From positions 434,001 through 498,000 of the forward strand of contig NIVC01000350.1 in NCBI GenBank assembly GCA_002269645.1: DNA of 64,000 nt. The letters are read 5' to 3'. The notes below the pieces were generated by a model. It ran no database searches and was not told the DNA's origin. It worked only from the letters and a program-made list of their open reading frames with translations. Shown one piece after another: positions 1 through 64,000 of the stretch. The DNA comes from Macrostomum lignano (lineage: Eukaryota). The translations under genes and the position numbers were made by a program. Position 1 is the stretch's first letter. Every line of letters starts with the position of its first letter.

Positions 1-63
1 TATATACTAAAACGTTCTCACTGAAGCTAATGAGAGCCTGACATACTTCTTCAGTTTTAATCC

Positions 64-1780
64 TCCTGACTACTCCTGACTAAACCAAGCTACTCTCGAT
101 CGAATGAGCCAATTGCATCTCCTGACTAAACCAAGCTACTCTCGATCGAATGAGCCAGACAACTCCTGACTAAACCAAGCTACTCTCGATCGAATGAGCC
201 AGACAACTCCTGACTAAACCAAGCTATTCTCGATCGAACGAGCCAAACAACTGACTAAACCAAGCTACTCTCGATCGAATGAGCCAAACAACTCCTGACT
301 AAACCAAGCTACTCTCGATCGAACGAGCCAAACAACTGACTAAACCAAGCTACTCTCGATCGAATGAGCCAAACAACTCCTGACTAAACCAAGCTACTCT
401 CGATCGAATGAGCCAATTGCATCTCCTGACTAAACCAAGCTACTCTCGATCGAATGAGCCAGACAACTCCTGACTAAACCAAGCTACTCTCGATCGAATG
501 AGCCAAACAACTCCTGACTAAACCAAGCTACTCTCGATCGAATGAGCCAATTGCATCTCCTGACTAAACCAAGCTACTCTCGATCGAATGAGCCAGACAA
601 CTCCTGACTAAACCAAGCTACTCTCGATCGAATGAGCCAGACAACTCCTGACTAAACCAAGCTACTCTCGATCGAATGAGCCAGACAACTCCTGACTAAA
701 CCAAGCTACTCTCGATCGAACGAGCCAAACAACTGACTAAACCAAGCTACTCTCGATCGAATGAGCCAAACAACTGACTAAACCAAGCTACTCTCGATCG
801 AATGAGCCAAACAACTCCTGACTAAACCAAGCTACTCTCGATCGAATGAGCCAAACAACTCCTGACTAAACCAAGCTACTCTCGATCGAACGAGCCAAAC
901 AACTGACTAAACCAAGCTACTCTCGATCGAATGAGCCAGACAACTCCTGACTAAACCAAGCTACTCTCGATCGAATGAGCCAAACAACTCCTGACTAAAC
1001 CAAGCTACTCTCGATCGAATGAGCCAATTGCATCTCCTGACTAAACCAAGCTACTCTCGATCGAATGAGCCAGACAACTCCTGACTAAACCAAGCTACTC
1101 TCGATCGAATGAGCCAGACAACTCCTGACTAAACCAAGCTACTCTCGATCGAATGAGCCAGACAACTCCTGACTAAACCAAGCTACTCTCGATCGAATGA
1201 GCCAAACAACTGACTAAACCAAGCTACTCTCGATCGAATGAGCCAAACAACTGACTAAACCAAGCTACTCTCGATCGAATGAGCCAAACAACTCCTGACT
1301 AAACCAAGCTACTCTCGATCGAATGAGCCAGACAACTCCTGACTAAACCAAGCTACTCTCGATCGAATGAGCCAGACAACTCCTGACTAAACCAAGCTAC
1401 TCTCGATCGAATGAGCCAAACAACTGACTAAACCAAGCTACTCTCGATCGAATGAGCCAAACAACTGACTAAACCAAGCTACTCTCGATCGAATGAGCCA
1501 AACAACTCCTGACTAAACCAAGCTACTCTCGATCGAATGAGCCAAACAACTCCTGACTAAACCAAGCTACTCTCGATCGAACGAGCCAAACAACTGACTA
1601 AACCAAGCTACTCTCGATCGAATGAGCCAAACAACTCCTTACTAAACCAAGCTACTCTCGATCGAATGAGCCAAACAACTCCTGACTAAACCAAGCTACC
1701 TGGTACTCTCGATCGAACGAGCCAAACAACTGACTAAACCAAGCTACTCTCGATCGAACGAGCCAAACAACTCCCGGAAA
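64..1780. repeat. Minisatellite, 41/44/46-bp unit variants (ctcctgactaaaccaagctactctcgatcgaatgagccagacaa); probably inside intron 1 of the minus-strand receptor gene
   Basis: About 40 visible tandem copies; variants lack 'ctc' or end in 'attgcat'. Confidence 0.97.
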
Positions 1781-1871
1781 AGCACGCTTCTGACTGAACC
1801 AACCACAGGCTAACTCATGCCAATTAACTTCCGGCCTCAGCCAACCAGTCACTGCTACAGAAGCAACGCAC

Positions 1872-2133
1872 TCTGCTGTACAGCCTGTATAGCAGAGCCG
1901 GCCGTCGGATCCACCACAAACTCCCGGTAGCGCACGGAGTGGCCGGGTAGCAAACGCCAATTGTAGTTCAGGTAGCGATTAAATGTGGCATCAATTAGGG
2001 AGCTGTTAATCAAACCAGACTCGGACACAACTGCGATTGTGAAGTTCAGGCATCGGGCGCCGGGAAGTACGCCAAGTAGCACCAGCGCCAGCAGCAGCGG
2101 TATCGAGGGAAGTTTCTGTTTTGGCATAAACAT
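1872..2133 (-). CDS. First coding exon of a secreted or membrane receptor, probably with an ANF_receptor/PBP1-type N-terminal domain (iGluR, receptor guanylyl cyclase or class C GPCR-like); the rest of the gene lies left of the window
   Basis: M(FM)PKQKLPSIPLLLALVLLGVLPGARC is signal-peptide-like, followed by LNFTIAVV...LLPGHSVRYREFVVDPTAGSAIQAVQQ, which resembles the start of PBP1 ligand-binding domains. Donor A|GTGCGT at 1871 (phase 1). The family cannot be resolved from one exon. Confidence 0.55.
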
Positions 2134-3689
2134 ACAAACTGTTTGTTATGTTTGTGTAGAAACTTTTGTTAGCTCAAATTGTCATTTTTGATGCCAATGG
2201 ACTGTGAAAAGACTAAACAAGAAACAAGAAACAGCTAAATTAAAAACTATACGAGCTTTTTCTGATTAAAAGGCACGCGGCTACTGCAGTAGATAAGATG
2301 TTTGAATAGAATTTCTTACCAACATTTGGATCTGGGTCTCGGAACAAGCGCTGAAAGTCTTACTGCAACTAACAGACAAATTTGCAAGCAAAACAAATTT
2401 CTGCTAGCACTTTTATACCCCAAAATTTGGGTAAAAAAACCCAGAAATCTTATCCTATGTTGCAAAAACAGTTAGCTAGCATTGCTGAGCCTTCTCAGAT
2501 CACCGATCGCGGACAAAAAACTAAGGACGCAAGCCTCAATCGTGTCTTTTATCCAGCTTCTAAAGCATGCTACTTGACAGGGAAGATATATAACTTGTAT
2601 TTTTTAAAAAACTCTGTTCTGCAACCAACTCATAGCTATGCGAGCTACATCTGTTAAACAACCTTGACTCAGAAGCCTAAGCTGATGTAATTTGATGCAC
2701 GCTGTAAAACAGCTTGTATTGTAAGAAAAGTATATAAAACTCAAATGAATCAAAGGTACATATGTTTATACAAGATCGATCAATCGATATCAGGCAGCGT
2801 ATTGATGTTCAATAAAAGAAACAACTAATTAGGGAATTAGGCTAAAGTTCCGTTGAAAAAAGATTTTGCACCGAAAAAGTAAAGCAAAGCTGGATATGAC
2901 AATCAATAAACATCTACGAGTACCTGCTGCTGCTTTCTGCTTGCTCAAATGAAATCGAATCCGAGTTGAGACTCGATCACATTGCGCAAAATTCAGTGGC
3001 TAAAGATCAATACAGAGCTTGATGAATGATTTTGCTAGTTTACCTGTATTAATCTATCAACTAGAAGATGCATGGCAACGCGTAATCTAATCCAAGAAAT
3101 ACGCGTACGAGAAACGCCCGGATTTTTTCGCAATCTTCTTTGAGCTGTCCTTCAGTTCGGGATCGGGGGTTAGTGCAGTTACGTGGCTACAATAAATACT
3201 TTCGAGTTTCCAAAATCTGCTTCAATCGAAAGTTTGCAGTCTCCTAGCTACTCAAAAATTGATAACTGTAAGAGCATAGTGCGAAAATCGAAAAACATCA
3301 GTTCCATTGATTACATTTCCTTGCTGGCTTAGCCAATCTTGTACTGCATGATGGATTCGGCCTTTCTTAATAAGCCCTTGATCAGAGGATTGTCGGGCCT
3401 TAGGGCATAGAAATTAATCACTTAGTGCTTAGGCCTACAGCTCCTGTCAGCTGGTCAGCCCCAAGGTAACATAGGTGTGGCAAGTAGCTTGGGTCCCTTA
3501 GCTAAGAGAAGATAGCAAGAGACAAGCAGGAACATTACTTGTACATGTAATAAGGGAGACAAAAAAGAAAAACAGATATAGGAAAGAGAACAACAACAAC
3601 AAACTAGAGCAGCCTTGGACAAAGCCAAGCTGAGTTGCTGTCAAAAAGCGCGCGCAAGCGCAAAGTTGCGCAGAACAGCGAGTCCGCGA

Positions 3690-4040
3690 GGCTCAGAAAT
3701 CACAACGTCTCTTTACAAAAAAGGTCGACGAAACGCAGACATCTCAACGCCTGACCGGAGACGCCGCGGCCCTTGAAGGGATAGCAGCAGCATGTCCTGC
3801 AGCGGCTCAGGGCAGTACTGCTCTGCTCGAATAATGTGGCCGGCCAGCTGTAGGCGCCAGATGGGCAGCAGCTGGCTGGGGTGGGGAGAGCTGGGTCCGT
3901 CGGTATAGCTCGTCATTGCCAGTAGTGTTGGTGGTGGCGGTCGGCGAAGGCAAATAGTGGACACCGAAGGCGGCTCGCAGAAGTCCAGCGTGAGCGGCGT
4001 CGAGTCGCCGCTCATGCGGGCCGGTCCGGTGTCCACGTTT
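3690..4040 (-). mobile_element. Degenerate 3' fragment of an RTE-clade non-LTR retrotransposon ORF
   Basis: Joining two frames gives RRLDAAHAGLLRAAFGVHY...NDELY...PSQLLPIWRLQLAGHIIRAEQYCPEPLQDMLLLSLQGPRR. This matches the post-RT pattern 'LD..Y.RMLR.....W....N.ELY.....IR.RRL..AGH..R' of RTE elements. Frameshifted. Confidence 0.7.
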
Positions 4041-4201
4041 CAGCATTGTAAAGGACAAAACGGTGCGGAATGCGCCCCAGGCAAGCGCATATAAGGAGAA
4101 GAAACAGGGAAGAAGAAAATGCCATTTCTACTGGCAAAAGTACAGTACAGGGTGAGGAGCTCATGAGCCGTCACATCATAATGAAAGTCATTACTCATCA
4201 T

Positions 4202-4581
4202 GAGCCTCTTCACGGCAATCGGTTCTAGAACCAGAATAAATTCGAGTTCTAGAACAAGAACCAGTGTGAAATGAGGAGCTTCGAACCCATTTTATGTTTG
4301 ACAGTCTTTACAATTTAATTTTGTAGTTCTTTGACTTTGTTTTCTCTTGGATATGACAAAAAAGGAATAATTATATAGCAATAATAAAAAATTTACGATT
4401 TCAAATATATTTTACTGTTAAAGTGTAAACATGACAACGGTTCGAGAAAATTTCTCGAACCATTTTCTAGAACCAGAACCATGTTGCGGAACTGATTCTG
4501 TTTTTCGAACCATCAATATGAAGAGCGTCGAACCGGTTCGGAACCGGTTCTGTTTTTCGAACCGGTGATATGAAGAGGCTC
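4202..4581. mobile_element. MITE, PIF/Harbinger-like (3-bp TSD CAT)
   Basis: TIR GAGCCTCTTCA...TGAAGAGGCTC, CAT on both flanks, internal ggttc/gaacc inverted motifs; related to the element at 50761. Confidence 0.7.
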
Positions 4582-6326
4582 CATGTATTTTCTGCACGGA
4601 AGACCGAAATACGCATAATATACTGTACATTCACAGTTCACATTGAAAAAAAATTATACCACAGGCCGTTAAAACGCAGCGATCAATCTCTAATTTAGGA
4701 ATTAAATGCATGCAATTTTGCATTAATTTTCTCTTTTATTCAATTTTAATTACAAATTTCAGAAATCAGAACTTGTATACGTACTTATTTTTTGTTTAAC
4801 ATTCCATTTCATAGAACGCTTATTTACATTGGAAATGCACAAATATGAATATGATCGATTTGTTCAATTGTGCAATAATTTAAAAACAGTACGTAGTAAA
4901 CTTAAAGTCGAAGAAAAGATTGAGCATCGTGGCCTACTTTTTAAGTGTTTTTTCATACGCTTCATAAAATCTAAAAGGGTTATAATATCTGTTTAAAACA
5001 ATTGATACATCACGTTTTAGTTTGACGAAATTACAAGTTATTGAATCATTAAATTATGAATTTAAAATTTATTCATGTGCCTTATGAATATTAGCATTTT
5101 TCTTTACTTCAAAAGTTTGCTGAAACTTAATTTGAAAACTGAAAATATTATAATACTAAGTGCTAATTAAGTGCTAAACCTTTAAAAGCTGCCTGTAGCT
5201 GCAAAACGTATTATAATATTTAATCAAAAAGAGACTTTGCAACACAGGTTTGAATTAGTATGTTCAATTTATTATTAACTCCTTTTAATTTCCCTGGCTA
5301 CTATATATTTACTTAGGAAGGTTGCGTGCAAATCATAATTTCCAATGTGCATTTGCCTAGGCCTACTTTGCCTGGTATATAGTCTAGCATGAAAAAATCT
5401 GTTTGAAAGATCTTTTCAGGGAACTTTTATTTTTACTTTTCAAAAAAGCAGGGGTAGAGCCTCAAACTCAAAGTGCAACTCAGAAGAAAATAAATGAACA
5501 ATATATAAAGCATATTTTATAATATTGCTTATATACTAGGCTAGTAGACATTAAAAGTATCTACCCTATTCTATTCTAAAATATTGTTTCCCATAACTAC
5601 AACCACAGGATGGCGATGCTAGTTGCATTACTTGTAATTGCAATTGTGATTGGAGAGAAATGGCTCACTGGGCCTCGATTAAGGTAGATATTTTTCAATG
5701 TCCACTAGTATAGTTTTTAAAAATAGTTTAATTCTATATTAGGATCATTTTAGAGACATGTATACTAGAAATATTTTATTTGGTTGAATGCTTATAAGTA
5801 GCAGATATAATGTTATCTTGTAATTTAACATATACTTGATTCTTTCTATAGCTCTTTTGTCCTTATTTGTCCTTAGAATTGAGTTACTACCTTGTTGTTT
5901 CTTTGAAATATATTCCCAGAAAAAAAGAAAAAAGGAATTTAGGTTATTTAGCCATTTTTATATTCCAGAAATAATGCAAATTTCATGAAAAACATTTCTA
6001 TGTATATTGCATAAGTATACTCATAGTTTTGTTGAATGAATACAAAATTAATAGGTGTGATTATAATTATAATTTATTGTTATTAATATCTCAAAGTTGT
6101 TTTTAAAATGACTTTTTAAAGTTGATAGTGACACTACAACCATAGGTATATAGGTTAATATAGTTTAAACTTAAACCTGAATCAAAAATTTAAACCTAAA
6201 TCTATACTAAAAACAGTTTTAAATATGCTACTTATCAGTAAAGATAATCCTAGATACTTTATGGAGAGAACGAGCAAGATACCACTTTGACAAAGTACTT
6301 TTATTGGCTCTGCATAAATAATTTTC

Positions 6327-9300
6327 ATGTCAGAAAATTTGTCAGCAGCTCGATCTGCTCTCCACCAACTGCTCAGATGGAGCACTGGCGAACAGGCTGA
6401 TGCTGGAAGCTGCAGCAGTGGCGGAGGCTCCAGTCACTCGCAGCTGGACCTCGCTGTTGCTGCCAAGACTGAAGCATTCCTTGCCGAGGCGTCTGCCAGA
6501 GCCGGCACCATCTCGCCGTCAGCTTGGACGGCCGCCGTGGCTGAGGCCGCCGCTGAGCCGCTGCTCTACTGGCGCTACCTGCGGGCTGTGGCGGCTGGCA
6601 TCGACTGGCTGGCTGAGGCCGCTCAGGAGCCTGGCAACGTCGACAAGGTCTGGCACAAATTGCTTTTGTTGCATAGAGGCCGCCACTAGAGGGGTCAGTT
6701 TTCAAAATTGAAGTGTTGAGGGGCGCCACTTGTAACATAAAGGTGCTACTTTCAATATTGCGGTGCCGTTGTCCAAGTTAAAGTGCCGCTTTGAGTATTG
6801 ATGGGACATTGTCCAAGTTAAAGTGCCGCTTTGAGTATTGATGGGACATTGTCCAAGTTAAAGTGCCGCTTTGAGTATTGATGGGACATTGTCCAAGTTA
6901 AAGTGCCGCTTTGAGTATTGATGGGACATTGTCCAAGTTAAAGTGCCGCTTTGAGTATTGATGGGACATTGTCCAAGTTAAAGTGCCGCTTTGAGTATTG
7001 ATGGGACATTGTCCAAGTTAAAGTGCCGCTTTGAGTATTGATGGGACATTGTCCAAGTTAAAGTGCCGCTTTGAGTATTGATGGGACATTGTCCAAGTTA
7101 AAGTGCCGCTTTGAGTATTGATGGGACATTGTCCAAGTTAAAGTGCCGCTTTGAGTATTGATGGGACATTGTCCAAGTTAAAGTGCCGCTTTGAGTATTG
7201 ATGGGACATTGTCCAAGTTAAAGTGCCGCTTTCAGTATTGATGGGACATTGTCCAAGTTAAAGTGCCGCTTTGAGTATTGATGGGACATTGTCCAAGTTA
7301 AAGTGTCGCTTTGAGTATTGATGGGACATTGTCCAAGTTAAAGTGCTGCTTTGAGTATTGATGGGACATTGTCCAAGTTAAAGTGCCATTTTCAATATTG
7401 AGGGGACATTGTCCAAATTAAAGTGCCGCTTTCAATATTGCAAACGGCATTTGTTTTTCGCTCCAATCCAGGTTGCTATTGGCGACGTGTCCCTGGCCCA
7501 GGCTGGCCTGGAGTTCCTGGCCGGCCTCGGCATTCGGCCCTGTCTGGCGCCGGGCGTCGGTCCGCCTCTCTCCGACCGGTTGGCCAGCGGCCCGGCCGGC
7601 GCCGACCTCCTGCGTGTCCGGCCTCCATCGGACGCGTCCGAACGACGGCGTCGGCTGGCCTGGCTGACCGAAACTCTCGGCCGGTGGACAGAGGGTGACG
7701 GCGCGGTGGCTGTAGCGGCTGGCCGATTCTTGGCGGACAGGCTGGCGGTGCTGCTGCAGCTGTCCTTCGGCCCGGAGGCCGCCGCGCCGGACGGGCTGGC
7801 GGAGCGGACGGCGGCCAGGCGGCGGCTGCACGGCCTGCTGAGCCGCCTGCCCTGCGCGACCGCCATGCGAGAGCTGCTCTGCCTGCACAGGAGGGCCGGG
7901 TGAGGCCAGCGGGTTGGCAGACCGAAATTAACCCGAATTCCATGCCGAAACTGGCCCGAATTCCATCACGAAACTGGCCCGAATTCCATCTTAAAACTGG
8001 CCCGAATTCCACCCCGAAACTGGCCTGAATTCCATCCTTCAACCTGAATTCCATTCCGAAACTGCCCGAATTCCATCCCAAAACTGGCCCGAATTCAATC
8101 GCGAAACTGACTCGAATTCCATCCCGAAACTGGCCCGAATTCCATCCCGAAACTGACTTGAATTTCATGTCGAAACTGATCTGAGTTCTTTCTTGAAATT
8201 AAAGTTTAACCGTTTCCTGGAAACCGAACGAATTCCATAATTTAAGCCACTAAGTCTTGAAGATTACTGCAAGCTCATCTTTCATGCAGTTGTTCCCGAT
8301 GCCAACCCCTCCCTTTAGACTGCCCGACTCTGCAGCCAAGTGGCTGGTCCGAGCTGCCTCCCACCTTCTGTCCGAGCAGCTCCTTCAACGACCTGACGGC
8401 GTTCTCGGCCTACTGGGCGCCGTATTTGACGACGCGGCGGCCGCTGGCGCCGGAGACAGTCGACACTCGGTGTCCGAGAAAGTGACCAGCGTGACCGGCC
8501 TGCTAAGCGCTTGTCCGGCCAAATTTTCGGACAGTCTAGCGAAGCAGCTTTTTCAAGTTTATCGACGCCTCGGCCCTGCGGATAAGCGGTTGCAATCGGC
8601 CTGCTGTCACGTCATCGTCTGCTGGTGCGGCGGCGCCAACAGCCTGGCGGCGGCGACTCTCGACCAGCTGCTTCGCGACTGCGTGCTGGCCGACTTTAGC
8701 TGTCTGGCCGCCAGGCGGCCTGCTACCGCCGCTGCCAACGCCGACGCGTCCAAACTTGCAGTTTCAAACGATGACGTCACCACTTCGTCTAAGCCCGTTG
8801 ATTCAAAAGATGATGTCATCACTTCGTCTAAGCCTGATGATTCAATAGATGGCGTAATCACTTCGTCTAAGTCTGCTGATTCAAAAAATGACGTCACCAC
8901 ATCGTTGAAGTCTGTTGATTCAAAAGATGACGTCATCTCACCCAAAAGACACGCAGCTTCAAATAATGACGTCATCGACTCTGCTGAGCCTATTGATCCA
9001 GAAGATGACGTCATTAGGTCTTCATGCCCTGCTGGATCTGCACCAGAAGACGCTGTGAATCTGGCGGAGCCGCTCAGCCGGTTAAGCATCCTGCTCTCCT
9101 GCGTCAAGCAGACCGACTCAGATTTCTTGCGTCGACTTGCCGGCCTGATTGATCCTTTGTTCTACCTTCTAGTTGCAGCAACTGCGGAACTGCAGCAGCG
9201 GAAACAGCAGCCGCAGAAGCAGCAACAGTGTGATGGCGGTCTTTCTCAACTCTGCGATCGCCTCACAGCCTGTCTGTCTGTATTTCCTGCGGTCTACCCT

Positions 9301-12300
9301 TTTGAGCTGGGGACCGGTCTGCTGCACCGCCTGCTGAGTGAGCCGGTGAACGGCGGTCACCTGCCTAGCGTGGAATTCTCCCTGCCAGGTACATTATTCT
9401 AGCTCTCTGGCATTGCTCAATTTAATATAATCAGATAAGAAACACGGAGATTGAGTCAACAGCGTCGGACTCACGACTTGAAGGTTGGCGGTTCGATTCC
9501 CGATCCCACTCGGAACAATTTGTGTCCTTGAGTAAGACACTTAACTCTGTATTGCTTCAGTTCACCCAGCTGTAAAATTGGTGCCAGCATTAACTGAGTA
9601 ATTGAGGGTGTATGTGGCGACCCCCAGTCCTTGGACTGAATAGCCATACGCAGCCTTCAGATCTATGAAGAAACTGAAGCTATGAAAGTCGAACTAGCCT
9701 ACTTTAGTAAGTAAAAAGTCAAGAAAAAGGTTACTCAAAAATGATTTATGTGAACTACTAATAGTAAAATATAAGTATCTGGGTATTATTTTGTATATAA
9801 AAAAATCTGCACAATTTCAAACGCTGCCTATCTCATTCAGATTCGATCCTAGTTCGTCCGCGCCACGTCCAGCTCCCGGATGTCGGCGATCCGGCGCTGC
9901 GCCTGACCGCTGCGGATGTTGTTTTGGCGCTGCTCGACTCAACCAGTGACAGTTCCGGTCGTCCGGGCCTGTCCGGCAGGTTGTTCGGCCGGCTGCTCAA
10001 AGATCTGTCCGATTCGTTCTCAACCAACGGTGGCTGCATGGGCCTCGGCCAGCTGTCCGCGCTTGTCCGCCTGTGCCAGGAGCCGCGACTGGCCGAGCGA
10101 GTTTTCTCAACCGCCCAGCCGGCCGACTTGGCCAGCCTGTGCCAGTCGCTGCTGCGGCACACCATGCTGCCATCGGCGGCTTCGTCAGCCGAGCTGGATG
10201 AGCAGCGGCGCGAATCGCTCGAGCTCGCCCTGTCGATCGTGTCGGCGGTGACGCTTGGCCTGCACTCGGCCGGCAGCAACGCCGAGGTCGCAGCGCTGAC
10301 ACCGACGCTACTGGAGGCGGCCGGCCGGGCCGACCTTCCGGAGGCAACACGTCAGCTGGCCCGCAGCTTGGCTGTGCGGACGGCCACCCTCGGCCGGGTG
10401 AGCGTCGGCGATGACATCGACGAGGCGTGTCGGACGCGGCCCACGGCAGTGTCGGACCTTCTACTGTCGGGGTCGGCTCTGTTGGATCCCGGCAACGAGG
10501 AGAAGATGGAGAAGGAAGTCGAAGACGAGGAAGGAGAGGTGGGCGCATTTCATGATTGATTATTGCATTTCATGATTGATTATTGCATTTCATGATTGAT
10601 TATTGCATTTCATGATTGATTGATGCATTTCATGATTGATTGATGCATTTCATGATTGATTATTGCATTTCATGATTGATTATTGCATTTCATGATTGAT
10701 TGATGCATTTCATGATTGATTATTGCATTTCATGATTGATTGATGCATTTCATGATTGATTATTGCATTTCATGATTGATGATTGCATTTCATGATTGAT
10801 TGATGCATTTCATGATTGATTGATGCATTTGATGATTGATTGATGCATTTGATGATTGATTGATGCATTTGATGATTGATTGATACATTTGATGATTGAT
10901 TGATGCATTTCATGATTGATTGATGCATTTCATGATTGATTATCGCATTTCATGATTGATTATTGCATTTCATGATTGATTATTGCATTTCATGATTGAT
11001 TGATGCATTTCGTAATTGATTGATGCATTTGATGCTTGATTGATGTATTTCATGATTGATTATTGCATTTCATGATTGACTGATGCATTTCATGATTGAT
11101 TGATGCATTTGATGATTGATTGATGCATTTCATGATTGATTGATGCATTTCATGATTGATTGATGCATCTAATGATTGATTGATGCATTTGATGATTGAT
11201 TGATGCATTTGATGATTGATTGATACATTTGATGATTGATTGATGCATTTCATGATTGATTATTACATTTCATGATTGATTGATGCATTTGATGATTGAT
11301 GCATTTCATGATTGATTGATGCATTTGATGATTGATTGATGGATTTCATGATTGATTAATGCATTTCATGATTGATTATTGAATTTCATGACTGATTGAT
11401 GCATTTCATGATTGATTATTGCATTTCATGATTGATTATTGCATTTCATGATTGATTATTGCATTTCATGATTGATTGATGCATTTCGTGATTGATTGAT
11501 GCATTTGATGATTGATTGATGTATTTCATGATTGATTATTGCATTTCATGATTGATTGATGCATTTGATGATTGATTGATGCATTTGATGATTGATTGAT
11601 GCATCTAATGATTGATTGATGCATTTGATGATTGATTGATGCATTTGATGATTGATTGATACATTTGATGATTGATTGATGCATTTCATGATTGATTAAT
11701 GCATTTCATGATTGATTATTGCATTTCATGATTGATTGATGCATTTGATGATTGATGCATTTCATGATTGATTGATGTATTTGATGATTGATTGATGGGT
11801 TTCATGATTGATTATTGCATTTCATGATTGATTATTGCATTTCATGATTGATTGATGCATTTCATGATTGATTGATGCATTTCATGATTGATTGATGCAT
11901 TTCATGATTGATTGATGCATTTGATGATTGATTGATACATTTGATGATTGATTGATGCATTTCATGATTGATTAATGCATTTCATGATTGATTATTGCAT
12001 TTCATGATTGATTGATGCATTTGATGATTGATGCATTTCATGATTGATTGATGTATTTGATGATTGATTGATGGGTTTCATGATTGATTATTGCATTTCA
12101 TGATTGATTATTGCATTTCATGATTGATTGATGCATTTCATGATTGATTGATGCATTTCATGATTGATTGATGCATTTCATGATTGATTGATGCATTTCA
12201 TGATTGATTGATGCATTTCATGATTGATTATTGCATTTCATGATTGATTATTGCATTTCATGATTGATTGATGCATTTGATGATTGATTGATGCATTTCA

Positions 12301-15300
12301 TGATTGATTGATGCATTTCATGATTGATTGATGCATTTCATGATTGATTATTGAATTTCATGATTGATTGATGCATTTCATGATTGATGCATTTCATGAT
12401 TGATTGATGCATTTGATGATTGATTGATGCATTTCATGATTGATTATTGCATTTCATGATTGATTATTGCATTTCATGATTGATTATTGCATTTCATGAT
12501 TGATTGATGCATTTGATGATTGATTGATGCATTTCATGATTGATTGATGCATTTGATGATTGATTGATGCATTTGATGATTGATTGATACATTTGATGAT
12601 TGATTGATGCATTTCATGATTGATTAATGCATTTCATGATTGATTATTGCATTTCATGATTGATTGATGCATTTGATGATTAATGCATTTCATGATTGAT
12701 TGATGTATTTGATGATTGATTGATGGGTTTCATGATTGATTAATGCATTTCATGATTGATTATTGCATTTCATGATTGATTGATGCATTTCATGATTGAT
12801 TGATGCATTTCATGATTGATTGATGCATTTCATGATTGATTGATGCATTTCATGATTGATTGATGCATTTCATGATTGATTGATGCATTTCATGATTGAT
12901 TGATGCATTTCATGATTGATTGATGCATTTCATGATTGATTGATGCATTTCATGATTGATTGATGCATTTCATGATTGATTGATGCATTTCATGATTGAT
13001 TGATGCATTTCATGATTGATTATTGAATTTCATGATTGATTGATGCATTTCATGATTGATGCATTTCATGATTGATTGATGCATTTGATGATTGATTGAT
13101 GCATTTCATGATTGATTATTGCATTTCATGATTGATTATTGCATTTCATGATTGATTGATGCATTTCATGATTGATTGATGCATTTCATGATTGATTGAT
13201 GCATTTGATGATTGATTGATGCATTTGATGATTGATTGATGCATTTCATGATTGATTGATGCATTTCATGATTGATTGATGCATTTCATGATTGATTATT
13301 GCATTTCATGATTGATTATTGCATTTCATGATTGATTATTGCATTTCATGATTGATTGATGCATTTCGTGATTGATTGATGTATTTCATGATTGATTGAT
13401 GCATTTCATGATTGATTGATGCATTTCATGATTGATTGATGCATTTCATGATTGATTGATGCATTTCATGATTGATTGATGCATTTCATGATTGATTGAT
13501 GCATCTAATGATTGATTGATGCATTTGATGATTGATTGATGCATTTGATGATTGATTGATGCATTTGATGATTGATTGATACATTTGATGATTGATTGAT
13601 GCATTTCATGATTGATTAATGCATTTCATGATTGATTATTGCATTTCATGATTGATTGATGCATTTGATGATTGATTGATGCATTTCATGATTGATTATT
13701 ACAGTTCATGATTGATTGATGCATTTGATGATTGATGCATTTCATGATTGATTGATGCATTTGATGATTGATTGATGGGTTTCATGATTGATTATTGCAT
13801 TTCATGATTGATTATTGCATTTCATGATTGATTGATGCATTTCATGATTGATTGATGCATTTCATGATTGATTGATGCATTTCATGATTGATTATTGCAT
13901 TTCATGATTGATTATTGCATTTCATGATTGATTGATGCATTTGATGATTGATGCATTTGATGATTGATTGATGCATTTCATGATTGATTGATGCATTTCA
14001 TGATTGATTGATGCATTTCATGATTGATTATTGAATTTCATGATTGATTGATGCATTTCATGATTGATTGATGCATTTCATGATTGATTGATGCATTTCA
14101 TGATTGATTGATGCATTTCATGATTGATGCATTTCATGATTGATGCATTTCATGATTGATTGATTGATGCATTTGATGATTGATGCATTTCATGATTGAT
14201 TGATCCCCTTGATGATTTATTGATGCGTTAGATGATTGTTTATCCTTGGTAATTAATAATTGATTTTGATGATTGATTAATGTCTGATAATTGATTGATA
14301 TCTTTGATGATTGATTGGTGACTTTGATAATTGATTGATGCTGCCTTTGATATTAACTTCCTGTAAGTATTTATCGTCTCTCCCTCCCCCCAGACCCTCA
14401 AGTTTCCGTGCTTTGACGCCCTGATTCATAACATTACGGTCATAGAGACTTAGATCCATACTGTTATGGTTTTCATATTCGATAATTGGGTCACTGGATT
14501 GGAACAACTGTCCAGGGATCAATTACGTTCGCGGCCTATAATTAATTTGGGGCTCGTGCACAAATATTTGCCCGGTGCTTGTGTCAACCGCCTGTGTGTT
14601 TACATGCCTGACGATAAGAAATTCAAGGACCGTTGTACACCCTGTGTGAGCGGGTGCGTGTGCCTGCTCAGAGGTCAGAAAAATGGGCATGACGACTGCT
14701 TGCCTTCTGGCTGGCTGCGGGTCGACTGTCGCCTTGATTAACAAATAACTAAGTACATTCTACTCTGTAATTTTGTCCCTCAATTCTATTTTAAATGACC
14801 TCAAACTGTGTCCTGGTTCCTCTTAGGCGCCAGCCGCCTACCGTGCCGTCTTCGCCGACATCCAGTCTGGCGAGCCGCCGCGAATGGGCGCCGGCATTTT
14901 GGCGCTGACGCGACAGCTGCGCGCCGGCGCTCCGCGCGGTCCCCGCCTAGCCGACGCCTGCGCCCGGCTGTTGCAGATGTGCGCCGATCATCCTGACAGC
15001 TATGTGCACCTGCCCGCCGCCGAGGCACTGGCTGTGCTGGCCTGCCAGCTGCCCGACCGCCTGCTGCCACTGCTGGCCGGCCTCTACGGGCCCGGCGACG
15101 GACCAGGCGGCGCCGGAGGGCGACGGCGATCCACAGAGCTGCGGCTACGAATTGGCGAGGTGATTCAGAAAGCTTCATGTCGATCATCTGCTGTCAGGGG
15201 TTTGCTCTCTTCAACTGCATTCCCGCAGTTCCTAAGCTGCATTCCCACAGCCTCAATCTTCACAAGCTGCATTCCCACAGCCTCAATCTTCACAAGCTGC

Positions 15301-16851
15301 ATTCCCACAGTCTCATTCTTCACAAGCTGCATTCCCACAGTCTCAATCTTCACAAGCTGCATTCCCACAGCCTCAATCTTCACAAGCTGCATTCCCACAG
15401 CCTCAATCTTCACAAGCTGCATTCCCACAGCCTCATTCTTCACAAGCTGCATTTCCACAGCCTCAATCTTCACAAGCTGCATTCCCACAGCCTCAATCTT
15501 CACAAGCTGCATTCCCACAGCCTCAATCTTCACAAGCTGCATTCCCACAGCCTCATTCTTCACAAGCTGCATTTCCACAGCCTCAATCTTCACAAGCTGC
15601 ATTCCCATAGCCTCAATCTTCACAAGCTGCATTTCTACAGTCTCAATCTTCACAAGCTGCATTCCCACAGCCTCAATCTTCACAAGTTGCATTTCTACAG
15701 TCTCAATCATCACAAGCTGCATTCCCACAGCCTCAATCTTCACAAGCTGCATTCCCACAGTCTCATTCTTCACAAGCTGCATTGCCACAGCCTCAATCTT
15801 CACAAGCTGCATTTCCACAGCCTCAATCTTCACAAGCTGCATTCCCACAGCCTCAATCTTCACAAGCTGCATTCCCACAGCCTCAATCTTTACAAGCTGC
15901 ATTCCCACAGTCTCAATCTTCACAAGCTGCATTCCCACAGCCTCAATCTTCACAAGCTGCATTTCTACAGTCTCAATCTTCACAAGCTGCATTCCCACAG
16001 CCTCAATCTTCACAAGCTGCATTTCTACAGTCTCAATCTTCACAAGCTGCATTCCCACAGCCTCAATCTTCACAAGCTGCATTTCTACAGTCTCAATCTT
16101 TACAAGCTGCATTCCCACAGCCTCAATCTTTACAAGCTGCATTTCTACAGTCTCATTCTTCACAAGCTGCATTGCCACAGCCTCAATCTTCACAAGCTGC
16201 ATTCTCACAGCCTCAATCTTCACAAGCTGCATTCTCACAGCCTCAATCTTCACAAGCTGCATTCTCACAGCCTCAATCTTCACAAGCTGCATTTCTCATG
16301 CTTGGCTAGTGCAAACGAACCCGCCACCGCCACCGCAGTCAATGGTCCGCTGCAGCCGCTATTTGAACGAGCTGCTTCCCAGCCAGACCAGTCGCATAGT
16401 TGGGCCGCTTCTGCTAGGTGCCCGCGACCCGGAGCCGCAGCTGCGTGCCAGCGCCGTCAGCTGCCTCGCCGAACTGTGCGGCCGTCAGCGCTGGTGGTGC
16501 CTGGACAGGCCGTCAGTCGGGCTGCAGGAGATTCTCGGCTGCGCCTGCTCGCTGCTACGCTCGGATCCGGACCCGCTGCCGAGACGGGCGGCCGCTCACC
16601 TCCTCTGCCAGCTGGTGCGCGCCTGCGACCGCCTCAGCCTGGCCGGTCTGCCGGCCGCCTGTCTGTCCGAGCTGCACCGGGCTCTGCGGCTGGCCGAATC
16701 GGTCGAACGAGACGAGGCCGCATTGGTGCAGGTGCGCCTGGCGCTGGAGGAACTGGACGCCTGCGTGCGGGATGCGCTGTTCCCAGCGCCGTCTGCTGAC
16801 CGGATGCAGAAGAGAATCTGGGTGCTGGACGCGCCTGGCGATAGTCAGTGA
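6327..16851 (+). CDS. TANGO6: TANGO6 (TMCO7 / yeast RTP1-like) ARM/HEAT protein. Exons 6327-6647, 7472-7899, 8319-9388, 9841-10538, 14827-15159, 16339-16851; 3363 nt, 1120 aa
   Basis: All five introns are GT-AG with compatible phases (0,2,1,0,0). Motifs LEFLAGLGIRPCLAPGVGPPL, WLVRAASHLLSEQLLQRPDGV, LRLRIGE|SMVR, GARDPEPQLRASAVSCLAELC and VRLALEELDACVRDALFP...KRIWVL match recalled TANGO6 blocks. Confidence 0.9.
6770..7440. repeat. 40-bp minisatellite in TANGO6 intron 1
   Basis: Unit ttgtccaagttaaagtgccgctttgagtattgatgggaca, near-identical copies with degenerate ends. Confidence 0.97.
7922..8180. repeat. ~23-bp degenerate minisatellite in TANGO6 intron 2
   Basis: Unit gaaactggcccgaattccatccc. 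Confidence 0.92.
8765..9020 (+). repeat. Coding 33-bp (11-aa) degenerate repeat within TANGO6 exon 3 (DDVITSSKPxD)n
   Basis: Repeated gatgacgtcaccacttcgtctaag units in the open TANGO6 frame. Confidence 0.8.
9447..9715 (+). mobile_element. tRNA-derived CORE-SINE copy 1 (TANGO6 intron 3)
   Basis: B-box GGTTCGATTCCC followed by tgtgtccttgagtaagacacttaactctgtattgcttcagttcacccagctgtaaaattgg, which is collinear with the recalled MIR/CORE consensus. Confidence 0.75.
10547..14205. repeat. 3.65-kb 20-bp satellite in TANGO6 intron 4
   Basis: Unit gcatttcatgattgattgat with tatt/ttga variants and occasional 16-bp units. Confidence 0.98.
14545..14735 (+). mobile_element. Second SINE-like family, truncated copy
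   Basis: Shares ggggctcgtgc...catgcctgacgat...tgtacaccctgtgtgagcg with copies at 29365, 30970, 34430 and 40248. Confidence 0.65.
15232..16295. repeat. 30-bp minisatellite in TANGO6 intron 5
   Basis: Unit agctgcattcccacagcctcaatcttcaca, about 35 copies, open in the TANGO6 frame. Confidence 0.97.
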
Positions 16852-17147
16852 ATTGGCTCGTAGAATTGCATTTTCTGACGAAAGTGAAAAAGCGTTAAAC
16901 CGATCGGCAAAGTAGAACATTGCATTTTGTCTTGTTTCTCGAAAAACTGTGCAGTTTTCTTGTCGATTTATTTAAATTTTGATAGACCTAAGGCCAAAAC
17001 AGACAAGCTAGAAACTTCATAATCTGGAAATTTCACATCGTCTAAGAGAGTTTTGCTAATTTCGCTGGCTCGAATCTTCTACTATATATATGTAGTAGGC
17101 ACTTCAGTCCAAGGCATCTAATATTATTCTGTAAATTATGCTTTCAG

Positions 17148-18797
17148 TCACAAGCCAATCTGCCTCTGTCGCTGCTGTTGCTGCTGCCGCTGCTGCTGCC
17201 GCTGGTGGTGGCGGGCGGCGGGCCGCTGCTCAACTGCAGCAACGCAGCCGCAGGATCGCCAGCTCCGAGGTCGATCCGGCCCGGCGAGTCGCTGCAGCTG
17301 CGGTTGAGCATCGGCGGCGCAGGCGGCAGCCGCTCCTGCCACTCGCTGCTTGTCGGCAGCGCCACCGGAGCCAGCAGGTGGCATTTCTATGTCAGACTGA
17401 TCGGCCAGCTTCGCCATCAGTCCTCAGTGCTGATTCTGCGCACTCGCCAGCTCGGCGGCTCGCAGGTCGCCATGGTGACGCACAAAAACCAGGGCTTGTA
17501 CCGAGCATTCGCAGTGCAGTATTGGAGCATCTATGCCAGCCTGAGCAGCCCATCTCTGGCGGGCTCATCAGATGAGGTGCTGCTGGACATCGAGCTGGTG
17601 ACGAAGTGTCCCAGGAACTGGTTCTACAGCAACGGCAGCTGCTACGGTGCGGCGTCTGTAGAGAACTCGTTTGCGTCGTTCGACGAGGCGGTGACTGGGT
17701 GCCGTCACGTGGGAGCCAACCTGGCGATGGACTTCGGGTCCGTCAGTGAGTTGAGGAGCGGCCTGTCCGCCTCAGGCTGGCCACCCGATCAGCCGGTGTG
17801 GATCGGGGCGGCAGCCAGCAAGTACTCGGTGTACTTTCTCAGTGCCAAGGAGCTCGGGCTGCCTCTTGTGTGAGTCTTCTACTAGTTAATGAGCATTTTT
17901 TCGATCTTTTTTAAATCGATTGAATCGAAACTTTTTCTCTGCAGGGTGGAAGAGTCTCGGGACTTCAGCCACGGCATCTCGATGAACTGTTCGCGCTGGT
18001 CTTGCCGCTGCGTGTTTGTTGCTAAGGGCGAATACTTCTTGGCTGACTGCGACAAGAAGCTGCCCTACCTGTGCAGCGGCTGCGCTGACTGTTTAGTCCG
18101 ACCGGTTTACGACTTGGACGGCCTCGATGACTTGTTGGACGGATCTCTTGTCTCTGATGACGAAAAAGTTTGCTCCGGCTTCAGCTGCGGGCTGTTAATC
18201 TTTGGCTGTCTTTTTGGCGCTGTCCTGTTTGGGCTGTTTTTCGCGCGAGACAATGACTGCCCCACCAGCAGGCCGGCCTCGCGACTGCGCACCTGCCTGA
18301 GCCGGCTTCGGTCCCGGCTGCGCAGGTGTCTGCGATTCACGCGTTCTCGAGCTGCCAGCGGTGTGCGCGATGGCGGCACGCCCGATCTGGAAGATGTGGC
18401 AAACTCTCAGACTGAGTCAGTTGCTACGGCAACCGTTGCTACGGATCCTGGAAACATTGACGTCGCAGTGGACGATTCGGCCGACGGCGGCCCGCCGAGC
18501 TACGATGTGGCGGCTGCGGTGTCGGAGATTTTGAACTCAATAGACTCGGACTCGGTTGTCATGGAAACCAATGCAGCAGAGTCCGGCACCGGTGCTGAAT
18601 TGTATGCTCCGCCAGATGATGACGAAGGACCTCCGAGCTACGCTGAAGCGGCAGCCGCAGCCACGCCGAGTCCGTCCGCGCTGACCGCCGCATCAGCCGA
18701 CTCGGTCGAGGACTCGCCGAACCAGCCGGAGCCTCCGCCGTCCTACGCTGCCGCTCTGGCCGCCTTTGGCGACGACGGTGGCGCCAGCGAAGCCTGA
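17148..18797 (+). CDS. CUB-like + C-type lectin type I membrane protein, member A. Exons 17148-17869 and 17945-18797; the start codon must be supplied by splicing
   Basis: Hydrophobic leader LPLSLLLLLPLLLPLVVAG, then CPRNW..SNGSCY...FDEAVTGCRHVGANLA...WIG. Phase-2 75-nt intron GT|GTGAGT...GCAG|G. C.CV...YFLADCDKKLPYLC, TM GLLIFGCLFGAVLFGLFF, three PPSY motifs. Confidence 0.85.
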
Positions 18798-19449
18798 TGG
18801 CATCGAAGTTGCATCGCTTGTTGCCTATCTTGCTAATCTGTTAGTTGAAATGAGCGGAATTCCTGGCCCTTTATGGAGCAGCACCAGCTACCTGACAGAC
18901 TAAGCTATTTCCCTGGTCTGCAGACTCTCGATGCATTGCTTCGCTGTGATCGCTTATTTTATGTGGCCAAATATTTCTGGCATACTTTGCATTGTTTTTG
19001 TGTAACCTGTAATTTTTTTTACATTTTTTCCTTCACACCTTCAGATACAAGTATTCTTGTATTTATTTAACAAAGACTACATTTTCTTAGTTTATAAAGT
19101 ACATTGTTGCGAATGTCTACTGCTGCTGTGTCTAGTTCATCCGTCCAATAGTCGTAATTTTCTGGCAAAAATGTTTTGCAAAAAATCAAAAGTTCTTAGT
19201 TTATATTGTACTGTTTAATCTTAGATCTTTGTAACATAATCTTATTTTTTTTCTCAAACCCGTAAAAGTGGGATCAGAGGCTCTAAAGATTGTCTGTTCA
19301 TGTGCCTTTGTAAAGCTTATTGCGATAGACCCGTATATTTATTTGTTAATTTTTGTTTTTCTTTCTTTGTTCTCAGTTCCTTGTGCTAATATTTAGAACC
19401 TGAAAATAGTATTAGTACAACAAACAGTATGTTTAGTGAAGCTCGTTTA

Positions 19450-20638
19450 TTGAATCTGCCTCTCAGCTCCGCCTCAACTCATTGAATCTGCCTCTCAGAG
19501 TCTCAGCTCCCCCTCAACTCATTGAATCTGCCTCTCAGCTCCCCCTCAACTCATTGAATCTGCCTCTCAGCTCCCCCTCAACTCATTGAATCTGCCTCTC
19601 AGCTCCCCCTCAACTCATTGAATCTGCCTCTCAGCTCCCCCTCAACTCATTGAATCTGCCTCTCAGCTCCCCCTCAACTCATTGAATCTGCCTCTCAGCT
19701 CCCCCTCAACTCATTGAATGTGCCTCTCAGCTCCCCTCAACTCATTGAATCTGCCTCTCAGAGTCTCAGCTCCCCCTCAACTCATTGAATCTGCCTCTCA
19801 GAGTCTCAGCTCCCCCTCAACTCATTGAATGTGCGTCTCAGCTCCCCCTCAACTCATTGAATCTGCCTCTCAGAGTCTCAGCTCCCCCTCAACTCATTGA
19901 ATGTGCGTCTCAGCTCCCCCTCAACTCATTGAATCTGCCTCTCAGAGTCTCAGCTCCCCCTCAACTCATTGAATGTGCGTCTCAGCTCCCCCTCAACTCA
20001 TTGAATCTGCCTCTCAGAGTCTCAGCTCCCCCTCAACTCATTGAATCTGCTTCTCAGAGTCTCAGCTCCCCCTCAACTCATTGAATCTGCCTCTCAGAGT
20101 CTCAGCTCCCCCTCAACTCATTGAATCTGCCTCTCAGAGTCTCAGCTCCCCCTCAACTCATTGAATCTGCCTCTCAGAGTCTCAGCTCCCCCTCAACTCA
20201 TTGAATCTGCCTCTCAGAGTCTCAGCTCCCCCTCAACTCATTGAATCTGCCTCTCAGAGTCTCAGCTCCTCCTCAACTCATTGAATCTGCCTCTCAGAGT
20301 CTCAGCTCCTCCTCAACTCATTGAATCTGCCTCTCAGAGTCTCAGCTCCCCCTCAACTCATTGAATCTGCCTCTCAGAGTCTCAGCTCCTCCTCAACTCA
20401 TTGAATCTGCCTCTCAGAGTCTCAGCTCCTCCTCAACTCATTGAATCTGCCTCTCAGAGTCTCAGCTCCCCCTCAACTCATTGAATCTGCCTCTCAGAGT
20501 CTCAGCTCCCCCTCAACTCATTGAATCTGCCTCTCAGCTCCCCCTCAACTCATTGAATGTGCCTCTCAGCTCCCCCTCAACTCATTGAATCTGCCTCTCA
20601 GAGTCTCAGCTCTTCCTCAACTCATTGAATCTGCCTCT
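19450..20638. repeat. 32/40-bp minisatellite between members A and B
   Basis: attgaatctgcctctcag(agtctcag)ctccccctcaactc; a block of short units, then alternating units, then long units. Confidence 0.97.
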
Positions 20639-20708
20639 CCTAGGTTTATGAGCAATCAATTGTAATAAATGCAACAATCTTCTTTTGCCACTTCAGCCTC
20701 AATCGGCA

Positions 20709-22511
20709 ATGTGTCGCCTCGAGCATCCAGTGTTCCTGCTGCAGCTGCTTCTGCTGCCGCTGATTCTGTTGCCAGGCGTTTCTAGCCAAAGCGCCTCGTT
20801 TCCCGTGTACAGCTGCAGTGATGGGTCCAGCCCTGCCTACTTCACTCCAACGGAAACCCAGTTTGGCCTTCGACTAGAAATCAGCGAAGCTGTACCAACA
20901 TGCCACGTGCTTATCCGCAACAACCTGCTAACATCCGCCTATTATTACATCCGGGTCAACGGCAGCCTGAAGTCAACGTATACGCGGCTCAGCCTGAGCA
21001 CCAACCATGGCTCTGGAGGCGAGTTCGTTGCTTCCCTGACTTCCTCCAATGATACCGTGTACCGGGCATTCGCCACGCCTGGAAACAGCCTGTACGCCAT
21101 CTTGTCCAGCAGCCTGCCGTCTCCATTCTACAACGAGCTGATCATGCTAGACATTGAGGCCGTTCACGGCTGTCCATCCTGGTGGGTCTCCTACGGCAAA
21201 GAGTGCTTCGGCTCTGCGCGTCCCGACGCATCAGGGACCACTTTTAATACCGCCCTCGGCGCGTGCCGCCAGGTGCGAGCTAATTTAGCCTTGAGCTTTG
21301 ACTCCAGCAGCGCGCTTAAATCGGCAATTTCGAGTTCAGGCTGGTCTAGCTTGACAAAGGTGTGGCTTGGGGCCGCCGACTCTTCGTCTGGAGTGTACTT
21401 TTTGGACGCCAATAAGTTTCTCGTGAGGTAAGCAGAGCACAACAGCTTCCTGTCTTACGTTCTTATCGGGTGAACTAATTAGCATCAATTATCTCTACAG
21501 TGTCTTACTCTCTTATCAGGTGAACTAATTAACATCAATTATCTTCTCAGTGTCTTACGTTCTTATCAGGTGAACTAATTAACATCAATTATCTCTACAG
21601 TGTCTTACTCTCTTATCAGGTGAACTAATTAACATCAATTATCTTCTCAGTGTCTTACGTTCTTATCAGGTGAACTAATTAACATCAATTATCTCTACAG
21701 TGTCTTACTCTCTTATCAGGTGAACTAATTAACATCAAGCTACTTGTCTCAATTTGTTACCAATTGACTCTATTGCTAGTTGCATCGTAGTTAATGCCTA
21801 AGCTCCTATACTGAACATTTATTACTCACTCCCTCCCTCTGCTCCCGATTTTTCAGCTCTAGCGGTAGTCTCAAGTTCTACAGCTCAAGCTCCAGTAGCT
21901 CCGGCTGTTCAACTGGCAGCTGCCGCTGCGTGATCTACAGATTCAACTCGTACTACCGCGAGAACTGCTGGAAGTATCTTCGCTACTTGTGCAGCAGCAG
22001 CATCGGCGGAGAGAGCGAATTCCACAACCTCACTACGCTTGACCGGACTCTGAGTAGCAAAAAGTCTTCGAGCAGTTTTTTCTCGTTTCCCTACTGGTCC
22101 ATCAGCCTGATCATCGGCGGCCTCACCGTGCTCGCCGTGTTCGGCACCCGGATGGCGTTCTACCATCGGGCTGTGGCAGCTCAGCGACGGCGCGAAACGG
22201 CCGGAACTGGCGCTGGAACTCGTAGCGACCTGCCGCCGGCACCGCCCGGCAGCTACCCGGTGCAGCAGCAGCACCCGCCGCCACCGCCGCTGCAGCAGCC
22301 GGCCGCCTACGACAATTCGTCTTTTAACTATCCGAATCCCGCCGCCGCGGGAGCGCCGATGCCGCCGGCCTACAATGCCTGGTACATGCCGCCGCCCGGC
22401 ACTGCCGCCAGCGCTCCAACCGATGCCGACGTCGGCGACAAGCCGCCGCCGTATGAAGCTGCCGCTGGGATGCCAAATCAGCCGATGCCGCCGCCCGAAG
22501 GCAACAACTAG
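20709..22511 (+). CDS. CUB-like + CTLD receptor, member B. Exons 20709-21427 and 21857-22511 (457 aa)
   Basis: Signal peptide MCRLEHPVFLLQLLLLPLILLPGVSS; CPSWW..YGKECF; WLG; phase-2 intron AG|GTAAGC...TTTCAG|C; CRCVIY..NSYYRENCWKYLRYLC; TM; PPAY and PPPY. Confidence 0.9.
21450..21738. repeat. Alternating 50/51-bp repeat in member B intron
   Basis: gtgtcttac(g/t)..cttatcaggtgaactaattaacatcaattatc(tctaca/ttctca). Confidence 0.93.
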
Positions 22512-22659
22512 GCGGCACTTTTGAAGTATGAACCCGTTTAACTGAATGAGTGTAAAAATTCACAACAATCATTGACATGACTCACAATTCATATTTGTCT
22601 AATTCTCTGATGCAAACTAATAAGCGATGAAGCTTGATCTCCATGAGGAGGACACGGGA

Positions 22660-24125
22660 TGGATTGCTAATCTATTTCCCAAGTGACAGAACAGAATGGA
22701 TTGCTAATCTATTTCCCAAGTAAAACAAAAGGATGGATTGCTAATCTATTTCCCAAGTAAAAGAACAGAATGGATTGCTAATCTATTTCCCAAGTAAAAG
22801 AACAGAATGGTTTGCTAATCTATTTCCCAAGTGACAGAACAGAATGGATTGCTAATCTATTTCCCAAGTAAAACAAAAGGATGGATTGCTAATCTAGTTC
22901 CCAAGTGACAGAACAGAATGGATTGCTAATCTATTTCCCAAGTAAAAGAACAGAATGGATTGCTAATCTATTTCCCAAGTAAAAGAACAGAATGGATTGC
23001 TAATCTATTTCCCAAGTGACAGAGCAGAATGGATTGCTAATCTATTTCCCAAGTAAAACAAAAGGATGGATTGCTAATCTATTTCCCAAGTAAAAGAACA
23101 GAATGGATTGCTAATCTATTTCCCAAGTGACAGAACAGAATGGATTGCTAATCTATTTCCCAAGTGACAGAACAGAATGGATTGCTAATCTATTTCCCAA
23201 GTGACAGAACAGAATGGATTGCTAATCTATTTCCCAAGTGACAGAACAGAATGGATCGCTAATCTATTTCCCAAGTGACAGAACGGGATGGATTGCTAAT
23301 CTATTTTCCAAGTGACAGAACAGAATGGATTGCTAATCTATTTCTTAAGTGACAAAACAGAATAGATTGCTAATCTATTTCTTAAGTGACAAAACAGAAT
23401 AGATTGCTAATCTATTTCTTAAGTGACAAAACAGAATAGATTGCTAATCTATTTCTTAAGTGACAAAACAGAATGGATTGCTAATCTATTTCTTAAGTGA
23501 CAAAACAGAATGGATTGCTAATCTATTTCTTAAGTGACAAAACAGAATGGATTGCTAATCTATTTCTTAAGTGACAAAACAGAATGGATTGCTAATCTAT
23601 TTCCCAAGATGATCGATTGCTAATCTATTTCCCAAGAGGATGGATTGCTAATCTATTTCCCAAGAGGATGGATTGCTAATCTATTTCCCAAGAGGATGGA
23701 TTGCTAATCTATTTCCCAAGAGGATGGATTGCTAATCTATTTCCCAAGAGGATGGATTGCTAATCTATTTTCCAAGAGGATGGATTGCTAATCTATTTCC
23801 CAAGAGGATGGATTGCTAATCTATTTCCCAAGAGGATGGATTGCTAATCTATTTCCCAAGAGGATGGATTGCTAATCTATTTTCCAAGTGACAAAACAGA
23901 ATGGATTGCTAATCTATTTCCCAAGAGGATGGATTACTAATCTATTTTCCAAGTGACAAAACAGAATGGATTGCTAATCTATTTCCCGAGTGAAAGAACA
24001 GAATGGATTGCTAATCTATTTCCCAAGTGACAAAACATGATGGATTGCTAATCTATTTCCCAAGTGACAAAACATGATGGATTGCTAATCTATTTCTTAA
24101 GTGATAAAACAGAATGGTTTGCTAA
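22660..24125. repeat. 37-bp minisatellite with an internal 28-bp deletion-derived block (about 23610-23880)
   Basis: ggattgctaatctatttcccaagtgacagaacagaat versus ggattgctaatctatttcccaagaggat. Confidence 0.96.
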
Positions 24126-24646
24126 TCTGTTTCCTGAGCGAAAGAACAGGATGGATTACGCACACCCGAAAGCAGATAGAAGGCACAATATCCTTTGCTT
24201 TTGTATTGCTTTTTGTACATGCAAGTGGTTTTTTTATGGCTCTCCTAATGTCAGGTATGTTGTTGCTGATAATGTGGCTTATTTGCATTACTATTTTGTC
24301 GAAATTTTTCCAAGAAACAGCAAATTGAATATTCGTAAACTATTTTTTGATCAATTTTAACTTTTACGCTGTTGTTTTAGATTGGAAAAAATTAATTAGC
24401 GGTTATTGGTGCACATTAATATAGTAAATTTTATCCTATATATCCACTGCATCTGAACATTTATCCAGGAATCTTACCCCATTTTGTGTCTCTAAACTAT
24501 TATACAATTTATGTATATACAGTCTCCTTTACAGTCTTCATTTAAAACATTCCGATCTTATTTTGTGATTAAAAAATATAACTCTGTGAATTTTTCGTAG
24601 TTTTTTTTCAGTGCAGCTTTGTTTCATATTTAAACCAGGGAGCAAA

Positions 24647-25000
24647 GACCCAGTTGCAGACCCAGTTGCTGACCCAGTTGCAGACCCAGTTGCAGACCCA
24701 GTTGCAGACCCAGTTGCAGACCCAGTTGCAGACCCAGTTGCAGACCCAGTTGCAGACCCAGTTGCAGACCCAGTTGCAGACCCAGTTGCAGACCCAGTTG
24801 CAGACCCAGTTGCAGACCCAGTTGCAGACCCAGTTGCAGACCCAGTTGCAGACCCAGTTGCTGACCCAGTTGCAGACCCAGTTGCAGACCCAGTTGCAGA
24901 CCCAGTTGCAGACCCAGTTGCAGACCCAGTTGCAGACCCAGTTGCAGACCCAGTTGCAGATCCAGCTACAGACCCAGCTGCACACCCAGCTACAGACCCA
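24647..25000. repeat. 12-bp tandem repeat (gacccagttgca)n
   Basis: About 28 near-perfect copies just upstream of member C. Confidence 0.97.
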
Positions 25001-25121
25001 GTGGCAGTCAACCTGTAATCCAGCTAGAGTTTTCGGTCAGAAGCTGTCGATACTGCCTAATTTCAGTAATTACTGAATCTACCTGCAACCGGTTTCTCAA
25101 TTTCAGCCTGACTAATGCGCA

Positions 25122-27338
25122 ATGTCGCCGAACTCCGCCATCAAAGCTGTACCTGCACTTTTAGCAGCGGCTTCAATTCTGGCCGCCGTCGCGTCGGGCC
25201 AGACATTTAACTGCACGACCAACTCCACACCGACTGTTGTGGCAGTGAACTCTTCGCGGTTTAGCGTCAGACTTAGTATAGACAGCACGGACAGTCTGTG
25301 CCACATTCTGCTTGTGAGCTCCGCCAGTTCTAGCGGCTATTTCTACGTTAGCCTAGCCAGCACCATGGAGTCTCGCTACTCTCGACTAAGGATCCAATCC
25401 GACTATCCGGGATCCAGGGTCGCCACGATTTCCTCCAGCAGTCAGTCTCGTTACCAATCGTTCGCAACAAAGTCCAACCGGCTGTACGCCTCGCTGAGCA
25501 GACTGTTCTCCAGCCGGTCCACCGTTGACAGCGTCCTGCTGAATGTGCACCTGGTCACCGCGTGCCCGGACGGATGGGTTCTCCACTCGGGCAGGTGCTA
25601 CGGCCCCGCGTCATTGAACAGCACAGTTGCTAGCTTTTCCACCGCCATTATCGCGTGTCGTTACGTGCAAGCCAATCTGGCTATGGGATTCGCTGACGTC
25701 ACCAGGACTCTGGGCGCTGCTCTGCAACTCGCCGGCTGGACTGACGGCCGGCCTGTCTGGGTTGGCGCCGCCTGGAAGAGCAAACCCGAGGCTGTGTACT
25801 TCTTGAACAATACCATATTTATCAGGTAAGCTGGTGGCTTCACTGCCATGCTGAGGTACACTAGTGTGACATGCTGATGTACACATGGCACTAGTATGCC
25901 ATGCTGATGTACACTAGTATGCCATGCTGATGTACGCTAGTGTGCCATGCTGATGTACGCTAGTATGCCATGCTGATGTACACTAGTATGCCATGCTGAT
26001 GTACGCTAGTATGCCATGCTGATGTACACTAGTATGCCATGCTGATGTACGCTAGTATGCCATGCTGATGTACACTAGTATGCCATGCTGATGTACGCTA
26101 GTATGCCATGCTGATGTACACTAGTATGCCATGCTGATGTACACTAGTATGCCATGCTGATGTACGCTAGTATGCCATGCTGATGTACGCTAGTATGCCA
26201 TGCTGATGTACACTAGTGTGCCATGCTGATGTACGCTAGTATGCCATGCTGATGTACACTTGTGTGCCATGCTGATGTACACTTGTGTGCCATGCTGATG
26301 TACACTTGTGTGCCATGCTGATGTACACTAGTGTGTCATGCTGATGTACACTTGTGTGTCATGCTGATGTACACTTGTGTGCCATGCTGATGTACACTTG
26401 TGTGTCATGCTGATGTACACTTGTGTGTCATGCTGATGTACACTTGTGTGCCATGCTGATGTACACTTGTGTGTCATGCTGATGTACACTTGTGTGCCAT
26501 GCTGATGTACACTTGTGTGCCATGCTGATGTACACTTGTGTGTCATGCTGATGTACAATTGTGTGCCATGCTGATGTACACTTGTGTGCCATGCTGATGT
26601 ACACTTGTGTGTCATGCTGATGTACACTTGTGTGCCATGCTGATGTACACTAGTGTGCCATGCTGATATCCAACCGGTGTGAAATGCTGATATCCAACCG
26701 GTGTGACATGCTGATATCCAACCGGTGTGACATGCTGATATCCACCGTAAACCTCTGATAGCCACCTGGAGCCCTATTCTAACAAAATCCGTTCTAACCT
26801 TTGCAGTTCCAGCGTTAAGAAGTCCTGCACCAGTGACTCGTCCAAGTGTCGTTGCGTGCACTACACAGAGCTGAGCACTGCTTTCTTCCACCGGCAGAGC
26901 TGCTCAACTAAGCAAAGCTACCTATGCAGCTGCGCCGTTGGCGGAGATTCCAAATTCTATTCGCTGTTCTCTGAGGATGAGGACAAGACCAGTCGGGCCT
27001 GGATTGTCGGTGTCGTGTTTGCAGTCATTTTTGTTTTCGTTATGTCGGTGGCTGTCGGCACGAAGATCAAGCAGAAACTGACCATCCGGCGGTCCATTTC
27101 CGCCGCCAATGGCCCACGCTTCTCGACAACGGATGTCATTTCCAACAACTTGTACCCGGAGCCGCTGGCGCCGCCGTCATACAATTACGGTGGCAACTGC
27201 GACGAGCAACCGCCGAGCTACAACGAAGCTGTGTCCACCGGGGCTGCCGTTCCTTCGGCTCCAACCCCTGAGGAGATTTACGGCGCTGGGCACTTCCAGC
27301 AGGCAGCTAATTGGAAAGGAGTGCAGAAATTCGACTGA
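25122..27338 (+). CDS. CUB-like + CTLD receptor, member C. Exons 25122-25825 and 26807-27338 (411 aa)
   Basis: Signal peptide; CPDGW..HSGRCY...FSTAIIACRYVQANLA...WVG; phase-2 intron AG|GTAAGC...TTGCAG|T; CRCVHY...RQSCSTKQSYLC; TM WIVGVVFAVIFVFVMSVAVG; two PPSY motifs. Confidence 0.9.
25850..26745. repeat. 23-bp minisatellite in member C intron
   Basis: Unit gccatgctgatgtacactagtat, drifting to cacttgtgt along the array. Confidence 0.96.
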
Positions 27339-27399
27339 CTTGGCTGGCCTGAATGCACTGCCTCTGCCTATGATAGCCAGTTGGGCAGGTAGGAAGTTG

Positions 27400-27915
27400 G
27401 TAGATAGAAGATTGGTAGATAGGAGATTGGTAGATAGGAGATTGGTAGATAGGAGATTGGTAGATAGGAGATTGGTAGATAGGAGATAGATAGAAGATTG
27501 GTAGATAGGAGATTGATAGAAGATTGGTAGATAGGAGATTGGTAGATAGGAGATTGGTAGATAGGAGATAGATAGAAGATTGGTAGATAGGAGATTGGTA
27601 GATAGGAGATTGGTAGATAGGAGATTGGTAGATAGTTAGACAGATAAGTAGACCGATAAGTAGACAGGTAGACAGATAGGTAGACCGATAGGTAGACCGA
27701 TAGGTAGACAGGTAGACAGGTAGGTAGACAGATTGGTAGACAGTTAGGTAGACAGATTAGTAGACAGGTAGACAGATTGGTAGACATATTGGTAGACATA
27801 TTGGTAGACATATTGGTAGACAGATAGGTAGACAGATAAGTAGATAGGTTGGTAGACAGGTAGACAGCTAGTTAGACAGATAAGTAGACAGATTGATAGA
27901 TCGGTAGACAGATTG
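27400..27915. repeat. 15-bp (gataggagattggta) then ~12-bp (gtagacagatag) repeats downstream of member C
   Basis: Direct inspection. Confidence 0.93.
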
Positions 27916-28469
27916 GTAGACAGAAAAAGAGGCTAGATGATATTGATAGGTACGACGTGTATAATACAACAAAGCAAGTCGATAAAGTTAGGTAGATGGT
28001 AGATTAACATGCTGTAACTAATCAGTCCATGAGGCTGGACACGTGTAGATTATCAAGCATTGCATTGTTATATTTTCCCTAATCAAATACGAAATCTTTA
28101 TTTTTCTATTTACTTTTTAATCCCTCAATGCTCATTCTTAAGACAGTAGATAGCCAACAGCTCTGCTATGGTTTATTGCTTCATAGCATTAACACCCGTG
28201 TCAACTTTCTCTGCTGTCTTAGATCTGGAAGTAGCTTTTATATTTAACTGAACTTGATCAAATGTTTTAAGTATTCCATTGTGTATTTTTCTGGCAAACA
28301 AAAATCTTAACTCTTTGTCTTGTGCCTTTTATATCTTAGTTAGCCGCCATTCTTGTTTTTATTTTCGTCTACAAAAATATTTGCAGTTTTTTCATATTAA
28401 TTGTTGATTTGTATAATTTTATGTAGTGATCTCTGGTTCTCTCTTATTACGTAGCCCGGGTATTTCTCT

Positions 28470-29105
28470 CACTCCTGCATCTCACCTGTTCTATCATCTC
28501 ACCTGTCCTATCATCTCACCTGTCCTATCATCTCACCTGTCCTATCATCTCACCTGTCCTATCATCTCACCTGTCCTATCATCTCACCTATCCTATCATC
28601 TCACCTGTTATATCCTCTCACCTGTTCTATCCTCTCACCTGTTCTATCCTCTCACCTGTTCTATCCTCTCACCTGTTCTATCCTCTCACCTGTTATATCC
28701 TCTCACCTGTTCTACCCTCTCACCTGTTATATCCTCTCACCTGTTCTATCCTCTCACCTGTTATATCCTCTCACCTGTTCTATCCTCTCACCTGTTTTAT
28801 CCTCTCACCTGTTCTACCCTCTCACCTGTCTTATCATCTCACCTGTTCTACCCTCTCACCTGTCTTATCATCTCACCTGTTCTACCCTCTCACCTGTTCT
28901 ACCCTCTCACCTGTTGTACCCTCTCACCTGTTCTATCCTCTCACCTGTTCTATCCTCTCACCTGTTCTATCCTCTCACCTGTTCTACCCTCTCACCTGTT
29001 CTACCCTCTCACCTGTTGTACCCTCTCACCTGTTCTATCCTCTCACCTGTTCTATCCTCTCACCTGTTCTATCCTCTCACCTGTTATATCCTCTCACCTG
29101 TTTGC
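28470..29105. repeat. 17-bp minisatellite (ctctcacctgttctatc)
   Basis: Direct inspection. Confidence 0.95.
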
Positions 29106-29364
29106 ACCTTCTCACATGACATACAGTTTATATGCTTTATACAATCCGTTAAATTTTAATAATTAGGCCTCGTCAATCGCTTTGCTTTTTTTCTCAATAG
29201 CATTTTGATGAGAGCCTGCACTGCTGATATCCTGAATATCATTTCTACAAAGACATATTTATCGTCTATCAATAAAATGGGAAAAATAACTTAATGCTTT
29301 TGCATTACAACTTGTCTATTTGCTATTTTTATACTTTGCTGATACTAGGATATATAGGATTGTG

Positions 29365-29480
29365 GGATTCCCAGTCATGAGGTTCAACCTCCAAGGCACA
29401 GAGAGTGCACATGCCTGACGATCAGAAAGTCCGGGCCACTGTGTGCACCCTGTGTGAGCGTGTGTTTGAGTGTGTGATGG
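29365..29480 (+). mobile_element. Second SINE-like family, internal fragment
   Basis: gtcatgaggttcaacctccaaggcacagagagtgcacatgcctgacgat...caccctgtgtgagcgtgtg. Confidence 0.65.
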
Positions 29481-29533
29481 ATTTCTGAAACCCCAAGCCA
29501 ACCAACTCATTCGATTCCAGCCTGAACAGCGCG

Positions 29534-31854
29534 ATGTGTCACCGGCAGCTGCAGTTTCTTATTTTTGTTTTGTCCTCGCTGCTCCTAGCCGTTCCATTGC
29601 TCAGCCAGGCTGTTGACCGCTACGGCTGCACCCACAGAACAGGCAGACCGGCCATAGTGAGCATCAACTCTTCAGCCTACAACGGCACCACCAGATTTAG
29701 CGTGGAGCTGAACCTGGTCAACATTAGCTATTGCCACGCCGAGTTCCACGGCGTCGGCGGGATGTACTTTTACGTGCGCCTCAGCAGCAGCCTGTCTAAA
29801 CGCTTGTCCGTATTCAGCATCGGGCCCGAGTTCGGCTCGGCTCCGTTGGCCTTGGTTACCACGGATAATCAAACTGACTATCGGGCATTTGCCACCCCTA
29901 GCAACAAATTTTACGTTAAGCTTTTCACCCGTGCGTTATCTTCTTCGTTTTCTTATTACCCCGACAGCATCGTGCTGGACGTTGAACTGGTCAAGACTGG
30001 CGCCTGTCCGGCTGGCTGGTTGTACAGAGACGGTCTCTGCTACGGCGCCGCGCATCCAAATAACTCGCGGGCCACTTTCACCAACGCTGCCGTTGGTTGC
30101 CGTTACGTGCGCGCCAATTTGGCGCTGGGCTTTGTCTCTTCAACAGCCGACGTACTGGGTCTGGCCAGCACGACGACCTGGCCGACAGGTCAAGATACCT
30201 GGGTTGGTGTGGCCGACACCTCCAAAGGCGTGTTTTTCCTGGATAGTGACAGCTTCTACTATGGGTGGGTTGCTTCAGCTTCTGTTTTTCCTGGATAGTG
30301 ACAGCTTCTACTATGGGTGGGTTGCTTCAGCTTCTGTTTTTCCTGGATAGTGACAGCTTCTACTATGGGTGGGTTGCTTCAGCTTCTGTTTTTCCTGGAT
30401 AGTGACAGCTTCTACTATGGGTGGGTTGCTTCAGCTTCTGTTTTTCCTGGATAGTGACAGCTTCTACTATGGGTGGGTTGCTTCAGCTTCTGTTTTTCCT
30501 GGATAGTGACAGCTTCTACTATGGGTGGGTTGCTTCAGCTTCTGTTTTTCCTGGATAGTGACAGCTTCTACTATGGGTGGGTTGCTTCAGCTTCTGTTTT
30601 TCCTGGATAGTGACAGCTTCTACTATGGGTGGGTTGCTTCAGCTTCTGTTTTTCCTGGATAGTGACAGCTTCTACAATGGGTGGGTTGCTTCAGCTTCTG
30701 TTTTTCCTGGATAGTGACAGCTTCTACTATGGGTGGGTTGCTTCAGCTTCTGTTTTTCCTGGATAGTGACAGCTTCTACAATGGGTGGGTTGCTTCAGCT
30801 TCTGTTTTTCCTGGATAGTGACAGCTTCTACAATGGGTGGGTTGCTTCAGCTTCTGTTTTTCCTGGATAGTGACAGCTTCTACAATGGATGGGTTGCTTC
30901 AGCTTCTGTGCTACAAACCAGCAGGTTTTTATCCGGAGTTTAGTGACGTCTACTGGGCGTTTTGTGTTGCAAGTGCTTGTGCGTGAAAATACGATTCACA
31001 GTCATGAGGTTCAATCCCCAAGGCACAGAGAGTGTTCATGCCTGACGATTGGGAAGTCAGGGCTATTGTACACCCTGTGGAAGCGCGTGTGTGAGTGCGT
31101 GGCTGCGTTCAGTATTGGTGCGCTTGTTTTGTGCTCAGGAGTCAGCGGAACGGGCAGAATCGCCGTCAGCGCTGGCTGATAAGACGATGTCTCCGAAGGA
31201 AGGCGTTGCACCAGGGTGGCCCGCAGCGAATAATCTTCCATATTGCAGCTCACACCATCCTGCAAACCCAATAATTTCAGATCCAGCAGCTCCATAACGT
31301 TCAAGGGTTCGAGTACGTACACCTGCTTTGGCGGGAACTGCCGCTGTGTGTACTTTAGCGCGGGCTCGTTCTATCGGAATTATTGCGCTCAGATGCTGCG
31401 CTACCTGTGCAGCAGCCGGCCCGGCGGGGATGCGAAATTCTACAATTTGAGCACGCTGGACAAAAGCCTGGGAATCGGCGATGCCAGCTTCACGTTCAAC
31501 TACTACTGGATTATTGGGCTGGCTGTTGCAGCCGCTTTAACTGGGATCGGCTTTGGCATTCGATACCTCTGGTACCGCCGAGCCGTTGCCAATTCCCGGT
31601 CTGGTGCCCCTGTTGCCGCCAACTACGCCATGACCGCTGACGGCGCCGCTCAGCCGGTGGCGCCGGCGCCAGCCAACTCGCATTGCACGGCGCCGCCCGG
31701 CAGCTATCCGACCCAGCCAGCCGGATCCTACGGCCTCGGCGCCTACAGCCCTGGCATTGGCGCTAACGAGCCGGGCGCCGTTTCTATGGAGCCGAAACCG
31801 CCCGCCTACAACAGGATGCCTTCGGATCCACCGCCAGCCTACGACAAAGCCTAG
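29534..31854 (+). CDS. CUB-like + CTLD receptor, member D. Exons 29534-30264 and 31281-31854 (434 aa)
   Basis: Signal peptide; CPAGW.YRDGLCY...FTNAAVGCRYVRANLA...WVG; phase-2 intron GG|GTGGGT...TTTCAG|A; CRCVY..GSFYRNYCAQMLRYLC; TM; two PPAY motifs. Confidence 0.88.
30232..30907. repeat. 52-bp minisatellite made of the member D exon-1 end plus its splice donor (about 13 copies)
   Basis: Unit cctggatagtgacagcttctactatgg|gtgggttgcttcagcttctgttttt; the first copy is the real exon end. Confidence 0.95.
30970..31255 (+). mobile_element. Second SINE-like family copy in member D intron
   Basis: cgattcacagtcatgaggttcaatccccaaggcacagagagtgttcatgcctgacgat...ggagtcagcggaacgggcag, collinear with the 40248 copy. 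Confidence 0.7.
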
Positions 31855-31989
31855 AATTTGGTCGGTTGTTGAGTGCTCATCGATTTTGGGATGGCCTTCT
31901 GCGGTTTAGATGTGATTGACTGTGTTCTTAAAATTATTGTTATTCTGAATGCCTGAAAAGGTCAGTGTCGGGTGTCCGAAGAGGTCAGT

Positions 31990-32822
31990 CTTGTAGTGTT
32001 CGAAGGGGTCGGCCTTTAGTGTCCAAAGGGGTCAGTCTTGTAGTGTCCGAAGGGGTCAGTCTTGTAGTGTCCGAATGGATCAGTCTTGTAGTGTCCGAAT
32101 GGATCAGTCTTGTAGTGTCCGAATGGATCAGTCTTGTAGTGTCCGAATGGATCAGTCTTGTAGTGTCCGAATGGGTCAGTCTTGTAGTGTCCGAATGGAT
32201 CAGTCTTGTAGTGTCCGAATGGATCAGTCTTGTAGTGTCCGAATGGATCAGTCTTGTAGTGTCCGAATGGATCAGTCTTGTAGTGTCCGAATGGGTCAGT
32301 CTTGTAGTGTCAGAATATGTCAGTCTTGCAGTGTCCGAAATGGTCAGTCTTGTAGTGTCCGAAATGGTCAGTCTTGTAGTGTCCGAAATGGTCAGTCTTG
32401 TAGTGTCCGAAGGGGTCAGTCTTGTAGTGTCCGAAGGGGTCAGTCTTGTAGTGTCCGAATGGATCAGTCTTGTAGTGTCCGAATGGATCAGTCTTGTAGT
32501 GTCCGAATGGATCAGTCTTGTAGTGTCCGAATGGGTCAGTCTTGTAGTGTCCGAATGGATCAGTCTTGTAGTGTCCGAATGGATCAGTCTTGTAGTGTCC
32601 GAATGGATCAGTCTTGTAGTGTCCGAATGGGTCAGTCTTGTAGTGTCAGAATATGTCAGTCTTGCAGTGTCCGAAATGGTCAGTCTTGTAGTGTCCGAAA
32701 TGGTCAGTCTTGTAGTGTCCGAAATGGTCAGTCTTGTAGTGTCCGAAGGGGTCAGTCTTGTAGTGTCCGAAGGGGTCAGTCTTGCAGTGTCCGAAAGGGT
32801 CAGTCTTGTAGTGTCCGAAGGT
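31990..32822. repeat. 24-bp minisatellite with higher-order duplication of variant blocks
   Basis: atcagtcttgtagtgtccgaatgg; the variant series occurs twice. Confidence 0.96.
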
Positions 32823-33440
32823 TTTTTTGAAATAATTGTATAACTATGAAATATTATGAACTTTTACTTTATACGCTGAAAAAAAAGATTTTTTTGCAAC
32901 GCACGTATTGCCTCATATTAACGGTCCTATTTAGAGTGTGTCTAACAGCCTTTTATGCAACGTATTTTTTCTACTTTTGTGCGAAAATGCCTTATTTCTC
33001 TTTAAATATGTTAGATAGCCTGGCCAGTAGTATATATAGATAGCAGGCATTTTTATAAAAAAAAATTAATTTTTAAAAAACATTTACACACGTACAGCGA
33101 ATTCTTCCGCAAACTGTGATATTAAATTGCCATTTTTCACCGCACTTATTGTGTAAGCGTATTTTTGTTTAATCAAATCTTTCTACCTGACAAATTTTTT
33201 CAAACAATATTTATGGTTTGTTTTTCTATTTCTCAAAACTATTTGCATCTAACTCTGTGTGAAGACAAATATATTCGTCACAGTTAATTTTGGTAATTTT
33301 GTATGCCTTCCGACTTTGCTTCGTCAGGGATACAGTTAGGTGATCGAGAGTAGATGTGTCTCGGCATAGCTTAGATATATGGCTGCTCGATAATCAATGA
33401 TGACAATGAATTCGGATTTTTATATTTTCATTTGCTTTCA

Positions 33441-36400
33441 ATGCTTCATTTCATGTCACCCTCTTTACTCGGGCCGGTCGCGCTCCCGTTGCTACTGGCA
33501 ACGGCGCTCAGCATCGTTGCCACGGCGGTTGCTGGCCACTGCCAGAGCTATCAACAGCTGAGAATCTCCTCTCACACATCAGCCCAGCTGACTGTCAATG
33601 CCACAAGCGGCTGCTCCAGCTTCGTTCACGCATTGAACTTCAGCGCCGCCCGCAGCAGCACCGGATTCACAGTCGCTATTGACAGCCTTCAGCTGTCCGG
33701 ATCGAACTCGCTAACCATCAGGAACGCCACCCGTTCGCAGATTTTGAAGGTGACAAATTTTTATACGTCAACAGTTGGCTGTCGGCATCTTATTGTTGGG
33801 TCCGGCAGCTGGTTCGAGGCTCGTCTGGTCTCCGATGCTCCGCCTTCGATGGAGTCTTCGGTGCTGCTGTCCGTGGCGCCAATCTTTAGCGGCGACTGCC
33901 CGTACGGATGGCGCAGCAGCGGCTCCGTCTGCTACGGAAACCCGGCAAAGAACGATTTGGTCACCTTCGACCAGGCGTTTGAGCTGTGCCGCATGCTGCA
34001 GGCGAACCTCGCCATCGACTTTACAAGCACAGGCACCCTGGAGGCTCTGGTTGCCGATAGCAGGCCCTACTGGGTCGGCGTCATGGAGTACAGCTCCAAG
34101 AGTACCAAGTTGTACTTTCTCAATGGCGAGTCCTTCTATATGCCGTAGGTGTTTTTTTTCTCCAGCCACCTCTGTCAAACATAAGTAGAAGTTTCGTTTC
34201 TTTATATGCCACTGCTTCCCTGTGACGGAAACTACATCAAATGTCTCGATCTGTTATTGTTTTAAATGGCCAGGTACAGAGAAGTCTTTTATGCGTGTGG
34301 AGTCCAATTTATATACGCTCGTAGTGCTTATTAATGTGCATTGCTTAAATACTCGTAGGACATGACAGAGATAGAATCAGACTAAGATGAAATGGTAAAG
34401 AGGATGAGAAGCTGAGCTATTGAAGGAGGTCTGCGGGCACCCTGTTGCCAACAGGCCTATTCGGCGCCATCGTTCCAAAACTCCTAAGCACACACGAGTA
34501 CAAACGCGTGGATACTGTACGCAGACACGCACTCATATACACGCTCACACAGGGTGTACAGTAGCCCCGATCGTCAGGCATGTACACTCCCTGTGCCTTG
34601 AGGGTTGGCTCTCATGGCTGTGAATCGCACAGCAACCCCCAGGCTAATTTTCGCACACAAGCCCCTTTTGGGGCAGCCAATAAGCAAGGAGCAAAACTTA
34701 TGCAAATCCTTTCAAGAAGCACATTTTCTTAAGAACCAAGTCCTTCAGTTTTCAGTTTTAAAAAACGCCTTATTGGAGTAAAATTGTCACGGACAAAGTT
34801 GTTTGCTATAAATCTCTTTTTTCTAAAAGCAACAAAACGAAACAACAAAATAAAGCCTTTGCAAAGATAGCAGGCATTCCTCCCAAATAGCAAGCACCCC
34901 CAGAAAGCAAGAATCCATAAATAGAAAGCGTCCCTCAGACAGCAAGCATCCCTGGATAGAAAGAATCCATAAATAGAAAGCGTCCCTCAGACAGCAAGCA
35001 TCCCTGGATAGAAAGAATCCCTAGATAGAAAGCGTCCCTCAGACAGCAAGCATCCCTGGATAGAAAGAATCCATAAATAGAAAGCGTCCCTCAGACAGCA
35101 AGCATCCCTGGATAGAAAGAATCCATAAATAGAAAGCGTCCCTCAGACAGCAAGCATCCCTGGATAGAAAGAATCCATAAATAGAAAGCGTCCCTCAGAC
35201 AGCAAGCATCCCTGGATAGAAAGAATCCATAAATAGAAAGCGTCCCTCAGACAGCAAGCATCCCTGGATAGAAAGAATCCATAAATAGAAAGCGTCCCTC
35301 AGACAGTAAGCATCCCTGGATAGAAAGAATCCATAAATAGAAAGCGTCCCTCAGACAGCAAGCATCCCTGGATAGAAAGAATCCATAAATAGAAAGCGTC
35401 CCTCAGACAGCAAGCATCCCTGGATAGAAAGAATCCATAAATAGAAAGCGTCCCTCAGACAGCAAGCATCCCTGGATAGAAAGAATCCATAAATAGAAAG
35501 CGTCCCTCAGACAGCAAGCATCCCTGGATAGAAAGAATCCCTAAATAGAAAGCGTCCCCCAGACAGCAAGCATCCCTGGATAGAAAGAATCCCTAGATAG
35601 CTACCCCCCCCCAGATAGCAAGCTACTAATGTTACTAATTGCTGCTATTACGCTCATATGTGCCCCGGGAGTCAGCCGAATGGGCGCCCATTGCGCCAGG
35701 AAGCCCACAGCCGTTCCTGCAAAGATTTGTTATTTTAGCCATCTGTATTTTAGTGCAAACAGGCATACATGTAAGCTCACCATATGAATCAGTGCAACTG
35801 TAATAGTCACATTCAAACTGGGAGATCGCACCAAACCCCACCACAGGCTGTCCAAGGTATCGAAGTCATCATCGTACTGCTCGTGGTCCAGCAGCTGCGA
35901 ATGCGTCTTCTACCGCAGCGGCTCGTTTTATCGAGCCAGCTGCGACTCCCGCTTTGCCCAGCTGTGCTCCGCTCCAAAAGTCGGCCAACCGGCCAAGTAT
36001 TACAATCCCCAGCTAATCTCAGTCTATATCGGACAGCGGACGAGCGACAACCCAACCGCATGGATACTTCGGTTCAGCAGCTTCTGGCCGGCTTTCTTCG
36101 TTTTCGGCCTTGTGGTGGCCGGCTCGGCCATCGGTTTTCGCGTATTTTTTCGAATGCGCGCCGTTCGAATGATGGAGCGCCGGCGTCAGATGCCTGTCGG
36201 CGTGTCGACCGTCGCAGTCAATCCGCCGCCGCCTCCGGGCTCGTATCCGACGCAGGCTACTTCGCCACCACCTCCGCCTTCGGGCTCGTACCCGATGCAG
36301 CCGCCGCCTCCTCCAGTCTCCTACCCGAACTCCGTGCCGCCACAGCCGCAGGCGCCGGAGCCTCAGCCGCCTCCGTACAGCTACTTCAACAACTCCGGCT

Positions 36401-36456
36401 ACCAGCCTGACTCGGCGGCTGCTGGTGACGCTGAACCGAGCGACAACAAGAAGTGA
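33441..36456 (+). CDS. CUB-like + CTLD receptor, member E. Exons 33441-34144 and 35847-36456 (437 aa)
   Basis: Signal peptide; CPYGW..SGSVCY...FDQAFELCRMLQANLA...WVG; phase-2 intron CC|GTAGGT...CACAG|G. Exon 2 frame, translated by hand: CECVFYRSGSFYRASCDSRFAQLC...FWPAFFVFGLVVAGSAIGF; PPPY. Confidence 0.88.
34430..34680 (-). mobile_element. Second SINE-like family copy in member E intron
   Basis: Reverse complement contains gtgcgattcacagccatgagag...catgcctgacgat...tgtacaccctgtgtgagcg. Confidence 0.7.
34890..35600. repeat. 52-bp minisatellite in member E intron (unrelated to the member D repeat)
   Basis: atagaaagcgtccctcagacagcaagcatccctggatagaaagaatccataa. Confidence 0.96.
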
Positions 36457-36679
36457 AACTCATCGACATACGAGAATGTTAATAGTCAGAACCGTTTTAT
36501 CGGAATTGGAGCGCTTTACAATTGTTGCCGTGATGGCTGTTTCTATAATTTACCTCTGTTGATGTTTATCTGGTATTTGGTTTATCATTCTTTTTTATTT
36601 AGTTGTTTCAGCTTCGAAACAAGGTGGAGCTTTGTGAAAAAGAACAGGCCATTGTGGACAAAACAATTCTCACCGACGG

Positions 36680-38500
36680 ATTAGGAGTAATTCTCATTGT
36701 GCGGATCAGGAGTGATTCTCATAGGGTGGATCAGGGAGTGATTCTCATGTGCGGATTAGGAGTGATTCTCATTGTGCGGATCAGGAGTGATTCTCATGTG
36801 CGGATCAGGAGTGATTCTCGTAGGGCGGATCCGGAGTGATTCTCGTAGGGCGGATCAGGAGTGATTCTCGTAGGGCGGATCAGGAGTGATTCTCATTGTG
36901 CGGATCAGGAGTGATTCTCATAGGGTGGATCAGGAGTGATTCTCATAGGGTAGATCAGGAGTGATTCTCATGTGCGAATTAGAAGTGATTCTCATAGGGT
37001 GGATCAGGAGTGATTCTAATTGTGCGGATCAGGAGTGATTCTCATTGTGCGGATCAGGAGTGATTCTCATGTGCGGATCAGGAGTGATTCTCATGGTGCG
37101 GATCAGGAGTGATTCTCATGTGCGGATCAGGAGTGATTCTCATGTGCGGATCAGGAGTGATTCTCGTAGGGTGGATCAGGAGTGATTCTCATTGTGCGGA
37201 TCAGGAGTGATTCTCATGTGCGGATCAGGAGTGATTCTCGTAGGGCGGATCAGGAGTGATTCTCATTGTGCGGATTAGAAGTGATTCTCATAGGGTGGAT
37301 CAGGAGTGATTCTCATAGGGTAGATCAGGAGTGATTCTCATGTGCGAATTAGAAGTGATTCTCATAGGGTGGATCAGGAGTGATTCTAATTGTGCGGATC
37401 AGGAGTGATTCTCATTGTGCGGATCAGGAGTGATTCTCATGTGCGGATCAGGAGTGATTCTCATGGTGCGGATCAGGAGTGATTCTCATGTGCGGATCAG
37501 GAGTGATTCTCATGTGCGGATCAGGAGTGATTCTCGTAGGGTGGATCAGGAGTGATTCTCATTGTGCGGATCAGGAGTGATTCTCATGTGCGGATCAGGA
37601 GTGATTCTCGTAGGGCGGATCAGGAGTGATTCTCATTGTGCGGATCAGGAGTGATTCTCATGGTGCGGATCAGGAGTGATTCTCGTAGGGCGGATCAGGA
37701 GTGATTCTCGTAGGGCGGATCAGGAGTGATTCTCATTGTGCGGATCAGGAGTGATTCTCATAGGGTAGATCAGGAGTGATTCTCATTGTGCGGATCAGGA
37801 GTGATTCTCATTGTGCGGATCAGGAGTGATTCTCATGTGCGGATCAGGAGTGATTCTCATTGTGCGGATCAGGAGTGATTCTCATGTGCGGATCAGGAGT
37901 GATTCTCATGTGCGGATCAGGAGTGATTCTCATGTGCGGATCAGGAGTGATTCTCATGTGCGGATCAGGAGTGATTCTCGTAGGGCGGATCAGGAGTGAT
38001 TCTCATTGTGCGGATCAGGGAGTGATTCTCATGTGCGGATTAGGAGTGATTCTCATAGAGTGGATCAGGGAGTGATTCTCATAGGGTGGATCAGGAGTGA
38101 TTCTCATAGAGTGGATCAGGAGTGATTCTCATAGAGTGGATCAGGAGTGATTCTCATAGAGTGGATCAGGAGTGATTCTCATAGGGTGGATCAGGAGTGA
38201 TTCTCATAGAGTGGATCAGGAGTGATTCTCATAGAGTGGATCAGGAGTGATTCTCATAGGGTGGATCAGGAGTGATTCTCATAGAGTGGATCAGGAGTGA
38301 TTCTCATAGGGTGGATCACGAGTGATTCTCATAGAGTGGATCAGGGAGTGATTCTCATAGGGTGGATCACGAGTGATTCTCGTAGGGCGGATCAGGAGTG
38401 ATTCTCGTAGGGCGGATCAGGAGTGATTCTCGTAGGGCGGATCAGGATTAATTCTAGTAGGGCGGATCAGGAGTGATTCTCGTAGGGCGGATCAGGAGTG
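36680..38500. repeat. 24/25-bp minisatellite between members E and F
   Basis: ggatcaggagtgattctc(atgtgc/attgtgc/atagggt/gtagggc). Confidence 0.97.
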
Positions 38501-39180
38501 ACCAATCTCATGAATATGAAAATCTATATTTTTCATAATTTTGTGTCATAAATAACATATGATAAGTTTCTATTTACAAGCAACTGAGCTCTTATTCTGA
38601 TCAATACACAATAAATCATATTTTCCTATTCAAATTTTCAGCACCTTGCATGGTTACTTTTTAGATTTCTAGTTTGGCTTATGCGTTTTTCACTCGCCTG
38701 CACCAGCTTAAAAATGCCGCTTTTTTGCAACAACCAGCCGTTTTATCCGAAGAAGCTATTGACTTCAAAGATCGTATTTTATAGGACTGTATGAGCGCCT
38801 AATTGGTATTGCTTTTTATAACCTATCAGTTTTATTTTTAAGGCTCATTTGCCTTAAAAATCTGTGTGGTAAATCTTAACTTTATTATTCAACACTGGTT
38901 CGTGGCTTGCAACCCAATATGTTTTTTCTAGTCATTTATAACCCAAAAATATTTTTTACGGATGCGTTTATCTGCAACAGTTTATAACCTGAACACTAAG
39001 CATTCCGAGGCAATAAAATTCAATATGAATCGATTTTTTCTCCATTAAAAGAAGTTTTTGTTGCAATAATTTTTCATTATTAGGCTATTGACTACGTGGA
39101 GTAAGTCTATTATTATATATAGTCTTAAATAAGTTAGTTAACCAAAATACTATTATATCAGTCCGACATTCTACCACTTT

Positions 39181-39325
39181 GCTAGCATTTTACAGTTGGA
39201 TGAACTGAAGCAATGCAGAGTTAACTTTCTTGCTCAAGGACACAAATTGTTCCGAGTGAGTAGTCAAGAATCGAATCCCCGACCTTTCAGTCGAGTCCGA
39301 CGCTCTAACGACTAAGCCATCAGGC
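39181..39325 (-). mobile_element. CORE-SINE copy 2, about 70 bp upstream of the member F ATG
   Basis: Reverse complement shows a tRNA-like head (tggcttagtcgttagagcgtcggactcg...gattcgattc) followed by tgtgtccttgagcaagaaagttaactctgcattgcttcagttcatccaactgtaaaatg. Confidence 0.75.
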
Positions 39326-39395
39326 AGTAGCAGTATACTATATTTTCTGTTTATTCAAATAGATTCGAGTTAGCATTCAATTTATACACTTAGAA

Positions 39396-41507
39396 ATGGC
39401 CGCATTTCTGAATCCTCGATTTTCACCGGTCGCGTTCCCGTTGCTACTGGCAACGGCGCTCAGCATCGTTGCCACGGCGACTGCCGCCCGCTGCCAGAGC
39501 TATCAACAGCTGAGAATCTCCTCTCACACATCAGCCCAGCTGACTGTCAATGCCACAAGCGGCTGCTCCAGCTTCGTTCACGCATTGAACTTCAGCACCA
39601 CCCGCAGCAGCACCGGCTTCTCAGTCGCTATTGACAGCCTTCAGCTGCACGGATCGAACTCGCTAACCATCAGGAACGCCACCCATTCGCAGATTTTGAA
39701 GGTGACAAATTTTTATACGTCAACAGTTGGCTGTCGGCATCTTATTGTTGGATCCGGCAGCTGGTTCGAGGCTCGTCTGGTCTCCGATGCTCCGCCTTCG
39801 ATGGAGTCTTCGGCGCTGCTGTCCGTGGCGCCAATCTTTAGCGGCGACTGCCCGTACGGATGGCGCAGCAGCGGCTCCGTCTGCTACGGAAACCCGGCAA
39901 AGAACGATTTGGTCACCTTCGACCAGGCGTTTGAGCTGTGCCGCATGCTGCAGGCGAACCTCGCCATCGACTTTACAAGCACAGGCACCCTGGAGGCTCT
40001 GGTTGCCGACAGCAGGCCCTACTGGGTCGGCGTCATGGAGTACAGCTCCAAGAATACCAAGTTGTACTTCCTCACTGGCGAGCCCTTTCACATGTCGTGA
40101 GTGTCCGATTGATCTAGCAGGTGGCGGCTCACTGAGAGCACTTAAAAACCGGCCTAAATTAAGATCGATCTGAAGTTCGCGATTAACCATAAGTTGCATG
40201 TACATTAGGTCTAGTAGGCGATCGCACTGAAGCCTTCCTAAAAAAGCGGGGTAGGGCAGCTTATCGGTAAACGCGCACGACTCTCGCGCGGCGATCTCTG
40301 CGGTTCGATTCCGTGCTCATTCATTTGGGGCTCGTGCGATTGGCTTACGGAGGTTGTTGTGCGATTCACAGCCATGAAGGCCAACCCCCGAGGTACAGAG
40401 TGTGCATGCCTGACGATTAGATAGTCAGGGCCGCTGTACACAATGTGAGTGCGTGCGTGCCAGCGTACAGTATCCGCGCCTTTGTACCAGCATGTGCTCA
40501 TGAGTCAGCGGAATGGGCAGAGTTGCCGTCAGTGCTGGTTGTTGGACGATGTCGCCAAAGTGAACTGAAGTAATACAGAGTTAAGTATCTTGTTCAAGAA
40601 CACAAATTGTTCCAACTGGGACGAGAATCGAACCCCCGACCTTTCAGTCGTGAGTCCGACGCTCGAACCACTAGGCTACAATCTCCAAAATAAGCTGTCT
40701 CGGGGCACTTCTAAATTTATTTTCCGAAACTAAAGCTTTAATTTTTTATTCATCGTGTGTTTAGTCCAAAAGCCCATGCACTTCGCTATTTTTTTACGAA
40801 TTTTCTCAGCTTGTCACTAAGACAACTCGCTATAAATAAAAATAAATCAGTTACAGAGCATATCGCACCAACCCCACCACAGGCTGTACGACGTGCCCAA
40901 GACTCCATCGTACTGCTCAGGAACAAGCGACTGTCCGTGCGTTTTTTACCAGACCGGCTCGCTATATCGAGCCGACTGCTACTCGAACTTTGCCCAGCTG
41001 TGCTCCGCTCCAAAAGGCGGCACACCGGCAAAGTTTTACAATCCAAATAGATTATTAATCTACATCAAAGAGTGGTCCGAGGCCAATCCCTCTGAAATTA
41101 CGCTGATTTTTAGACGCTACTGGCCAGCTTTCCTAGCCTTATTCTTTGTCGTGGGCGGCTCCATTCTAGGCTATCGAATCTATCGACAACGAACTTCCAG
41201 ACTGATGGCCCGCCGAAACCAAATGGCGGGCGGATTGCCCGTTGCTGCCGTTGCATCCGCAGCCAATCCGCCGCCGCCTCCGGGCTCGTACCCGATGCAT
41301 GCTCCAGCCGCCTACCCGAATCCGATGCAGGCTCCAGCCGCCTACCCGAATTCGATGCAGCCGCCTCCTCCTCAAATCTCAAACCCGAGCTCGGTGCCAC
41401 AGCAGCAGCCGTCGGAGCCGCAGCCGCCTCCGTACAACTACCAGTACTTCAACAACTCCGGCTACCAGCCAGACTCTGCCAATGCTCCAAGCGAGATCAA
41501 AAAATGA
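39396..41507 (+). CDS. CUB-like + CTLD receptor, member F. Exons 39396-40096 and 40883-41507 (441 aa)
   Basis: Exon 1 is nearly identical to member E; phase-2 intron TC|GTGAGT...CACAG|G; CPCVFYQTGSLYRADCYSNFAQLC; TM; PPPY. Confidence 0.9.
40248..40557 (+). mobile_element. Second SINE family, most complete copy with tRNA-like head
   Basis: ggggtagggcagcttatcggtaaacgcgcacgact...GGTTCGATTCC (B box at 40302), followed by the shared body. Confidence 0.72.
40560..40679 (-). mobile_element. CORE-SINE copy 3
   Basis: Reverse complement: tagcctagtggttcgagcgtcggactcacgactgaaaggtcgggggttcgattc...tttgtgttcttgaacaagatacttaactctgtattacttcagttca. Confidence 0.75.
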
Positions 41508-42327
41508 AAATTATTTTGAAAACTATTTCGGAGCTATTATATTGACACGGTTAAACTGTACTTTTACTTAAATTGATCATTATAATATATTTTGACTCGA
41601 TGTTTGTGTTCGAGCATCAACGTCTTGGTAATTTGCACTTTAATAAGAAAAACTTCAAATTTTTACTAAAAAACTCAATATTTTAAGCATTCTAAGCTTT
41701 TTTTCACCATAAATGGCTTATATTAGCTGGATAACTGGTATTTTTACAACTGCACTAATTCGCATATGTAGTTATTTGGATTGAGCCCAATTTCATTCGG
41801 GCATTATTAATAGCATGACAAAAAGCGCGTAATTAGTGTTGTGTTTTCTCTAATAAACTTATTGAACTATTTGTTTTATTCAATACAGACTTTCTATAAC
41901 AGCTCATAGATATCTATCATGTTTATCAGGTTTATCAGGTCTTGACCAAACATTTATTACTTCTAGTAGTATCTCTTAATCCAAAGAGCCTAACTGTCTT
42001 TAATTGTTTTCTCACGTTTTTTTTACACAGCTACAATTCTAGAAACATTCCCAGAGAACAAATATATTATTTTCAACCCAAATGGTAATTTTCTTTCTGT
42101 GTTGATTTTTTCAATTGTACTGCTACGAGTACTATTAGTAGAATTTGTGGAGTATGTCAGCAAATTTTAAATACAAGAATTTTTTAAAAATATTTCGCAA
42201 GGCATCCTCAAAAAACTTTTTTAGTACACATACTGTACGCAATTACGCGCTAATAACGTCAACAACCGCTCGAACCGATATGAAACTTTCAATCAATGTG
42301 ACGGCCGGATACCTGCATGCTGCTTCA

Positions 42328-43203
42328 ATGCTATGCATGTAGCTCATACTTTCATTAACAGTAGGAGTCCCAAGCATTTTCCGCCCTGACAATTGCTTTG
42401 CTGCGCCGGAACGTAGCAACGCAGGCACACGAACTTTAAGAACACGGGCCAAATTTTTGTTGCGCACCTTCTCAAACGCCCCCCGGACGATCCAGGTATA
42501 GTGTATTCGACGATTCTGCCAGGGCGGATTTTCCCATAAGCGCCAGTGTATTCAGCCAATCAACACTGCCTCAGTGCAACCTTGCCAAGCCTCCAAATTT
42601 TATCAGCACGTCGACCAGGTGTCTGCATCAGCTCTGAATTCGTTGGTCACTGGTCTTCACCCAGGCAGGTAGAGCTTCTGGATCTTTAACAGAAGGCAGC
42701 AGGTGACTATATATTGTAGATACCCCTGGTGTGAATTTCTAGAGTTTCGCTGATCAAGCCTCGACAGTGGGCAAAACCTCAACTGCTGCACATCTCAAGC
42801 ATTCCCCGTCATCACCCCGACGCCGTCGGCACCTTCAACAGACGACACCGTGCAGTAGACAATACTCCTTAGTCTGGACGACTCCTCCTACTCCAGTAGT
42901 CTTATTTAGCTGACCGCTTCGTCTAGCGATCCGACCGGCTGGCTCCAACCCGCCAATTTGACAGTGACCGCTGCAGCCGTGACGAACTGTTTTGCTCGGT
43001 CCGCTACGGCGTTCCATGGAAAAATTGCAACGTTAACTTTTACCAAACGGCCTATCTGTGTCACATGTATAACTTGCTGCAGGCCAGTCATTACCAGCAC
43101 CGCGGAGTCCACTTCTTAAGGCAACGGAGTGCCCTATTGGGTCGGAGTCGCGAGTCAGAATAGGAGGCTTTATTTTATCAACGGCCCGCCTTTCTATCAG
43201 ACG
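42328..43203 (+). pseudogene. Degenerate seventh member (G) of the receptor cluster, exon 1 only; E/F-like
   Basis: DRCSRDELFCSVRYGVPWKNCNVNFYQTAYLCHM aligns with GDCPYGWRSSGSVCYGNPAKNDLVTFDQAFELCRM. It continues after frameshifts as PYWVGV and FYFINGPPFYQ, ending at a phase-2 donor AC|GTAAGT at the family position. Contains in-frame stops. The 5' boundary is uncertain. Confidence 0.75.
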
Positions 43204-43870
43204 TAAGTACACGTAGGCCTGCATTGGATTATTTATTTGCTAACGTTAAAGACAGCTAAAGATCAATTTCCTATGCCCAGTAAAGTCTGTTTCTGGAGCC
43301 TTGCAGAAAAACTACACCCAGCACTATACCAGCTGCGTTTTTGAAGCATCAGAATCACAGCTATTTGGCATCCTGCGCTCGTATATTCTATTATTTCTAA
43401 GCAAGCAGACTTGTGCTGTGCTATGCTCGGTGAATGAGTCTCTACATGTATTACTCAGTTCCTCGATACTCGTAAAAGAATACTGATTATACATTTATTA
43501 TTGATTTCAATTCGTATAACAAAGCCTTTTCAAATAATTTTAAAGCACAGACATCTAATAATTAAAAGGACGTGAGTGTATTTGTTTGTTTTTTCATTAT
43601 TTTTAGGCTTTATGCAGGATAACTTGGGCATTGGCTGCGAGAAAGTGATAAAGCAGCATAAAACAATGGGACAAATGGGTGTCAAGTGGTGTGTAATAAA
43701 TCCTTAATTTTATATACTGTTTTCAGAGACCGAAATCTACTGGTTCAACGCACAGATACTAGAATAACCAGATGGGCCACTCAGCACATTTGCATGTAAG
43801 CTACTTTCAGTTCAGTAGTAAGTTAAACTGAAGCATTTTAATGTATTTTTAAATCTAAGGCTCATTTATT

Positions 43871-43964
43871 GTTTTACCCCCGATTCGCTGAATCCCGATT
43901 CGCCGATTCCCGATTCGCAACGCGATCCTGCTAAGGGATCGGGAATCGGCGAATCGGGGTAAAC
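43871..43964. mobile_element. 94-bp palindromic MITE with 9-10-bp TSD (Mutator-like)
   Basis: ctcatttatt flanks both sides; TIR gtt(t)tacccccgattcgc / gcgaatcggggtaaac. Confidence 0.7.
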
Positions 43965-44648
43965 CTCATTTATTGGCTCTTAGCCTCAACTTCTAACTTC
44001 CAACTTCTAATCCCCCTATCGCGCCATTCCACACGCTACCCCCGCCCCGCCCCAATTTTTATTGCCTTTCTCGGAATTCCAGCCTAAAACTGCCATGTAC
44101 ATTTCAGTGGACTGGCCAATGTACATTATTGCTGAACCAATTAGCAAGTTGTTTGCGCTTGCGCCTGCAAGCTTGGCTTCTAAGCTTATCAAAGTAATTT
44201 CTTATTCAAGCTTATTCAAGTCATTTCAGCTGCCTTTATTTCTATAAAATAGCTTATGTATTTTTCTTTGCTACTGAACTGAAAGTAGAAAGCTGTTTTA
44301 CTAAGTATATGCCTGAGTGGCCCGTCTAGTCATTTTAGTATCTGTGGTTCAACGTGACTAAAGAGAATGAGTGAAAATCAACAGTAATATTGGTGCGAAT
44401 TGCTCAACATCAATGTTCAATTATGTAGAGTATTTGGGCTATAAATTGTTCAACACATTCTGCAGTTGCACTGAAACCGCATTGTAGCTCTTTACAAATG
44501 ACAAATTCTGAAAGCAGTGTTTGGTGTAAACTTTTTAAACTCAAAAGGCAATCACTACTAAGCTGAAAATGAAGTCAAGCTAATTATGTCGTTCTCTGTA
44601 CTCACCAATTTCACGCTGCAGTTCTTCAACTGCCGACAACGAAATTCT

Positions 44649-47600
44649 TCAACGCTTCCTACGCGGCGGCGGCGAGCGGCTGCGACTGCGGCTGCGACTT
44701 CGGCTGCGACTATCGCTGCGATCCGAATTGGATGGGCTGCGTCTGGAAAAAAAGTAACGAAGAGGCTGTTTCCTTATAGCTAGCTGGCGACTTCATTAAT
44801 AAGAATATCTATAAATCAAATTACGAATCACCCAGAAGTATAATTATGTCGGATAAGGCATCACGCAATAGCAGCAAATTATAATAAAATATTAATGCAA
44901 AATTTTTACACTTGATACTCAGATTTGATGAGTGTAGAGAAGATTAACAGCTGATTGCTGCAACGAAGCAAACAATGATAACTGCCGCGGCTCCAAACTC
45001 CCTCAGATCCCGGGAAATTCCCTTAATTTGTCTCCTCTTCTCCTTGGCTCCGTCGGAGACTGTGCAGTTGGGTCATGCAGCGAGAGGTGAGCTTGCAACG
45101 CGACTCTCAACTTCCGTTGCGTATGCAGTCGAGTCGAAGAGCAGCAGAGGGAGAATGGAAACGGAAGACCAGGCCAGTTGTAGCTAGGCACGCAGCTGCA
45201 GAAAAGGAAGAGAGAAGACAGCCGCGGATCGGGCAGCCGGTCGGATCAGTTGGCTGCCGTCTCGACAAGCTGACTGCAGTAATGCAGGCGCCAAGATGCG
45301 ATGGGCATACAGAGAAGGTCAGAATCGAACGGCATATAGGTTGCCGAGAGCTCGAGAGGTGAACTCCAAGCTATTAACGTATCGGGCGCGATGACTTAGT
45401 GCAGATCAGCTAGAAACGTATTCGAAAGGCGATTTTTTGTCTATAAAATTGAAGAGCAGTGCTAACTGTATTAAAAAAAGTTTTAAAAATCACATAGAAA
45501 ATTCTCCGAGATTGGTATTTCCTTCTCTTGAAACTAGCTTTATTGAAACTTTTGATAAATGCTTGGCCTCTGAATACAGACACATGAGCAACTTTTAGAG
45601 TCACTTTTATACTGGCTACAGGAAACACGCACTAAAACTTCACACGCTTGAATCAGGCATGTGTAAAGAACTGTCAATGTGTGTCTCAAGTAGAATATCG
45701 CCACTTAAATAGTAACATACTAACAAGTTTAACTGCAAAAATACTATAAGACCGGTTCCTGCGCAAATTATAGCTTGCAGTTTGCATTTCTGCTCACCTG
45801 CCGCGCCGTCTCTCTCGACTGCCATCGCGCCCGTTGGCGGCGGCGCCTCTGCCGCGCCCAGTTTTCGGACAGTTATAAGCGTAGTGGCCGCGAGTGCCGC
45901 AGTCATAGCAGCGATCGTACGGATCGAAGCCGCGCCGAGATTTCGGCCGCGACCGGCCGCTTGACATTTCTACACGGGCGCGAACGCCGCAAATTACAGA
46001 GCCGTCTAGCGATCTGGCTGCCTTTAATTTAATTAAACATGTAAAACACTAGCACTTTAGCATTCTGCATTTTGTTTTAAGTAGTATCTATTGCGTTTAT
46101 TTTTTCTCAATGGATTGACAAAAATGTAATGGCGGGGCGAATTTCTATTAGCTACAATCTAGTTCCCAGTGAGCTCCGCGAAACCCACAAACCCAAGGAC
46201 ACGCGCGAAGCGCGTGTCCTTGGGTTTGTGGGGTGAGCGGAGCGAACGCGCGAGGCACAAAGTGCCGAGCATGAGGAACAAACAGCCAGCCAATGCGCGA
46301 AGCGCATTGGGTGGTCTGGCTTGTGACGAATATAATAATATGAGACGTGTGCATCGAAAAAATGACAAGAAAAATCTCACAAAAACTGCTGTAACTTCAA
46401 AACTACAAGTGCGAATTTCACAAGTGAGGTGTCATTTTAAAGAGAAGAATCTGATCTATTTAACGAGTATAGTTTTGTATGGATTCACTGCGGAGAAAAG
46501 GAACAGGCTTCAGTTGAAATGTTTGTCTTAAGATTATGTCTTTACAAAAGTGCATTTCCTCATGCACATTAAAACTCGAGCTAAAAATGTTCGAGGGTTA
46601 TAGGTGCGCCTTACTAAGATGCATAACATTATTGGGTTGTTTTTTTCAATTGTATCAAAAAGTTGGCACTTTGGTTGCAAAAAATGCAAAAATTGAAAAT
46701 GTACTTTTACAGTTTTTTGCATTTTTTTCTATACTGCTAATAGTTAAGCATACATACTATGCACCAATTGATGCGCAATTCAAAGATACACAAGTGTGGA
46801 AGTTTTCAATTCTTAAACATTTGAAATCAGAAAGTTATCGACGAAAGACTAAAAATCATGATCTCAAACTGATTTGAGGAAAAGTGCTCATTATAATTTT
46901 TGGAATATGGAAGAAACAATTCAACGCCGTCATCTAATTCCAAACTAACTGTACTTTAAGGTACTGCGATGATTTTTTTATTGAAAGAGCGAAACCTGTT
47001 TAAATATTTGAAAAAATGGAAAAAAAGTACCTTTTTTCATAGAAATACACTCTTTTGACTGCTTAATCCGATTTCCAACAACAAAATAGTTGCTTTCCTG
47101 CTGGTGCAAACCGTTATTAGGGTGAATTTTCAAAATTGCATACTGTGCCAAAAGTAAACTGAAGCTTAATATTTATAAACATTAGAAACGGGACCACTAA
47201 TGGGTATTTTACTTTGGTTACTTACTATGGACTAAACTGGCACTGGCAGAGACAGATTTGAGAGAAACTAATTGCTCCATTGTATTTGTATTTGGCTCCA
47301 GCGTTACAAATTACAATAGCTATTTCGGGGTCTAACCGGCTAAGTTATCAAAAAAGCTAGATACCAATCACCAGTTTCATCATCAGCTATACCTACCACG
47401 ATTTTATAGTCACATGCAACAGTAATACCCTCCTTTAAAAGTTTTCAATATCTAAAATGATGTGTTAAATTTTATAAAATTTCATAAACAGTGAAATTTT
47501 AGCTGTTTACGTGCTGGTGGTTTGAACGTAGCTACTTTGTGCGAAAATACACTGTCATTAATACCGTACCTATTATTGTATTTATTGTATTGAAAGTTGA

Positions 47601-49727
47601 TGTGTAAATTGTACTTTTCTATTTTTTTGTCATTCGTTATCGCACTCGGGCCGGCCTGCCTGCCTTGTGGGGTGTGGTGGCCTTGGCCACTTTCTCCCCC
47701 TTCTGCTAGGATCCAAAGCAAGCTTTCAAGTGTACATTTAATATTATCGATCGATTATTTAAAACAAGCCTCTAGTGGCTGGTGTTGAGAGTGAGTGGCC
47801 TTGAGTGTACGCGAAAGCAAGAGGAAGCCCATGGGCGGACTATATGAACCTTCCTTTAGTGGAAAGTTGGGCCTTGTGCATTGGATAGTGTACGCTACAC
47901 AAGACAGAAGGTAAAGAGAAAGAGAACGACAGGCTAGCCAATAGCGATAGCATGTGCTTCTTTCTCTCCAGTCCACTATGGTAGGGGGGGGGAGGGGGGT
48001 GTCAGACGGCCCAACTCTAACCCCCATACCCAAAACAGCGTACATGTAGAATAAGAAGGGATTGGGTCCAGATAAGTCTTCCCAAATGTACATGTATGTA
48101 CAAAGACAAACACAGACAAGAAAAATGGCTCTAAAAACCATTGTTATTGTTACACTGTGTGTCTATTTTTATTAACTTGACTTTGACTTGTCTTTACTCT
48201 AGCATGGTCAAGGATAATTACTGTTACTTCATACCTAATTTACAATTAATTGCATAAGATTAAGAAGGAATAATACAATCGAGGTCGAACCCATGATCAC
48301 TTGACCCACCCACCCATGATCACTTCTGATTCTGACCTACATGTATCTACTATATCCTGCCAGTTTCTCCAGTTTTATGGGTCTTGGTGTCGGTGATTCG
48401 AGCAATTCCATTACATTTTATCGGTGCAGTGCGTCTATTAATGCTTAGCTACTTGTATATGTGTTGCAGAACTTATGCTCGTAGTTTCCCTTCTAGGGAT
48501 GTTGACCCCGGGAGTGCTCCCCGGGGGAGCTTGTCGGGAATACTCTCCGGGGAATTTAACCGGGGACCCTGGGGAGAAAAAATATGAAAAAATGCATTTG
48601 TAACTTAATTTTTGCCATTAAAATAAGAAACTGATTCACAGAAAGCTGATTGAAACTCTGTCTATGCTCTTTTACCGCATAATTGCTTATTTCAATGCAT
48701 TACATGTATTTGAAACACAACACACGTTTGATTGTTTTTTCACTAATAAGTCATTCAATCAAGCAAATTGCACGTAGAAAAGAAACCCGTCAGGAAAAAG
48801 AAGCCTTACTGACTAGTGACTGCTGTGTTGGTCTGCGTTGACGGCTTGACGCAGGCGCAGCGCTGCGTCATGCGTCAGGCACTGACGCATAGGGGGTGTC
48901 ATACATATACTCCCTATTAGACAAGGACAAAATGGTGATTTACATATATATGCAAGAAATAAAATTCCGATTATAAAAACAGTCTCATTCATTAATTATC
49001 CTCTCACGAGCGTAGCTGTTTAGCATGCATTCCAACAAATGCACTTTTCCGATAAAGGTGCGCGCACGATTTCGTGATGCCACATTGTCAAATACAGTTT
49101 AAAAAAACATTGTTTAAAATTTTTACCCCTGCGCCTTGAACATGTAGTACAAAGCTTAAATCAAAGTTTAAAAAATTCCACTTACAATCTAAGTGATCCG
49201 CCGTTTTTACTTATTTTTTCTTTTCACCGGGGTCCCCGATAAGATAATTCCCTGGGGAATCGACATCCCTAATTCCCTTCCTATAAATCATTTGACGTTA
49301 GAGACATTTTACAACTCTCGCCCTACTTTATCTATTAGGCTAACTTTATGTATGACACGACGCAAAATATTAGGAGCATCAGCGTTAATAATGCCTTGAA
49401 AGTCTTTAAATAATCGATACAACACTAGGTATTATAAAATTCCAACCCCAAAGCTCACTGGGGCGAAGACTTTGTCTTCATTAACTAGTTAGACTTAAAG
49501 AATCTGAAGCAGTAGTGGAACAACACGAGATTCTGGAAACTATCGGTTACCTTTTCTGCATCCCTGGGATCTTCCATCTCTACAAACGCAAACCCTGGAG
49601 GGTTGCGCGCAACCCAAACATTGCGAACGCGGCCGTAGGATTTGAAAGCGCGTTGAATTTCTCGTTCCTCAGCGTCTCTGGGCAGTTCGCCAACATAGAT
49701 TTTGCAGTCAAGGCGCATGCCACTCAT
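44649..49727 (-). CDS. SRSF7: SR splicing factor SRSF7/9G8-like (RRM + CCHC zinc knuckle + RS). Exons 49727-49551, 46021-45798, 44742-44649 (164 aa)
   Basis: KIYVGEL...[23 protein letters not shown]|[20 protein letters not shown]; [20 protein letters not shown]; [31 protein letters not shown]. Canonical splice sites with phases 0 and 2. SRSF3/SRSF7 co-orthology is possible. Confidence 0.9.
48494..49271. mobile_element. Non-autonomous hAT-like element in SRSF7 intron 1
   Basis: TIR TAGGGATGT(T/C)GA with subterminal inverted ggggaccc..gaaaaaat blocks; 8-bp ttcccttc on both flanks (one extra A on the right). Confidence 0.72.
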
Positions 49728-50760
49728 GGCTGAGTCTCTGGTATGGGCAGGCTGAAAATTAAGTGTTATTGGGGCAGATTTGATTAGGAGAAAAGTGGAT
49801 GTTGTCAACTTACAGCAAGTTTGTTCTAAAAAGCTAAACCTGGCTATCAAGTGTGATTCAGCATGGAGACTGCAATCAAACTATATACTGATTAAAATAT
49901 TCTAAATTAATGACTTCATTTCCAAATATTTTACTTGCTATTTAGTAACCAGCAAACACATGTAGTAGAAGTTATTCTTGAAAATTAAAAAGCCTTTATA
50001 ATTATGCCAAAGCCAAACTGTTAGTTCTGCTCTTGCATTCAAAGACACTTGGGTAAAAATAAAAATAGTAAATTATTGGAGTATATTGTTGAAAAATGGC
50101 TAGGCCTAATGCTAACCTATATTTTTCTAAATTAGAATCAAGGGTCAAAAAGTTGTCATATAATGATATCTTTTTCTATCTTTTTCTAGTTATATAGTCT
50201 TTTTCTATTTTAAAAATCATTAACCAATCCTGCTAAGGGGTTTAAAGATAATGTTTCTTATAATTTTATTATATTGCAGTATAATCATCATCATGTATTT
50301 AAACTCATGCCAACCTTAAATAAATAACAAAGGCTTATCTAATTTATAGATGAACAAAAAATATGAATATTTTATTTATATTTTATAAAACTAGAGTTGT
50401 AATGTGAATATATTAGGTAAATTTGACTGACTGTGGTTTTGTAATTGTTTACTCATAAATTAATAAATAAAATAAATAAAATGTTTTACAACAATATATT
50501 AGAACTTTATATAATATAGCATTAATTATTGCTACAAATAGTATTACTTTCAATAATCTGAAACTAAGTTTATTAAATTGGAAGTTATTTACACTTCTTA
50601 CATTATTGAAGATTATGAAATTAGGTTACTTATTTTAAATACTTATTGTTTCCCTCTATTTTAAGACAAGTTAAGGCGACCAAGGCTAAGGAATCTTACA
50701 GCTGAGCTGTCAATTCATAAATTAAATAAAAGGACTCTGTACATTTATTCATTACACCTT

Positions 50761-51023
50761 GGGCCTTTTCATATTACCAATTCCAGAACCAGAATCGGTT
50801 CGGAATTCCAAGAAAAACAGCAGTATAACTATTAAACTCTGTTAATATTTGACTGCCTTAACAACCTAACTTAGCACAATTTTTCACTTTCATCTTCTTG
50901 GCGATTGTCAATCAAAAATAAAAACTTTATAGCACGTATCTCCCTCTAGTTATGGAGACAAAAAGTTATACTTCACAAATTGGTTCTGGTTCTGGAACCA
51001 GAGCAAGCAATATGAAAAGGCCC
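50761..51023. mobile_element. MITE, PIF/Harbinger-like (3-bp TSD CTT)
   Basis: Perfect 15-bp TIR gggccttttcatatt / aatatgaaaaggccc, CTT on both sides, subterminal ccagaaccagaa inverted repeats. Confidence 0.8.
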
Positions 51024-52449
51024 CTTGTCATTCGCACAATAGATTCTGTAGCAACAGTTAGAATCAACACCCCTTATAATGAGCATTTACTTGAGGAGTT
51101 GAGCAGTGAGAGTGTAAATTTCTCTCTAGGACTACTTCAGTCGCGAGTCTCACAAAAGTTTCTTCTCGCTATGGGTGCTACTTTTGACTGTTGCCGAGTA
51201 TAATTCGATCCATAGTAAGTCCTCAACTGACATCTATTTATGGCGCATTTAGTGGACGCTGCACTTTACCTTTACAAATTTATGCTTCGGCCGTCGTATC
51301 CGTTTAGTCCGTGTGTGTACCTGTAGTAGTGATTTGTGGTAACCAAACAAAGGAAAAATAAAAATGATCGCTTTTAATGCAGTTTTTCTATAGTTTATAA
51401 ATAAAAACAACTGCTTATAATACTTTCTTAAGATATCAGTATTGAATATTGCTTTTATCAAGGTTTTTTGTTTGATTTTAATAAAACTGCGATAACTTTT
51501 AGCAAGCAATTTGCCTAAACCGCTTAAAAAATTGACACTTTAACATGAAAAAATTCATGGACACTGCGCAAACCTAAATCGAAAGTTGTTTGTTTGGCTA
51601 TTCTAGGCCTAGTTCATATAGGCAAACATTTGCTGCAGAATGCAGCCAAGTTGGACTTAATAAGTAAGTACTAAGTCGACTTCAGCTGTAAGTAGAAAGG
51701 AATTGTAAAAATTGTAAAACGTTTCCCTCCCCCTGGAGGGGGTATTTTTTTACTGCCTTGTATTTTGCTTCCATCGCTTCCATCAGAGATGAATTTATGT
51801 CTCTGCCCCCCCCCCCTGATGTGAATCCTGCCTATGTGCCTGGTACTAATAGCAAAAGTTGTTATTTAAATTTAAGACTATCTTAATCTTAGTTTTTTGC
51901 CTGATAATGACACTAGCCACTAGATGATATAGATTATTTAAGTGGAATTTATTCATGACTATTGATTCATGATTCATGAATGATTTATAAGTATGACTAT
52001 TATAATCTAAGATACTTATTTTTATAACTAGATAACTAAATATCTAGTAACTAGTATCTAGTTATTAGAGTTACTAGATACTTATTATTCTTATTATTCT
52101 TATTTATTAGGCCCAATTATTGTCAAAGAAACTTAATGTATACAAGCTAGCCATTTTGATAATAAGTTTATTGCTTGAGCTGTTATTTATACTTTATTAG
52201 GCCTAGTTTTCTAGGCCTATTATATAGAATCACAAGCTGTTGAAACCCGCGGATTTTGAGCCCGGGGAACTCCATTCCCCAGAATTATTTTTGCATGTAA
52301 TCTAAAATCTGAGGTCAAACTCAAACAAAAACTTGTTAATAGTTAGGATGGAGTTAAACATAAAATAGAGTATAGATTCGTGTAAAATTAGGATTTGAAG
52401 CAAACATTGATATTGTTGGCTGGGGTGCTGCGCAGAATGTCAGGCAAAC

Positions 52450-53508
52450 TCTGGCCTCTGCCTCTGCCTCTCCCTATGTACTTTGCATCCTTTAAAACTT
52501 CCATCTTCTTTTCTGTTTCCTATCTTCTCTCACGTCTCTCGTCTCCTCTTTTTCTCCTCTTATCTCTTCTTTCTTCTCTTCTCTGTCCTCTCTCCTCTCT
52601 CCCCTCTTCTCTCGTCTCTTCCCTCTCCCCTCTATTCTTTTCTCTCACCTCCCTTCTCTCTCGTCTTCGCTCTCTTATATCTCATTTCTCTTCTTTTATC
52701 TTCTCTCTCTCTCTTATCTTTTCTCATTTCTCTCTTCTCTCTCTCCTCTCTTCTCTCTGCTCTCTCCTGTCCTATCTCTCTTCTCTCTAATCTCTCCTCT
52801 CTTTCCTCTCCTCTCTCGTCCTTTTCACCAATTTCCCCTGTCCTCTCAATTCTCTCCCTTCCCCTCCTCTCTCCTCACTCACTTCTCATCTCTCCCTTGT
52901 CCCCACATCTCATCTCTTATTTCTTATCTCTCCTCTCTTCTCTCTACTCTCCCATCTCTCGTCTATTCACTCTGGTTTCTGCTCTCTCATCTCCCCTCTC
53001 TCATCTGTCATCTTTACTCTCATATGTTCTCTCACCTCTCTCTTCTTGTACTCCTCTCTTTCCCCTTTTTTGACTCAGGACTCTCTTTCCTTTCTTCTTT
53101 CTTCTCGTCTCTTCTCTTCTCTCTTCTATACTCTCTCCCTCTCTTGTCTTCTCTCTTCTCTCTCCACTCTCCTCTCTCCTCTCTTATATCGTCTGTTCAC
53201 TCTCATCTTTGCTCTCTCATATCCCTCTCTCTTCTGTCATCTCTACTCTCCTCTCTACTGTGTACTCTTCTCTTTCTCCTCTTCTGACTCCTCTCTTTCC
53301 TTACTCCTCTCTTCTCTTCCCTCTTCTATACTCTCACCCCTCTATTCTCTTCTCTCGTCTCTCTGCACTCTGCTCTCTCTTCCTTCATCTCTCATCTCTA
53401 CTCTCTCATCTTTCCTTTCATCTCCCTCATCTCTACAATCTCATCTCTTTTTTCTCTCCTCCTCTTCCCTTTACTCTATCATCTCTCCTTTGTCCTCTCT
53501 TCTTTCTC

Positions 53509-53569
<61 letters not shown>

Positions 53570-53935
53570 ATCTCTTATCTCCTCTCTTCTCACTCCTCTC
53601 TCTCCCCCTCTTATCTCCTCTCTTCTCTATCCTTTCTAATCTCTTCTCTCGATGCTCTCTCATTTGCCTCTCTGTTCTCTCATCTCTCATCTCTTCTCAC
53701 TCTTCTCCACTCTCCTCTCTCATCGATCCTCTGTCTCATCTCTCCCCTCTTCTCTCTCCATCTTCTCACCTCTACTATTTCGTCTCCCTTCTCTCTTCCC
53801 CCTCTCGCTTCTTCGTCCCATATTCTCTGCTCTCTCCTCAACCCCCTCGTCTCTCCTGTTATCTTCTATCTGCTCTCTTATCCCCCTCTCGCCCCTCCTC
53901 CCTTTCTAATAGTCTATTCCTTTTCCTTTTCACTC
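52450..53935. repeat. 1.5-kb degenerate CT-rich (polypyrimidine) tract with a pure (CT)n core at about 53510-53570
   Basis: Almost exclusively C/T on the + strand; the S/L-rich ORFs are artefacts. Confidence 0.93.
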
Positions 53936-54479
53936 TCATCTGGCCCGCAGCCATGAGCTGGATTCTTTATCTGGCCTTTGAGATAAAAATCTGCCGATCC
54001 CTGCTTCGAAAGCCAGTTTGTGCATGGGATGGGAAGTAATACTATCATGGTTGTTATTTGTTATCATTTCTCATGCTTTAATCGCGTCATCTTTCTGGCC
54101 AATTAGCAGCCCTGAGAGGAATTTGTGTATCTCCATTCCCCAGCTCCACCACCAGTCTGCAGCAGTCTAACAACCAAGGAAATACGCATTTCTTCGTAGC
54201 CATTTAAATTTTAAAGTTACCTTATGCGAATCTTAATGTTAAAAGCTTCATGCTTTAACTAACTAATTTAGTAGGATTGCATTGTAATCAGTTATTCATT
54301 AATTTTTCGATATTTTTACAAACCATCCCACATCGCCTTGATTTACCATCCTTGTTTAACTGCTGCAGACTTGTCTATTCAGAGGACAGTGGTTTGAAAT
54401 TGAATCTCTCGCTAAACTCTCTCCTCTCCACGCCTCTCCACTCGCGGGGGTACAGAGAAGGCTATTAAAAAGTTATTCC

Positions 54480-55202
54480 AAAACACTGTACATTCGCTAT
54501 GTACATTGAGCCCTATCGCCTGACCCTTCGTCTGGCTCTGGGGGAATGAGTGAGTGAGTGGCACAAACAACAGAAAAAGCAGACAAACTTTACATGTTTA
54601 CAGTTTCTGTTCTGATTGAGTTAGAGAGTTGAAACTTTACATTTAGACAGAGAATAAGTCAACGAAGAATTGTGTCAAGTTTGAAGTCAATCGCTTTACT
54701 TGGAGCAAACTTATGGCAGCTGAAAGTTAGTCAATTTTGAAACCCTTTTACACATCTGGGCCCAGATCGGGAAAGAGAGGCAGGCGGGCGGAGGTTGGGG
54801 TGGCTGCCTCGCTGAAAAAAACAGCCTAACTTTAAAAGTGCACAGCGGCTTTCAGGATTAACTTTGAGATTTGAAATTTTACACGATTGTGTCAAAATAG
54901 TTGAAAATTGCCTGTGTCAAATTTGAAGAGAATCGGTAGAAGTGGAGCGGCGCTATGGAGGATTTAGTGAAAAAATCGCGCATTTTGAGCAGTTTTTTGT
55001 ACTTTTAGGTAGGAAGACTTGAGTCTAGGAAATTAAAAGGTAGCCTAAGACATTCTCCGTAGTGAGTTTAGGGTGGGTGTAAAGTTTGGTGTAATTTGGT
55101 TGAGTGGTTTGGGAGTCCATAGCGATCAAAATTGTCCACAGACACACAGACAGACAGACAGACAGACACACAGACAGAGTTTTGATTTTTATAGTTAGAG
55201 AT
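54480..55202 (+). mobile_element. Probable non-autonomous Helitron/Helentron-like element with (ACAG)n microsatellite
   Basis: aagtttggtgtaatttggttgagtggtttgggag...(cagaca)n...ttttatagttagagat resembles the 3' end of Lep1/DINE-type elements as recalled; boundaries approximate. Confidence 0.5.
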
Positions 55203-58024
55203 TATTGAATTTCAATAATATTTATTGGCTTAATTATTTAGATTAATAGCCTTTTATACAAATAGCTAATATATTTTCTTTGTGTTTTGCAAGCCTAGTA
55301 TAGGCCTACAAATAGGCATACTATAACTATCTAATATTATCTATTATTATCTATTATTATTTTAATATTATAATGATATAAAAGGAACTATCTAAAAAAA
55401 TTTTTGTTTTCTAGCTAGCAAAGTAGACTTAATTAAAGTAGCCTAAGTTTTTCTGAATCATTAAGCTATTTTCTTATCAAATGCTTGAACATTTTTATGG
55501 TTTAATTAAAAATTTAAAGAGGTAAAGTATTGACTAAGTAGGTTAAGACTCGAAAATGGTTACTTAGTTGTTAGTAGCTCAAATTTTGGCAAAAATTGTT
55601 TAGTTATCTATTATAAGTTTTCTAGATTTCTTAAAAGGAGATTCTATCCTTTAAATCTAAACCTATTGTATTACTTATTCATAACATTCTTAAACTATAA
55701 CTAATAAAATTATAAATGTTAACAATGTTAAATACTTAAATGTAAACTTTAGTTTTCACATTGTTTCACTCTTTCTCTCTCTCTCTCTTTCTCTTTCTCT
55801 TTCTCTTTCTCTCTCTCCCTTCTATGACTAATCATTCTTGTTTGCTATTGCTTTAACCTTACCCATTTGTACATTTGTGCTTGCCAGTATGCATGGTTTT
55901 AACCCCTGCCAATCAGAAGGCATTTGTCTATTGATGTACATGGTTTTGTGTTATAAAGTCAAATAAATACTTTTGTCACTTTGGTATGGTTCTGTTTATA
56001 TCTATCCTTCTTTGCTTGCAAACATGACTTGACTCAGTTTTGCCTAGACTAATAGTTGGTATTTATCTTTATATGCTCATTTGCTAATAAAACTAACTGC
56101 TTTACTTATGATTAGCTATTGGCTAAAATAGTCTATGGTAAATTGGCCATTTTTTTGCTTACTAACTAACAATAGATATAGGCCTATGTTGACAATAAAT
56201 CTATATAACTAAATCTAAAAAGTTTCTATGTAGTGCCAAATGGAACTTGTATTTATATGACTATTAGGGCCTAGATGAAATAGCTCGTAATTGTAAAGTA
56301 GAAGTTTAATATTATACTAGTTATTAAAGTTTCTAGAGTTTTGCCATAATCAAAATTTTCTTATATATATCTATGGTCATATTTTATATTCTTTTTCTAA
56401 TATCTATAGCCTAACTATCTCCATATCTGTATCCATAGCTAGTGAATTTTCTATAACTTTCTTGCCATGGTTGCAGTGTGCCATTGGCATTAGGCATTGG
56501 GACCTCTCACTATTGGCTATTATAGCCACAGGAATGCAGTTATGAATAGAGTTCTATAGAATGCATCTATAGTGCTCAATTCCTATCAATGTAATTGCCT
56601 TTTTGTCTATTCTGTCTTTTCTTTTCCCTTTTCTTTTTTCCTATAGTGTCAAAAATATGTTTGAGTCCCTTAACCTAGGGGCTTAAGAGCTCACTTTGCT
56701 CTACCCCCACTCATCAAATCAATGACTCTAAGACACAAAGAAGGAACGAAAATAGAAGTCTTACAAGAAGTTTAAACATTATGAATGTATTTGAGCTTAC
56801 CTATATGCCTAAATATAATCTCTATTTATGACGATGATCATACAGATGTACATGTAATTAACAATTTCTCACAAATAAACTTTAAAATAATGAATTAAAA
56901 TAGTGTGAAACTTTATTTCTTGCGCGTGAGCATTGATCGCTTTGATTCACTTCTGTCCCAATCTTTCGCAACTTTCTGCTGCGCCTGCTAATGGTACTGA
57001 AACAACCTTCCTATGCATATTTAATTATGAATTTCTTGTCATTAGCTTTTAAGTTTCAAATAAAATAAGTTACTTTTTACCATATGCTTTACTTTTAGTA
57101 GTATTATGCATGCAAGTTTTTAAAATGATTATTTATTACTTTTTTAGCTTTCAAATTGCTTAGATGACCTCTGTGTTTTGCTAAAAAGAGGGAATAGCAA
57201 AGATGTGCAATACAAAGTCTGTTTTGGAAAAAACGTGCAGGATTTCCGTATTTTCTGTGTTAACTTTAACGGATTAATGCTTATTAATGATTATCAGTTA
57301 ACTTTCAGTTAACTTAATGAAATTAGGAGTTAAAAAGTTAAGATTTTTTTGTTTTAACGCTAATGCTTTTGCTATTAACAGAAGTTAAGATTTTCATCAA
57401 CAGTGCCCAACACTGACCATATCCACATCTGTATGCTCTGTCTAAAAACCTCCATATCAATAACTTCCTGTTGCCATATCCATAGCTATGGTAGAACTCT
57501 AGTTTTTTTTAAACTATTCATTTCATATTTTAGCTTTGGATATGATGATAATACTGAAACTATCACTGCATTACATTGTACTGCATATTATGCATTATAG
57601 AAAACATTATGCATTATGCATTGTTTTGACTACATATAGTTTGTCACTTGAAATCTGCTCAATATGTTGTAAATATCTTGATGTGAATAATGTAAATGAA
57701 TAATATTGAATTTTCTGCTACTTTAAAATCCACTCGACTATTTATTCACTAGAAATTTAGCTTGATTCCCTATTTGGCAATTTCTACTATGCTTAAGACG
57801 CCCTGTCTGGAGAAAAGCGTCTAGGCATTGCTGTGCCTATTAGGCCTACTAAATCAACAACTGTTGTTATCTTGACCCACCTGTGGCATAACAGGACAGC
57901 AATGGGCAGATGCCCACGCTCTGGCTTAATACACCTGAGGCGTCACTCATGCCCGCCACCCGCTGCCCAGATCTGTCTGTGCAAATTGACGCACAAGTGA
58001 AAATCGGTGGCATTATTGACTGTC

Positions 58025-58113
58025 TATAAAAAGCTTAGAGGAGTGGATTGCATTAGTTGCATTTAATGTTATTTTCAACTACAATACGTTAAACAAGTCG
58101 GATTTTCGATAAG
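58025..58113 (+). promoter_or_regulatory. Candidate TATA box and non-coding first exon of the LPLA2-like gene
   Basis: TATAAAA at 58025-58031, strong donor AAG|GTAAGT at 58114, acceptor ttttttcag at 58920 lying 27 nt before the ATG. Confidence 0.45.
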
Positions 58114-58339
58114 GTAAGTGGCTGCTTAAACTTCTTATGATAGTTTAAGCTAAGAAGAGAACTACGATTGTAGCTTGTTTACATACATACTTTAGCGCCA
58201 GATTCGTTGCTGTCACGTGGTTAGCTATTCGAATGCAGAAATGTAGTACTTTTGTTATAAATTAGCTGCGTTTAGATTGCTGATAGTGCGTGTGAAAGTG
58301 AAGTTTATGCCTGTTTTGTTTAATGTGAGATGGAAGGAC

Positions 58340-58640
58340 AGAGCCTAGTTTCTTAATTCTTGGCTTTCCTGGGGTCGGAAAACTCCGGCCTGCGAAGCCT
58401 CTCTATCCAGCCATCGGGTCCTTTGAAACTTCACAGCGTCTTCTGTGTCACAGTGTCTCTTTTCAGCGTCTTCTCTTCTCTCCTATCCTATTTTCTCCTC
58501 TCCTCTCCCCTTCTCTCTCATCTCCTCTCTTCTTTCATCTCTCCTTTCCTCTTCTCTCTCTCAACCCTTAAGGTTCTTTTATCTGGCCCTTAAGGTAAAA
58601 ATACTTTGCCGACCTTAGCTTTAAAGCTTTGTCTCAACTC
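58340..58640. repeat. Short CT-rich dispersed repeat related to the 52.4-54.0 kb block
   Basis: A CT tract followed by ttctttatctggcc(c/t)tt.ag.taaaaat..tgccga occurs in both places. Confidence 0.55.
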
Positions 58641-58947
58641 TATCCCAGTTGTGTAGCACTTATGAGTCTGCTTTTAACGGGGATTTCATTAGATATTTTT
58701 CTTCTGTGCTTTTATCACTGACTTTGTGTATCAGTTCATAGTTAAAAATAGCATCTCATATAGCTTGTGCACAAATTAATCTTCAAGTTCAGCAATGGAA
58801 AATTTTCTTATAGTCTCCTATATTATCAGACTATAGTTAAAACAGCTCAAAAGCTACTTAGTAAGTAGTTTATGTGGCGCATTTTTATTGTACTGTAAAC
58901 TGTAAATTCTATTTTTTCAGCAAGCCGAGTGAAAATTTAGCTTAGCA

Positions 58948-61306
58948 ATGCTCACGCACCAGCATCCGCCGTTGCTGCCGCTGCTGCTGCTGTTGCATCT
59001 TCTACTGGTGCCTCCAGTAGCAGACGCCAGCGTGTTGCGCTACGCCGATCAGTCCCAGCCGAAAACTCCTATAGTCCTGATCCCCGGCGACGGCGGCAGC
59101 CAGATTCAGGCTCGGCTGGACGGCAAACCGTCGGTGCCTCATTTCTGGTGCTCGAAGCGGACGGCGGACTTCTATCCGATCTGGCTCAACCTGGAGCTGC
59201 TGAATGCCGGCACTGTGGATTGTCTGGTGGACGATTTCCGCCTAGTGTTCGATCCGGCTACTAACCTGACATCGAATTCGCCGAAAGTGGTCACCAGAGT
59301 GCCTGGATTCGGCGACACGGCCACGGTTGAATACTTTGACGATTCGAAAATCTCTGCGAGCGCCTATTTTAACGATCTGGCGATCAAGCTGGTAGCCTAC
59401 GGCTATCGGAGGAATGTTACGCTGCGCGGAGCTCCCTTCGATTTTAGGCGAGGCGTGCATGATAATCCCCAGTTTCAGGTGTGTAGAAATACCCATTTCA
59501 AGACCCGTAGAAATACCAATTTCAAGACCTGTAAGAATACCCATTTCAAGACCTGTAAGAATACCCATTTCAAGACCCGTAGAAATACCAATTTCAAGAC
59601 CTGTAAGAATACCCATTTCAAGACCTGTAAGAATACCCATTTCAAGACCCGTAGAAATACCAATTTCAAGACCTGTAAGAATACCCATTTCAAGACCCGT
59701 AGAAGTACCAACTTCAAGACCTGTAGAAATACCCATTTCCAGACCTGTAGGAATACCCATTTCAAGATCAGTAGGAATACCCATTTCAAGACCTGTAGAA
59801 ATACCAATTTCAAGACCTGTAGAAATACCAATTTCAAGACCTGTAGAAATAACCATTTCAAGACCTGTAGAAATACCCATTTCAAGACCTGTAGAAATAC
59901 CCGTTTCAAGACCTGTAGAAATATCCAATTCAAGACCTGTAGAAACACCCATTTCAAGACCTGTAGAAATACCCGTTTCAAGAAGCCATAGAAATACCAA
60001 TTTCACAAATCTAAGAAATACTTTTAAGCTGTACATGTATTAACAATGAATCCCACTCACTAAAAAGAAGCTATTGCTCAACAATCGGCTGCCCGCAGTC
60101 CGACCTGAAGTCGCTAATTGAAGCCACCACGGCTGCCAACGCCGGCCGGCCCTGCTTGCTGGTGGCGCACAGCTACGGCAACACAGTGACGCTGGCCATG
60201 CTGCAACAGCAGACGCCAGATTGGAAACGGCGTCACGTGCGCGCTTTGCTAGCCGTCGCCGCTCCGCTAGGCGGCGCCGTTAAAGCTCTCCGGTTGATGT
60301 CTAGCGGCGACAGCTTGGACATACCGCTGGAGCGGCCGCTGGCCATGCGACCGCTGCAACGCTCGCTGACGTCTACGGCGCTGCTGATGCCGCATCCGCA
60401 ATTCTGGCCAGCCGGAGAGACCCTGATCAGCCGGCCGGGTAGGAACTATTCGACCGCTGAGTACGATCAGTTTTTTGTCGATATTGGCTATCAGCTGGGC
60501 AGCCGCATGCGCGCCGCCGCTGTGGCCGGCTACCGGCCCGACCTGCCGCCCGGTGTTGAGGTTTGTTTGTTTTAATTGTCTCAACTAATCTTTGTGCAGT
60601 CGTTTTTTGTTTGTCTTGGTTGTCATTACGGTGGGCTCTGTAATTGCTACTTATTGATAAGGTCTTTGTTTAATCATCTATTGGTTGGGGTCTTTGTTTC
60701 ATCCTTTATTGGTTGGGGTCTTTGTTTAATCTATTGGTTAGGGTCTTGGTTAGGGTCTTTGTTTAATCATCTATTGGTTGGGGTCTTTGTTACCTACCCT
60801 ATTGATGAGGTTATTTGTTCCCTAAACTATTGGCGGGGTCTTGAAGTCTTTGTTCGGTCTTGATTCAGTTCTTTAGTGCTACTCTGTAATTCGCCACTGT
60901 AATTTGCGAATCGGTTTTCCCTTAGTTTTCGTTGATGCCTACTATTAGTAGGCAAAAATAAAAGAAATCTGAAATGCTTGAATATCAATGAATTACTGTC
61001 CAGGTGCACTGCGTCTACGGCTACGGATTGAAGACGCCCGGCCGGTTAATCTGGCGCAGCAACGCCGACTGGCCGGACGCTCAGCCGGACGTCGACTGGG
61101 ACGACGGCGACGGCACGGTGAACAGCCGGAGTCTGGCCGCCTGCGCCGATCTGTGGGGCGGCGGGGCGCAGGCCCAGCCGGTGTTTAACTTCACCATACC
61201 TGGCGCCGAGCACCTGAAGATCCTGCACAGGCCCGAGTTTCTTCAGTACACTTTAGATTTGGTGCACCGGCTCAATGCCGAGACTGCGCATCCTGATGCT
61301 TTGTGA
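58948..61306 (+). CDS. PLA2G15: Lysosomal phospholipase A2 group XV / LCAT-family acyltransferase. Exons 58948-59478, 60099-60560, 61004-61306 (431 aa)
   Basis: Signal peptide; PIVLIPGDGGSQ, WCSKRT..FYPIWLNLELL, RVPGFGDT..VEY, LRGAPFDFR; nucleophile AHSYG; DGDGTV (Asp); EHLKIL (His). Two phase-0 GT-AG introns. PLA2G15 versus LCAT is not resolvable without a tree. Confidence 0.88.
59480..60020. repeat. 24-bp minisatellite in LPLA2 intron 1
   Basis: Unit acctgtagaaatacccatttcaag. Confidence 0.96.
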
Positions 61307-61599
61307 AGCTGTTTGATTGCTGCTGGTTTATCAATAATTATTATCATTTTAATCATGAGCAATCGACGCATGAGCATTAACGCGAGAATCACGCCTAATA
61401 GAAACATTTTTTCGTGTTTTCCGTTAACGTATTGCATTGTGAGGCTGTTGCGTAAATTGATTACTCTAATTATTTATGCTTGGGATTTCCCTGGTGTTTT
61501 TACATTTGGAATTACTCAAAACGATTTGTAGTGGGGATTTCTCTTATTTTTACAGCAATGACTTCGAAATATTTAAAATATTTACGAGGATTTTCTTAT

Positions 61600-62320
61600 C
61601 CATTCAACAAGGATTCCCCTAGCCGTTTCATTTCTGGGATTCCCCTAGCTGTTTTATGGCAGGGATTCCACCAGCAGTTTCATTGCTGGGATTCCCCTAG
61701 CTGTTTTATCGCAGGGAATCCACCAGCTGTTTCATTGCTGGGAGTCCCCTAGCCGTTTCATTCCTGGGAGTCCCCTAGCCGTTTCATTTCTGGGAGTCCC
61801 CTAGCCGTTTCAATTTCTGGGATTCCCCTAACTGTTTTATGGCAGGGATTCCACCAGCTGTTTCATTGCTGGGAGTCCCCTAGCCGTTTCATTCCTGGGA
61901 GTCCCCTAGCCGTTTCATTTCTGGGATTCCCCTAGCCGTTTCAATTTCTGGGATTCCCCTAACTGTTTTATGGCAGGGATTCCACCAGCTGTTTCATTGC
62001 TGGGAGTCCCCTAGCCGTTTTATTGATGGGATTCCCCTAGCCATTTCATTTCTGGGAGTCCCCTAGCTGTTTTATTGATGGGATTCCCCTAGCCGTTTCA
62101 CTTCTAGGATTCCCCTAGCTGTTTTATTGATGGGATTCCCCTAGCCGTTTCACTTCTAGGAGTCCCCTAGCTGTTTTATTGATGGGATTCCCCTAGCCGT
62201 TTCACTACTAGGATTCCCCTAGCTGTTTCATTGCTGGGATTCCCCTAGCTGTTTTATTGCATGGATTCCACCAGCTGTTTCATTGCTGGGATTCCCCTAG
62301 CTGTTATATGGCAGGGATCT
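61600..62320. repeat. Composite ~25-bp minisatellite with higher-order repeats
   Basis: ctggga(g/t)tcccctagccgtttcatt interleaved with gcagggattccaccagctgtttcattg. Confidence 0.93.
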
Positions 62321-63124
62321 CCCTAACTGTTATATATCAGGAATTACCCTAACATTCTCACTGCGGGGATTTTTTGTAACCGCCGTATGTCATAGCGGGA
62401 ACTTCCTTGAATTTTTAAGCTTGACATTATTCAGACCTCTTTTGGTTCGTACCACAGCAATGATTCAATTAACCAGTATCTAAGTTAATGTTACCCAAGG
62501 ATTTTTTTGTCGCATATCTAATCGTCATTAATAACTAATTTAAACTTATTCTTGCAAAAACAAAGAAGTATTTTTATTCAAGCGGTATTTTATCTGTACA
62601 AAAGTTATTTTTCACTTTTTAAAAACTGAAAATCTCGATGACGTAACTGCATGCCATGCCATGCCTATCCAGTATTCTGAATAAGCCATTTTACTGGCTT
62701 GCAGTGACTCACTACTTGGCGAAATACTCAGTGTTCAGTAAGAAATTAAAACGGCTATTTAGCTATTGTTGATGTTTAATATTATAAATATATAAACTTT
62801 TCAAAACTGTTTTTACGGTAAAAATTAAATGAATCTCAAAAGCCCTACAGTTTTCATTAACTAGAATATATTTTATACGCAGCTATTTTGTATTCATCGT
62901 TGGTTTTTATCCGTCTTTTTCACCCGTCGTACACAGAAATATGAACATACTCTTTATTTGCTTTGTTTCCTACTAATAGTAGGCTATCGTGAACGTTAAA
63001 TAAGCTACAATATAATGCGCATTGCAAATCGGTTGTGTGTTCGTCTGGCACTGTCTGCGCCAGTTCATATGCATGCAGTTGGACTTGTCTTTTGGCCTTG
63101 GTTTTTTTAATTTAATCTAAAGAT

Positions 63125-64000
63125 CGCTCCCGATTCCCTCTAGAGATCTTCCCGATTCCCTCTAGAGATCTTCCCGATTCCCTCTAGAGATCTCTTCCTG
63201 ATTCCCTCTAGAGATCTCTTCCTGATTCCCTCTAGAGATATCTTCCCGATTCCCTCTAGAGATCTCTTCCCGATTCCCTCTAGAGATCTCTTCCTGATTC
63301 CCTCTAGAGATCTCTTCCCGATTCTCTCTAAAGATCTCTTCCCGATTCCCTCTAGAGATCTCTCCCGATTCCCACTAGCGATTTCATCCCAATTCCCTCT
63401 TTAAATCTCTTCCCGATACCCTCTAGCGATCTCATCCCAATTTTTCTCAAGATATCTCTTCCCGATTCTCTCTATAGATCTCTTCCCAATTCCCTCTATA
63501 TATCTCTCCCAATTCCCTATAGAGATCTCTCTCAATTCCCTCTAGAGATCTCTTCCCGATTCCCTCGAGAGATCTCTGTCGATTCTCTCTATTGATCTCT
63601 TTCCAATTCTCTCTAGAGATCTCTCCCGATTTCCTCTAGCGATCTCATCCCAATTCCCTCTAGAGATCTCTTCCCGATTCTCTCTATAGATCTCTTCCCA
63701 ATTCCCTCTATATATCTCTCCCAATTCCCTATAGAGATCTCTCTCAATTCCCTCTAGAGATCTCTTCCCGATTCCCTCGAGAGATCTCTGTCGATTCTTT
63801 CTAGACATCACTCTTGCTTCTCCCTATTCCTTCTACAGATCGCTCCCGATTCCCTCTAGAGATCGCTCCCGATTCCCTCTAGAGATCGCTCCCGATTCCC
63901 TCTAAAGATCGCTCCCGATTCCCTCTAGAGATCGCTCCCGATTCCCTCTAGAGATCGCTCCCGATTCCCTCTAGAGATCGCTCCCGATTCCTTCTAGAGA
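63125..64000. repeat. 22-24-bp minisatellite running off the window
   Basis: gattccctctagagatc(tctt/gct)ccc. Confidence 0.95.

What the first reader, a model, noticed from the sequence alone, without database searches (positions are those of the whole stretch)
16851..17200. Member A has no start codon; an in-frame acceptor suggests initiation from a trans-spliced leader AUG and an operon with TANGO6
Seen: in the member A frame there is no ATG between an upstream TAA (17043-45) and the end of the signal peptide; the first in-frame ATG is in the middle of the CUB-like domain. A polypyrimidine acceptor ctttcag ends at 17147, and the next base begins TCA CAA GCC AAT CTG CCT CTG TCG CTG CTG TTG, exactly in frame with the signal peptide. 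TANGO6 stops only about 296 nt upstream on the same strand. Established knowledge: flatworm spliced-leader RNAs end in a conserved AUG that can act as the initiator Met, and SL trans-splicing resolves operons. Inference: the SL-AUG gives MSQANLPLSLLLLLPLLLPLVVAG, a complete signal peptide, and member A is a downstream cistron of a housekeeping gene.
Basis: partly seen in the sequence, partly recalled or inferred. Interest (0 to 1): 0.82.

Follow-up and report, generated by a model that had tools for sequence, protein, structure and literature searches.

The report
Flatworm gene started by spliced-leader AUG
A lectin-like membrane-protein gene of the flatworm Macrostomum lignano has no start codon of its own and most likely takes it from the AUG at the end of the trans-spliced leader, a mechanism already known in flatworms, so this is a tidy example and not a new kind of thing.

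Summary
The window is Macrostomum lignano (GCA_002269645.1, NIVC01000350.1). Member A's frame has a TAA at 17043-45 and no ATG until 17472. CTTTCAG ends at 17147, in frame with a signal peptide, and TANGO6 stops 296 nt upstream.

- The published M. lignano spliced leader ends in ATG, and its trans-acceptor motif [T/C]TNCAG fits the site.
- GenBank names TANGO6 Mlig017692g1 and member A Mlig017692g2. These are two genes cut from one transcriptional unit, and A is called "partial", starting 15 nt after the acceptor.
- All three genomic copies keep the same ATG-less arrangement and an intact 524-codon ORF.

The assembly was polished with RNA-seq. At the 5' acceptors of TANGO6 and paralogs B-F, some copies have CAG overwritten by suffixes of the leader (CTG, ATG, CATG, TGCATG). 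I read these as footprints of leader-bearing reads. They also suggest that TANGO6's ATG in this window is an artefact, and that TANGO6, E and F depend on the leader AUG too. Member A shows no footprint, so no read-level evidence was seen for it.

The mechanism has been known since Cheng et al. 2006. Novelty: new member of a known kind. Interest 0.3.

The parts
6330..16851 (+). TANGO6 (BOX15_Mlig017692g1, PAA85056.1), first gene of the transcriptional unit. The annotated 5'-partial CDS starts at 6330.
   Evidence: Pfam TANGO6_N, RTP1_C1, HEAT. No called gene in the 10 kb upstream.
6326..6329 (+). CATG where the homeologous copy L003 has the acceptor TCAG. Probably a polishing footprint of the leader tail, so the ATG at 6327-6329 is probably not genomic.
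   Evidence: Pilon polishing with RNA-seq is stated in PMC5730564. The ML2-based model P0005 starts IFQSENL, that is TTT CAG TCA.
16849..16851 (+). TANGO6 stop codon TGA
16852..17147 (+). 296-nt AT-rich spacer (GC 0.35): TANGO6 3' UTR plus the intercistronic/outron sequence of member A. It has no AATAAA or ATTAAA and no GTRAG donor consensus.
   Evidence: donor check by direct reading of the sequence
17102..17107 (+). Second YTNCAG match (CTTCAG). If used, the leader AUG would open a 9-codon ORF ending at 17132-34 and leave the out-of-frame ATG at 17138 in the mRNA, which would be non-productive.
17138..17140 (+). Out-of-frame ATG inside the acceptor tract (145-codon ORF). Trans-splicing at 17147 removes it.
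17141..17147 (+). Proposed trans-splice acceptor CTTTCAG of member A, identical in all three genomic copies
   Evidence: motif [T/C]TNCAG from PMC8629364
17148..17216 (+). Signal-peptide coding part (SQANLPLSLLLLLPLLLPLVVAG). With the leader Met it reads MSQANLPL...
   Evidence: hydrophobic core, Kyte-Doolittle up to 2.9
17148..17869 (+). Member A exon 1 (BOX15_Mlig017692g2, PAA85057.1). The annotated CDS starts at 17163.
17870..17944 (+). Member A intron (GTGAGT...TGCAG)
17945..18797 (+). Member A exon 2: end of the C-type-lectin-like domain, TM helix, cytoplasmic tail with PPSY motifs, stop at 18795-97
20691..22511 (+). Member B (Mlig017692g3). Acceptor CTTCAG ends at 20696 and the annotated CDS starts at 20697. 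The leader AUG is in frame, and B's own ATG is at 20709.
25101..27338 (+). Member C (Mlig004342g1 here, Mlig019469g4 on the second copy). Acceptor TTTCAG ends at 25106. The leader AUG gives the 3-codon uORF MPD*. C's own ATG is at 25122.
29515..31854 (+). Member D (Mlig004342g2). Acceptor TTCCAG ends at 29520 and reads TGCATG in the two other copies. D's own ATG is at 29534, out of frame with the leader AUG.
33449..36456 (+). Member E (Mlig031472g1). Its acceptor reads TTTCATG here and TTTTCTG in the other two copies, so TTTTCAG is inferred. The exon starts at 33456 with the leader AUG in frame, and there is no own ATG downstream before the signal peptide.
39405..41507 (+). Member F. Its acceptor reads TTTCTG here and TTTCAG in the homeolog L009. 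The annotated CDS starts at 39411, and the leader AUG is in frame.

Best explanation
Member A is a functional, trans-spliced gene of Macrostomum lignano. It encodes a type I membrane protein with a signal peptide, an N-terminal beta-rich domain, a C-type-lectin-like domain, a TM helix and a PPxY tail. It is transcribed together with the upstream TANGO6 gene, and probably with paralogs B, C and D, as one polycistronic precursor. The 35-nt spliced leader (...TTATTGCATG) is joined to the acceptor CTTTCAG at 17147. This removes the spacer and its out-of-frame ATG at 17138, and places the leader's terminal AUG directly in frame with TCA CAA GCC..., so translation starts MSQANLPLSLLLLLPLLLPLVVAG. 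Shown: the sequence anatomy, the identity of the organism and of its leader, the co-annotation of the two genes in one transcriptional unit, and conservation of the arrangement in three genomic copies. Inferred: that the leader is actually joined at 17147, that its AUG is the initiator, and that the precursor is truly polycistronic.
For: (1) Anatomy.
(2) The organism is M. lignano and the gene is PAA85057.1, annotated 'partial'. All five database models of this gene lack a start codon.
(3) The leader ends in ATG, and [T/C]TNCAG is the top motif at M. lignano trans-acceptors. Operon spacing peaks near 100 bp, with a 1-kb threshold (PMC8629364).
(4) TANGO6 is Mlig017692g1, A is g2 and B is g3. 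On the second copy TANGO6, A, B and C are Mlig019469g1-g4. gN denotes genes cut out of one RNA-seq transcriptional unit using leader and poly(A) signals (PMC5730564).
(5) The annotated 5'-partial CDS of A begins 15, 18 and 15 nt after the acceptor in the three copies. It is never upstream of it, so the transcript excludes 17108-17147 and therefore excludes the other candidate acceptor. All seven genes show the same 0-25 nt offset, including first genes of units, so the offset is not set by an upstream poly(A) site.
(6) The neighbours are demonstrably leader-spliced at the homologous position. In 10 of 17 copies of the TANGO6 and B-F acceptors, the bases at -2 to -5 are replaced by nested suffixes of the leader (CTG, ATG, CATG, TGCATG), while another copy keeps CAG. 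This is expected because the assembly was Pilon-polished with RNA-seq. I predicted the F case from the window alone and then confirmed it in L009.
(7) TANGO6 (intact copy tttttCAG|TCA GAA), E and F also have no ATG of their own after the acceptor, with the leader AUG in frame. Leader-AUG initiation is therefore common at this locus.
(8) The ORF of A is intact in all three copies, with 4 synonymous and 3 non-synonymous differences. The CTLD profile match (E = 7e-6 to mannose receptor) means the protein needs its signal peptide.
(9) Leader-AUG initiation has been demonstrated in Schistosoma and noted for Macrostomum.
Against: I saw no read carrying the leader joined at 17148, because RNA-seq could not be queried here. 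Member A is the only one of the seven genes with no leader-tail footprint in any of its three copies. At the rate seen in the others (10/17), 0 of 3 has a probability of about 0.07. This may mean low expression or no trans-splicing. The annotated transcript starts at about 17161-17163, not at 17148, and I cannot explain this offset mechanistically. The acceptor motif occurs at chance frequency. The three copies are about 99% identical, so their agreement says little about selection. No orthologs outside M. lignano were found. Transcriptional units built from RNA-seq can merge adjacent genes without a true polycistronic precursor.
Confidence: 0.75

Rival explanations
1. Member A is leader-spliced and uses the leader AUG, but it is not a downstream cistron. 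It has its own promoter in or near the 296-nt spacer, and the spacer is simply its outron. The shared transcriptional unit would then be an artefact of RNA-seq assembly across a short gap.
For: Most trans-spliced genes in flatworms and in M. lignano are not in operons: about 40% of trans-spliced genes are in operons. RNA-seq units can merge neighbours. Unit boundaries differ between copies: C is g4 of the TANGO6 unit on one contig and g1 of its own unit on another.
Against: The TANGO6-A linkage is annotated on all three copies (Mlig017692, Mlig019469, Mlig002897). The 296-nt spacing is well inside the published operon range. A housekeeping gene and a lectin-like gene sharing a unit is typical of operons.
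Confidence: 0.2
2. Translation of member A starts at a non-AUG codon, for example CUG at 17160 or 17166. This would happen on an mRNA whose 5' end lies near 17161 as annotated, or after leaky scanning past the leader AUG.
For: The annotated transcripts begin at about 17161-17166. Several in-frame CTG codons follow. The leader AUG has a weak context, with U at -3 (my reading of the leader sequence). Near-cognate initiation on leader-spliced mRNAs is reported in other taxa (PMC9851317).
Against: There is no AG at 17161-17163, so that 5' end cannot be a splice product. The same 15-18 nt offset is seen at genes whose acceptors carry leader footprints, which marks it as an annotation offset. An mRNA starting at 17161 would have essentially no 5' UTR.
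Confidence: 0.07
3. Member A is a start-codon-loss pseudogene or untranslated paralog. It lost the ATG that B, C and D carry 12-15 nt after their acceptors and is merely transcribed as part of the unit.
For: A is the only one of the B/C/D-like paralogs without its own ATG. It has ATC, out of frame, where B has ATG (direct reading). A is the only gene without a leader footprint, which fits low mature-mRNA abundance. No Pfam hit reaches threshold.
Against: All three copies keep a 524-codon ORF across a correctly spliced intron, with no frameshift or stop, and 4 synonymous against 3 non-synonymous differences. The conserved cysteines and CTLD core align with the paralogs. The leader AUG is exactly in frame with an uninterrupted signal peptide. 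TANGO6, E and F show the same ATG-less design, and TANGO6 is unlikely to be a pseudogene.
Confidence: 0.06
4. The acceptor at 17147 is used in cis. An upstream exon supplies the ATG, for example TANGO6 exon 5, whose donor after 15159 is phase 0 and would splice in frame. This would give a fusion or alternative first exon.
For: Flatworm acceptors are often shared between cis- and trans-splicing (PMC12582326). The phases happen to match (direct reading). Ab initio models fuse TANGO6 and A.
Against: The three fused models use three different non-consensus junctions and skip the signal peptide, which is typical of predictor artefacts. The transcript-based annotation separates g1 and g2. A HEAT-repeat cytosolic protein fused ahead of a signal peptide makes no biological sense. 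No ATG-plus-donor exon is possible within the spacer.
Confidence: 0.03

Closest known systems
Leader-AUG-initiated mRNAs of Schistosoma mansoni (Cheng, Cohen, Ndegwa & Davis 2006, J Biol Chem 281:733; 'slORFs' in PMC9851317)
   Same: The flatworm leader ends in AUG. The recipient exon has no start codon of its own. The acceptor is placed so that the leader AUG is in frame and supplies the initiator Met.
   Different: The species and leader sequence differ (M. lignano, a free-living macrostomorph). Here the case is inferred from genome and annotation, not shown on cDNA or by translation assays.
M. lignano transcriptional units and operons (Wudarski et al. 2017, PMC5730564; Ustyantsev & Berezikov 2021, PMC8629364)
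   Same: Same-strand neighbours are annotated as g1, g2, g3 of one RNA-seq unit. The spacing is under 1 kb after subtracting repeats. There is a single leader and a YTNCAG acceptor.
   Different: Those papers do not discuss the leader AUG as initiator, nor this locus. Here the first gene of the unit also appears to be trans-spliced, and the unit mixes a housekeeping gene with a tandem array of lectin-like paralogs.
Caenorhabditis elegans operons (SL2 trans-splicing of downstream cistrons)
   Same: A polycistronic precursor is resolved by 3' end formation of the upstream gene and trans-splicing of the downstream gene a short distance away.
   Different: Nematode leaders do not end in AUG and do not supply the start codon. 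Nematodes use a specialised SL2 for downstream genes, whereas M. lignano has one leader.
C-type lectin-like domain receptors (mannose receptor CTLDs, DC-SIGN)
   Same: The family profile of A-E matches CTLDs (best E = 7e-6). The cysteines and the WIGL-like core are conserved. The layout is type I membrane.
   Different: Very divergent. Pfam Lectin_C is below threshold for B and absent for A. There is an extra N-terminal domain of unverified fold. No relatives were found outside M. lignano.

Membership tests
Leader-AUG-initiated trans-spliced mRNA (flatworm type) | The organism has a spliced leader whose last three bases are AUG | tested here: met
   Organism identified as M. lignano. Leader CGGTCTCTTACTGCGAAGACTCAATTTATTGCATG (PMC8629364).
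Leader-AUG-initiated trans-spliced mRNA (flatworm type) | [quoted passage not shown] | tested here: met
   CTTTCAG at 17141-47 fits [T/C]TNCAG. No GTRAG in the 296-nt spacer. The motif alone is at chance frequency.
Leader-AUG-initiated trans-spliced mRNA (flatworm type) | The leader AUG is in frame with the ORF and no other usable AUG lies upstream of the essential N-terminus | tested here: met
   in frame; the next in-frame ATG is codon 109; the only nearby ATG (17138) lies in the outron and is out of frame.
Leader-AUG-initiated trans-spliced mRNA (flatworm type) | mRNA molecules carrying the leader joined at that acceptor | not testable with these tools
   No RNA-seq access. Indirect only: the annotated 5' end lies 15-18 nt downstream of the acceptor. 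Leader-tail footprints occur at the acceptors of the six neighbouring genes but not at A.
Leader-AUG-initiated trans-spliced mRNA (flatworm type) | Translation actually initiates at the leader AUG | not testable with these tools
   Needs initiation-site ribosome profiling or reporter mutagenesis.
SL-resolved operon (polycistronic transcriptional unit) | Same-strand adjacent genes with short intergenic distance | tested here: met
   296 nt from the TANGO6 stop to the A acceptor. The published threshold is 1 kb with a mode near 100 bp.
SL-resolved operon (polycistronic transcriptional unit) | A single precursor transcript covering both genes | tested here: inconclusive
   The published annotation puts both genes in one RNA-seq transcriptional unit on all three copies (convention). 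I could not inspect the reads, and assembly can merge neighbours.
SL-resolved operon (polycistronic transcriptional unit) | The downstream gene is trans-spliced and has no promoter of its own | not testable with these tools
   Needs SL-read mapping, CAGE/RAMPAGE, or promoter deletion.
C-type lectin-like domain protein | Significant match to the CTLD profile with the conserved cysteine framework | tested here: inconclusive
   The family profile hits mannose-receptor and DC-SIGN CTLDs (E = 7e-6 to 0.03). Cysteines are invariant in A-E. Pfam Lectin_C scores 20.6 bits against a 22.6 cut-off for B and gives nothing for A.

The most novel reading that the evidence does not exclude
Start-codon-less genes are the norm at this locus, not a curiosity. 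Four of seven consecutive same-strand genes (TANGO6, A, E, F) have no AUG of their own after the trans-splice acceptor, and in a fifth (B) the leader AUG is in frame. Leader addition would then be an obligatory licence for translation, and paralogs would toggle between their own ATG and the leader ATG. Linked to this, the Mlig_3_7 reference carries systematic false bases at trans-splice acceptors: leader-tail imprints from RNA-seq polishing. These create spurious genomic ATGs, such as the TANGO6 'start codon' at 6327-29, and destroy real acceptors.
Probability: 0.55. Interest if true: 0.45.

Novelty: new member of a known kind. Interest (0 to 1): 0.3.

Why it matters
For this gene, the finding turns a "partial" GenBank model into a complete protein (MSQANL...). 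It also explains why three generations of gene models either truncated it or fused it to TANGO6.

More generally, it shows that in M. lignano, a transgenic model flatworm, many "5'-partial" models may be complete once the leader AUG is added. It also shows that promoter and start-codon choices for transgenes need the trans-splice site.

The side finding matters to anyone using the Mlig_3_7 reference. RNA-seq polishing appears to have written the leader's last 1-5 bases over real acceptors. This creates false ATGs and masks splice sites.

None of this changes what is known about the mechanism.

Tried and rejected
- **SL RNA gene in the window:** none found with up to 3 mismatches.
- **Homologs of member A outside M. 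lignano:** two database searches returned only the gene's own cluster, so no cross-species test of the ATG-less design was possible. The TANGO6 search also returned only M. lignano entries.
- **Literature and supplement searches for the gene identifiers:** nothing found.
- **Short leaders of B, C and D as relics of a retro-copied spliced leader:** I tested whether the sequence between acceptor and own ATG resembles the leader. Local alignment against the leader is not better than shuffles, with 335 to 3741 of 5000 shuffles scoring as well. Rejected.
- **Greedy reconstruction of the TANGO6 exon chain:** it gave 1021 aa instead of the annotated 1119, so I used a database search instead.
- **Genome-wide scan for adjacent-mismatch clusters between copies:** swamped by tandem-repeat misalignment. 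It showed only that doublet substitutions also occur elsewhere at low frequency.
- **Look-up of the spliced E protein given as letters:** Solved through cluster ids instead.
- **Poly(A) signal of TANGO6:** no AATAAA or ATTAAA in the spacer. The 3' end could not be placed.
- **Cheng et al. 2006:** not held in the library. It is cited through papers that summarise it.
Full report
**1. The observation**

- In the frame of 17148 the nearest upstream stop is TAA at 17043-45.
- There is no in-frame ATG until 17472 (codon 109), then 17727.
- CTTTCAG occupies 17141-47.
- The next base opens TCA CAA GCC AAT CTG CCT CTG TCG CTG CTG TTG, which encodes a hydrophobic signal-peptide core (Kyte-Doolittle up to 2.9).
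- TANGO6 ends with TGA at 16849-51, 296 nt before the end of the acceptor.
- The spacer contains only two ATGs: 17090 (followed at once by TAG) and 17138 (out of frame, 145 codons, inside the acceptor tract).
- GC content jumps from 0.35 to 0.68 across 17147/17148, as it does at the first exons of the neighbouring genes.
- Of the eight AGs between 17046 and 17200, only 17147 both fits the acceptor motif and gives a long ORF with a leader AUG. A second motif match, CTTCAG at 17102-07, would give a 9-codon dead end.
- The motif itself is not informative: YTNCAG occurs 321 times in the window against 320 expected.

**2. What and where this is**

A protein search identifies member A as PAA85057.1, "hypothetical protein BOX15_Mlig017692g2, partial", of Macrostomum lignano (100% identity). 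The window corresponds to NIVC01000350.1:434001-498000 of GCA_002269645.1.

Spliced over one 75-nt intron (17870-17944), the ORF is 524 codons. A family profile of five paralogs hits C-type lectin domains: macrophage mannose receptor at E = 7e-6, and DC-SIGN. Pfam Lectin_C is just below threshold for B and absent for A. With the TM helix and the PPSY-rich tail, this is a type I membrane protein that needs its signal peptide. Initiation at the internal ATG is therefore not a sensible reading. I did not verify the "CUB-like" label for the N-terminal domain.

**3. The published background**

- M. lignano has one 35-nt spliced leader, CGGTCTCTTACTGCGAAGACTCAATTTATTGCATG.
- About 30% of its genes are trans-spliced and about 15% lie in operons.
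- The top motif at trans-acceptors is [T/C]TNCAG.
- Repeat-adjusted distances within operons peak near 100 bp, with a 1-kb threshold (PMC8629364).
- The genome annotation was built by assembling RNA-seq into "transcriptional units". A pipeline (TBONE) then cut these into genes named MligNNNNNN.gK at experimentally mapped leader and poly(A) sites (PMC5730564).
- The flatworm leader AUG can act as initiator. It is in frame in 28% of trans-spliced S. mansoni transcripts and is required by more than 40 cDNAs (Cheng et al. 2006, as summarised in PMC9851317).
- Wiberg et al. [quoted passage not shown]

The question is only whether it applies here.

**4. Evidence that it applies to member A**

(a) TANGO6 in this window is BOX15_Mlig017692g1, A is g2 and B is g3. 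On a second genomic copy TANGO6, A, B and C are Mlig019469g1-g4, and a third copy has Mlig002897g1-g3. The published RNA-seq annotation thus already treats TANGO6 and A as two genes cut from one transcript, on all three copies. No gene is called within 10 kb upstream of TANGO6.

(b) All database models of A lack a start codon. Three GenBank models begin PLSLL or LSLL. One UniRef model begins LPLVV. Three WormBase-derived UniRef models fuse TANGO6 to A through three different implausible junctions that skip the signal peptide.

(c) The 5'-partial CDS of A starts 15, 18 and 15 nt after the acceptor in the three copies. A 5'-partial call requires the ORF to be open to the transcript end. The annotated transcript therefore begins after 17147 and does not include 17108-17147. 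This argues for 17147 and against the alternative acceptor at 17107. It also argues against a cut at a distant poly(A) site.

(d) The three copies are 99% identical across the spacer and share the acceptor and the lack of ATG. The CDS differs at seven sites (4 synonymous, 3 non-synonymous) with no frame disruption. These numbers are too small to prove selection.

**5. The neighbours and an unexpected source of evidence**

The window holds six tandem paralogs, A to F, all on the + strand. I compared the 5' ends of TANGO6 and A-F among the homeologous contigs. The last bases before the first exon differ between copies in one specific way:

| Gene | This window | Other copies |
|---|---|---|
| TANGO6 | ttttCATG | tttttATG; tttttCAG |
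| B | cttCAG | cttCTG (one copy); cttCAG (one copy) |
| C | tttCAG | tttATG (one copy); tttCAG (one copy) |
| D | ttCCAG | tGCATG (two copies) |
| E | tttCATG | ttttCTG (two copies) |
| F | tttCTG | tttCAG |

Every change converts the base to the corresponding base of the leader tail ...TTGCATG. The changes always form a contiguous suffix reaching the splice site: -2 only, -2 and -3, -2 to -4, or -2 to -5.

[quoted passage not shown] Reads that begin a few bases inside the leader and are aligned end-to-end would vote for exactly these bases, most strongly nearest the junction. I therefore read these differences as imprints of leader-bearing RNA-seq reads, not as mutations.

Three points support this reading:
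- The nested-suffix pattern holds across six genes.
- I predicted the F case from the window sequence alone (TTTCTG|AAT), and then found TTTCAG in the homeolog, with an annotated CDS start exactly at the predicted base.
- The independent ML2-based model P0005 begins IFQSENL, that is TTT CAG TCA.

Doublet substitutions do occur elsewhere between copies. They are not targeted to acceptors, nor directed towards the leader sequence.

**6. Consequences of the footprints**

The footprints are positive evidence that TANGO6 and B-F are leader-spliced at these acceptors.

They also imply that the ATG at 6327-29 in this window, which looks like TANGO6's start codon, is probably not in the genome. The intact copy reads TAA ATA ATT TTT CAG|TCA GAA AAT, with no ATG, and the next in-frame Met lies about 243 codons downstream. 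GenBank starts the CDS at 6330 and calls it partial.

TANGO6 would then depend on the leader AUG (M-SENLSAARS...), as would E (M-SPSLLGPVALPLLL...) and F (M-NPRFSPVAFPLLL...). In E and F a genomic in-frame ATG lies 15 nt upstream, in the outron.

- In B the leader AUG is in frame, four codons ahead of B's own ATG.
- In C it opens the 3-codon uORF MPD*.
- In D it is out of frame.

The leader AUG is thus in frame with an open ORF in five of seven genes (expected one third; binomial p about 0.045, but E and F are not independent).

**7. What weakens the case for A**

A is the only gene with an intact CAG in all three copies. The others show footprints in 10 of 17 copies, so 0 of 3 has a probability of about 0.07. 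The simplest reading is lower mRNA abundance. It could also mean that A is not trans-spliced.

The 0-25 nt offset between acceptors and annotated 5' ends is systematic but unexplained. It also occurs at first genes of units (TANGO6 on the second copy, C on the third, E). An upstream poly(A) site therefore does not cause it, and I treat it as a property of the annotation pipeline.

I saw no read, cDNA or peptide for A.

**8. Origin of the arrangement (inference)**

B, C and D carry their own ATG 12-15 nt after the acceptor: cag|CCTCAATCGGCAATG, cag|CCTGACTAATGCGCAATG and cag|CCTGAACAGCGCGATG. At the corresponding place A has cag|TCACAAGCCAATCTG, with ATC out of frame. A most likely lost its own ATG, and its 5' end was remodelled so that the leader AUG reads straight into the signal peptide.

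I tested whether these short leaders are relics of a retro-copied spliced leader. They are not better than chance.

**9. Operon**

By the published criteria the whole array qualifies or nearly qualifies. I measured distances from each CDS end to the next acceptor and subtracted the tandem arrays:

| Gap | Repeat-adjusted distance (nt) |
|---|---|
| TANGO6-A | 296 |
| A-B | 720 |
| B-C | 734 |
| C-D | 1031 |
| D-E | 753 |
| E-F | 1129 |

Each spacer holds a different satellite. This matches the remark of Ustyantsev & Berezikov that repeats inflate operon spacers. The annotated units overlap between copies (g1-g3 plus g1-g2 here; g1-g4 on the second contig). They therefore chain TANGO6 through D.

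Whether A is truly a downstream cistron, or instead has a promoter in the spacer, cannot be decided here. I give the operon reading about 0.7 and the leader-AUG reading about 0.75-0.8.

**10. Verdict**

This is a new example of a mechanism known since 2006, and of an operon type already catalogued genome-wide in this species. Interest is modest (0.3).

The more useful by-products are three:
- "Partial" models at this locus are complete once the leader Met is added.
- A conserved housekeeping gene appears to share the dependence on the leader AUG.
- The reference assembly seems to carry leader-tail imprints at trans-splice acceptors.

Noticed in passing
window 6326-6329, 33452-33455, 39409; L002 2864-2866 and 13153; L003 21402-21403; L006 and L007 D acceptor (TGCATG); L006 and L007 E acceptor (CTG): At trans-splice acceptors of TANGO6 and paralogs B-F, near-identical genomic copies differ only by replacement of the last 1-5 outron bases with the matching suffix of the spliced leader (CTG, ATG, CATG, TGCATG). 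The assembly was Pilon-polished with RNA-seq, so these look like polishing imprints of leader-bearing reads: false ATGs and destroyed acceptors in the reference.
   Followed up: yes
window 6327-6329 (TANGO6): The apparent TANGO6 start codon is probably such an imprint. The third copy has tttttCAG|TCAGAAAAT with TAA four codons upstream and no ATG. TANGO6 itself would then need the leader AUG, with the next Met about 243 codons in.
   Followed up: partly
window 33441-33456 (E) and 39396-39411 (F): E and F have an in-frame genomic ATG exactly 15 nt upstream of the trans-splice site, and the leader AUG is in frame at the site. Unspliced and trans-spliced RNAs would give N-termini differing by five residues (MLHF./MAAFL versus M).
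   Followed up: partly
window 20697-20711, 25107-25124, 29521-29536: The leader AUG has a different consequence in each paralog. In B it adds MPQSA in frame before B's own ATG. In C it opens a 3-codon uORF (MPD*) ending 6 nt before C's own ATG. In D it opens an out-of-frame ORF overlapping D's own ATG.
   Followed up: partly
annotated CDS starts: window 6330, 17163, 20697, 25122, 29537, 33474, 39411 and their homeologs: GenBank 5'-partial CDS starts lie 0, 3, 9, 15, 16, 18 or 25 nt downstream of the acceptors, with a cluster at 15-18 nt, and sometimes cut off a gene's own ATG (C and D). The cause in the annotation pipeline is unexplained.
   Followed up: partly
window 10545-14341, 15234-16293, 19461-20639, 22659-24157, 24646-25007, 25844-26739, 27397-27924, 28480-29102, 30231-30909, 31972-32819, 34889-35600, 36677-38501: Almost every intron and intergenic spacer of this gene array holds its own unrelated tandem-repeat array (periods 12-52 bp). 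One is a 3.8-kb 20-bp satellite inside a TANGO6 intron. Another is a 30-bp array that stays open in three frames and mimics a coding ORF (14884-16851).
   Followed up: no
UniRef A0A1I8I1L8, A0A1I8J3H7, A0A1I8GPA1 (P0005, P0008, P0009): Three older gene models fuse TANGO6 to member A through three different junctions that skip the signal peptide. These look like prediction artefacts caused by the short spacer and the missing ATG.
   Followed up: yes
window 18440-18790 (A tail) and the tails of B-F: The cytoplasmic tails of all paralogs are proline-rich with repeated PPSY/PPPY/PPAY motifs (three PPSY in A). These resemble WW-domain (Nedd4-type) binding sites.
   Followed up: no
window 52507-53767: A 1.2-kb degenerate TC-rich low-complexity tract with strong strand asymmetry (GC skew -0.66).
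   Followed up: no

What the first reader, a model, noticed from the sequence alone, without database searches (positions are those of the whole stretch)
17148..43203. Tandem cluster of six CUB-like/C-type-lectin/PPxY membrane receptors plus a pseudogene: a candidate lineage-specific sensing or immune receptor family
Seen in sequence: six co-oriented two-exon genes of 411-525 aa share one architecture. Each has a signal peptide; a ~130-aa beta-rich domain with a Cys pair and, in A-D, a 'YRAFAT.SN.LY..L'-like motif; a CTLD (CPxGW...CY...F..A...C....NLA...WxG...C.C....C....LC); one TM helix; and a Pro-rich tail. A phase-2 intron splits the CTLD at the same position in every member. Apart from E/F, the ectodomains are very divergent while Cys spacing is kept. 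Established knowledge: tandem, rapidly diverging CTLD receptor arrays with birth-and-death turnover are typical of innate recognition systems. Inference: this is an uncharacterised expanded receptor family, and I do not recognise it as a named gene family. The ORF track splits each gene and misses the right frame for most of member E exon 2, so automated annotation may have missed it.
Basis: partly seen in the sequence, partly recalled or inferred. Interest (0 to 1): 0.9.

Follow-up and report, generated by a model that had tools for sequence, protein, structure and literature searches.

The report
Flatworm CUB–C-type-lectin receptor gene cluster
Six neighbouring genes of the flatworm Macrostomum lignano, plus one decayed fragment, encode an uncharacterised family of cell-surface receptors with a CUB-like domain, a C-type-lectin-like domain and a PPxY tail; the cluster is real and expressed, but it is already annotated as hypothetical proteins, consists of old duplicates, and has no demonstrated immune role.

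Summary
The window is Macrostomum lignano contig NIVC01000350.1 (~434001-498000). It carries six co-oriented two-exon genes (411-525 aa) and one exon-1 relic. Every phase-2 splice junction I predicted matches the RNA-seq-guided GenBank models.

Each protein has a signal peptide, a divergent CUB-like beta-sandwich, a genuine C-type-lectin-like domain (CTLD), a 'GGxxxFY' stalk, one TM helix and a Pro-rich tail. The CTLD lacks the EPN/QPD and WND sugar/Ca2+ motifs and is structurally closest to NK-receptor-type CTLDs. The tail has PPxY motifs near the C-terminus.

- The genes are annotated, as 'hypothetical protein' or 'C-type lectin domain-containing protein'.
- A-D are old duplicates with saturated synonymous sites and omega<1, so rapid divergence is not shown.
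- The family is not confined to this cluster. It has at least five other M. lignano loci, and scallops have canonical CUB-CTLD-TM-PPSY counterparts.

Extra findings: E and F exon 1 has been homogenised by gene conversion. Member A has no genomic start codon and probably takes its AUG from the spliced leader.

The most likely mechanism, which is inferred, is a non-lectin binding receptor whose PPxY tail recruits WW-domain (NEDD4-type) ligases for ubiquitin-dependent trafficking. An immune role remains untested.

The parts
17148..17869 (+). Member A (Mlig017692.g2), exon 1: signal peptide, CUB-like domain and the first two thirds of the CTLD. There is no in-frame genomic ATG. An in-frame 'tttcag|' acceptor lies at 17147/17148.
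   Evidence: the spliced leader ends in ATG
17945..18797 (+). Member A, exon 2: CTLD C-terminal third, stalk, TM helix and a long tail with three PPSY motifs (75-nt phase-2 intron at 17870-17944).
20697..21427 (+). Member B (Mlig017692.g3, PAA85058.1), exon 1. The annotated 5' end at 20697 directly follows a 'cttcag|' acceptor. The genomic ATG is at 20709.
21857..22511 (+). Member B, exon 2: CTLD end, stalk, TM helix and tail with PPAY, PPPY and PPGSYP.
25122..25825 (+). Member C (Mlig004342.g1, PAA85059.1), exon 1.
   Evidence: exact 411-aa match
26807..27338 (+). Member C, exon 2, with two PPSY motifs. The intron holds a 23-bp minisatellite (25844-26739).
29534..30264 (+). Member D (Mlig004342.g2, PAA85060.1), exon 1.
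   Evidence: exact 434-aa match to UniRef A0A1I8IW30
31281..31854 (+). Member D, exon 2, with two PPAY motifs, the last one 3 residues from the C-terminus.
33441..34144 (+). Member E (Mlig031472.g1, PAA85061.1), exon 1. The stretch 33474-34152 is a gene-conversion tract shared with F.
35847..36456 (+). Member E, exon 2, with PPPY and two copies of PPxGSYP. The ORF list misses most of it for lack of a start-like codon.
39396..40096 (+). Member F, exon 1 (annotated from 39411, 436 aa). The stretch 39426-40104 is 96.2% identical to E.
40883..41507 (+). Member F, exon 2. It is only about 70% identical in DNA to E exon 2. It carries PPPY.
42931..43202 (+). Decayed relic of the 3' part of an E/F-like exon 1 ('PTGW ... 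PYWVGV...LYFINGPPFYQT'). It has an in-frame stop and has lost its cysteines, but keeps the phase-2 GTAAGT donor at 43203. It is not annotated.
30231..30909 (+). 52-bp minisatellite (13 copies, 99% identical) whose unit is the end of D exon 1 plus the splice donor. Only the first donor gives an open frame.

Best explanation
SHOWN. This is a tandem array of six expressed paralogs in Macrostomum lignano. Each encodes a type I membrane glycoprotein with this layout:
- a signal peptide;
- a divergent CUB-like beta-sandwich in which only one disulfide is retained;
- a C-type-lectin-like domain without the Ca2+/sugar-binding motifs, structurally closest to NK-receptor/LOX-1-type CTLDs;
- a short 'GG(D/T)xx(F/Y)Y' stalk;
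- one TM helix;
- a proline-rich cytoplasmic tail with 1-3 PPxY motifs, the last one 3-38 residues from the C-terminus.

The array arose by old local duplications of one member of a wider family. That family has at least five other loci in M. lignano, relatives in an unidentified transcriptome, and scallop counterparts with a canonical CUB domain. One further copy decayed. The ectodomain-encoding exon 1 of E and F is kept nearly identical by gene conversion, while their stalk, TM and tail diverge.

INFERRED MECHANISM. The ectodomain binds a protein or other non-canonical ligand rather than a sugar through Ca2+. The PPxY tail recruits WW-domain proteins, most plausibly NEDD4-family HECT ubiquitin ligases. 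The receptor, with whatever it holds, would then be ubiquitinated, internalised and sorted. In other words, it would be a ligand-capturing or turnover-regulated surface receptor.

INFERRED TRANSLATION START. Member A, and possibly B, obtains its initiator AUG from the trans-spliced leader.
For: Gene structure and expression:
- Splice models were derived from sequence. They are identical to RNA-seq-guided GenBank models (annotation method in PMC5730564).

CTLD:
- Pfam Lectin_C scores 18-21 bits (cut-off 22.6) over the full model in B, D, E and F.
- The relatives pass the cut-off.
- The family profile hits solved CTLDs at E 1e-9 to 1e-49.
- The AlphaFold model (pLDDT 80) matches NKR-P1B, CD69, LLT1 and LOX-1 at TM 0.76-0.81.
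- There is no EPN/QPD, and 'FYR' stands where WND would be.

CUB-like domain:
- Foldseek's top hits are CUB domains, led by spermadhesin at E 1e-5 and TM 0.67.
- hhalign against the scallop CUB aligns end to end with both cysteines in register, at E 1e-4.

PPxY:
- It is present in all six proteins and all full-length relatives, including the scallop proteins.
- It is enriched over composition (A p<5e-5, C 0.001, D 0.02, B 0.05).
- It always lies near the C-terminus.
- That PPxY is the ligand of group I WW domains is established knowledge.

Purifying selection: omega is 0.2-0.5 between paralogs, and the coding sequence is almost unchanged between the duplicated blocks.

Gene conversion: E/F dS is 0.03-0.08 in exon 1 against 0.70-0.82 in exon 2, and exon 1 cross-matches between cluster copies.

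SL AUG:
- The leader ends in ...GCATG.
- In-frame acceptors lie at 17147|17148 and 20696|20697.
- The 5' region of A is identical in a second contig.
- There is a precedent in Schistosoma mansoni.
Against: - No binding, localisation or expression data exist for any member.
- PPxY can also bind YAP, dystrophin-type or other WW proteins, so the NEDD4 step is a guess among several.
- In E and F the single PPPY is not statistically unexpected in such proline-rich tails (p=0.36).
- The CUB assignment rests on fold and a weak profile match. Pfam CUB and a PDB sequence search found nothing.
- Lack of EPN/WND does not exclude glycan binding by another surface, as in Dectin-1.
- The annotated 5' end of A (17163) is 15 nt downstream of the proposed trans-splice acceptor, so that site is not directly confirmed.
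Confidence: 0.5

Rival explanations
1. Innate-immune pattern-recognition array. The paralogs would be diversified non-self sensors, comparable to the C. elegans clec genes or the vertebrate NK-complex CTLD receptors.
For: - Tandem array with a dead copy.
- Ectodomains only 29-45% identical on a fixed cysteine frame.
- NK-receptor-like CTLD fold.
- CUB+CTLD combinations are common among nematode immune-induced lectins (established knowledge).
- The E/F CUB-like region shows 11 non-synonymous against 3 synonymous changes.
Against: - No sugar/Ca2+ motif.
- Synonymous sites between A-D are saturated and omega is below 1, so divergence is explained by age.
- Copies in the duplicated blocks are nearly identical.
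- The 11:3 count is too small to be significant and lies inside a conversion tract.
- No ITIM, ITAM, TIR or death-type signalling motif was seen in the tails.
- No expression evidence.
Confidence: 0.2
2. Cell-cell or cell-matrix recognition and adhesion receptors, for example in epidermis, gut or reproductive tissue. The C-terminal PPxY would couple to WW-domain scaffolds or Hippo-pathway proteins (dystrophin-like, YAP/Yorkie) rather than to ubiquitin ligases.
For: - The last PPxY always lies close to the C-terminus, as in beta-dystroglycan (the comparison is from established knowledge).
- CUB and non-lectin CTLDs typically mediate protein-protein contacts.
- The architecture is conserved between flatworm and scallop, which suggests a housekeeping developmental role.
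Against: - Multiple PPxY copies, as in A, C and P0010, are more typical of NEDD4 substrates and adaptors.
- Nothing here discriminates between WW partners.
- Six-fold local expansion is unusual for a core adhesion receptor.
Confidence: 0.15
3. Pure NEDD4 adaptors in the manner of NDFIP, PMEPA1 or Commissureless. The main job would be to bring E3 ligases to other membrane proteins and clear them from the surface, with the ectodomain acting only as a selector of the client.
For: - PPxY enrichment and multiplicity.
- A weak CYYR1-like hit over the stalk, TM and tail of relative P0010 (E 0.013).
- E and F keep the same ectodomain but different TM and tail.
Against: - No sequence homology to known adaptors. 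The only Pfam match is a sub-threshold one on a relative.
- Known adaptors have small or no ectodomains, whereas two folded, cysteine-conserved extracellular domains are under constraint here.
Confidence: 0.12
4. Non-functional or artefactual: decaying duplicates or mis-assembled repeats in a highly repetitive, redundantly assembled genome.
For: - The region is packed with minisatellites.
- The assembly holds three copies of the cluster.
- A lacks an ATG.
- One member is a relic.
Against: - All six reading frames are open across both exons.
- Twelve positions (ten Cys, Trp, Gly) are invariant across 12 family members.
- omega is below 1.
- The coding sequence is conserved while the flanks diverge by 3-7%.
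- RNA-seq-guided models match.
- A's 5' end is identical on an independent contig.
Confidence: 0.03

Closest known systems
Uncharacterised scallop CUB-CTLD-TM-PPSY proteins (Mizuhopecten yessoensis XP_021358027.1, Argopecten irradians XP_069113099.1, Pecten maximus LOC117338375)
   Same: - Same order of parts: signal, CUB, single CTLD, a 'G-x-(P/T)-x-(I/V)Y(T/S)VP' stalk resembling the flatworm 'GGTxx(F/Y)Y(T/A)VP', TM helix, and a tail with PPSY 7-11 residues from the C-terminus.
- The CTLD also lacks EPN/WND.
- A phase-2 intron sits in the same CTLD loop, within 2 residues of the flatworm position.
   Different: - The scallop CUB is canonical (Pfam 41-46 bits, two disulfides). The flatworm domain has lost the second disulfide and any Pfam signal.
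- The scallop gene has about 8 coding exons, the flatworm genes have 2.
- Searches returned one to two clusters per scallop species, against at least 11 paralog types in M. lignano.
- Ectodomain identity is only 15-22%. They are equally unstudied.
Vertebrate group V / NK-receptor-like CTLDs (NKR-P1B, CD69, LLT1, LOX-1)
   Same: - Best structural matches (TM 0.76-0.81).
- Ca2+/sugar motifs are absent.
- The vertebrate genes also lie in tandem arrays (the NK gene complex is established knowledge).
   Different: - Those are type II proteins without CUB, usually disulfide-linked dimers. They signal through ITIM motifs or charged-TM adaptors, not PPxY.
- Sequence identity is 14-20%, and no orthology is implied.
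Caenorhabditis elegans CLEC proteins combining CUB and CTLD
   Same: CUB plus CTLD in one polypeptide, and large tandemly arrayed families (established knowledge, not tested here).
   Different: Most are secreted, lack a TM helix and a PPxY tail, and many are pathogen-induced. No specific similarity emerged in the exhaustive search.
Type I single-CTLD membrane proteins (CD302, layilin, chondrolectin) and CUB co-receptors (neuropilin, Kremen, NETO), plus attractin (CUB and CTLD in one type I protein)
   Same: Type I topology with a CTLD and/or CUB ectodomain. Kremen and neuropilin CUBs are among the fold hits.
   Different: None has the CUB-CTLD-stalk-TM-PPxY layout. The tails are unrelated. 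Attractin is a very large multi-domain protein.
PPxY-bearing membrane adaptors and substrates of NEDD4-family ligases (NDFIP1/2, PMEPA1, CYYR1, Commissureless) and beta-dystroglycan
   Same: Short cytoplasmic tails whose function depends on PPxY-WW contacts. The motif lies near the C-terminus as in beta-dystroglycan. There is a weak CYYR1-like match on relative P0010.
   Different: No detectable homology in the six window proteins. Those proteins lack CUB or CTLD ectodomains.

Membership tests
C-type lectin-like domain (CTLD) superfamily | Significant match to a CTLD sequence profile over the whole domain | tested here: met
   Individually the window proteins fall just below Pfam's cut-off (18-21 bits against 22.6 in B, D, E and F; none in A and C). 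The family profile matches solved CTLDs over positions 3-130 of 132 at E 1e-9 to 1e-49. The relatives P0010, P0036, P0043 and P0049 pass Pfam's cut-off.
C-type lectin-like domain (CTLD) superfamily | CTLD fold and the conserved cysteine / 'WIGL' framework | tested here: met
   The AlphaFold model (pLDDT 80) matches CTLDs at TM 0.7-0.8. Invariant residues include CPxGW, C(Y/F)G, the alpha-1 Cys, W(V/I)G, CxC, and the final two Cys.
Ca2+-dependent carbohydrate-binding C-type lectins (true lectins) | EPN or QPD tripeptide plus the WND motif that ligate Ca2+ and sugar | tested here: not met
   No EPN or QPD occurs in the loop before the CxC. 'F-Y-R' or similar stands at the WND position in all six proteins and in the relatives.
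CUB domain | Match to the CUB sequence profile | tested here: not met
   No Pfam CUB hit at E<=1. The N-domain profile finds no PDB chain at E<=10.
CUB domain | CUB beta-sandwich fold | tested here: met
   Foldseek's top hits are CUB domains: spermadhesin (E 1e-5, TM 0.67), Kremen, neuropilin, C1r CUB2 and PCPE-1. Other small beta-sandwiches also appear lower in the list.
CUB domain | Homology to a bona fide CUB in proteins of the same architecture | tested here: inconclusive
   hhalign of the N-domain against the scallop CUB gives probability 58% and E 9.8e-5 over 120 collinear columns, with both cysteines aligned. The family HMM alignments also run into the scallop CUB.
CUB domain | Four cysteines (two disulfides) and, in Ca2+-binding CUBs, the conserved acidic/Tyr site | tested here: not met
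   Only the first Cys pair is conserved. No acidic column is invariant in the N-domain alignment.
PPxY / WW-domain (NEDD4-type) regulated membrane proteins | PPxY in the cytoplasmic tail, more often than composition predicts and positionally conserved | tested here: met
   There are 1-3 motifs in each of the six proteins. Shuffling gives p<5e-5 (A), 0.001 (C), 0.02 (D), 0.05 (B) and 0.36 (E, F). The last motif lies 3-38 residues from the C-terminus in all 12 family proteins examined.
PPxY / WW-domain (NEDD4-type) regulated membrane proteins | Physical binding to a WW-domain ligase and ubiquitin-dependent trafficking | not testable with these tools
   This needs pull-down, yeast two-hybrid and cell-biological assays.
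Diversifying innate-immune receptor arrays | Tandem array with gene birth and death | tested here: met
   Six genes form one clade, and there is one relic.
Diversifying innate-immune receptor arrays | Accelerated or positively selected ectodomain evolution | tested here: inconclusive
   Between A-D, pS is 0.63-0.77 (saturated) and omega is 0.23-0.54. Between cluster copies there are too few changes. In the E/F CUB-like region omega is 1.25, but from only 14 changes inside a conversion tract.
Diversifying innate-immune receptor arrays | Expression in immune-relevant tissue or induction by challenge | not testable with these tools
   The gene IDs were not found in the text or held supplements of four M. 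lignano papers.

The most novel reading that the evidence does not exclude
This could be an ancient spiralian receptor class (CUB - non-lectin CTLD - conserved stalk - TM - C-terminal PPxY), shared by flatworms and molluscs, that has never been studied and that links extracellular recognition directly to WW-domain effectors (NEDD4-type ligases or YAP). In Macrostomum it would have expanded into a locally duplicated repertoire in which gene conversion keeps pairs such as E/F with the same binding ectodomain but different TM and tails. That would resemble paired receptors with one specificity and two outputs, used for non-self, symbiont or mate recognition.
Probability: 0.15. Interest if true: 0.65.

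Novelty: new variant of a known kind. Interest (0 to 1): 0.4.

Why it matters
CTLD receptors are a main route by which animals recognise ligands at the cell surface, yet almost nothing is known about them in flatworms or other spiralians. This cluster defines a compact, testable family with an unusual wiring: a CUB-like domain and a non-lectin CTLD outside the cell, and PPxY motifs inside. M. lignano offers transgenesis, RNAi and in situ hybridisation, so ligand, partner and phenotype can all be tested directly. The cluster also gives two clean examples of genome mechanics. One is exon-restricted gene conversion between neighbouring paralogs. The other is a gene whose start codon is probably supplied by the spliced leader, which explains why annotators label it 'partial'. 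If the function turns out to be ordinary receptor turnover, the value is mainly a correct annotation of about a dozen 'hypothetical' genes.

Tried and rejected
- **Word-indexed homology searches.** The full-length alignment, the ectodomain alignment and the scallop protein returned only 1, 3 and 6 hits. The proline-rich tails and low identity defeat the word filter. The exhaustive profile search was the informative one.
- **PDB sequence search with the N-domain profile.** No hits.
- **First AlphaFold run with 6 sequences.** The CTLD was poorly modelled (pLDDT 40-59). The 12-sequence run replaced it.
- **dN/dS between the three assembly copies of the cluster.** There were too few substitutions to say anything.
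- **dN/dS among A-D.** Synonymous sites are saturated, so only 'omega<1' can be said.
- **Expression look-ups.** Gene IDs were searched in the full-text library and in supplements of PMC5816591, PMC12896417 and PMC12732829, with nothing found.
- **Rfam scan of the window.** No matches. There is no SL RNA gene in the window.
- **Look-up of my spliced F protein.** F's annotation was recovered through E's locus instead.
- **Species of the RNA-seq runs SRR30276804/812 carrying relatives P0010 and P0043.** It could not be determined, and no spliced leader is visible at the contig 5' ends.
- **Exon 2 for the relic.** I looked downstream of the relic and found only chance-level matches (E>1).
- **tBLASTn across other flatworm genomes.** Not possible, because the DNA collections on hand are prokaryotic, viral or metagenomic.

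Full report
**Source and context**

The family alignment retrieved a 100%-identical GenBank protein, 'hypothetical protein BOX15_Mlig017692g2, partial [Macrostomum lignano]'. Locus retrieval places the window at about 434001-498000 of contig NIVC01000350.1 (660,553 bp, assembly GCA_002269645.1).

The cluster is flanked upstream by a TANGO6-like HEAT-repeat gene ending at 16851. Downstream lie an RRM protein (49485-49850, minus strand) and an LCAT-family gene (58948-60575). None of these is related to the cluster.

**Checking the observation**

ORF listing and three-frame translation show six + strand pairs of open frames.
- Each exon 1 ends at a GT donor in phase 2 at the homologous codon: GTGAGT, GTAAGC, GTAAGC, GTGGGT, GTAGGT and GTGAGT.
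- Each exon 2 is preceded by a polypyrimidine tract and CAG in the matching frame.
- Splicing gives proteins of 524 (A), 457 (B), 411 (C), 434 (D), 437 (E) and 441 (F) residues.

These models are independently confirmed.
- My C and D proteins are letter-for-letter in the public collection, as PAA85059.1 and UniRef A0A1I8IW30.
- The GenBank proteins for A, B and E carry exactly my junctions.
- F is annotated with the expected length.
- The GenBank annotation comes from a genome-guided, RNA-seq-based transcriptome, in which transcription units are cut at observed trans-splice and poly(A) sites (PMC5730564).

They are annotated, but only as 'hypothetical protein' or, in UniProt, 'C-type lectin domain-containing protein'. 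Several older gene models fuse or frameshift neighbours (P0003 and P0005-P0009).

**Architecture**

The six-way alignment and the 12-way family alignment show these features:
- an N-terminal hydrophobic signal;
- a ~125-residue domain with one conserved Cys pair, and in A-D the 'Y(R/Q)(A/S)FA(T/V)..N.(L/F)Y' motif;
- the CTLD framework CPxGW...C(Y/F)G...F..A...C(R)...ANL...W(V/I)G...(Y/F)FL...C...CxC(V)...C...(Y/Q)LC;
- a 'GG(D/T)xx(F/Y)(Y/H)' stalk;
- a hydrophobic TM segment;
- a Pro-rich tail;
- three to six N-glycosylation sequons per protein.

**The CTLD is genuine**

- Pfam Lectin_C matches B, D, E and F over model positions 2/3-106 of 107, just under the gathering score (18-21 bits against 22.6). 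A and C get no Lectin_C hit at E<=1.
- The more distant relatives pass the gathering score.
- A profile of the family's CTLD hits 205 solved CTLD chains at E<=0.01. These include PLA2R (9e-49), DEC-205, the mannose receptor, NKG2D (4e-14), REG4, KLRB1, DC-SIGN and Dectin-1.
- With the 12-sequence alignment, AlphaFold gives pLDDT 80 and pTM 0.77.
- Foldseek then returns CTLDs only. The highest TM-scores go to Ca2+-independent NK-receptor-type domains: NKR-P1B 0.78-0.81, CD69 0.79, LLT1 0.79 and LOX-1 0.76.
- The EPN/QPD and WND motifs that define sugar-binding C-type lectins are absent. The consensus has F-Y-R at the WND position.

By the defining features, this is a CTLD but not a classical lectin.

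**The N-terminal domain is CUB-like by fold**

- Sequence searches do not recognise the domain.
Other small beta-sandwiches rank lower.
- A profile-profile comparison with the canonical CUB of the scallop homologs aligns 120 columns end to end with both cysteines in register, at E 1e-4 and probability 58%.

The domain is best described as a degenerate CUB that has lost the second disulfide and any Ca2+-site signature.

**The tails**

- Every member has PPxY: three in A, two each in B, C and D, and one each in E and F.
- Residue shuffling shows this exceeds composition in A (p<5e-5), C (0.001), D (0.02) and B (0.05), but not in E and F (0.36).
- In all 12 family proteins examined, including the scallop ones, the last PPxY lies 3-38 residues from the C-terminus.
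- A second motif, PPxG(S/T)YP, recurs in B, D, E, F and two relatives.

**The wider family**

An exhaustive profile search of 1.84 billion representative proteins gave 128 hits. Most are generic CTLDs in multi-CTLD proteins. Those covering both domains, or carrying the stalk-TM-PPxY signature, are:
- other M. lignano loci: Mlig031192/029953/003925, Mlig008649, Mlig026538, and the adjacent pair Mlig018025/Mlig028623, which lack PPxY;
- one copy fused to a retrotransposon (P0012);
- two transcripts from RNA-seq runs of an unidentified organism (P0010 and P0043);
- scallop proteins with a canonical Pfam CUB (41-46 bits), Lectin_C (44-59 bits), TM helix and PPSY.

All scallop relatives are named 'uncharacterized'.

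The scallop stalk ('G-x-(P/T)-x-(I/V)Y(T/S)VPE') resembles the flatworm stalk. The Mizuhopecten gene has a phase-2 intron in the same CTLD loop, within two residues of the flatworm intron. This favours common ancestry of the whole architecture. The flatworm genes would then have lost all introns but this one. It is not proof, because conserved CTLD intron positions are widespread (established knowledge).

In a simple neighbour-joining tree without bootstrap support, the six window genes form one clade, ((E,F),(C,(A,(B,D)))). That is consistent with local tandem duplication.

**Tempo of evolution**

- Between A, B, C and D, synonymous sites are saturated (pS 0.63-0.77) and omega is 0.23-0.54 in both ectodomain domains. 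These are old duplicates under purifying selection, and 'rapid divergence' is not demonstrated.
- The assembly contains two further copies of the cluster, on NIVC01001008.1 and NIVC01000125.1, with the same gene order.
- Flanking and intronic unique DNA in those copies is 93-98% identical, while coding sequences differ by only 0-43 substitutions. D is identical over 433 codons. That is too few changes for a selection test.
- Such duplicated blocks fit the known redundancy and hidden polyploidy of this genome (PMC5730564).

**Gene conversion between E and F**

- DNA identity is 96.2% over 33474-34152 against 39426-40104. That stretch is exon 1 minus its first ~11 codons. Exon 2 is only ~70% identical, and the introns do not align apart from one short dispersed repeat.
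- Synonymous divergence is 0.03 (CUB-like) and 0.08 (exon-1 part of the CTLD). It is 0.71, 0.82 and 0.70 in the exon-2 CTLD part, the stalk+TM and the tail, and 0.46 in the signal-peptide codons.
- Window F exon 1 is even closer (98.5%) to the E-like exon 1 of the other cluster copy. Exchange is therefore recurrent.

As a result, E and F share one ectodomain but have different stalk, TM and tail.

**The relic**

At 42931-43202 one frame reads '...DPTGW...(stop)...PYWVGVASQNRRLYFINGPPFYQT'. It is followed by GTAAGT, so the intron would begin in phase 2 four codons after the conserved Phe, exactly as in E and F. tblastn to F gives E=7e-4 within the window. The cysteines are gone, no convincing exon 2 follows, and nothing is annotated there. 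It is a decayed exon-1 fragment, so the 'pseudogene' claim is supported, though modestly.

**Start codons**

- A has no in-frame ATG, GTG or TTG between the upstream stop and 17178. The ATG at 17138 is out of frame.
- The first in-frame ATG (17472) would delete the signal peptide and most of the CUB-like domain.
- The same 5' sequence occurs on an independent contig, so this is not an assembly error.
- An acceptor 'tttcag|' at 17147/17148 is in frame.
- The M. lignano spliced leader ends in ...TTGCATG (PMC8629364).
- Flatworm SL AUGs are known to serve as initiators (PMC9851317, citing Cheng et al. 2006).
- B's annotated 5' end (20697) directly follows 'cttcag|' and is also in frame with an SL AUG, 4 codons ahead of its own ATG.

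I infer that A takes its initiator from the SL, which would explain the 'partial' flag. The suffixes .g2 and .g3 suggest that A and B were cut from one transcription unit. This is my reading of the ID scheme and is unverified. A's annotated end (17163) is 15 nt inside the proposed exon, so the exact site still needs read-level confirmation.

**Mechanism**

Shown: these are surface-type I glycoproteins with two folded, constrained extracellular domains and a PPxY tail.

Inferred:
- The CTLD lacks the lectin motifs and resembles protein-binding NK-type CTLDs, and CUB domains usually mediate protein contacts. The ligand is therefore more likely a protein or non-canonical ligand than a Ca2+-bound sugar.
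- PPxY is the canonical ligand of group I WW domains. Multiple PPxY motifs in short tails of single-pass proteins are typical of NEDD4-family substrates and adaptors. The most economical model is therefore ubiquitin-dependent internalisation and sorting of the receptor and its cargo or partners.

The alternatives are an immune sensor, an adhesion or Hippo/dystrophin-type WW coupling, or a pure NEDD4 adaptor. None is excluded, and nothing here measures function.

**Novelty and verdict**

- It is not a new kind of system. It is an unstudied variant of CTLD receptors with an unusual domain and tail combination.
- No paper with this architecture was found, and no gene ID appears in the searchable literature.
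- The immune interpretation is a hypothesis without specific support.
- The claims of rapid divergence and missed annotation are not upheld.
- Interest is moderate.

Noticed in passing
window 30231-30909: A 52-bp minisatellite (13 copies, 99% identical) begins inside exon 1 of member D. Its unit contains the last ~34 nt of the exon plus the GTGGGT donor, so the splice donor is repeated 13 times. Only the first copy yields an open frame, because later ones run into TAG.
   Followed up: partly
window 17100-17180 and 20680-20710: Member A lacks any in-frame genomic start codon. An in-frame acceptor at 17147|17148 would let the spliced leader's terminal AUG start translation. B's annotated 5' end sits exactly on an acceptor (20696|20697) that is also in frame with an SL AUG.
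   Followed up: partly
window 33474-34152 vs 39426-40104; L005 10001-10662 and 15890-16562: Gene conversion is restricted to exon 1 of E and F (dS 0.03-0.08 against 0.7-0.8 in exon 2). Exon 1 also cross-matches between the duplicated cluster copies (F exon 1 is 98.5% identical to the E-like exon 1 of L005).
   Followed up: yes
window 15234-16293, 19461-20639, 22659-24157, 24646-25007, 25844-26739, 28480-29102, 31972-32819, 34889-35600, 36677-38501: Nearly every intron and spacer of the cluster holds a different long minisatellite (periods 12-52 bp, 13-74 copies), which creates long spurious ORFs on both strands. Array lengths differ greatly between assembly copies. For example, the 37-bp array is about 1.5 kb here and about 4.5 kb in L006.
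   Followed up: partly
window 29360-29476, 30992-31198, 34480-34640 (minus), 40349-40560, 39201-39317/40561-40676: A short dispersed repeat of ~110-210 bp (73-83% identical copies) recurs upstream of D and inside the introns of D, E and F, in both orientations. It may be a SINE- or MITE-like element. Rfam found no tRNA or other RNA family in the window.
   Followed up: no
L005 15875-22648 vs window 39396-41507: The F-like gene of the duplicated cluster spans 6.8 kb against 2.1 kb here, so its intron carries an insertion of roughly 5 kb that is absent from the window copy.
   Followed up: no
window 14884-16851: The last exons of a TANGO6-like HEAT-repeat gene (RTP1_C1 / TANGO6_N in the homeolog) end about 300 nt upstream of member A. 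An older UniProt model (A0A1I8GPA1) fuses it to member A. Its intron is a 30-bp minisatellite that reads through as an ORF.
   Followed up: partly
window 49485-49850 (minus) and 58948-60575 (plus): Two unrelated flanking genes: an RRM-domain protein (Pfam RRM_1, 54 bits) and an LCAT-family acyltransferase/phospholipase (Pfam LCAT, 80 and 72 bits). The LCAT-family gene's intron is another minisatellite.
   Followed up: partly
window 52000-54000: An extreme strand-composition stretch (GC skew -0.66, AT skew -0.51) gives long Ser/Leu/Pro-rich pseudo-ORFs. It is probably low-complexity CT-rich repeat.
   Followed up: no
P0012 (UniParc UPI0007A29404): An older M. lignano gene model joins an exon-1-like family member (with the 'YRSFATKGDSAY' motif and the CTLD start) to retrotransposon gag-pol sequence. 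This suggests a further family copy disrupted by, or adjacent to, a retroelement elsewhere in the genome.
   Followed up: no
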